A stretch of 26,652 nucleotides of DNA, taken from assembly GCF_004010195.1 (NCBI RefSeq), contig NC_057718.1, forward strand, positions 84,603,446 through 84,630,097. The letters run 5' to 3'. This document shows, piece after piece, positions 1 to 26,652 of this stretch. The notes under the pieces were generated by a model. That model was not told where the DNA came from and did no database searches. It saw only the letters and a program-made list of their open reading frames with translations. The stretch's first letter is position 1. The number at the start of each line of letters is the position of its first letter. This DNA comes from Chiloscyllium plagiosum. Lineage: Eukaryota. A program made the position numbers and the translations under genes.

Positions 1-301
1 ACCTCGTCAAATGCCTTATTGAAGTCAGTGTTCATGACATCCACTGCTGTGCCCTCATCGATCCTCTTCATTGCTACTTCAAAGAACTCAATAGTGAGAC
101 ATGATTTCCCACGCACAAAGCCATGTAACCATCCCTAATCAGTCCTTGCCTTTCTAAATACATGTAAATCCTGTCCCTCAGGATTCCTTCCAACAACTTG
201 TCCATCATCAATGTCAGGCTCACCGCTCTATAGTTCCCTGGCTTTTCCTTATCACCTTTCTTAAATAGTGGCACCACGTTAGTCAGCTTCCCATCTTCTG
301 G
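1..301 (-). mobile_element. CR1-clade LINE ORF2 (reverse transcriptase) fragment, decayed
   Basis: Minus-strand translation VPLFKKGDKEKPGNYRAVSLT...KLLEGILRDRIY is the typical CR1 RT N-terminal motif. The element resumes at 871 after an insertion. Confidence 0.9.
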
Positions 302-870
302 TATTATGTTCTTTTTTTTTCCCCACTGAGATTCTTATGCACTTGATGCAACTGCAGATTCCAACTTCCATGAACAACCAAACTTTTATTAAGCAAATAC
401 AGTACAAACTTTGGGGAAACTCTCAACACTCCTCGCTGTGCTTGCAAAGCGTGTTGAGAGGTGTCTCTGAACAAATTAAACATTCCTTCCTTTATACAAA
501 ATCTTCACAGTCAGTAATACCCACAAGACAACCCTCCAGTCACTCCCCTACAGTCACATGCCACTCAAGACACAATGCAGTGACAATATAATGTAAATCA
601 TCCCTTAATGGTCAAATCTGTTGTGAATTGTTTTAACTACAGGGAGTAGTCAAAATTCCAATTGCAATGTTCTTAGTGATTTTAAATAGGATGATGTAAA
701 TGTAAATGATCTCTGAATAATAGATGATGGCTATGAAAATGGCTCTGAATGGCAAGGGGTTGGAATATAAATTTCTTGCAATCTACCTGCAAGTCAGAGG
801 CATCCCACCCTAGCCTGTGGCCATCAATTTCCTGCAGAGCAGCAGAGCAAATTAACTCTTTAATGGCACA
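302..870 (-). mobile_element. Probable solo LTR inserted into the CR1 element
   Basis: 569 bp interrupting collinear CR1 sequence, flanked by CTGG (298-301) and CCGG (871-874), a 4-bp TSD with one CpG-type change. Minus-strand 5' end is TGTG; the other end reads ...CATAATA (CA apparently mutated). Minus-strand TATAAA (491-496) lies upstream of AATAAA (385-390). Confidence 0.55.
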
Positions 871-1745
871 CCGGCATCTCACCTGTGACTATTGATACAA
901 TTATCTCAACAAGGAGCCCATCAATCACTTCCCCAGAGTTCCAGGGTACACCTGATCAGGTCCTGTGGATTTATCCACCTTTATGCGTTTTAAGACATCC
1001 TGTGTCACCACCTCTGTAATTTTTCAAGATGTCACCATCTATTTACTTACATTCTATATGTTCCGTGTCCTTCTCTACCGTAGACACTGTTGCAAAATAC
1101 TCACTTAGTATCTCTGCCCTCTCCTTCAGTTCCACACATAGGCTGCCCTGCTGATCTTTGAGGGGCTCTATTCTCTTCCTAGTTACCTTTCTTGATCTTT
1201 AATCTATTGATAAAATCCCTTTTTAGATTCTCCTTAACTCTATATTTGCCAAAGCTATCTCGTGTCCCCTTTTTTGCTGTCCTGATTTCCCTCTTAAGTG
1301 TACTACTGCCTTTATACCCTTCTAAGGATTCACTCAGTCTCTGCAGTCTACACATGACGCATGCTTTTTTTTCTTAACCGAAACTTCAATTTCTCTAGTC
1401 ATCTAGCATTCCATCCACCTACCAGCCTTGCATATCACCCTAAAAGGAACATACTGTCTCTGGACTTTTGTTATCTTTTTTTTTGAAGGCTTCCCATTTT
1501 CCAGCTGTCCCTTACCTGCGAACGTGCCTAATACTGTAAAAATTGGTCTTCCTCCAATTTAAGCTTTTTAACTTTTACACCTAGTCTATCCTTTTCCATC
1601 ACTATTTTAAAACTAAAATAATTATGGCCGCTGGCCCCAAAGTGCTCACCCACTGACACCTTAGTCACTTGCCCTGCCTTATTTCCCAAGAGTAGGTCCA
1701 AGTTTTGCACCTTCTCTAGTAGGTACAGCAACATCCACATACTGA
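871..1745 (-). mobile_element. CR1-clade LINE ORF2 fragment (upstream continuation), decayed
   Basis: Minus-strand translation LDLLLGNKAGQVTKVSVGEHFGASGHN matches the CR1 endonuclease C-terminal region; frameshifts and stops are present. Confidence 0.85.
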
Positions 1746-2344
1746 CCATGTCTTTGTTGCCTTTTGTCACTTCTCTTTAAAGTGCCACTGTTTAGGCTCC
1801 TTCTCCGCCGCCACCGCCGTGCAACAGCTTATGAAACACTAATCACTGCTCCTGGGATTCAAAGAAACCACCTCCACCACCTAAAATACCTCAAAGGGAG
1901 CAGCTCTTCCAGCCACATTTTTTTTTCAGTCCTCCATCTTCAATTACCCAGAATCATTCATTGCTTCAATAGATAAGTATTTTGTTTTTAAATTATGGGC
2001 AAAATGCCTTTAAGAAAAGTCTTGTTTGCACTGCAGTGTTGAGGTTAGATGTTAATGCTTTCAGAATGGAATTTGGGGACTTTATTTTCACCAATGCCCT
2101 TGAAGTTGAGTTTGTGTTTTTAACGCGTTGAAATATTGTTGTAACAGATCTGTTGAAAGCAAATCAATCTTAGACATTCATTCTTTCTGGAAGTTTTTCA
2201 GCATTTCCTGTTAAAAATTTTAAATATGCCATTTAAGTACTTATTGCTGATGTTCTACAAACAACTTAGCTGAGCAGTTTGTTGCTTCCCAACTTCTATT
2301 TCTCATTTGTGCTTACTGCAAAAATCTACTATTTAAGAGTGCAG

Positions 2345-2485
2345 AAGTGAAATACTGCAGATGCTGGAAATTCTCATCAGGTATAGCAATACCTGTAGAA
2401 ACAGTTCTGAAAGAGTTAATGGCCTTAAATTTAGTTCCTGTTCTTAGATGCAGCCTGGCCTACTGAGTATTTTCTATTCTTTCTA
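2345..2485. mobile_element. Old degenerate PLE terminal-repeat-derived short element
   Basis: AATACTGCAGATGCTGGAAA...AGATGCAGCCTGGCCTACTGAG resembles both orientations of the PLE terminal repeat seen at 3458-3675. Confidence 0.45.
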
Positions 2486-3457
2486 TTATTCTAAAAATCC
2501 ACATTTTCTGTTTGCTCAGCCTCTTCCTTTGATCACTAATGGAAATTAATGGGTCGAGGACTGAAATTGTCAATTCATTTTAGCACCAGGGTTAGGGAAA
2601 CATCTTAAATAGCAAAGAAAGTCCATTCTAGCCACCTCTTCAGTACTTGCAAGCATAATACGAACCCTAAATGTTTATGTAAGCAGACTCCTTTTTTTTA
2701 TGCTTAAATTCCTGTAATGAATTTGTAGAGTTGAACTGAGCATAGAGGTTAGTCCTGCTACTTTGATATGGTTGTAGGCAATTTTAATAAGTGGTGAAAT
2801 TCAGCATAAGTTGGGATTAACATATATGTTTGAATTTCAGTCATAAAAACATCAATTACACTCCTTTCTAACTGCTGTTGGATATTAATGATCCTCCTCC
2901 TTGACTTCAATGTTAGTTAGTGACTCAATGCTTTAATTTATAATCATCAATATATCCATGCAGATCTGTACATGTAGTACTTGAGGCTGGTGCCAGATTT
3001 TTGCTCAAAGCCAGGAATTGACATTGAGGCCCGATTAAAGGTCCAGTGACTACTGTGGACAGTCTAATTGAAACTTTCGTAAAGTACAATGTGCAAGTCC
3101 AAGTGTGTTACCCCTTTTTGAAGTGTGGTATTGGTGCAATAATTATATCCTTTGTTTCTATGGTTGCATATGCTTAGGCATATTATTACCCTTTTATAAA
3201 TTTCATTTCTCTTTCCTCCTCTACCCTTTTCAGTCAGACATGTTCATTAGTAATTTTAGCTGTTCAAAATTCTCTGGACATTTCACACTACATGTATTAG
3301 CCAAGATTGACCTTCAGAATCTTTGTATCCTTATCTTGGATTCTTACTACAAAAAAGTTTTCCTCTAATCTCACACTTGGGTGCCAATGCCCCTCTATCC
3401 ATTAAAGTTCCATTCTTGCCTAGTTTTTTAATATTGAGTTTAGTAATATCAGTAGTC

Positions 3458-3675
3458 TTTGAGGAGAAAGTGAGGTCTGCAGATGCTGGAGATCAGAGCT
3501 GAAAATGTGTTGCTGGAAAAGCACAGCAGGTCAGGCAGCATCCAGGGAACAGGAGAATCGGCGTTTCAGGCATAAGCCCTTCTTCCTGAAGAAGGGCTTA
3601 TGCCCGAAACGTCGATTCTCCTGTTCCCTGGATGCTGCCTGACCTGCTGTGCTTTTCCAGCAACACATTTTCAGC
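3458..3675. mobile_element. Non-coding fold-back PLE (family A) terminal-repeat insertion with 14-bp TSD
   Basis: Inverted arms 3497-3585 and 3588-3676 (89 bp, 2 mismatches, 2-nt spacer). Direct repeat TAATATCAGTAGTC at 3444-3457 and 3676-3689. Confidence 0.9.
3583..3617 (+). ncRNA. Minimal type I hammerhead ribozyme motif (family A), intact core
   Basis: CUGAAGA (3586-3592), A, GGGC-UUAU-GCCC stem II, GAAAC (3606-3610), GUC triplet (3611-3613); only a short UC/GA helix I. Confidence 0.85.
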
Positions 3676-5046
3676 TAATATCAGTAGTCACTGACAGATT
3701 CAGAGTGCCCTGTGCATAAATAGAAACAGTGCCCTATTGTAGTTGGAAATTGTTAAGCCCATGCCAAAACTGGAAGCAATTAGAAGTTAATTGATTAACA
3801 ATGTTTAAAATATTGTGAACAGTGCATCAGGGAGTGCTTAGTGTGAAACATTTTAAAATGTTCTGGTTTGGTCATGAGCCTTAACAATTTTGGCAAAATA
3901 CTAAATGGCTTTTTGTCATTAGAACGAAGGCTGCATGTGACAGTAAGATGCTCTGACATAACTTAGAAGTAGATCAGAATTGGTGCAGCTGATGTACATG
4001 AGCATGGCTAAGAAATTGAATTGTTTGCATCAGTATAAAAACATCTCTCTACTTGAACCTTTTTTTTAAAGTACAGAATTTTATCTGTGATTTTGGTACT
4101 TTTGAGCTTGTAGGAAGACAAAACCATTCAACAACTAATGCATATTTTGAAGATTTATTTTAAATGATGTTTGCATTTATGCAAATTGTTAACTTGTTTA
4201 ATGTGTATGTTTTGCCTTTGGAGTGGATATTCTTTTGGAAGAAATTGGTCTGAGGTTAGAGTATTTCTAGCAGGGAAGCTAAGTACTTTAGTCTTGTACA
4301 AGTGTAAGAGGTTTACAATTACCTCTGCCATTTTTGTGTACCAAAACAATAGAGATATTTATTGAAACTGGATTTTTAAAAAAAGAGTAGGGAATAGAGT
4401 ACAATGTTTGTCTGCTGGGTACCTTCCACCACTCAGAACAAGTTTCTTCGTGTCCAGTCTTCATTCTATTTCTTCTAAGTTACTTTCCTCTAGAATAGAA
4501 ATATCTGCTTAGTTTGCAGGGAAATTGTAATCCTGAAGGAAATGTGAATTGCCTGATTTCATCAGCAACTTGTAGGTTAGTACTGATATTAAGTTATTGA
4601 CTTTGACCTTGTTTTTGAGCTTGTGTTGGCATGTAAATTGCTGATACAGATGCCTTGAAACTTGCAGATAAGTACAGTTGCATTATTTTTGTTTTAACAG
4701 TTGATTAGCTGAACAATTTATACATAACCTTTTTGTTTAAATCCTAGTTGAATAGGAACCACTTTGCATTTCAGTCTGCTGACCGTTAATTACTGTGCCT
4801 GACTAGGGTTTTTAGGGGTAGAACAAGTTTGTCTGTTTTGGGTTAGAGGGAATATTTTGAAGATAAAAATGTTTGATTCATGGTATGAGCTGAGTACAGT
4901 GGATTTCAGTTTGGCTTCAATTTTTGTGACATGGTTCTGTTTTAGGAAAGAAAAAGCTTATCATGGTAAAGTAGATCACATCTCATTGCGTGTGTAATTT
5001 TTGTTTTGGCATAGGCTAAATTATATATTATTTTGGTTTTCAATAG

Positions 5047-5294
5047 ATGAATATGATGTGCAGGAGGTTGCAATGAATTCAGATGATGTACCCATGAAAG
5101 AAGCAAGACCAATACAGATAGTGTTGGCACATGAAGATAATCATCATTTTGATCTCGATGAAGAATCCTTGGAGCGAATTCTATTGCAAGAACATGTTCG
5201 GGACTTGAATGTTGTGGTTGTCTCTGTGGCAGGAGCATTTCGTAAAGGCAAATCCTTTTTGTTGGACTTCATGTTGCGTTACATGTACAATCAG
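5047..5294 (+). CDS. ATL2: Atlastin GTPase internal coding exon (exon 2-like, P-loop)
   Basis: Encodes ...[62 protein letters not shown], with the atlastin G1 motif [26 protein letters not shown] is ATL2-like rather than ATL1-like. Acceptor ttttcaatag ends at 5046, donor CAG/gtaaga at 5295; 248 nt, phase 1 to phase 0. Confidence 0.92.
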
Positions 5295-5439
5295 GTAAGA
5301 GATTACATGCTGTCAGTTTCTTTTGCATGAGACTTCAATTGTTTTGGAATGTGCATGTTGAAGTATTTTCATTTGCTTAACGATTGTTAATGAGATTGTC
5401 ACTGGAGTGCATTGATCAGTTAGCCATTTTCAAGCATTG

Positions 5440-5800
5440 TTTGGACTGACCTATTAAATGAGACTGGATCGGTTAGGATTATTTTCATTGGGGTTTAGAG
5501 AATGAGGAGATCTTATTGTAACCTGTAAAGTTCTATCAGGACTAGACCAGTTAAGATATTAATGACCAAAGCGTGCAGAACCAGGCGTTATGGTCTAAAA
5601 CACAGGGTAGGCTTTTAGGACTGATGAAAATTTTTTTCTAATTCTGTGTCAGAAAAGCAGTTGAGGCCAACACATTGTTTTCAAGAAGAAATTCAATAGA
5701 GTTCATGTGACTAAAGGGATAAAACATGTGGAGAAAAGCAGGAGCAAGGTACTGAGTTGGATGATCAGCCAACTGGGAGGACTTAGTTCTGTTGCTTCTA
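5440..5800 (+). mobile_element. Degenerate CR1 3' end fragment
   Basis: Similar to 15400-15770 (e.g. GGATGATCAGCC, AAGCAGTTGAGGCC); a further piece of 3' tail is at about 6110-6150. Confidence 0.6.
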
Positions 5801-5809
5801 TTCTAGGGA

Positions 5810-6080
5810 CCTAGATCGTGAAATTTGAATTCACTTAAGATAAAAAGGTCTGGAATTGAGTCTAAAGATGACCTTGAAACAGTGGTTGATTGTCAGAAAA
5901 ACCCATCTAATTCACAAATTTCTTTTTTGAGGAAAAAAATATGCAGCCCTTACTTGGTCTGGTCGACATATGACTTCAGATTTATAGCTGTGTAGTTGAC
6001 TTTTAACTGCCCTGTAAGCAATTAGGGACAGGCAAAAATATTGGCCTCCTGTCCTCGTGTCCCATGAATGAATTGAAAAC
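5810..6080 (+). mobile_element. Degenerate SINE with L2-like 3' end
   Basis: Ends in CCCATGAATGAATTGAAAA and interrupts the CR1 3' end; family recognised from memory only. Confidence 0.45.
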
Positions 6081-6639
6081 AAAAACCACAATCCTGTTGT
6101 TACACCAGGTGTGAAGGACTGAATGACTTACTCCTCCTAGTTTATATTTCTATGCAATCAGGTTGCCTCAATGTTTTACTTGCTGTCATTACTTGGAGAA
6201 CACTTGTTTCTTGGCTCTCGTTTAGAAGTTTTGAGCATTTGGACATTGCAATTTTAAACTTGGAGAATTGTAATATTAAAAGGGCACGGTTGAATTATTT
6301 GAACTTGCTCTACCAAATATGTTTGTTCTTCCTTGCTTTTTTCTTTACAGTGATTACTTTTATAAGTTAGGATAACCTCTCCCCTTGTCCAGATCTCAAT
6401 CACTGCGAGTCTTGATTGTGACTGCAAATGGGTTTTTTTGATTGCAGAGGGGATCACAGTTGATCGTGAGTCTGTCAGACTCTGTAGCCAGTCTCTGTCT
6501 GCTTCTATTGGATCAGTTGCTGAAAATCCTTTTTCAGGAGTTCTTGATTAGCCATTCAGTTCTCAAGTTAATTGTAAGTTATTGTGTCCAAAACAGCACT
6601 GCTGATGTGACTTCTTCCGTAACCATCCACTGTGGTTGA

Positions 6640-7455
6640 CAGTACCCTCCACCTCATCCTACTTATCACCTGTGCTTCCGCCCTTGTCCCTTCCCATCAT
6701 CCTCAACAGTGTGATTGGGTCTCCCTTGGCCTCAACTTTGCATCACACCAGCCTCTAGTGGATCATTCTCCACCATTTCAGACAACTCCGGTAGAGCTCC
6801 AGCCATCACCAAACAGATGTTCCCCTCACTCCTGTTTGTATTTTGCAGGAATTGTTCCTTCCAGGATACCCTAATTCATTCATTGACCACTGATACAACA
6901 TCCCCTTCCCACATAACTGCTGAAGTGCAATCCCTGCCCCTTTACCTACTTACTGTTTGTTATCCAAAGGCTTAAATAGTCTGTTCCAGTAAAGCAGTAT
7001 TTCACCTGTACCACCTCCAATATTGTATTCGCTGCACCCAATGTGGCCTACTCTACACTGGAGAAACCAAACCAGACTGGGTGATGGCTTTGCAGAACAT
7101 CTCCAATCTGTGTGCAAGTGTGACCCTGACCATGCCATAGCCAGCCATTTTAATACAGATTCTGGATCAGTGGTGCTGGAAGAGCACAGCAATTCAGGCA
7201 GCATCCAACGAGCTCGTCGGATGCTGCCTGAATTGCTGTGCTCTTCCAGCACCACTGATCCAGAATCTGGTTTCCAATATCTGCAGTCATTGTTTTTACC
7301 TCATTTTAATACAGAGTCTTGCTTGTGTGCCCACTTGTCTGTCCTCTGTTTGCTGTAGTGTTCCAGTGAATCACAGTACAAAACTCTCATCTTCAGACTA
7401 GGCACTTTACAACCTTCTGGACTTAATATTGAGTTCAGCACCTTCAAAATGTGAA
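6640..7455 (+). mobile_element. Decayed Penelope-like element, GIY-YIG endonuclease region
   Basis: 7021-7105 reads YCIRCTQCGLLYTGETK..RLGDGFAEHL across a frameshift (PLE GIY-YIG with CxxC). Interrupted by the 7160-7301 insertion. Confidence 0.8.
7160..7301. mobile_element. Spacer-less palindromic PLE (family A) terminal-repeat insertion with 14-bp TSD
   Basis: Arms 7156-7212 and 7213-7269 (57 bp, 1 mismatch) centred on GAG|CTC. CATTTTAATACAGA is repeated at 7146-7159 and 7302-7315. Confidence 0.9.
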
Positions 7456-7462
7456 TCAACTC

Positions 7463-7504
7463 CCATTCCTTTCCTTTTCCTTTCCTTTCCTTTCTTTTCC
7501 TTTT
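7463..7504 (+). repeat. (TTTCC)n-like polypyrimidine tract
   Basis: Visible low-complexity sequence. Confidence 0.7.
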
Positions 7505-7519
7505 AGCGTTACTTATTAC

Positions 7520-8670
7520 ATGCTCTGCCACCATGCATCCCCCTGCCTCCACCTCTCTACTGGAACTGTCTGTGCTTTCAAATCGAAGAGGCTTTCCAAT
7601 CCCAAGCATCCCAGATGTCCACCTATTTCGAACAATGTACTTTTTCTACTCCCCTGTCATCCAGACAGCCCTCCACTGCACCACCTCCATTTGCTGCTGC
7701 ACTGCTCTCTACTGCCTCTCCAAACGCAATACAGAGTCCTCCTTGTCCTCACCCTCCATCCTGCGCCAGTCTCTGCATCCAATACATCATCCTTGAACAC
7801 TTCTGCTAACTCCAACTTTATCCCATCGCCAAGAACATCATCTTCCTCTCTCCAAACGTCTGTCTTTCACATGTACCCTTTCCTTCACCATCCTTTGGTT
7901 TGTGCCACTCTACCCACCAACACCCCACCCCCGGACCTGCAGTACCTTCCCCTGCAAATGTAAAAGATGCAAACTCTGCTGGCAAGCCACCCTGCTCACC
8001 TCCATCCAGGGCCCCAATCTGTCCTTCCAGGTAAGACAGAGGTTCACCTGCCTCTTTCCCAACCTAGGTTACTGTATCTGGTGCTCCTGATGTGGTCTTT
8101 ACATCATTGAGACCAAACATAAACTAGGGGCATGTTTTACCAAACATCTCTGCTGAACCCACAAGGGCCAACCTGACCTCGAGTCACCACCCATTTCAAT
8201 TCCCCTTCCCATTCACTCTTTGACATGACCATGCATGACCTCCATTGCCACAGTGAATCAGACTGCAGATTGGGGGAGCAACACCTCATTTTCTGTCTGG
8301 GCAGCCGACAGCCCAGAAGACTCAACATTTGAGTTCTCCAGTATCAAATAATCTCTCTTCCCATTCCCCCCCCCTCCCCAAATTCCTGTGACAAACCCTT
8401 CCTTCCAACTATCAAAGGATTAATTCCTCCTATTGATCAACCAGGCTGTACCCTCTAATTGTGTTCCCCTATCACTACCTCACCATTTGCCCTACCCCCC
8501 AAAAAATCTGTGTTCCCCTTACCCCCACCACAAGACCTGAAGAAGGATCATACCCGAAACGTTGATTTGTTTACCACCTAACGCTGCCTGGCTTGTTGAT
8601 TCCAAAGTAGACAAACAGCCTCCTGTTTGTCTACTTTGGATTCGAGCATTTGCAGTTTTTTTCGCCTCTA
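7520..8670 (+). mobile_element. Decayed Penelope-like element, 3' half with terminal repeat
   Basis: TFPCKCKRCKLC...QVRQRFTC...NLGYCIWCS*CG (zinc knuckle plus GIY-YIG); the terminal repeat carries an HHR motif at 8537. Confidence 0.8.
8534..8567 (+). ncRNA. Hammerhead ribozyme motif, core intact, stem II with one mismatch
   Basis: CUGAAGA (8537-8543), A, GGAU-CAU-ACCC, GAAAC (8556-8560), GUU. Confidence 0.65.
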
Positions 8671-9264
8671 ACTCTAAATCTGGCAGTAAAACACACCATT
8701 GTTCTGCTAATCTCACATGCCAATCACTTAATCTGCACCATCAACACCTTTTTAATCTTCCAGCACTCTACATACCATCCACTTCCCTTATGTATGCATG
8801 CACAACTTCAGCTCTGACAAAGTCATCTAGACTCAGCATTAGCTTGCCCTCTCCACGAATATTGTTTGTCCTGTGATCACCAGCTTTTCTTGTTTTTAGT
8901 CTGTTATTTCTAATTGATCTGGTCAGAAATGTTATGACAAATTTCTTAGGGCATGTGGAACTTGAACCTGGATCATCTGATCCAGAGGTAGGGAGGGATA
9001 TTATCACTATGCTACAAGAGCCCTCCCAAGCGAATTAGTGTCAGTGTTCCCTAACTAGGCACAGATTAAATCCCGAAAGCCTTCCAGTTAAATGGCCAAG
9101 GATGCACAGGAAACAAGTAGGTAAATTATTTCAAGAATAGAACCATCTGCATGTTCTCTTTGCTTTCTATTTCACTCCTCGCTTCAGCAAAGTTTGGCAA
9201 ATTTCACCATACCTGTAAATATTTCTTGACAAATTTAATAAATGCTGACTATGTCTTAGGAGTC

Positions 9265-9350
9265 CAACTGGAGTCTGAAGTTTTTGGGTTCAAGATAATT
9301 CCAGGATTTGTGCATAAATGCCTTGACACTAAAATTTGTGTAGAAGGTGC
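9265..9350 (+). mobile_element. Deu-domain SINE (SacSINE1-like), 5' part
   Basis: tRNA-like head with B-box-like GGGTTCAAG; joins 10757 once the PLE is removed. Confidence 0.55.
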
Positions 9351-9873
9351 CGCAACGGAACGAGGACATGCCACAACCCAAAGGACTAGCCACACTACCA
9401 TACATCAGGAGCATTTCAGAACTGACAGCCAGACTACTGCGACCACTAGGACTTATAACAGCACACAAACCAACAGCAACCCTCCAGACAACAACTCACC
9501 AGAACGAAGGACCCGATACCCAGCATGAGCAAAACTAATGTAGTGTACAAAATCCCATGCAAGGACTGCACAAAACACTATATAGTACAAACAGGAAGAC
9601 AGCTAACGATCCGCATCCATGAACATCAACTCGCCACGAAACGCCATGACCAGCTATCCTTAGTAGCCACACACGCAGACGACAAGCAACATGAATTCGA
9701 CTGGGACAAATAAACCAAATCATCCGCCGACATTTCCGCCACCTCCAAACAGACCCCACCACCAGGGATATATTTCCCTCCCCACCCCTGTCCGCCTTCC
9801 GCAAAGACCATTCCCTCCGTGACTACCTGGTCAGGTCCACGCCCTCCTACGACCCACCCTCCCATCCTGGCAC

Positions 9874-10263
9874 NNNNNNNNNNNNNNNNNNNNNNNNNNN
9901 NNNNNNNNNNNNNNNNNNNNNNNNNNNNNNNNNNNNNNNNNNNNNNNNNNNNNNNNNNNNNNNNNNNNNNNNNNNNNNNNNNNNNNNNNNNNNNNNNNNN
10001 NNNNNNNNNNNNNNNNNNNNNNNNNNNNNNNNNNNNNNNNNNNNNNNNNNNNNNNNNNNNNNNNNNNNNNNNNNNNNNNNNNNNNNNNNNNNNNNNNNNN
10101 NNNNNNNNNNNNNNNNNNNNNNNNNNNNNNNNNNNNNNNNNNNNNNNNNNNNNNNNNNNNNNNNNNNNNNNNNNNNNNNNNNNNNNNNNNNNNNNNNNNN
10201 NNNNNNNNNNNNNNNNNNNNNNNNNNNNNNNNNNNNNNNNNNNNNNNNNNNNNNNNNNNNNNN
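9874..10263. other. Assembly gap (390 N)
   Basis: Run of n characters. Confidence 1.
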
Positions 10264-10283
10264 ACTTCAGGCTCTCTGCCTTT

Positions 10284-10318
10284 GTTCTGATGAAGGGCTT
10301 TTGCCCGAAACGTTGATT
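10284..10318 (+). ncRNA. Hammerhead ribozyme motif (family A), intact core
   Basis: CUGAUGA (10287-10293), A, GGGC-UUUU-GCCC, GAAAC (10307-10311), GUU; helix I weak. Confidence 0.8.
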
Positions 10319-10635
10319 TTGCCTGTCCTCGGATGCTGCCTGAATTGCTGTGCTCTTCCAGCACCACTGATCCAGAATCTGGTTTCCAGCATCTGCAGTC
10401 ATTGTTTTTACCTCGTTGATTACTACCATTATAGGGCAAGCCAAAGAAAGAACAGCCAGGGAATTCCTAGAAGCATGGCACTCATCCACAAACTCCATCA
10501 ACAAACACATCGACCTGGACCCAATATACCGGCCACTACAGCGGACAGCTGAAACTGACAACCGGAAGCGGCAGGGACAGGCCACTATAAATGCTGGAGG
10601 AAACACCACAGAAGCGCTTCACAGGAGGCTCCCAA

Positions 10636-10675
10636 GCACTGAGGATGTCACCTAGACAGGGGACGCAACGTTTGC
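10636..10675 (+). ncRNA. Hammerhead motif (family B), probably inactivated
   Basis: GCA-CUGAGGA-U-GUCACC-UAGACA-GGGGAC-GCAAC-GUU-UGC; GAAA is mutated to GCAA. Confidence 0.7.
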
Positions 10676-10756
10676 AACAAAAATGTCCAGCTCAGCGAAC
10701 AGAACCACAACAACGAGCACCCGAGCTACAAATCTTCACCCAAACTTTGAAGGTGC

Positions 10757-11030
10757 TTTTGTCAGATGAGACATTAAATAGGGGTCCTTTGTGCCCTATC
10801 AGGTGGCCATGATTTCTTTTTGAAGAACATTTGGGGTGTGTAACCCTTATCCTTAAACAGAAACAGATTATTTGGTTATCACCTTGCTATTGTGGGGACA
10901 TGTATAAATTTGTTACTGTATTTTCTGTTGTTATAGAGACTACACTCAAGTAGTATTTAATTGATTGATTGTAAGGTGCTTTGGCATAGGAATGTGAAAA
11001 GGTATCATATATAAAGTTCAAATGTTTTAT
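10757..11030 (+). mobile_element. Deu-domain SINE (SacSINE1-like), 3' part
   Basis: CAGATGAGACATTAAA...CAGGTGG...AAACAGATTATTTGGTTATCACCTTGCT...GACTACACTCAA...TATATAAA resembles the remembered DeuSINE consensus. Confidence 0.7.
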
Positions 11031-11034
11031 TTAA

Positions 11035-11995
11035 TAAAACAAGATACTGCATTTTGGAAATCAAATTTTAAAAATGCAGAAAATACTAAATTTAGCAACC
11101 TAGAAGGGGGATCCCTGTTTGTGTATCTGGTTGAATGCAACTTAAAGAACTAAATAACAGCACAAATGTATTGATTTTTATGATGCCAGGAATGGGGAGA
11201 GAGAAGATATGGGATTGGGTGAAGAATGTGAGAAATGAAATGGCAAAAATGTCATGAAACAAATAACAAAGGGGTGACAATGGTTGTGGAAAAGAGAAAG
11301 CATTTGTCTAAAGTCAGGTTCATAGCAACTCTGCAAAAGCACAGCATGTGGCAAATAAAATCAAAAGTGCAGGATAAATATCATGGTCTGTAACTGTTAA
11401 CTGTCCAGAGTTCAAAGGGATGTGAAGTTCCTAATTTGAAGGTTAAGGGACATTCCTTGAGTTTAAAATGAGCATTACTGGGACACTGCAGCAGGCAGAG
11501 TACAGAAATATGAGTGCGACCTGGGTGCTGCATCAATGTGGCACGCAACCAGAAACTTGCGTTTGCAAGCTGAAATGTTCTGTCAAATGGTCTCCCAATC
11601 TGTATTTGGTTCTCCTGAATGTAGAGAATGCATTGTGTGCGGTGAATACAATACACCATAGCATAAGTTGCATGAGTAAATTGCTGCTTCACCTGGAATG
11701 AGTATTTTGAATGGGGAGGAGTACATTCCTCAGTTGAGGATGGGAAGATCTATCAAGGAGCTGTTGTGGAAGGTCTGTCAGAATAGATCTAACACAGACC
11801 CAAGAACCAAGAGAATTGACTTGGAGCCTTATGGGACACACAGTTTGAGACCATGTAGTTGGTGAACTTAGCAAACAGCCTATCCCCAGAAATGGAAACC
11901 GAAAGTGGGAAAAGAACTTGCTGAAAATGAGTAATGGCAGGATAAGTCAGAAATTGGAAGCAAAATTGATAGATTTTGTGTTGTTCTTGAGAGCA
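11035..11995 (-). mobile_element. Old Penelope-like element fragment
   Basis: Minus-strand KQQFT...MVYCIHRTQCILYIQE..., LTFKLGTSHP (degenerate GIY-YIG C-terminus). Confidence 0.65.
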
Positions 11996-12486
11996 GGAAT
12001 CTGCACTTATGAATCTTATTATATGGCATTTTACAGCCAGTTTATTAAGATCAGTAACCAGTTTGATATTTGCATGTAGTGAAAATTTTAATTACAAGAA
12101 AAAATATAAATGACTTGTTTTCTCTTTGCATAGTTTCAGCTTGGGTTTGTATTTGATTTTCTTCGTGATTTGAATGTGAAGTTCTGTAAGCCAGACTATA
12201 TGACATCAATATTATTAGTAATATGCTAATCTTTGAAGCATTACACCCATACTTTAAATGCCCAATCACAGTTGAAATTCAATGGTTATTTAATTACTGA
12301 GAAAAATGTGATAGCTTGAATATTTTTATTTAATGTTGGTTACTATAAAGGCTGTTTTTATTTATGTAAGGAATTGGGAAAATTATGCTTTTTGAAGCAA
12401 AAGATTGTGCAAAGTGTTGCTTTTACAAAGTGCCATTTGGTATGCATTTGCCAATGATGTTTAAACTGCTATTTGTTGCGGTGGTT

Positions 12487-12557
12487 GCATTAGTGGTTCA
12501 GTGGTAAAATGGTACCCTGCCATGTGGCAGGCTTGGGTTTGATTCTCAGCAAATGCA
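12487..12557 (+). pseudogene. tRNA-Gly(GCC) pseudogene
   Basis: 71 nt collinear with the remembered vertebrate tRNA-Gly-GCC, about 15 substitutions. Anticodon loop CTGCCA is retained, B box GGTTCGA has become GGTTTGA, anticodon stem is broken, no CCA, and a T-run follows about 10 nt downstream. Confidence 0.85.
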
Positions 12558-12701
12558 TAGGACTCTTTTCCTTGCCTCCTTGGGGCTTGCTTGTGGTACA
12601 GGGTAGTAGGAGAAAGTGAGTACTGCAAATGCTGGAGATCAGAGTTGAGAGTTTGGTGCTGGAAAAGCATAGCAGTTCAGGCAGCTTGCAAGGAGCAGGA
12701 G

Positions 12702-12737
12702 AATTGACATTTCAGGCATAAGCCCTTCGTCAGGAAT
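12702..12737 (-). ncRNA. Hammerhead motif (family A), partly degenerate
   Basis: Minus strand AUUC-CUGACGA-A-GGGC-UUAU-GCCU-GAAAU-GUC-AAUU. Confidence 0.65.
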
Positions 12738-14292
12738 GAAGCTTGTGGGCCAGGGTGCTAAGAGATAAATGGGAGGGAGTGGGGTTGGGGGGGAAAGGAG
12801 CTGAGAATGCAATAGGTAGATGAAGGTGATAGGGTGGAGTGGGACAGATGGCAAAGACAATGGATAGGTTAAGAGGGCAGTGCTGAGAAGAGAAGCCCAC
12901 ATCTGGTGCAATGGATACAGTAGATGACATTTGTGGAGATGCAGATAAATTTGTTGGATGTGGAAGGATCCTTTGGGGCCTGAGATGGAGATGAGAGGGG
13001 AGGTTTGGGTGCAAGTTTTGCACTCCCTTTGGTGGCAGGGGAAAATGCCAGGAGTGGGCTGGAGGGGGTGTGGATCTGATAAGGTGTCGTAGAGGGAATG
13101 GTCTTTCTGGAATGCTGATGGGAGTGGAGAAGGAAATATATCCCTTATCTGTTTGCAGATGGTGGAAGTGGCAGAGGATGATGCGATGTGTACAGATATA
13201 GGTGAGGACTGGGGGCATCTGTTCTTGTTGCATTGAGTGATGGGGTTCAAGGGAGAAGATGGGCTGGAGGGCATCGTCAAACACATGGGAGGGGTAATTG
13301 CAGTCGTTGAAGAATGAGGCCATCTGGCATTTTCTTTGGTGGAACTGGTCCTCCTGGGAACAGATGAGATATCGGAATTGGGAATAAGGGATGGAGTTTT
13401 TACAGGAGGCAGGATGGGAAGAGGTGTAGTCCAGGTAGCTGTGGGAGTCCATGGGTTTGTAGTAGATGTCTGTGGTTAATTGGTCGCTGGGAGATAGATC
13501 CAGGAAGGGGAGGGAGGTGTCCAAGATGGTTCAGGTGAATTTGAGGTCAGGGTGAAAGGTGTTGGTGGAGTTGATGAACTATTGTGGGAGCATGAAGTAG
13601 CGCTGATAGTCGTTGATGTAGTGAAGGAAAAGGTGGAGGATGGTGACAGTGTAGCTGCGGGAGATGGATTGTTTCATGTACCTGACAAAGAGGCAGGCAT
13701 AACTGCAGCCCATGTGGCTGCCATGGCCACCCCTTTGGTTTGGAGGCAGTGGGAGTATTGGAAGGAGAATTTAAGGGTGAGGACCAGTTCAGCCAAATGG
13801 GTGAAGGTGTTAGTGGAAGGGTGCTTGTTGGGACGGCGTGAAAGGAAAGAAACGGAGGGCTTGGAGGCCTTTGTCATGGCGGATAGATGTGTACAGGGAC
13901 TGGATGTCCATGGTGAAGATAAGTCTTTCTTTGAGGTGGTGAAGGGCATGGGTGGTGTCCCAAACGTAGGTGGAGAGTTCCTGGACTAAGGGAGACAGGA
14001 CGGTGTCAAGGTACGCAGGGATGGGTTCAGTGGGACAGGAGCAGGCTGCGACAGCGGTTGGCCAGGGAAATCAGGCTTGCAAATCTACCGTAGGAGGTAG
14101 TATTGGGCAGTGTGGGGTTGCGGGCAGTGATTTAGGAGGCTGTGGGTAGGAGGTCCCCAGAGGTGATGATGAGGTTTTGGATGGTCTGGGAGATCGTTTG
14201 CTGATGGGCGGTGAGGTCATGGTCGATGGGGCGGTAGGAGGAATGTGAGAGTGGTGCCTAGTTTCAGCAGTGTAGAGGTTGGTTCTCTCTCT

Positions 14293-14462
14293 CTCTCACC
14301 CTCTCACCCTCTCACCCTCTCACCCTCTCACCCTCTCACCCTCTCACCCTCTCACCCTCTCACCCTCTCACCCTCTCACCCTCTCACCCTCTCACCCTCT
14401 CACCCTCTCACCCTCTCACCCTCTCACCCTCTCACCCTCTCACCCCCCCCCCCCCCCCCCCC
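14293..14462 (+). repeat. Perfect (CTCTCACC)x19 tandem repeat followed by C20
   Basis: 8-mer repeated over 14293-14444, poly-C at 14443-14462. Confidence 0.95.
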
Positions 14463-14497
14463 ATCGTCTGCTGGTTTGATGGTGATATTGAGGTTGA

Positions 14498-15838
14498 GTG
14501 GAGGCAGATCCAGTGGATGTAGCGTACCTGGACTTTCAGAAAGCCTTTGATAAAGTCCCACATAGGGGGAGGTTAGTGAGCAAAATTAGGGTGAATGGTA
14601 TTGGGGGCAAAGTACTGACTTGGATTGAAAATTGGTTGGCTGACAGGAAACAAAGTAGTGATAAACTGCTCCCTTTCGGAATGGCAGGCGGTGACCAGTG
14701 GGGTACCCCAGGGATCAGTGCTGGGACTGCAGCTTTTTACAATATATATTAATGATATAGAAGATGGTATTAATAGTAACATTAGCAAATTTGCTGATGA
14801 TACAAAGCTGGGTGGCAGTGTGAAATGTGACGGGTGCTCCGGTTTCCTCCCACAGTCCAAAGATGTGCAGGATCAGGTGAATTGGCCATACTAAATTGCC
14901 CATAGTGTTAGGTAAGGGGTAAATGTAGGGGTATGGGTGGGTTTCGCTTCGGCGGGTCGGTGTGGACTTGTTGGGCCGAAGGGCCTGTTTCCACACTGTA
15001 ATCTAATCTAATCTAATCTAATAATGTGGATAAATGTATGGTTATCCACTTTGGTAGCAAGAACAGGAAGGCAGATTACTACCTAAACGGAGTCATGTTA
15101 GGTAAAGGGGCAGTACAAAGAGATCTGGGTGTTCTTGTACACCAGTCAATGAAGGCAAGCATGCAGGTACAGCAGGTAGTGAAGAAGGCTAATAGCATGC
15201 TGGCCTTCATAACAAGAGGGATTGAGTGTAGAAGCAAAGAGGTTCTTCTGCAGCTATACAGGGCCCTGGTGAGACCTCACCTGGAATATTGTGTGCAGTT
15301 CTGGTCTCCAAATTTGAGGAAAGACATTCTGGCTGTTGAGGGAGTGCAGCGTAGGTTCACGAGGTCAATTCCTGGAATGGCGGGACTATCTTATGTCGAA
15401 AGATTGGAGCGACTGAGCTTGTATACCCTTGGGTTTAGAAGACTGAGAGGGAATCTGATTGAGACTTATAAGATTATTAAAAGGATTGGACACTCTCGAG
15501 GCAGGAAACATGTTTCCGCTGATGGGCGAGTCCCAAACCAGAGGACACAGCTTAAAAATAAGGGGTAGGCCATTTAGGACAGAGATGAGGAGAAACTTCT
15601 TCACCCAGAGAGTGGTGGGTGTGTGGAATGCTCTGCCCCAGAAGGCAGTGGAGGCCCAGTCTCTGGATTCGTTTAAGAAAGAGTTGGATAGAGCTCTCAA
15701 AGGTAGTGGAATCCAGGGTTATGGGGATAAGGCAGGAACAGGATACTGATTGAGGATGATCAGCCATGATCATAATGAATGGTGGTGCAGGCTCGAAGGG
15801 CAGAATGGCCTACTCCTGCACCTATTGTCTATTGTATG
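14498..15838 (+). mobile_element. CR1/HER1-like LINE, 5'-truncated, relatively young
   Basis: [68 protein letters not shown]; 3' tail CCTATTGTCTATTGT. Confidence 0.95.
14831..15022 (+). mobile_element. HE1-like SINE (V-SINE type), 5'-truncated, inside the CR1
   Basis: GGGTGCTCCGGTTTCCTCCCACAGTCCAAAGATGTGCAGG (V-domain) ... GGGCCGAAGGGCCTGTTTCCACACTGT followed by an (AATCT)n tail. Confidence 0.9.
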
Positions 15839-17042
15839 TTGCAAGGGTGGGCGGTTGGAGTGGGTAAGGGTGTTGGAGGGGGTAGTATCCTTGGACTGAG
15901 GGGCCTCTGTTCAAGATCAACCTGTTCCAGGGATGTGTATAACATCTCTGAACAGATTGATTAGGAAAATAGGTTAAATTAATAACTGCCAACTGTACAA
16001 CCATTGGGGGAGATTACTATAGATGAGCTGGAGCAGAGGGTGTGTACACAAATGGAGATTTTGGCAGCAAGTAACTGTGGAGTGGAGTGGTGACCAGTTG
16101 CATCTGACCAATTCCTCCTGTCTGTCCACAGCTGTGTGATTGTTCAACTGCTTGGGAGCCATCTTGTGGGTGTGAATGTTCAGGCAGAAAGTGTTGGACC
16201 TCAAAAGGCAGGAACTGTCAATTTCTTTATCCCTCCAGTAATAACATCTAAAGCTTGCAGGAAACCAGTTTGTTTTCCCTCATCAGTTACTGTAATCTGT
16301 GGCACTGTAAGGAGGTCAGAGACCTTTATTAAAAAAAGGTGTGAACCATTCACCCTGTGTCCTGTATGCAAGTGAATGTGTGCCTGGAGAAAAGATCCAG
16401 AAGCAACATTCTAATCAGCAAAGGAATTATCACGGCAAACCCTGTAATGAGGGATCTCCGAACAGCTTTCCCAGTATTTCCCCCTGACCGTGACACCCAC
16501 CTTTTTTCCTCTGTGTAGAGAATGTGTTTATAAAGAGCTTCGTTTTGACAAGTAGTTATGTTGATAGGTCATTACTGTTTCTGTACTTAAGAAAAACCTA
16601 TTTGTAATAAATAGTCAATGTTCCATGCTTTTTTGACAATTTAAATATATTTTAACTTTGTTTTTGGTAATAGTGGCTTGATCTTAAGCATACTAAAGTG
16701 AAGTGTGTAACACTAAATTTCATGTTTTTTTTAAAAACATTTATAGTTACGTGTATCATGAAGCTAAACTAATCAAAATGACAAATTGTTTCAAATGAAT
16801 GTTTGGGAGACCACAAGAATACCCAAGGATATATGAATGTTGATTTTCTTCTGATTTAAGATAGACAGTAATCACTAGTTCTGTACCTGAGCCAGAGTCA
16901 GATACTGGTTTTTCTTTCTGCTTAAAATCTGTTTGTGAGCCATGACTCTTGTATCAAAACAGAATGATCAAAGTTTGTGTAAAGATTTGTAGCTCGGGTA
17001 CTCCTTGTTGTGGTTCTGTTCACCGAGCTGGGAATTTGTGTT

Positions 17043-17082
17043 GCAGACGTTTTGTCCCCTGTCTAGGTGACATCCTCGGTGC
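17043..17082 (-). ncRNA. Hammerhead motif (family B), inactivated
   Basis: Minus strand GCA-CCGAGGA...GGGGAC-AAAAC-GUC-UGC has two core substitutions. Confidence 0.65.
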
Positions 17083-17412
17083 TTGGGAGCCTCCTGTGAA
17101 GCGCTTCTGTGATCTTTCCTCCGGCATTTGTAGTGATTTGAATCTGCCACTTCTGGTTGTCAGTTCCAGCTGTCCGCTGCAGTGGCCGGTATATTGAATT
17201 CGACTGGGACAACAACACTATTATAGGACAAGCCAAACCGAGAACAGCCAGGAAATTCCTAGAGGCATGGCACTCATCCACAGATTCAATCAATAAGCAC
17301 ATATACCGGACACTGCAACGGACAGCTGGAACTGACAACCGGAAGCGGCAGATTCAAACCACGACAAATGCTGGAGGAAAGATCACAGAAGCGCTTCACA
17401 GGAGGCTCCCAA

Positions 17413-17452
17413 GCACTGAGGATGTCACCTAGACAGGGGACGAAACGTCTGC
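17413..17452 (+). ncRNA. Minimal type I hammerhead ribozyme motif (family B), intact core
   Basis: Helix I GCA/UGC; CUGAGGA (17416-17422); stem II GUCACC-UAGACA-GGGGAC (one mismatch); GAAAC (17442-17446); GUC (17447-17449). Confidence 0.85.
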
Positions 17453-19006
17453 AACACAAGTTCCCAGCTTGGCGAACAGAACCACAACAAAAACAGAATG
17501 ATATATCAACCAGTTGAATAAACTATTTGATTCTTGACATGTTGGTGTATTGACTTACTTACAATATAATATTGTTTCAGAGGAATCTTTGATTTAGATT
17601 TGCCTTGTGCTGCTCAGGAACATTAGGTTTTAGACACTGAAGGGCTGAGCTGTGCAAACAACTGATTTACGTGATGTGCCATCATTTAAGAGGTTTAGGG
17701 ATTTACTACCACAATTGTATTAGTTATAAAATAATAGAGCCACTCAACTTGATATATTTTTAAGTTAGTTCAGTGTGACTGTGCAGGACAAATCATTTTG
17801 AAGTACCATCCTTTTATACATTTTTGTCAAAAATGCAATATCTTAAAAATTGTAATGCTGAAATACCAATAATTAAAAGCCAAACTGAGATACTTTTTAA
17901 GAGGTTCTGTCCAACAAAACTATTTTAATGCATGCAAATATACATTTTGACGAGGGTATTTGATCACAACATTTTAAAAGGTTTTCAAAAGTACAGCTAA
18001 TTGTCATTCAAATGTTAAAAAGATTTTAAAAAGCAAAACATGCCCTTCAATTTTGCTCTGTTCACTAACTATTATTTATTTTAAAGTAATTTGTTTAAAT
18101 AAAATGGTAGTCAAGATTTAGACCATCGTTCATGCTGGCACTTAATATGCTACCTTGGTTAGCTACACTTGACTGCATAGTTTACTGACCACCAACATCC
18201 ATGTAAAATTATAACATGGGTAGAACATAATGGCCTTTGAGCCTGCTCTGCCATTCATTTAAAGTCTTGGAATTTATACTACTTCCTGTTTCATTCTTTT
18301 ATGAATGTCTGTCTCTGAACACAGTATTCAAATGTTTTTCACCATTTAAAAAACTTGCACTCAATTAGTAAGAATAGAAAATTAAAAACCTTCCTTGCAT
18401 ATACAGCATTCTACAGGGAGTCCATTTTAAATTGTTAAAGTAAGCTCTCTTAAAACTATTTTTTACCTTGTAGTTGCTTCTCACTTTAAAGTTGGTGCTT
18501 TATTTCCTTTTTGTCCTTATTTTGAATGCCACTTTCAATGTTAACATCCTTTTTACTACTTGTTGCCTCATGTCACTTGTCAGCAGCAAGGCCTTTTGAT
18601 TCTGCTAGAGTTGGGACTGTTTGACCTTTATTCGCAATCTATTTTTAAAAAATAACTGAGCTGTGGTATAAACTTGGATATAAACTTTGTCTTTTTATTT
18701 CTCTATGCATCCATGTGAGTTTAGTGTAGCTGAGAAGCCATTTTTTTAAACTGTACCACTGATACATTAGCTGAGGAATTTGTACTGTACTATCTTTTGT
18801 AAAAAAAAACTTTACAAGCAGAAGGCCTGCTTTCTCTGGAATTTTCCATGTTTTGCAAGTTACTTTAGCTACGAATACATGCTGTATATAGAATGGTTTT
18901 TCAATACTTACATTTGCTTTTCTGGACAAAAATTGCTTTTGGGAACCGAACTTAGCTTTAACATTGAATTTCACAGGAAACCATGCTTCATTTAAAATTG
19001 TTTCAT

Positions 19007-19296
19007 CTAAATTAGATTGGATTCCCTACAGTATGGAAACAGGCCCTTCAGTCCAACAAGTCCACACCGACCCTCCAAAGAGTAGCCACCCATTCCCCTA
19101 CCCTGACTAATGCACCTAACACTATGGGCAATTTAGTATGGCCAATTCACCTAACCTGCACATCTTTGGATTGTGGAGAAAACCCTCAGACACTGAGAAT
19201 GTGCAAACTCCATGCACAGTCACCTGAGGCCGGAATCTAATCCGGGTGCCTGGCGCTGTGAGGCAGCAGAGCTAACCACTGATCCACTGTGCTGCT
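19007..19296 (-). mobile_element. HE1-like SINE, near full length
   Basis: Reverse complement of the 14831-15022 SINE plus a tRNA-derived head (minus strand CAGTGGTTAGC...GCTGCCTCACAGCGCCAGG). Confidence 0.88.
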
Positions 19297-22161
19297 CCAA
19301 GTCATTATTTAAAGTAATTATTTTTCAGGATTGTAATTTTCAAAGAGGATACTCTCCTTGCTTCACCTATTATATTATTGTTCATTCTTAAACTGCCTGT
19401 TTCCAACAGCTTTACTACTTGAGCTTGCTTTTCCCTTCACTTTAATTTGTCAGCAAACATGTGCTGCCTTCAAAGTGGCAAGTATGAGGCACTAACAATG
19501 GTCCTGAGGGCACTCCACTTGTATACCTTTATTTCTCTACTTACTCCACTTTTCTACTTTCTGCTTCTCTGCCTCTTAGTTGCAAGCTGACAGTTGCAAT
19601 TCAATTTTAATGCACTGCAGTTCTTTTTCCTTTTTGTTTCTTTCCCTGAGTGTATGAGTGAACAAGAAAACATCTAGGAACACTACTAGAGCCACTTCGT
19701 TGTGGCCTTTTAATTGTCTTCACCCTTGCACCTGCAACTACATTTACTGAACTAGTAATTTTATACCTTGAAAGTATTATCACATCAGCATAATGTGTCA
19801 GATGACAAAATGGTGCACAGCCTTTACAAGGAAAAGGCATATGCAAATTATTGTGAATCACATCATAAGATGTGCTAACATGAACATTCTTTGTCCTATT
19901 TGAAGTTATTACTTCATACTTTTGTTTTCTCGACAAAAGCTGTGCAGCAGGGGTATAGGTGCTTAGAATCCTGTAAACTTGGCATGTTTATATTTTTTGA
20001 TTAAACACGTGGTCCAACTGTCCTGATCAGTGTCTAAGCTATAGTGTCTGATGCTGTCAGTCAGAAAAGTTTATGGCTGAAATTTTAATGCAGTGTCCTA
20101 AAAACTAAATGTTAAAGTCCATGCAGAGATCCAAATGGAAGCATTAGCTATCATATTTTAAATCTTAAATCCTGGCCTAAATGTTTCAGTGGATGAATGT
20201 GAAAAGGTGAGGTGAGTGATTGGGATTCTACTCCATGGGCAAGTTAAATGAGGAACCTTTTGGGTAAATAACATTGACTTGTCCATAGTTTCTGACTCAG
20301 ACTCTGAAAGGGTCCTAAGGTGCAGTGTGATTGTTCAGAAACACTAAGTTCCACATGTAAATCAGGGCATCCTAATCTGGTCTCTGACTTATTTCTGAAC
20401 TAAAAGGACAAACTTTGAAATCATTCCTCACATAATGTTGTCTGTCTGTTTTGGGGAGGTGGGGGAATTAAATAAAATGGAACACTTTTTAAGAGGAAAA
20501 ACTGAGCAGGTCAGACATTTGTAGAGAGAGGAACCATTATCGTTTGATCTTCTATCAAAACTGGAAAACATTGGAACCCATGCCATGCATTCTTCACTGG
20601 AAAGGAGGGAATATTTGGAACCAAGAAACTTGGCATGTTCTCAACCTTTTTCCTTATACTTCCAATGAAACCTGAGGTGCTGTACTTCCCTCTTTTAATT
20701 AGGCACATTACAGCTTCTGAACTCTGCCCTTTTTTTAATGGCTGCTGTTCTAGCTTTTCTCATTGCATCCAGACCCACTTGTTTTTATCCGATAATCAGC
20801 ATACTTTTCCCTGCACCTTGATTATTTTCATCATTAATAATCTTTTTGCATTCCATCCTGTATGCCTTTCCCTATTGTTTCTTCACATGCTCACCCACCC
20901 CTTTTAAATAAAAGCCTTCCTTTAAAATCTGCTGATCTTTACAACTTTTTCACCTCCCTCACCCGCCTCATCCAAACTGCTATGCCCAATGAGTACTTCC
21001 GTCAGATTCTGTTTTTCAGATTTTCAGCAGCTCTAAAACTTCAATGAAGGTTCTACCAGTTTGGGTAGCGTCATCTTTGAACACAGGTGAATGAACTTGA
21101 CCCAGAGTTGCCTTTCCTGTCTATACTATATACAGCAAAAATTTTATAATCCTGCACCTCTGGAGCCAAGAGTGTGCTGATTAATCAAATATACTGAATG
21201 ATCACTGGAAAATCACTAGAAACGTAATGCGGGGGTATACACATTGCTGTGTAATTTATTTACTGTAAATAATTTTAAATGAAATGTTGCCTGACACAGA
21301 ACTTGTCAGTAGAGCACCTTCTCACTTGCAAATGACTACTCTGACATCGTGAGGATTGTGACAATAAGTAGACTTCCTGTATTTAGGTATATGCCTATTG
21401 TCCATTTATCGAAGGTGCTGGTTAAAATGGTTTGCACTTTTATATACTGAAGCATGGATTTTATTTTTTAAACTCAACAGAACTCTAGTTTGTGTAGCAG
21501 TTTGCTGTAGTTGTGAGCAATAACACAATGGCTAAAGATAAGTTAAATTCTATTTTCAAAACAAAAGTGAACTTTTGCATATTGAATCAATAAATAAAAT
21601 CTTTACATTTACCTCCCATCTGATTTTGATTTTTTTTCTTAAATGTGACTTGATTTGAACTGTTGAATAGTCCATGAATTCCTTTCCTCATGCACTTTGT
21701 AGTAGTTGAAACCGTTGAAATTAAACTTAAATGTTAAGTTTAATTCTGCAGGGCGTGTTTTTGAATTTCAAGTTGAAGATAGTACTGCTTTTGCATCTAA
21801 AAGCAATAAAAACTAATATTGTGAAAAATTAGATCTTATTTGTACAGTCTCTATTGTTCCTTGGTAGCAATTGGTTAATGAAGACATCAAGTCAGTTCAC
21901 TTTTTTATAATAAATTACTCCCATTTACAGTACTCTTGTTCTTGGGCTTCTAGTTTCCTCTGCACAGACTGTGAACTCAAGGTGAACTTGCTGGACCTTT
22001 CAGGTTGATAGAAACAGAATCTCTATTGTTATAGTGCAGGAGGGGGGCATTCAGCTCATCTTGTCTGCAAAGGCTGTCTGAGAGAGCAACTTGCTTAGTG
22101 CCATTCTCATGCTTTCTCAACTCTGCACATGTGTTCTTGTTAGATGGCTACAATAATGCAT

Positions 22162-22197
22162 ATTCCTGATGAAGGGCTTTTGCCTGAAACGTTGATT
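22162..22197 (+). ncRNA. Hammerhead ribozyme motif (family A), core intact
   Basis: AUUC-CUGAUGA (22166-22172), A, GGGC-UUUU-GCCU, GAAAC (22186-22190), GUU, GAUU. The closing pair of stem II is G-U rather than G-C. Confidence 0.75.
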
Positions 22198-22292
22198 TTC
22201 CTGCTCCTCGGATGCTGCCTGATCTGCTGTGCTTTTCCAGCACCATTCTAATCAAGACTCTGGTTTCCAGCATTTGCAGTCCTTGTTTTTAC
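22162..22292 (+). mobile_element. Solo 131-bp PLE family A terminal-repeat insertion with 14-bp TSD
   Basis: CTACAATAATGCAT at 22148-22161 and 22293-22306; the insert begins at the HHR motif. Confidence 0.9.
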
Positions 22293-23119
22293 CTACAATA
22301 ATGCATGCCCATTTTCCATTGCATTTCAGGCAGGTACTGATCTCAAAGTAAATGTTGTAATACATCATCACTTGCCTTTATTTGCATCTTTGCATTTTTA
22401 TTACAGTACAACAATCATGAGACACTTTAATGTAATTGTTGCCTAACTTGATGGAAGTCAGTTTAAAAATAACCTACTCGGGCTTATTGCCTTTGTGTCT
22501 GTTCCCAAATACCAGCTGATAAACAACATGCATCAGTCACTTTGTAACACATCTGAGGTGAATGAGTAACTTGGTCTATATACAAACTAGCAGTGCAGTC
22601 TTATTCACTGGCTTTTTCTGCTGAACAAAGTACCTGATTGTCAATAAGCACTCAGATCCTACCTTCAACATAAACCAGTGAAATTTTCAAGGTTTAGTTA
22701 GCAAGCATTACTCCTTTGGCAACGCAGTCAACCAATACCTGAATTGAGTTGAAGAGCAATTATGTACAGAGGGGAAGGAATATCAGCTGCCATTGACAAT
22801 TGACAATGTATGTGATTGCATGAAAATATTTGATAGTACACATTGATTACCAAATTGTTTAGTTATCTCATAATTGAGATTATTGTTTTATTTTAAACAG
22901 CTGAAGTATTAAGGGAAGGTTTGATTGTAAAGTGTAAAATTGGAGAGGAAAATAATCCTCAAGACAGGATACTGGCTATCTGAAACAAAAACAAAGTGCC
23001 GGAGAAACTCCGCATGTTTGAGTTTCTCAAGTTTTTTTAAATTTGATGTTTTGGTGAAAATTAAGAATTATTTTCACCTACTATCTACCTCAACTGTTCA
23101 CTCCCTTCATTGTCAAGGC

Positions 23120-23330
23120 ACAGCAGCAATAGTGTGCACTCTGTACAAGATGCATTGCAACATTTCGCCATGCCCCCTAGCGTATTACCTTCCAAAACCA
23201 CTTAAGACCAGTACAGTGGATGTATGAGAACACCACAGTCTTCAAGTTCACCTCAAACCTGCACACAGTCCTGACTTGGAGCTATATTGCAATTTTGTCA
23301 CTCTGGGTCAAAATCTTGGAACTCTGAACA
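23120..23330 (+). mobile_element. Degenerate LINE 3' fragment (L2/CR1 group)
   Basis: TACAAGATGCATTGCA...CCTTCCAAAACC...GAACACCAC...CCTGACTTGGA...GGGTCAAAATCTTGGAACTC; family recognised from memory only. Confidence 0.45.
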
Positions 23331-23515
23331 GCGGTGGGTTAAGTGAGTATACAAAGCCACCAATTGGACTGCATTTCACTGCCCATAGCAACATTTGGTT
23401 TATAATGTGCTATGATTTAGCTGATGTTATTACTGGGCATCAGATCCCAGATTGAAATCCAGATGGATATATCATGATTTGGGTTTAAAAAGATAGGGTC
23501 TCGCTGAGATGAAAC

Positions 23516-24020
23516 ATTGTGTGCAGTTTTGGTCGCCATACTATAGGAAGGATGTGGAGGCACTGGAATAGGTGCAGAGGAGGTTTACCAGGATGTTGCC
23601 TGGTATGGTAGGAAGATTGTATGAGGAAAGACTGAGGCACTTGGGGCTGTTTTCATTGGAGAAAAGAAGGTTTAGGGGTGACTTGATAGAGGTGTACAAG
23701 ATGATTAGGGGTTTAGATAGGGTTGACCATGAGAACCTTTTTCCACGTATGGAGTCGGCTATTACGAGGGGGGCGTAGCTTTAAATCAAGGGGTGGTAGG
23801 TATAGGACAGATGTTAGGGGTAGATTCTTTACTCAGCGAGTCGTGAGTTCATGGAATGCCCTGCCAGTAGCAGTGGTGGACTCTCCCTCTTTATGGGCAT
23901 TTAAGCGGGCATTGGATAGGCATATGGTGGATAGTTGGCTAGTGTAGGTTAGGTGGGCTTAGATCGGCGCAACATCGAGGGCCAAAGGGCCTGTACTGCG
24001 CTGTATTTTTCTATGTTCTA
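23516..24020 (+). mobile_element. CR1 LINE 3' fragment
   Basis: CVQFWSPYYRKDVEALE*VQRRFTRMLPGM...RFFTQRVVSSWNALP; (TTCTATG) tail. Confidence 0.92.
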
Positions 24021-24741
24021 CATCATGTTGCAATTTAATTTTAATAAAAGGAAGTTTATTAAGCATATTCTATGGTTTATTCTATTTTATTTTCACTTTG
24101 TCTGCTTATAGCACAAACTCAGTTTTAAAGGTACAATAACCATAAACATAAGTTTTTAAACAATCACTTGTACAGTACCTAGCAGTATCCCTTGTACAAT
24201 ACCTTTTCTCAAATCCCTTCCTCTAGTACAAAGTTCAGAGAAACTGACTTGAAGGTAATGTAATTTCTGTATTCTTTCCTCTCAGAAGTACTGCTCTATG
24301 TAACTATCCCCATCCAAGGACTACACACAAATGTGCAACTGAAAATATATCTGAAACAACAACCTCTCCCTCTGACTTATGGGTATTTCCTTTTTGAGTA
24401 CTGCCATAAGTTTCACCAACTTCTCCAAAATAGCAGGTGACAGAAGACTAAACATTCAGTGCACTTATTGTAATCCGTAAATGTGAGGGCCACATCACAG
24501 TGCCTTTTCTGAACATCCTCTAGAAGCACTCCACTCCACAATCGTTCTAAGTAATCTCTCCCTCCTTGAGTCTTGTTGCCAGTGCCAGTGAAGGCAAGCT
24601 GCTATCACAGGATAAGAATTCTGTGCATCAAGCAGACGGAACACAGTAAAAGTCTGCCATGTGTCCACCTATTTTTTACCCCCTGCCCTTGATCAAAAAC
24701 AGTTGCACCAATTGGTGGAAACCAAAGTCCTGAGCCCACTC

Positions 24742-25820
24742 AACTATATCAGTGATTTGGATGAGAATATACAAGGCATGATTAGTAAGTTTGCTGATGA
24801 CACTAAAATAGACAGTATTGTGGATAGTGAGAAAGGTTATCAGAAATTCCAGCAGGAGCTTGATCAGCTGGGGAAGTGGGCCGAGAAATGACAAATGGAG
24901 TTTAATATAGATGAGTGTGAGGTCTTGCATTTTGGAAAGTCAAATCAAGGTAGAATTTTCATGGTAAATGGTAGTGCCTTCAGGAGTGTCGTGGAGTAGA
25001 GTGATCTTTTGAGTTTAGGTTCATGATTCTCTGAAGTGGAGTCACAGGTAGACAAGGCAGTGAAGAAGGCCTTTGACACACTGGCCTTCATCCGTTGGGG
25101 CATTGAGTATACAAGTTGGAAGGTTATGTTGCAGTTATACAGGACGTTGGTGAGTCCGCACTCGGAGCATTATGATCACTTTTGGTCACCTTGCTATAAG
25201 AAGCATGTTATTAAGCTGGAAAAAAGCAGAAGAAATTTGCAAGGATATTGCCTGAACTCAATGGTGTGAATTATGGGGAGAGGTTGGACAACTAGACTTT
25301 TTTTTTCTTCAGAGCTTAGGACACTGAGTGGGGAACCTTTTTATAGAAGTGTATAAGATCATGAGACATGGATAGGGTGAATGCACTCAGTCTTTTTCCC
25401 AGGCTTGGGGTATTGAGGACTAGAGTGCCGCAGTTTAAGGTTAGAGGGGAAAGAATAAAAGGGAACCTAAAGGGCATTTTTTTTAAAAACCATTTGGTAT
25501 GCATATGGAATGAGTTGCCAGTGTAAGTGGTTGAGGTGGATACATTAACATTTAAAAGGCATTGGACAAATACATGGATAGGAAAGGAATAGAGGATATG
25601 GGAGTAGAGAGTATGGGTGCTGGAACAGCACATCAGGTGAGGCAGCATAGAGGAGCAGGAGAATCGATGTTTTGGGCATAAGCCCTTTATCAAGAATCAT
25701 ATGGGCCAAGTGCAGAGGATATGCACTTCGATGGATTTGGGTGAAGTGTAGAGAAATGGGGTTAACGTGGACAGACATTTTGGTTGGCATGGACCCATTT
25801 GGGCCAAAGGGTACCGTCTC
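24742..25820 (+). mobile_element. CR1 LINE 3' fragment, decayed
   Basis: YISDLDENIQGMISKFADDTKI, LYRTLVSPHSEHYDHFWSP; several stops. Confidence 0.9.
25603..25698 (-). mobile_element. Short PLE family A terminal-repeat insertion with degenerate HHR, inside the CR1 3' end
   Basis: Minus strand AUUC-UUGAUAA-A-GGGC-UUAU-GCCC-AAAAC-AUC; ATATGGG is duplicated at 25596-25602 and 25699-25705. Confidence 0.75.
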
Positions 25821-26024
25821 CGTTTTAGGACTCAAACTCTCACTTTTGAGAGTACTTTACATCCTTGCTGTTTGGTTGAAAGGCGTTGTGGTCTGTCTTG
25901 CAAGAATTTTCTCTACAGTCATCATTGTCCTCTGAGGGAGAGCTTATGAGCCCAAATGTGACCTTTGCAACCCCCATTGAGAGTTGGTAACCCACAGTTT
26001 TGGATCTGCTGTGTATAGGTTTAA

Positions 26025-26292
26025 CATCCTAGGACAGGCTAAACAGAGACACGCACAGGAATTCTTAGAGGTCTGGCATTCAAACCAGAACTCCGTCAAT
26101 AAACACATTGATAAATGGGGTTCAAATTAATTTCTCAGAAAAAGAACCGGAAATTATATCATCCACCCTAAGAGATCAAGACTCACTAATAGAAAGCAGC
26201 TGCCACCGAAAGCTTACTAATGATGTTACCTATCATGGTGATGGAACGTCTGAAAACAAACCTGCCAGCTCAGTGAGCAAACTTACAACCTG
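26025..26292 (+). mobile_element. Older family B-related PLE 3' fragment with degenerate HHR (26214-26253)
   Basis: ILGQAKQRHAQEFLEVWHSNQNSVNKHI; UUA-CUAAUGA-U-GUUACC-UAUCAU-GGUGAU-GGAAC-GUC-UGA. Confidence 0.75.
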
Positions 26293-26470
26293 GATAGTTA
26301 AGGAATGTTGCGATCCCAAGCTGGCTTTTAATGCTGAGGTGCTATTGCTTTTACTCAGCAATTTGAGAACCAGGGGAATCCTTAACAGGATTTTTGACGA
26401 AGGGTGAGTGGTGACCTTGGTGGTTTATAAAATCATGAGGGGCATGGGTAGGGTAAATAGGCAAGGTTGG

Positions 26471-26652
26471 AAATGTGTTGCTGGAAAAGCGCAGCAGGTC
26501 AGGCAGCATCTAGGGAACAGGAGAATCGACGTTTCGGGCATAAGCCCTTCTTCAGGAATGAGGAAAGTTTGTCCAGCAGGCTAAGATAAAAGGTAGGGAG
26601 GAGGGACTTGGGGGAGGGGCGTCGGAAATGTGATAGGTGGAAAGAGGTCAAG
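26471..26652 (-). mobile_element. Young PLE family A terminal repeat, runs off the window end
   Basis: Nearly identical to 3503-3585, continuing into purine-rich upstream sequence. Confidence 0.88.
26524..26559 (-). ncRNA. Minimal type I hammerhead ribozyme motif (family A), intact
   Basis: Minus strand AUUC-CUGAAGA-A-GGGC-UUAU-GCCC-GAAAC-GUC-GAUU. Confidence 0.85.

Follow-up and report, generated by a model that had tools for sequence, protein, structure and literature searches.

Putative minimal hammerhead ribozymes in the 3' modules of Penelope-like retroelements of Chiloscyllium plagiosum

Motif sites and element copies in the window

The window analysed here, a stretch of 26,652 nt from the genome of Chiloscyllium plagiosum, contains two subfamilies (A1 and A2) of one repeat family, together with a second family (B) and the remnant of an older one (Table 1). 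The sites described below very probably derive from Penelope-like retroelements (PLEs), as copies of a module at their 3' end, each opening with a minimal type I hammerhead. Hammerheads have been known in PLEs since 2014, and the motif found here belongs to that kind.

The window was searched with the exact pattern CTGANGA-N-GGGC-N3-6-GCCC-GAAAC, and the chance level was taken from shuffled sequences. The pattern is present at 3586(+), 10287(+) and 26555(-) and matched in 0 of 100 shuffles. With up to three mismatches allowed, seven sites were found against a shuffle expectation of 0, the added ones being 3563-3587(-), 12709-12733(-), 22166(+) and 25669-25693(-). The site at 8537(+) reads CTGAAGA-A-GGAT-CAT-ACCC-GAAAC-GTT and is real but degenerate, and its flank belongs to a different family. 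All eight sites listed in the first-pass annotation were recovered, three exactly, four with one to three changes and 8537 in degenerate form, none of them expected from chance. The feature first annotated as a truncated mirror copy (3556-3585) forms the left arm of an inverted pair joined head-to-head (3497-3585 / 3588-3676, 98%); in this arm C3 and U4 are missing and GCC replaces GUC.

Table 1. Features of the window, with positions counted from its first nucleotide
Feature	Position	Strand	Remarks
Family A1 3' module, full arm with ~40-nt tail	3462..3587	-	Hammerhead at 3560-3587
Hammerhead of this arm	3560-3587	-	5' end truncated (AGGAAGA for CUGAAGA); decayed (GCCU, GCC for GUC)
Family A1 partial arm without tail	3586..3676	+	Head-to-head with 3462..3587; 89-nt arms, 98% complementary, spacing 2 nt
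Intact minimal hammerhead	3586-3613	+	Predicted cut between 3613 and 3614
Family A2 module foldback	7142..7283	.	Begins ~14 nt 3' of the cut site; no hammerhead core; 71-nt arms, 90%, spacing 0 nt; 96% to 10326-10417
Degenerate hammerhead-like motif, other older family	8537..8568	+	Core boxes present; stem II broken (GGAU/ACCC)
Family A2 module	10287..10417	+	Adjoins assembly gap 9874-10263
Hammerhead of A2 module	10287-10314	+	Core intact; GUU triplet
Second Penelope-like family (B), 3' part	10425..10771	+	Contains end of nuclease reading frame (P0001)
Decayed family B hammerhead	10639-10672	+	GCAAC, GUU
Family A copy with broken reading frame	12606..14000	-	RT, C-x-C-x2-C linker, GIY-YIG start (NVIYCIHCTRCGLL), then deletion
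Decayed hammerhead of this copy	12706-12733	-	GCCU, GAAAU, GUC-A; tail runs to 12606
Family B inverted pair	16947..17490	.	Intact hammerhead on +, decayed mirror on -
Intact family B minimal hammerhead	17416-17449	+	CUGAGGA-U-GUCACC-UAGACA-GGGGAC-GAAAC-GUC; loop II contains ORF stop TAG
Decayed family B mirror hammerhead	17046-17079	-	CCGA, GACAAAAC
Solo family A2 module	22162..22296	+	Begins ATTC, 4 nt before C3; flank unrelated
Hammerhead of solo A2 module	22166-22193	+	G-U at 10.1-11.1; GUU
Decayed solo family A module	25594..25697	-	Begins ATTC
Hammerhead remnant of solo A module	25666-25693	-	UUGAUAA, CCCA-AAAC-AUC
Young family A1 copy, native upstream sequence	26430..26652	-	Continues beyond window edge; presumed first base of short copies is A at 26559
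Intact A1 hammerhead	26528-26555	-	Predicted cut between 26528 and 26527

Core, stem II, ACGU palindrome and cut triplet are all intact in only three of the eight sites, namely 3586 and 26555 (GUC) and 10287 (GUU), and the sites at 12733, 25693 and 3587 are decayed chiefly at CpGs. The copies in the window are nearly all dead relics rather than working ribozymes, because they are 5'-truncated, CpG-decayed or locked in foldbacks. The first-pass annotation had read the varying N7 and loop, next to a core fixed in the younger copies, as expected of a hammerhead. As evidence of constraint this is weak, as the variation is that of two subfamilies (A/UUAU/GUC...GAUUC versus U/UUUU/...GAUUU, with ~30,000 exact copies each), and older cores decay, with 51 of 115 non-majority letters at six CpG positions (11.1, G12, 15.2, 16.2, H17 and 1.1). 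The CpGs of the cut site, G12 and 15.2/16.2 account for the fast death of ribozyme cores in a methylated vertebrate genome.

The retroelement module and the hammerhead plan

The motif opens a 3' module of ~135 nt that belongs to a retroelement encoding a reverse transcriptase (RT) and a GIY-YIG-type nuclease, and lies ~95-100 nt short of the element end and ~180-190 nt past the stop of this frame; the latter spacing is seen in copies L002 and L005, where the frame reads ...YCIRCTRCGLLYIGET...EHFNSPSHS...LGTLQPQGMNTDF up to its stop. Matches to RVT_1 are weak (28.1 and 24.2 bits; cut-off 29.6), and the nearest Atlas clusters, which combine HTH_animal, RVT_1 and GIY-YIG (score 0.96; 203/256 features), serve as a lead only. 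The 3' ends of the copies fall into two classes ~40 nt apart, the 'tail' that is a PLE hallmark, and adjacent inverted 5'-truncated copies, a further hallmark described in PMC8557442 and PMC11167929, are also present. Ahead of the nuclease lies a C-x-C-x2-C linker suggestive of the Neptune/Nematis type and not of Poseidon, an assignment based on PMC8557442 and a reading of the frames.

The proposed identity of family A as a Penelope-like element with a hammerhead was borne out, the published marks of minimal hammerheads (min-HHRs) being matched (PMC4209133). Its placement in a 'terminal repeat' is putative: the 3' module is seen, but no complete repeat-ORF-repeat copy was found, the interiors of young copies reading N. 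The candidate complete copy L036 consists of two unrelated copies.

Min-HHRs are known from the terminal repeats of metazoan PLEs (Cervera & de la Peña 2014; PMC4209133; see also Lünse, Weinberg & Breaker 2017, as summarised in PMC6765202), and their published marks include an unpaired base between 9 and 10.1, a G10.1-C11.1 pair and palindromic positions 15.2-16.2 (PMC4209133). The family A motif consists of the 5' strand of helix I (UC), CUGANGA, one unpaired base after A9, a 4-bp stem II with G10.1-C11.1, GAAA, the ACGU palindrome, H17 (C/U, giving GUC/GUU) and the 3' strand of helix I (GA). The core boxes are also intact, and in type I order, in family B at 17416.

A cross-family comparison, in which 272,753 nt were scanned with 63 hits, yielded four further families (one of them in the window) that share this plan with different stems, making five families in the genome overall. 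Between A9 and G10.1, 63 of 64 family A copies have an unpaired A; this base is also A in D and C, and U in B and E. The motifs have no helix III of their own, and positions 15.1-16.1 are palindromic, allowing a dimer (ACGU in A, B and E; AGCU in D). The five stem II sequences differ and all are paired, being GGGC/GCCC (A), GUC..GAC (B), GGAG(C)/(G)CUCC (D), GUUACCU/AGGUAAC (E) and AGGU/ACCU (C, with a closing A-U pair, from a single old copy). It is these other families with different stems that give the hammerhead its real support. Helix I (UC/GA in A, GCA/UGC in B, CAC/GUG in D, CCA/UGG in E) is short, with C-G, U-A, U.U and A-U (2+1 pairs) in family A and three pairs in B, D and E. The ~4-5 pairs usual in a min-HHR were not found in these four families, which in this respect resemble the D. 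virilis variant, for which a helix I of two pairs is published (PMC4209133).

The proposed check with Rfam Hammerhead_1 gave no match at the gathering score or at E ≤ 10 in the whole window or in 91-nt pieces, and the complete set of Rfam hammerhead models likewise had zero matches up to E = 10. A genome-wide search with RF00163 gave no match, but its controls were likewise detected nowhere, so that this result carries no information. RF00163 (newts, schistosomes, crickets) shares with the present motif the core and the type I order of helices, and also the dimer-dependent cleavage of the newt and schistosome cases, which here would apply by analogy; the present motif differs in having neither a helix III hairpin nor loop-loop contacts. 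In ViennaRNA the double-hammerhead dimer has a predicted energy of -10.5 kcal/mol against a minimum of -27.3 kcal/mol for another, favoured dimer. Adding helix I raises the dimer energy from -18.9 to -10.5, and the minimum-energy fold uses a competing quasi-palindrome, GAAACGUCGAUUC, which would bury G12-A14. Predicted energy alone does not support formation of the hammerhead dimer.

Copy number, 5' boundary and a possible internal promoter

The genome contains 58,974 exact copies of one 27-mer of the motif, against 0 for the reversed control, a scale far above the ~4,000 copies published for coelacanth and the ~9,000 for Xenopus (PMC4209133). An initiator-like TCATTC, 4 nt ahead of C3, is where many copies begin, frequently with an extra G or in a head-to-head foldback, and the starts of blastn alignments peak at reference positions 400-406 (C3 = 407). 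Nine of 63 copies are solo units that start at ATTC and have unrelated flanks, and 24 of the 63 lie in foldback junctions, the exact joints of which vary between pairs. The native upstream TCATTC is kept in only 17,741 of 49,855 A1 cores (36%), so that in about two thirds the native sequence upstream of C3 is lost within 6 nt. Among 12,029 ATTC-bearing A1 copies without native context, ATTC is preceded by G (40.5%), C (32.7%), A (18.9%) or T (7.8%); in A2 the excess of G is small (1,565 G versus ~1,270 A). This sharp boundary provides a testable handle on the start of PLE RNA and on the origin of inverted copies, which the papers on PLEs cited here call unresolved.

It is possible, if somewhat doubtful, that the DNA of the motif acts as an internal core promoter, alone or beside the ribozyme. 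With the A of TCATTC/TTATTC, 4 nt upstream of C3, as its transcription start, this promoter would have the ACGT of GAAACGUC at +28 to +31, the position of the downstream element in fly LINE/Penelope promoters. Short RNAs running from this start to the element end would then be retro-copied as 135-nt 'hammerhead-first' units, with snap-back giving rise to head-to-head foldbacks. The pile-up of 5' ends at the presumed start in alignments, solo ATTC units and foldback junctions favours such a promoter, as do the loss of native TCATTC and a 4- to 5-fold drop in the depth of RNA and contigs at 26559, where the loose ends are diverse. Both subfamilies match the initiator consensus YYANWYY. An extra G derived from the cap is a feature of LINE copies, and the preference for G before ATTC would fit such an origin. 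In D. virilis, Penelope has a TATA-less internal promoter with an Inr and RGACGTGY (PMC2377424).

Other observations speak against a promoter. The alignment of reads from one poly(A) run has no pile-up of starts at the presumed +1, the excess of G is small in A2, and the G bias could also come from joint formation or from target preference, two flanks sharing ACCAG. An initiator match is missing at the corresponding place in families B, D and E, the covarying stems indicate a role at the RNA level, and copies truncated at ATTC would be left without an upstream promoter. We propose only tentatively that a transcription unit also begins at the module, with an initiator TCA+1TTC (A1) or TTA+1TTC (A2) 4 nt before C3 and capped RNAs of ~95-135 nt that carry the 3' recognition site and were retro-copied in tens of thousands, as solo or snap-back copies. 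If so, most hammerhead copies here would descend from a short promoter-proximal RNA rather than from truncated full-length RNA, and the ribozyme would remove a cap-bearing leader of 32 nt.

Cleavage and comparison with known systems

In the reading that we prefer, a 3' module opening with a hammerhead, two motifs would pair through ACGU, as in published PLE hammerheads, and each would cut the opposite strand after GUC/GUU, probably slowly and helped by the protein of the element; in a master element, cleavage would trim a long precursor RNA. By analogy, self-cleavage may take place in this animal. Among the 1,716 reads of the repeat in one single-cell poly(A) RNA run, which cover both strands, no read ends pile up at the cut site 26528|26527; no place at which many molecules start or stop was found, depth is flat and reads cross the cut. 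Among 86 alignment pieces, with 11 candidate starts near the cut site inspected, only one clean genomic copy starts exactly at G1.1 (L034:9500). The Poseidon element PAc of Anolis carolinensis likewise has no RNA-seq reads ending at its cut site, and mutating its hammerhead left insertion in vitro unchanged (Frangieh et al. 2024; PMC11167929).

The latter result would suit a hammerhead that is a passenger without a role in transposition, kept by linkage to the 3' recognition module, the short units being plain 5'-truncated copies. This is unlikely, although Naiad and Chlamys PLEs thrive without hammerheads, which according to the authors may parasitise PLEs (PMC8557442), and minimal hammerheads have low activity in vitro (PMC4209133). 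Core, bulge, palindrome and paired stems are kept in five families despite unrelated stem sequences, so that selection on master copies was likely needed, and random truncation leaves the sharp 5' end 4 nt before C3 unexplained. It is very improbable that the units are retrozyme-like non-autonomous elements spreading as small circular RNAs that double cleavage releases from tandem repeats. Vertebrate non-LTR retrozymes have been linked to PLE terminal repeats, and reported from one chondrichthyan, in a 2026 preprint (10.64898/2026.07.22.740005), but head-to-tail tandem arrays were not seen among 64 cores in 226 kb, where two cores on the same strand are never closer than 394 nt, and no read has a back-joined form with its junction at the cut site. 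Chance resemblance of a repeat merely containing CUGANGA and GAAA would fit the lack of Rfam matches but is hardly credible, given that the bulge, G10.1-C11.1, the palindrome, NUH and complementary helix I bases, none of which was searched for, recur in unrelated families.

The hammerhead modules described here share with published PLE min-HHRs the type I topology, the core boxes, the unpaired base after A9, G10.1-C11.1 and a dimer-permitting palindrome in place of helix III, as well as a scattered distribution, mostly as solo copies and opposite-strand pairs, and many consensus families per genome (PMC4209133). They differ in stem II, which has 4 bp in family A and 7-8 in schistosome families; cartilaginous fishes are not named in the main text of that paper (PMC4209133). 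As in PAc, the hammerhead lies in a repeat module with a ~40-nt 'tail', which in PAc comes from two start sites of reverse transcription (PMC11167929). An AUG in stem-loop II of A1 recalls the start codon at stem II of PAc and is missing from A2; the PAc ORF starts in the hammerhead (PMC11167929), whereas the motif described here follows the ORF stop. Penelope of D. virilis, with an internal Inr/DPE promoter and a hammerhead near the 5' end of its transcript, resembles family A in its initiator-like start near the hammerhead (PMC2377424; PMC4209133) and in its partial copies, inverted or direct (Schostak et al. 2008; PMC2377424). There, a 75-nt intron lies between start and hammerhead (PMC2377424; PMC4209133), whereas the start presumed here is 4 nt from C3.

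The hammerhead motif and its families

The family A motif was recovered where the first-pass annotation had placed it. The strict pattern matched the window at 3586(+), 10287(+) and 26555(-), with no match in 100 shuffles, and allowing up to three mismatches added 3563-3587(-), 12709-12733(-), 22166(+) and 25669-25693(-), where none was expected. The site listed at 8537(+) is degenerate: both core boxes are there, but stem II is broken and the flanks are of a different kind. The 'mirror copy' at 3556-3585 exists as an arm of a foldback, a head-to-head pair whose arms are 98% complementary; a weak Rfam match to mir-3127 at 3528-3645 was traced to the hairpin of this foldback. The motif forms the first ~34 nt of a repeat of ~135 nt, and one 27-mer taken from it has 58,974 exact occurrences in the 3.56-Gb assembly (reversed control, 0).

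Read as a type I hammerhead, family A consists of UC, CUGA(A/U)GA, A, GGGC-UU(A/U)U-GCCC, GAAA, C-G-U, C/U and GA. PMC4209133 gives four marks of the minimal hammerheads of Penelope-like elements (PLEs) beyond the search descriptor: covarying consensus families, a base between 9 and 10.1, the pair G10.1-C11.1, and a palindrome at 15.2-16.2. Each of these is seen here. A generic descriptor applied to 272,753 nt (the window and the fetched loci) yielded 63 matches, spread over five or more families that differ in their stems, and the proposed identity as a hammerhead is borne out by these stems together with the four marks. Helix I, with only 2-3 pairs, counts against this reading. The check with Rfam Hammerhead_1 proposed in the first-pass annotation brought no support: the Rfam hammerhead models had no match in the window at the gathering score, at E<=10 or on 91-nt pieces, and the RF00163 profile search of the species' own genome was silent, as were its controls.

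Stems of the PLE families carrying the minimal hammerhead
Family	Stem II	Palindrome	Helix I
A	GGGC/GCCC	ACGU	UC/GA
B	GUC..GAC	ACGU	GCA/UGC
C	AGGU/ACCU	ACAU, decayed (one old copy)	unclear
D	GGAG(C)/(G)CUCC	AGCU	CAC/GUG
E	GUUACCU/AGGUAAC	ACGU	CCA/UGG

PLEs are reported from all vertebrate lineages, sharks included (PMC4350176, PMC8455134), and PMC4209133 states that hammerheads were found in all PLEs examined. A literature search for Penelope hammerhead ribozymes in shark returned only a review in which 'shark' refers to what the fold looks like, and supplements may list cartilaginous fishes; a 2026 preprint on retrozymes takes in one chondrichthyan (10.64898/2026.07.22.740005). The motif is real, was rightly recognised, and belongs to a known kind of PLE hammerhead.

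The first-pass annotation had also taken the variation of N7 and the loop, around a core that stays fixed in the younger copies, as a sign of a hammerhead, an argument that proved weak. N7, the loop, H17 and position 1.5 are the marks that distinguish two subfamilies, A1 and A2, with 29,770 and 30,196 exact copies with ATTC genome-wide. With these diagnostic positions left out, 51 of the 115 non-majority letters among 64 copies (a sample that leaves out copies with more than four motif changes) lie at six CpG positions (11.1, G12, 15.2, 16.2, H17 and 1.1); the core is therefore unprotected in single copies and decays fastest at its CpGs. Constraint is seen between families only.

The host element and its surroundings

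Read across all three frames, the sequence upstream of the copy at 12733(-) gives a reverse transcriptase (RT), then a C-x-C-x2-C linker and the opening of a GIY-YIG motif (NVIYCIHCTRCGLL), followed by a deletion. Better copies at two fetched genomic loci (L002 and L005) read ...YCIRCTRCGLLYIGET...EHFNSPSHS...LGTLQPQGMNTDF, with the stop ~180-190 nt upstream of the hammerhead. Pfam searches of the ORFs of fetched copies gave weak RVT_1 matches (28.1 and 24.2 bits; cut-off 29.6) and no match to GIY-YIG, and those of 45 window ORFs gave a GBP exon, one RVT_1 fragment and nothing else. A 525-aa frame adjoins ESM Atlas clusters with HTH_animal, RVT_1 and GIY-YIG (0.96, 203/256 features), which we take as a lead only. 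Since a frame of RT/GIY-YIG type ends upstream of the hammerhead, the order is ORF, 3' UTR, hammerhead and ~95-100 nt to the end of the element. The 3' ends fall in two classes ~40 nt apart, a difference that matches the PLE 'tail' of PMC8557442 and PMC11167929.

No complete repeat-ORF-repeat copy was found among the window and the fetched loci. Long 'open frames' proved to be runs of N, L013 a PLE interrupted by a LINE, and L036 two unrelated copies. A 390-nt run of N (9874-10263) directly precedes the hammerhead at 10287, and inside the young copies at L011, L012, L014 and L015 some 800-1,060 nt consist of N, which hides the ORFs of young copies. A second recurrent foldback (~8 copies, including L011:5374-5750, L019, L022 and L033) starts near the ORF end, at position 192 of the alignment reference, and has the ~190 nt that follow repeated in inverted orientation ahead of it, joined each time at an identical point, which suggests a non-autonomous subfamily spreading with its hairpin.

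Other features of the window
Feature	Position	Strand	Remarks
GBP N-terminal domain open frame	4998-5330	+	Pfam GBP, E 1.3e-12
Family B hammerhead	10639-10672	+	decayed
tRNA-like sequence	12487-12557	+	Rfam tRNA, 31 bits, just over cut-off
8-nt microsatellite (CTCTCACC)n	14285-14470		~20 units, then C run
RT fragment of another retroelement	14619-14894	+	RVT_1, 28.8 bits
Family B hammerhead	17046-17079	-	decayed
Family B hammerhead	17416-17449	+	intact; ORF stop in loop II

The GBP frame probably represents an exon of a GBP gene of the host, in which case the repeats lie within or beside that gene. The tRNA-like sequence lies ~50 nt past the tail of the family A copy at 12733(-) and likely heads a tRNA-derived SINE rather than being a working tRNA.

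Folding, RNA reads and the predicted cut site

In folding predictions, the double-hammerhead dimer reached -10.5 kcal/mol, versus a minimum free energy of -27.3 kcal/mol in another register, which also counts against the hammerhead reading. A 13-nt quasi-palindrome, GAAACGUCGAUUC, lies at 26528-26540 and in every family A copy. In these predictions it is a rival of the ACGU dimer register and would hide G12-A14; it could be a ribozyme off-switch or a product of chance. An alternative hammerhead with the cut CUC|AUUC was rejected because helix I has no room and there is no matching enzyme strand.

Among RNA runs, two raw single-cell ones with the same species label were listed and no others. 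RNA was sampled from about 2% of one raw single-cell poly(A) run, and this part contained 1,716 reads at >=90% identity, on both strands. In this library, of a type that shows RNA ends poorly, depth was flat over the predicted cut site of a young A1 copy (26528|26527 on the minus strand), and no begin or end sites were listed. According to the literature, minimal hammerheads cleave weakly and as dimers only (PMC4209133), and the anole ribozyme requires the protein of its element, has mutants that still insert in vitro, and gives reads without ends at its cut site (PMC11167929).

The 5' boundary of the copies

The 5' boundary, a modestly interesting side result, was located in 20 regions of 10 kb around the first 20 exact matches of contig C1 and in the window, a sample in which young copies are over-represented. 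The starts of the alignments are most frequent 1-7 nt upstream of C3 (reference position 407). Native upstream sequence is kept in 24 of 63 cores; another 24 have foldback junctions, with joints that vary between pairs, 9 are solo units from ATTC with unrelated flanks, 2 start within 2 nt of C3, and 4 have an unclear start. Ten head-to-head pairs contain both cores (20/64 cores), usually with one arm full length with tail and the other partial. Genome-wide, 29,770 of 49,855 A1 cores carry ATTC and 17,741 the native TCATTC; in the remaining 12,029, ATTC is preceded by G (4,874), A (2,278), T (941) or C (3,936, by subtraction), and the excess of preceding G is small in A2. The depth of RNA and contigs falls steeply at 26559, where the loose ends are diverse; opposite-strand joints recur at 26547-26559.

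The initiator consensus is YYANWYY, and both TCATTCC and TTATTCC fit it. Penelope has an internal Inr/DPE promoter (PMC2377424). Based on this fit, the Penelope precedent and the boundary data, our best guess for the boundary is a putative transcription start at the A of TCATTC/TTATTC, after which the cDNA would snap back. The idea of copies starting at the cut site was rejected: on inspection, the cluster of blastn starts at reference 435-442 resolved into a deletion, members of other families and partner arms, and the one clean case, L034:9500, is the only copy among the starts near the cut site to begin exactly at G1.1. A 3' splice site was dismissed, as there is no AG at the boundary. Perfect GGAATTCC junctions are many (e.g. 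G000:C1:18547209-18547254), and their arms share the terminal AT; the self-complementary AT end suggests a contribution to the snap-back behind head-to-head pairs.

The module also occurs, at 90-99% identity, in contigs from runs labelled as three other coded organisms (runs X1, X6 and X8), where depth likewise falls at the hammerhead's 5' border; the family is therefore common to related species.

Follow-up and report, generated by a model that had tools for sequence, protein, structure and literature searches.

A high-copy Penelope/Poseidon-type element in the shark Chiloscyllium plagiosum carries at its 3' end a minimal hammerhead motif overlapping two reading frames

Does a stretch of only 40 nucleotides in the genome of Chiloscyllium plagiosum represent a genuine hammerhead ribozyme, and what might it do for the element that carries it? 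The motif lies at positions 17413-17452 (+) of the window, by which we mean the whole 26,652-nucleotide stretch that was analysed. A sequence-only reading had reported it as a second, sequence-distinct hammerhead, carried by a PLE family termed B and showing compensatory variation in its helices; the sequence and coordinates that it gave are correct when read directly. The class of minimal type I hammerheads in metazoan PLEs is defined by the core CUGANGA ... GAAA-N-N-U-H, a helix I of 3-5 bp, and a helix II of 4-8 bp, and the motif has the core, the extra base, the G10.1-C11.1 pair, both helices, and the palindrome of this class. Helix I pairs 17413-15 with 17450-52 (3 bp); core positions C3-A9 follow at 17416-22, N7 being G. 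The extra base, U17423, precedes helix II (17424-17441; strands 17424-29 and 17436-41, 6-nt loop), which opens with G10.1-C11.1 (G17424-C17441). Five of its six base pairs are formed, the sole mismatch being A·G at 17427/17438, and U17430-A17435 can extend it by one further pair. The GAAAC-GU-C strand occupies 17442-49 and provides G12-A15.1 (17442-45), C15.2-G16.2, U16.1, and C17 at 17449, after which cleavage is predicted. There is no helix III: positions 15.2-16.2 belong to the palindrome ACGU at 17445-48.

A chance match to the hammerhead consensus would sit easily with the folding energy of the 40-mer, which is ordinary compared with shuffles (z -0.36), and with the Rfam models, which give the motif no score. 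However, folding z-scores are uninformative for a minimal hammerhead motif, and the Rfam models return no hammerhead anywhere in the window at E<=1, missing the copies of a second family, A, as well; neither approach suits a motif of this kind. While the window contains 11 occurrences of the bare core pattern, with 2.8 expected, a descriptor that combines core and pairing finds just two matches (17413 and the family A copy at 10287), where 200 shuffles gave a mean of 0.01 and a maximum of 1. Furthermore, the motif lies directly behind an endonuclease, as it does in relatives, and PLE hammerheads that are nearly identical to it appear in the available parts of a published survey (PMC4209133). 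Chance origin was rejected on the descriptor shuffles together with the placement among distant relatives; its probability is negligible.

The immediate surroundings of the motif identify the type of element that it terminates. It lies within the right arm (17197-17489, +) of an insertion, a 5'-truncated Poseidon-type PLE end that consists of a GIY-YIG C-terminus, the hammerhead, and the opening 68 nt of the ORF that follows. The left arm (16969-17196, -) repeats this end in inverted orientation and extends 37 nt further on its 3' side (the 'tail'), and 13-bp target-site duplications lie on either side, at 16956-16968 and 17490-17502. Positions 16969-17489 are thus a single insertion in which the inverted arm (17196 to 16969) is joined to the direct arm, the two differing at 12 of 189 bp. 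An independent origin of the hammerhead copies at 17043 and 17413 was considered and rejected, as they are the two arms of one insertion with a shared 13-bp duplication. Truncation at the 5' end, an adjoining inverted copy, and a tail of 30-40 bp are hallmarks of PLEs, and tails of this length are described in the accessible text of two studies (PMC8557442, PMC11167929). Counted from the ATG in the motif, family B has its 3' ends at +68 and +104/105, and each of three public DNA runs shows loose ends at 17490, in agreement with a B 3' end. The frame upstream of the motif is 85-93% identical, in the best 7 of 12 matches, to PLE proteins of Chiloscyllium punctatum and Hemiscyllium ocellatum.

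Other pieces of the same and of related elements are present in the window. A second insertion of the same subfamily, B1, spans 9351-10748 (+), contains thumb, GIY-YIG, and pLTR, and is flanked by an 8-bp duplication (9343-50/10749-56). Nested in its endonuclease region is a family A (Neptune-type) element at about 9709-10420, within which 390 N bases lie at about 9875-10264; the B frame resumes beyond it. The decayed end of a sister subfamily, B2, is found at 26020-26290 (+) and matches Stegostoma-type proteins (P0008/P0015). Target duplications were sought around the nested family A element and the B2 end, and none was found. Family A is also represented by a hammerhead with a 4-bp helix II at 10284-10313 (+), used here for comparison, and by a remnant at 12600-14052 (-) with RT, a Cys linker at 13037, the start of GIY-YIG, and a hammerhead at 12733. 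The B pieces of the window match the thumb and EN of protein P0001; RVT_1 is detected in P0001 and P0011, and a weak GIY-YIG in P0011. Subfamily B2 (P0008, P0015) is about 65% identical to P0001, and in a tree of 37 rows B1 and B2 form one clade (98/97).

That A and B are separate PLE lineages, as had been proposed from the letters of the sequence, is borne out by RT fragments of family A that are 24-25% identical to B-type proteins, and by the Cys linker, present in the family A remnant at 13037 (-) and in 0 of 6 B-type proteins (P0001, P0004, P0015, P0011, P0036, P0037). A zinc-finger-like Cys linker between RT and EN marks Neptune and Nematis in the definition given in the available text of PMC8557442, and on that definition A is therefore of Neptune type and B of Penelope/Poseidon type; these clade names rest on the linker, the tree having neither named Repbase references nor a family A row. 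Both lineages have an identical core and ACGU palindrome behind the GIY-YIG ORF and differ in their helices, as was also claimed, with a helix II of 4 bp in A and 6-7 bp in B. Non-LTR retrozymes are a further relative: like B they derive from PLE pLTRs and have type I hammerheads, and they are reported in one chondrichthyan (Li, Clavereau & Pollet 2026, 10.64898/2026.07.22.740005, as far as its available text goes). In contrast to the head-to-tail, non-coding tandems described there, B copies are dispersed, inverted or single, and contain ORF remnants; retrozyme identity was rejected since no B copy in the window forms a head-to-tail tandem.

Apart from these elements, several features of the window were observed in passing. 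An atlastin exon lies at about 5076-5300 (+), with a GBP domain and E about 1e-25 to atlastin structures; a short-motif scan found no further atlastin exons in the window. Other fold-back (palindromic) insertions are present at 3497-3676, 7156-7269, and 8598-8643, the first two made of family A end sequence. A tRNA-like sequence at 12487-12557 (+) scores 31 bits with Rfam and is probably a decayed tRNA or the head of a SINE. Repeated fragments of another retroelement family, which we take to be LINE-like, occur at 14841-15654, 19008-19184, 23510-23879, and 25045-25190.

With four family B copies available in the window, the claim of compensatory helix variation can be examined directly. Only the copy at 17413 has an intact core. 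The B1 copy at 10636-10675 (+) has A13>C, with U at position 17, and the copy on the inverted arm (17043-17082, -) has U4>C and G12>A, so that the core mutations reported for both are present. The B2 copy at 26214-26253 (+) shares 27 of 40 bases with 17413; its helices pair, as was stated, but it has G5>A and A13>G and is therefore not an intact second ribozyme, a status that was rejected on these two core changes. The A·G mismatch in helix II is common to all three close copies. Among the nine helix pairs compared across the four copies, one has changed on both sides (outer helix I, G-C to U-A), three show one-sided changes to G·U or U·G by single transitions, one has gone from A·G to A-U, and four are invariant. 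This level of two-sided change was matched in 119 of 500 shuffles, and the window thus gives no ground for the compensation that had been claimed. The wobble changes could be decay by deamination or real variants; a published fluke motif has a helix II 3' strand identical to that of 26214 (PMC4209133, in the part available). The predicted energy of helix II is -4.2 kcal/mol at 17413, weaker than at 26214 (-5.4) and in family A (-6.5).

Variation within the subfamily was sampled in contigs of three public DNA-type runs (three organisms), compared with 17197-17520 at 80% likeness, a threshold that captures B1 only, B2 being too distant. The three runs hold 39488, 11021, and 15207 records that fit the B1 end, and B1 is therefore very abundant. 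Places with G>T in each run (1, 2, and 1) are wholly explained by 17363 and 17420; at 17438 this change stays below 2% in all three runs, and since it nowhere reaches 2% or more the A·G mismatch is fixed in B1. Among the 40 of 58 variant rows listed for 17197-17520, CpG decay affects 17441/42 and 17446/47 of the motif (6-17%), which also has five variants outside CpG sites; their frequencies in the three runs are, in turn, 1/3/18% for 17413 G>A, 2/15/0.5% for 17420 G>T, 1/9/0.1% for 17427 A>G, 6/7/0.1% for 17433 A>C, and 21/21/28% for 17449 C>T. Four of the five lie at positions that hammerheads tolerate (N7, H17, loop II, and the mismatch); this amounts to 4 of 11 tolerant positions against 1 of 25 others (Fisher p 0.023, with classes that were set after inspection of the data). 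The same 40 rows contain no two-sided helix change within B1, although a change that compensates 17413 could lie in the other 18.

The bases of the motif are also codons in two overlapping frames, which the sequence-only reading had overlooked. The likely start codon of the element ORF is formed by A9-U-G10.1 (17422-17424, +), and the stop codon (TAG) of the upstream GIY-YIG frame by the first three bases of loop II (17430-17432, +). In a set of 214 proteins, the start frame taken from 10645 matches residues 1-41 of its two closest full-length relatives, P0037 (E 0.002) and P0036 (E 0.022), and these two are the only matches when it is compared by BLAST with 60 proteins of at least 780 aa. Shark proteins of both subfamilies (P0001, P0003, P0007, P0008) end at the same residues as the TAG frame at 17430. 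In B1 and B2 the upstream frame runs into loop II, which gives an 11-nt overlap of start and stop and leaves no UTR. Within the start frame, the variants at 17427 and 17449 do not change the amino acid and 17438 falls on the second base of its codon, and coding therefore confounds the argument from conservation. The N7 variant (17420), located 5' of the ATG, alters an amino acid of the upstream frame, which agrees better with a ribozyme.

In this respect, the B1 hammerhead might be vestigial, inherited but no longer cleaving, its sequence held by the coding of an N- and a C-terminus and by recent common descent. Such a state would account for the fixed A·G mismatch, whose G falls on the second base of a codon of that ORF, for the synonymous nature of the variants at 17427 and 17449, and for the competing folds that natural flanks produce. 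It is also compatible with what the available texts report for other PLEs: the Poseidon element PAc inserts without cleavage (PMC11167929), and Naiad elements thrive without hammerheads (PMC8557442). Nevertheless, C3-G8 lies 5' of the start codon and is kept although the upstream peptide there differs between B1 and B2, and its only common change is the amino-acid-altering one at N7. The swap of G-C for U-A in helix I divides B1 from B2, and the read-through of P0015 echoes the B2 side. We regard loss of function as unlikely on this balance.

Evidence from more distant relatives was sought in metagenomes. A first scan gave 67 candidate stretches, 0 of them confirmed, and viral contigs gave 0 matches to the family B pattern and no confirmed relative. 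A profile search of metagenomes recovered 80 loci at 31-41% identity, among which family B itself was absent. The full descriptor finds 20 sense and 7 antisense motifs in these 80 loci, compared with 0 in five shuffles. Antisense hammerheads were seen at L032:193 and 1825 (-) and in L013, L048, L063, L064, and L065, several of them upstream of the ORF match; they are consistent with inverted pLTRs, and one has a longer palindromic helix III. To avoid circularity, pairing was then assessed after a search for the core only, near the endonuclease end, in the 44 loci that have this end and sequence behind it, which gave 20 sense matches in 20 of the 44 loci and 0 in antisense. In the 16 distinct motifs, which include several closely related rows and are uncorrected for kinship, pairing is kept at I.1 in 15, I.2 in 15, II.2 in 16, II.4 in 15, II.5 in 11, and 15.2-16.2 in 14, whereas the shuffle means in the same order are 6.5, 8.6, 9.1, 7.6, 4.9, and 7.8. 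Up to five pair types occur at the kept pairs; I.4, II.1, II.3, and II.6 were not above shuffles in these motifs. The covariation supports maintenance of a hammerhead fold in a clade of distant relatives, rather than in B1 in particular. The proposal that two PLE lineages each keep the ribozyme fold therefore stands in part: A and B are separate, both have the hammerhead, and distant relatives of B covary, but the copies in the window do not bear it out. The overlap with start and stop codons is not general in these relatives, where an ATG at A9-N-G10.1 is present in only 1 of 16 motifs and stops range from -225 to +42 from C3, in frames some of which are possibly broken.

Several published systems show how such a motif may work. 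Minimal hammerheads are reported in Xena, Poseidon, and Neptune elements of fish, with more than one covarying family in a single genome as the published rule (Cervera & De la Pena 2014, PMC4209133, in the parts available), and a second, sequence-distinct hammerhead is thus no surprise. Like 17413, those of metazoan PLE pLTRs are of type I, with a palindrome and no further helix III, the extra base, G10.1-C11.1, and a short helix I; unlike those seen in the available parts of that paper, helix II of B1 contains an A·G mismatch that is fixed. Two Clonorchis sinensis motifs (Fig. S3) have the helix I of B1 and a loop II of 6 nt, and in one of them helix II combines the 5' strand of B1 with the 3' strand of 26214. 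Table S1 and Fig. S3 of the survey list no shark, and our literature search, made mostly outside subscription papers, found nothing on shark PLE hammerheads or on a stop codon in loop II of PLE hammerheads. A Poseidon element that has been tested is PAc, from Anolis carolinensis (Frangieh et al. 2024, PMC11167929, in its available text), which cleaves only with protein and whose insertion does not require cleavage. In PAc, as in B, the start codon sits where stem II begins, the cut site follows shortly after, N7 is G, and two 3' end points lie 30-40 nt apart; PAc differs in having a 126-nt UTR before the start, where shark B1 and B2 have none, and its cleavage was assayed experimentally, while the shark B hammerhead is known from sequence.

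Taken together, we consider it quite probable that 17413 is a minimal type I hammerhead ending a high-copy Penelope/Poseidon-type PLE, that cleavage by this hammerhead of the element's own tandem RNA is weak and assisted, and that this particular copy is inert. The anatomy, the link to GIY-YIG, the inverted-arm insertion with its target duplication, the sequence fixed across the family, and the covariation in distant relatives are its observed footing. When units are transcribed in tandem, the hammerhead would contain both the stop codon of the upstream unit and the start codon of the unit that follows, and cleavage is expected to be weak, with help from the element's protein or from a second copy, judging from the available parts of PMC4209133 and PMC11167929. 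Cleavage after 17449 would deprive the downstream unit of its AUG, and would therefore shorten multimers and shut translation down. Reverse transcription would take uncut RNA as its template, with a start 68 or about 105 nt past the AUG, and if uncut RNA is copied the contiguity of all four B copies across the cut site is expected.

The copy at 17413 would be a passive 5'-truncated insertion that, once transcribed, is predicted to be paired along its whole length with the antisense arm. The predicted fold of 16968-17490 places all 40 motif bases in pairs with the other arm, so that a 189-bp hairpin would trap the copy and leave it inert. Folding of 17400-17470, with flanks of 13-18 nt, gives helix II a predicted probability below 1%. 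A ViennaRNA homodimer fold showed no hammerhead dimer form, in a model that is blind to core contacts. Activity in general is also put in doubt by the retrozyme study, in which 8 of 9 frog dimers failed to cleave (10.64898/2026.07.22.740005).

An active dimer could produce a circular monomer RNA as the true transposition intermediate, with this or similar loci cutting host transcripts, as suggested by a palindrome at 15.1-16.1 that permits an intermolecular helix III, by complementarity at 15.2-16.2 that is kept in 14 of the 16 distant motifs, and by a model proposed in the available text of PMC4209133; religated circles, too, are compatible with the contiguity of copies across this site. This is very improbable, however. 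Activity of PLE hammerheads is reported as low and in dimers only (PMC4209133), PAc used unprocessed RNA with 0 reads ending at the cut site (PMC11167929), both as far as the available texts go, and the second copy at this locus is antisense, core-mutated, and predicted to sequester the intact 17413. A broader picture, which we hold to be doubtful, sees shark family B as a UTR-less Penelope whose 40-nt hammerhead is read in three ways (ribozyme, ORF end, and start of the next ORF): cleavage would be a start-codon switch, religation would yield a seamless all-coding RNA circle, the A·G mismatch would tune dependence on protein, and the lineage would have moved between sharks and their flatworm parasites.

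The last of these elements has a starting point in the protein matches. The best named full-length matches outside sharks are from cestodes and flukes (44-55% identity). In the 37-row tree the sharks join a clade that contains flukes (99/94), and both fall within a larger clade that also holds cestodes and a snake (100/100), a relatedness that rests on unevenly sampled databases. Horizontal transfer of B between shark hosts and flatworm parasites is possible on these sequence comparisons. The proteins compared include P0013, P0036, and P0032-P0049, and the Clonorchis hammerheads in Fig. S3 of PMC4209133 are nearly identical to that of B. Neptune and Poseidon span vertebrate classes in the available text of 10.64898/2026.07.22.740005. 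Literature searches found nothing on horizontal transfer of Penelope or Poseidon in sharks, and nothing by title on Penelope transfer between flatworms and fish. A separate observation concerns predicted isoforms of shark host genes (MAP3K7, NT5DC1, EYA3-like) that end in B endonuclease sequence (P0002, P0003, P0008, P0024, P0026, P0030); these are intronic PLE ends annotated as last exons, whether real or artefact.

The hammerhead at 17413 is therefore a real feature of an established kind, PLE hammerheads in several families per genome being already known. It also provides a warning, as coding confounds the conservation seen in motifs of this sort. With start codon, stop codon, and ribozyme overlapping, a helix II mismatch fixed in a successful family, and a huge copy number, family B is a handy test case for the role of hammerheads in PLEs.

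What the first reader, a model, noticed from the sequence alone, without database searches (positions are those of the whole stretch)
22148..22306. 131-bp non-coding, ribozyme-headed mobile unit with its own TSD
Seen: the insert contains only the HHR plus about 95 nt of terminal repeat, between perfect 14-bp TSDs. Its 5' end is ATTCCTGA, the start of the HHR. The 25603-25698 insert and the fold-back point of the 3458-3675 element fall within a few nt of the same boundary, so three separate short insertions share it. This boundary is about 30 nt upstream of the predicted cleavage site, so it is not simply a self-cleaved RNA end. Inference: either a non-autonomous PLE-mobilised mini-element (retrozyme- or SINE-like), or a structure-determined RT stop or template switch at the ribozyme.
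Basis: partly seen in the sequence, partly recalled or inferred. Interest (0 to 1): 0.7.

Follow-up and report, generated by a model that had tools for sequence, protein, structure and literature searches.

The report
Penelope leader run-off stub in shark
This 131-base insert is the end piece of a Penelope-type jumping gene in a shark-like genome, one of tens of thousands that begin at the same base, likely because the element's RNA starts there and reverse transcription runs off its end, which would make these stubs a record of how such elements insert.

Summary
In detail: 131 bp between perfect 14-bp duplications, starting at a minimal hammerhead 32 nt before its cut site. It is not an independent element but the terminal piece (+1..+131, the 5' leader) of a Neptune-type Penelope-like retrotransposon. 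In a 1.6-Mb evenly spaced sample, 91 of 141 arms reaching +5 end within -5..+5; only 1 of 44 ends in the 40 nt at -55..-16. An older related family does the same (46 of 69); a Poseidon-type family with its own hammerhead does not (0 of 18). Short copies mix with long ones on the tree, and no tandem or permuted units were found, so a retrozyme or SINE is unlikely. No hairpin lies upstream of +1. +1 is initiator-like, about 31 nt behind an A/T island, so it is likely the RNA start, reached by RT priming internally near +95 or +131. Of 65 palindromic insertions, 48 pair one long with one short end. Against: no significant cap-G excess, no RNA start mapped, no pile-up at the Poseidon family's presumed start. 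The scan reported the same reading earlier on this genome and others.

The parts
22148..22161 (+). left target-site duplication (14 bp)
22162..22292 (+). the insert: positions +1 to the long 3' end of the Neptune-type element's leader / pLTR end, subfamily A1 (edge ambiguous to 22294)
   Evidence: 95% identical to the subfamily majority sequence
22162..22197 (+). minimal type-I hammerhead (helix I 22162-22165 / 22194-22197, core 22166-22172, stem II 22174-22185, GAAA 22186-22189, predicted cut after 22193); this copy has GTT for GTC and a G-T closing pair in stem II
   Evidence: motif as described in PMC4209133
22162..22165 (+). +1 boundary: initiator-like start (YY-A-N-W-Y-Y, consensus recalled), inferred RNA 5' end
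22293..22306 (+). right target-site duplication (14 bp)
25603..25698 (-). second stub, +1 to the short 3' end, one extra G before +1, 7-bp duplication 25596-25602 / 25699-25705
3458..3675 (.). head-to-head palindrome: minus arm +7..+131 (long end), plus arm +2..+95 (short end); 14-bp duplication 3444-3457 / 3676-3689
7160..7301 (.). palindrome of the same family joined at +42 (long + short end); 14-bp duplication 7146-7159 / 7302-7315
12609..12828 (-). family copy that runs upstream past +1 to -90
26468..26652 (-). family copy that runs upstream past +1 to the window end
10265..10413 (+). family copy that runs upstream past +1 into an N gap

Best explanation
The insert is a by-product of a Neptune-type Penelope-like retrotransposon: a DNA copy of the first ~131 bases of the element's leader, likely made when reverse transcriptase primed inside the leader and ran off the RNA's 5' end at the transcription start. 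Shown: the stub is the terminal piece of longer copies that encode RT, a C-X4-C-XX-C linker and GIY-YIG; the same piece precedes the ORF (ATG at +169); 3' ends fall at two sites (about +95 and +129..131); 5' ends pile up at -5..+5 with a sharp upstream edge. Inferred: +1 is the Pol II start (A/T island at -33..-29 plus initiator). The endonuclease would nick both target strands 10-16 bp apart. RT would start at the internal sites, as shown in vitro for the anole element. On the 5' copy of those sites it has only 95-131 nt to copy before the template ends. One cDNA gives a simple stub like this one; two cDNAs, one per strand and one per start site, joined head to head give the palindromes. The stub lacks the upstream A/T island and the sequence behind +131, so it is predicted to be a dead end. 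That it is a Penelope by-product: about 0.9; that a transcription start sets the boundary: about 0.6.
For: Long copies share >1.4 kb upstream with PLE RT, thumb, C-X4-C-XX-C and GIY-YIG motifs. Homologues carry PF00078 and some PF01541; the best named is Chiloscyllium punctatum at 94%. Sample of 160 x 10 kb: stop rate per nt 0.003 (+40..59), 0.008, 0.018, 0.099 (-5..+5; 91 of 141), then 0.0006 (-55..-16; 1 of 44). Non-inverted arms alone: 38 of 89, p 1.7e-25. The peak is present in all three subfamilies and in older family B (46 of 69). TSDs in 13 of 36 simple peak copies and 43 of 65 palindromes, 0 of 300 shuffled flanks. A/T motif start at -33..-31 in 29 of 33 A1, at -31 in 13 of 14 A2, at -33..-29 in 8 of 13 A3 and at -33..-28 in 6 of 8 B long copies. 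+1..+4 reads ATTC, AGTC or AGTT: variation only where the initiator allows it, mostly paired with the helix I partner. Palindromes: 48 of 65 long+short, 1 long+long, 0 short+short. The short-end arm reaches further 5' in 31 and the long-end arm in 17, so neither arm is simply a copy of the other. Internal initiation at two sites and extension of both strands: PMC11167929. Promoter with initiator in the pLTR: PMC2377424, PMC3846280.
Against: No significant excess of a cap-derived G before +1 (13 of 33 against 69 of 226, p 0.20). No RNA start was mapped: the one run with reads showed no place where many molecules begin, and such a library is no real test. The Poseidon-type family has ATAAA 46-52 nt before its hammerhead core (15 of 20 motif hits) yet no 5' ends near its presumed start. 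Run-off is therefore not general; my account (its RT start sites lie in the translated ORF) is untested. The A/T island is a weak TATA match in family A (YTTAT), and copies within a subfamily are not independent: four lineages only. +1 is also the first base of hammerhead helix I, so promoter and ribozyme cannot be separated within these families.
Confidence: 0.6

Rival explanations
1. RT stops or switches template at +1 because of the folded hammerhead or a protein bound to it, on an RNA that continues upstream.
For: +1 is exactly the first base of helix I in families A and B. The anole hammerhead is protein-assisted (PMC11167929), so a protein contact there is plausible.
Against: RT has already copied the whole ribozyme when it reaches +1. 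The 40 nt upstream fold at 0 to -5.3 kcal/mol. The Poseidon-type family passes its hammerhead in 18 of 18 copies (p 5e-8). Ends trail off downstream of +1 and almost vanish upstream.
Confidence: 0.15
2. Longer cDNAs are made and then cut or resolved at +1 by the element's GIY-YIG endonuclease or a host nuclease.
For: The anole endonuclease prefers 5'-ATT-3' and cuts its own pLTR region; family A begins ATT. Endonuclease resolution has been proposed for the tail (PMC8557442).
Against: Family B begins AGT and has the same peak. Other ATT sites in family A give no peak (+34: 1 end; -55..-16: 1 end).
Confidence: 0.12
3. The 131-bp unit is a self-propagating non-autonomous element (retrozyme- or SINE-like) with its own RNA, mobilised in trans.
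For: Own TSDs and a fixed length; about 39,000 simple long-tailed stubs by extrapolation from 17 in 1.54 Mb. A few head-to-tail joins exist in public contigs (22293 to 22161, 2 contigs in each of 2 of 4 runs). The nearest relative of this copy is another short one (96%). Retrozymes derive from pLTRs (bioRxiv 10.64898/2026.07.22.740005).
Against: Short, inverted and long copies are mixed on the tree (35 changes, shuffled 35.1; few columns) and by nearest neighbour (35 of 74, shuffled 41.3). Stubs occur in all three subfamilies. No head-to-tail pair among 288 arms. The unit starts at +1, not at the cut site +33 as a processed circle would.
Confidence: 0.08
4. Palindromes and the boundary come from self-priming (snap-back), for example on an antisense template as proposed for rotifer Penelope.
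For: Arms of one insertion are more alike than arms of different insertions (6.6% against 9.3% divergence, 42 pairs). The model is in PMC3846280.
Against: Either arm can hold sequence the other lacks (31 and 17 of 65). The long+short rule is unexplained. The peak is also present in non-inverted copies. One shared RNA or later gene conversion explains the arm similarity as well.
Confidence: 0.05

Closest known systems
5'-truncated and inverted-pLTR insertions of endonuclease-bearing Penelope-like elements, Neptune type (PMC8557442, PMC3846280; passages read)
   Same: RT + Cys linker + C-terminal GIY-YIG, hammerhead in the pLTR, 5' truncation, head-to-head inverted copy, optional 30-40 bp tail on one end, TSD of variable length.
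   Different: Here truncation is not spread out: about two thirds of arms reaching the leader's first base stop there. A pile-up of this kind was not found in searches.
Anole Poseidon element PAc (PMC11167929; parts 1-2 of 4 read)
   Same: Two internal RT start sites that define the tail; both target strands extended; minimal hammerhead.
   Different: In PAc the hammerhead and start sites lie in the ORF start; here they lie in a leader before the ATG at +169. The Poseidon-type family of this genome shows no pile-up.
Non-LTR retrozymes (PMC7229834 passages; bioRxiv 10.64898/2026.07.22.740005 parts 1-3 of 5)
   Same: Short, non-coding, type-I hammerhead, pLTR-derived, long TSDs.
   Different: Those are tandem repeats, typically with canonical hammerheads, and make circular RNA. 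This is a monomer with the minimal hammerhead, starts at +1 rather than at the cut site, and has no lineage of its own.
Retroviral minus-strand strong-stop DNA (recalled, no call)
   Same: Works like it if the best reading is right: priming near the RNA 5' end and run-off at the cap site.
   Different: Primed by nicked target DNA and so integrated directly; no tRNA primer, no LTR transfer.

Membership tests
EN+ Penelope-like element, Neptune type | Single ORF with PLE-type RT and C-terminal GIY-YIG in parent copies | tested here: met
   motifs read in broken frames of L281-L283; homologues with PF00078 and some with PF01541; direct Pfam scan of 7 fragments found nothing
EN+ Penelope-like element, Neptune type | CX2-5CxxC linker between RT and endonuclease | tested here: met
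   CHHRNCKTC in L029/L283; definition in PMC8557442. Shared with Nematis
EN+ Penelope-like element, Neptune type | RT phylogeny places it in Neptune rather than Nematis | not tested
EN+ Penelope-like element, Neptune type | Minimal hammerhead in the pLTR | tested here: met
   core, extra base at 9/10.1, palindromic ACGT, short helix I; definition in PMC4209133
EN+ Penelope-like element, Neptune type | pLTR sequence both behind the ORF and before its start; optional 30-40 bp tail; inverted copies | tested here: met
Non-LTR retrozyme | Tandem head-to-tail units | tested here: not met
   0 pairs among 288 arms; a few joins in public contigs
Non-LTR retrozyme | Canonical type-I hammerhead (6-bp helix I, loop contacts) | tested here: not met
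   helix I of 2-4 bp, no helix III loop; the 2026 preprint also admits minimal forms
Non-LTR retrozyme | Abundant monomeric linear or circular RNA | not testable with these tools
   poly(A) single-cell reads only
SINE-like non-autonomous family | Own master lineage distinct from the autonomous partner | tested here: not met
   low resolution (131 columns, 74 rows)
SINE-like non-autonomous family | Own internal promoter | not testable with these tools
   needs a reporter assay; the A/T island lies outside the stub

The most novel reading that the evidence does not exclude
Shark Neptune elements start their RNA on the first base of the hammerhead, so the ribozyme is a protein-triggered switch that cuts off the capped first 32 bases. 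A protein dimer primes the two target strands at two fixed sites in the leader. The roughly 240,000 stubs and palindromes in this genome are then integrated strong-stop DNAs that spell out the whole Penelope integration reaction.
Probability: 0.3. Interest if true: 0.7.

Novelty: new variant of a known kind. Interest (0 to 1): 0.45.

Why it matters
How Penelope-like elements make pseudo-LTRs, inverted ends and one-sided tails, and what their hammerhead does, is open. A single-base pile-up of 5' ends, a long+short rule for palindromes and a second family in the same genome that lacks the pile-up give sharp predictions for the existing in vitro system and for 5' RACE. It also warns annotators that such TSD-flanked stubs and palindromes look like SINEs, retrozymes or MITEs but are likely by-products. 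The single insert itself is an old, decayed copy with no sign of function.

Tried and rejected
Rfam: no hammerhead hit, 4 weak matches elsewhere. Pfam on 7 broken frames: nothing. Subfamily artefact: aligning a long copy to the wrong subfamily falsely gives +1, so each arm was aligned to the best of three subfamily majorities, and only arms at least 85% identical and away from edges or N were counted (240 of 288). Hammerhead cut site: 6 ends at +33 against 1.3 per nt (P 0.002), but +19 and +25 have similar spikes, and CpG decay or helix I microhomology can produce it: inconclusive. Cap-G test not significant. Template jumps to other parts of the element: 2 of 7 lie at +1/+2, not enriched. Empty site: none among the joints shown in 4 contig sets (10 joints not shown); organism D has both junctions at the orthologous site. 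No RNA holder on record was listed; one raw run gave no reads, the other showed both strands and no start site. The insert folds no better than shuffles (z 0.16). The bacterial promoter scan does not apply to an animal. One genome search returned nothing because the words are too common. The sample could not be enlarged beyond 1.6 Mb, so the Poseidon control stays at 18 copies. Look-up of earlier findings by sequence was empty. Supplement text of PMC11167929 had no hits for my terms and its figures are not held; its Fig. S2 and the preprint's closed supplements may bear on novelty.

Full report
Observation. The window has identical 14-mers at 22148-22161 and 22293-22306 around 131 bp. The insert opens with a minimal type-I hammerhead: ATTC, CTGATGA, one extra A, a 4-bp stem II, GAAA, CGTT, with the predicted cut after +32, where +1 = 22162. 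This fits the minimal motif of Penelope-like elements (PMC4209133, parts 1-2 of 4 read). In this copy the cut triplet is GTT rather than GTC. The inserts at 25603-25698 and 3458-3675 end at +1 and at +2/+7 and have their own duplications. Three other family copies in the window run on upstream, and one palindrome is joined at +42.

What it belongs to. The genome is 3.56 Gb and the family is very abundant. Many of the 30 best matches continue upstream, two by more than 1.4 kb. There they encode, in broken frames, PLE RT motifs (PADKG, PKIHK-RPI, YIDD), a C-X4-C-XX-C linker and GIY-YIG (motif names recalled). One RT fragment finds 463 proteins among 519 candidates, the best named from sharks and rays, with RT and in some cases GIY-YIG domains. 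The Cys linker marks Neptune and Nematis (PMC8557442 passages); no tree against named clades was built. Other copies continue behind +131 into the ORF, whose ATG is at +169. So +1..+131 is the element's leader, which also closes the 3' pseudo-LTR.

The boundary. I took 160 evenly spaced 10-kb stretches from eight contigs (1.6 Mb, 55,765 N). Of 432 arms, 288 belong to family A (three subfamilies) and 144 to an older family B; 240 A arms passed the identity and edge filters. Of 141 arms reaching +5, 91 end within -5..+5; of 44 reaching -16, one ends within the next 40 nt. The stop rate rises from 0.003 to 0.099 per nt toward +1 and then collapses. Non-inverted arms alone give 38 of 89 in 10 of 194 positions, p 1.7e-25. 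Duplications confirm 13 of 36 simple peak copies and 43 of 65 palindromes, against 0 of 300 shuffled flanks. Family B gives 46 of 69. Copies chosen only by their 3' part show the same tendency. Extrapolated: about 88,000 simple stubs and 150,000 palindromes.

Why +1. It is not the cut site (+33 has only a doubtful excess). It is not an RNA obstacle: the 40 nt upstream barely fold, and a Poseidon-type family in the same sample passes its hammerhead in 18 of 18 copies. The one-sided shape suggests a template end with some trimming. +1 is the A of an initiator-like motif (consensus recalled) and lies 29-33 nt behind the only A/T island of a C-rich stretch in all four lineages (I tested this after seeing the lead in e1-9518082). 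Penelope promoters with an initiator in the pLTR are published (PMC2377424 and PMC3846280, passages). The anole element starts RT inside the RNA at two sites and extends both target strands (PMC11167929, parts 1-2 of 4). Here 3' ends are bimodal at about +95 and +129..131, and 48 of 65 palindromes pair one of each. Either arm can reach further 5' (31 and 17), which simple snap-back does not give.

Against this reading. The cap-G test is not significant. No RNA start was observed. The Poseidon-type family has a TATA-like ATAAA but no pile-up at its presumed start; that its start sites lie in the translated ORF is my untested explanation. +1 is also the first base of helix I, so a ribozyme-linked cause is not excluded.

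Own element or by-product. Short, inverted and long copies intermingle (tree: 35 changes against 35.1 shuffled, 131 columns only; nearest neighbour 35 of 74 against 41.3). No head-to-tail pairs were found among 288 arms, though a few exist in public contigs. Retrozymes are tandem and make circular RNA (PMC7229834 passages; bioRxiv 10.64898/2026.07.22.740005 parts 1-3 of 5). No empty site was seen; a related organism carries the insertion.

Novelty. Truncated, inverted and tailed Penelope insertions, their hammerheads and internal initiation are known. A pile-up of 5' ends at the leader's first base and the long+short rule were not found in searches (listings only; open-access library). The scan's earlier notes reach the same reading on this genome and others; they are unchecked and are not counted as support. 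Verdict: new variant of a known kind, interest 0.45.

Noticed in passing
window 16969-17489: Head-to-head palindrome of a second, Poseidon-type Penelope family with a 13-bp duplication (16956-16968 / 17490-17502), its own hammerhead on both arms, and again one long and one short end.
   Followed up: partly
window 10425-10747: Truncated Poseidon-type copy directly behind a family A copy (10265-10413).
   Followed up: partly
window 12487-12557: tRNA-like sequence (Rfam 31 bits), probably a SINE head.
   Followed up: no
window 14285-14460: (CTCTCACC)n array followed by a C run.
   Followed up: no
window 22210-22280 and family majorities: A predicted stem (GATGCTG / CAGCATC) enclosing a GCTG/CAGC hairpin recurs in A1, A2, A3 and family B between the hammerhead and the long 3' end; candidate binding site for the element's protein.
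   Followed up: partly
L281 (element +1..+169): In this copy the leader is stop-free in frame from +1 into the ORF, without an ATG before +169.
   Followed up: no
L191-L220: Several copies consist of the ORF's 5' part joined to a second leader unit, which suggests template jumps to another RNA.
   Followed up: partly
window 22968-23020: Fragment of the older family B.
   Followed up: no
window 21800-22700: The insertion is shared with coded organism D, whose flanks differ by about 5%, so it predates that split.
   Followed up: yes
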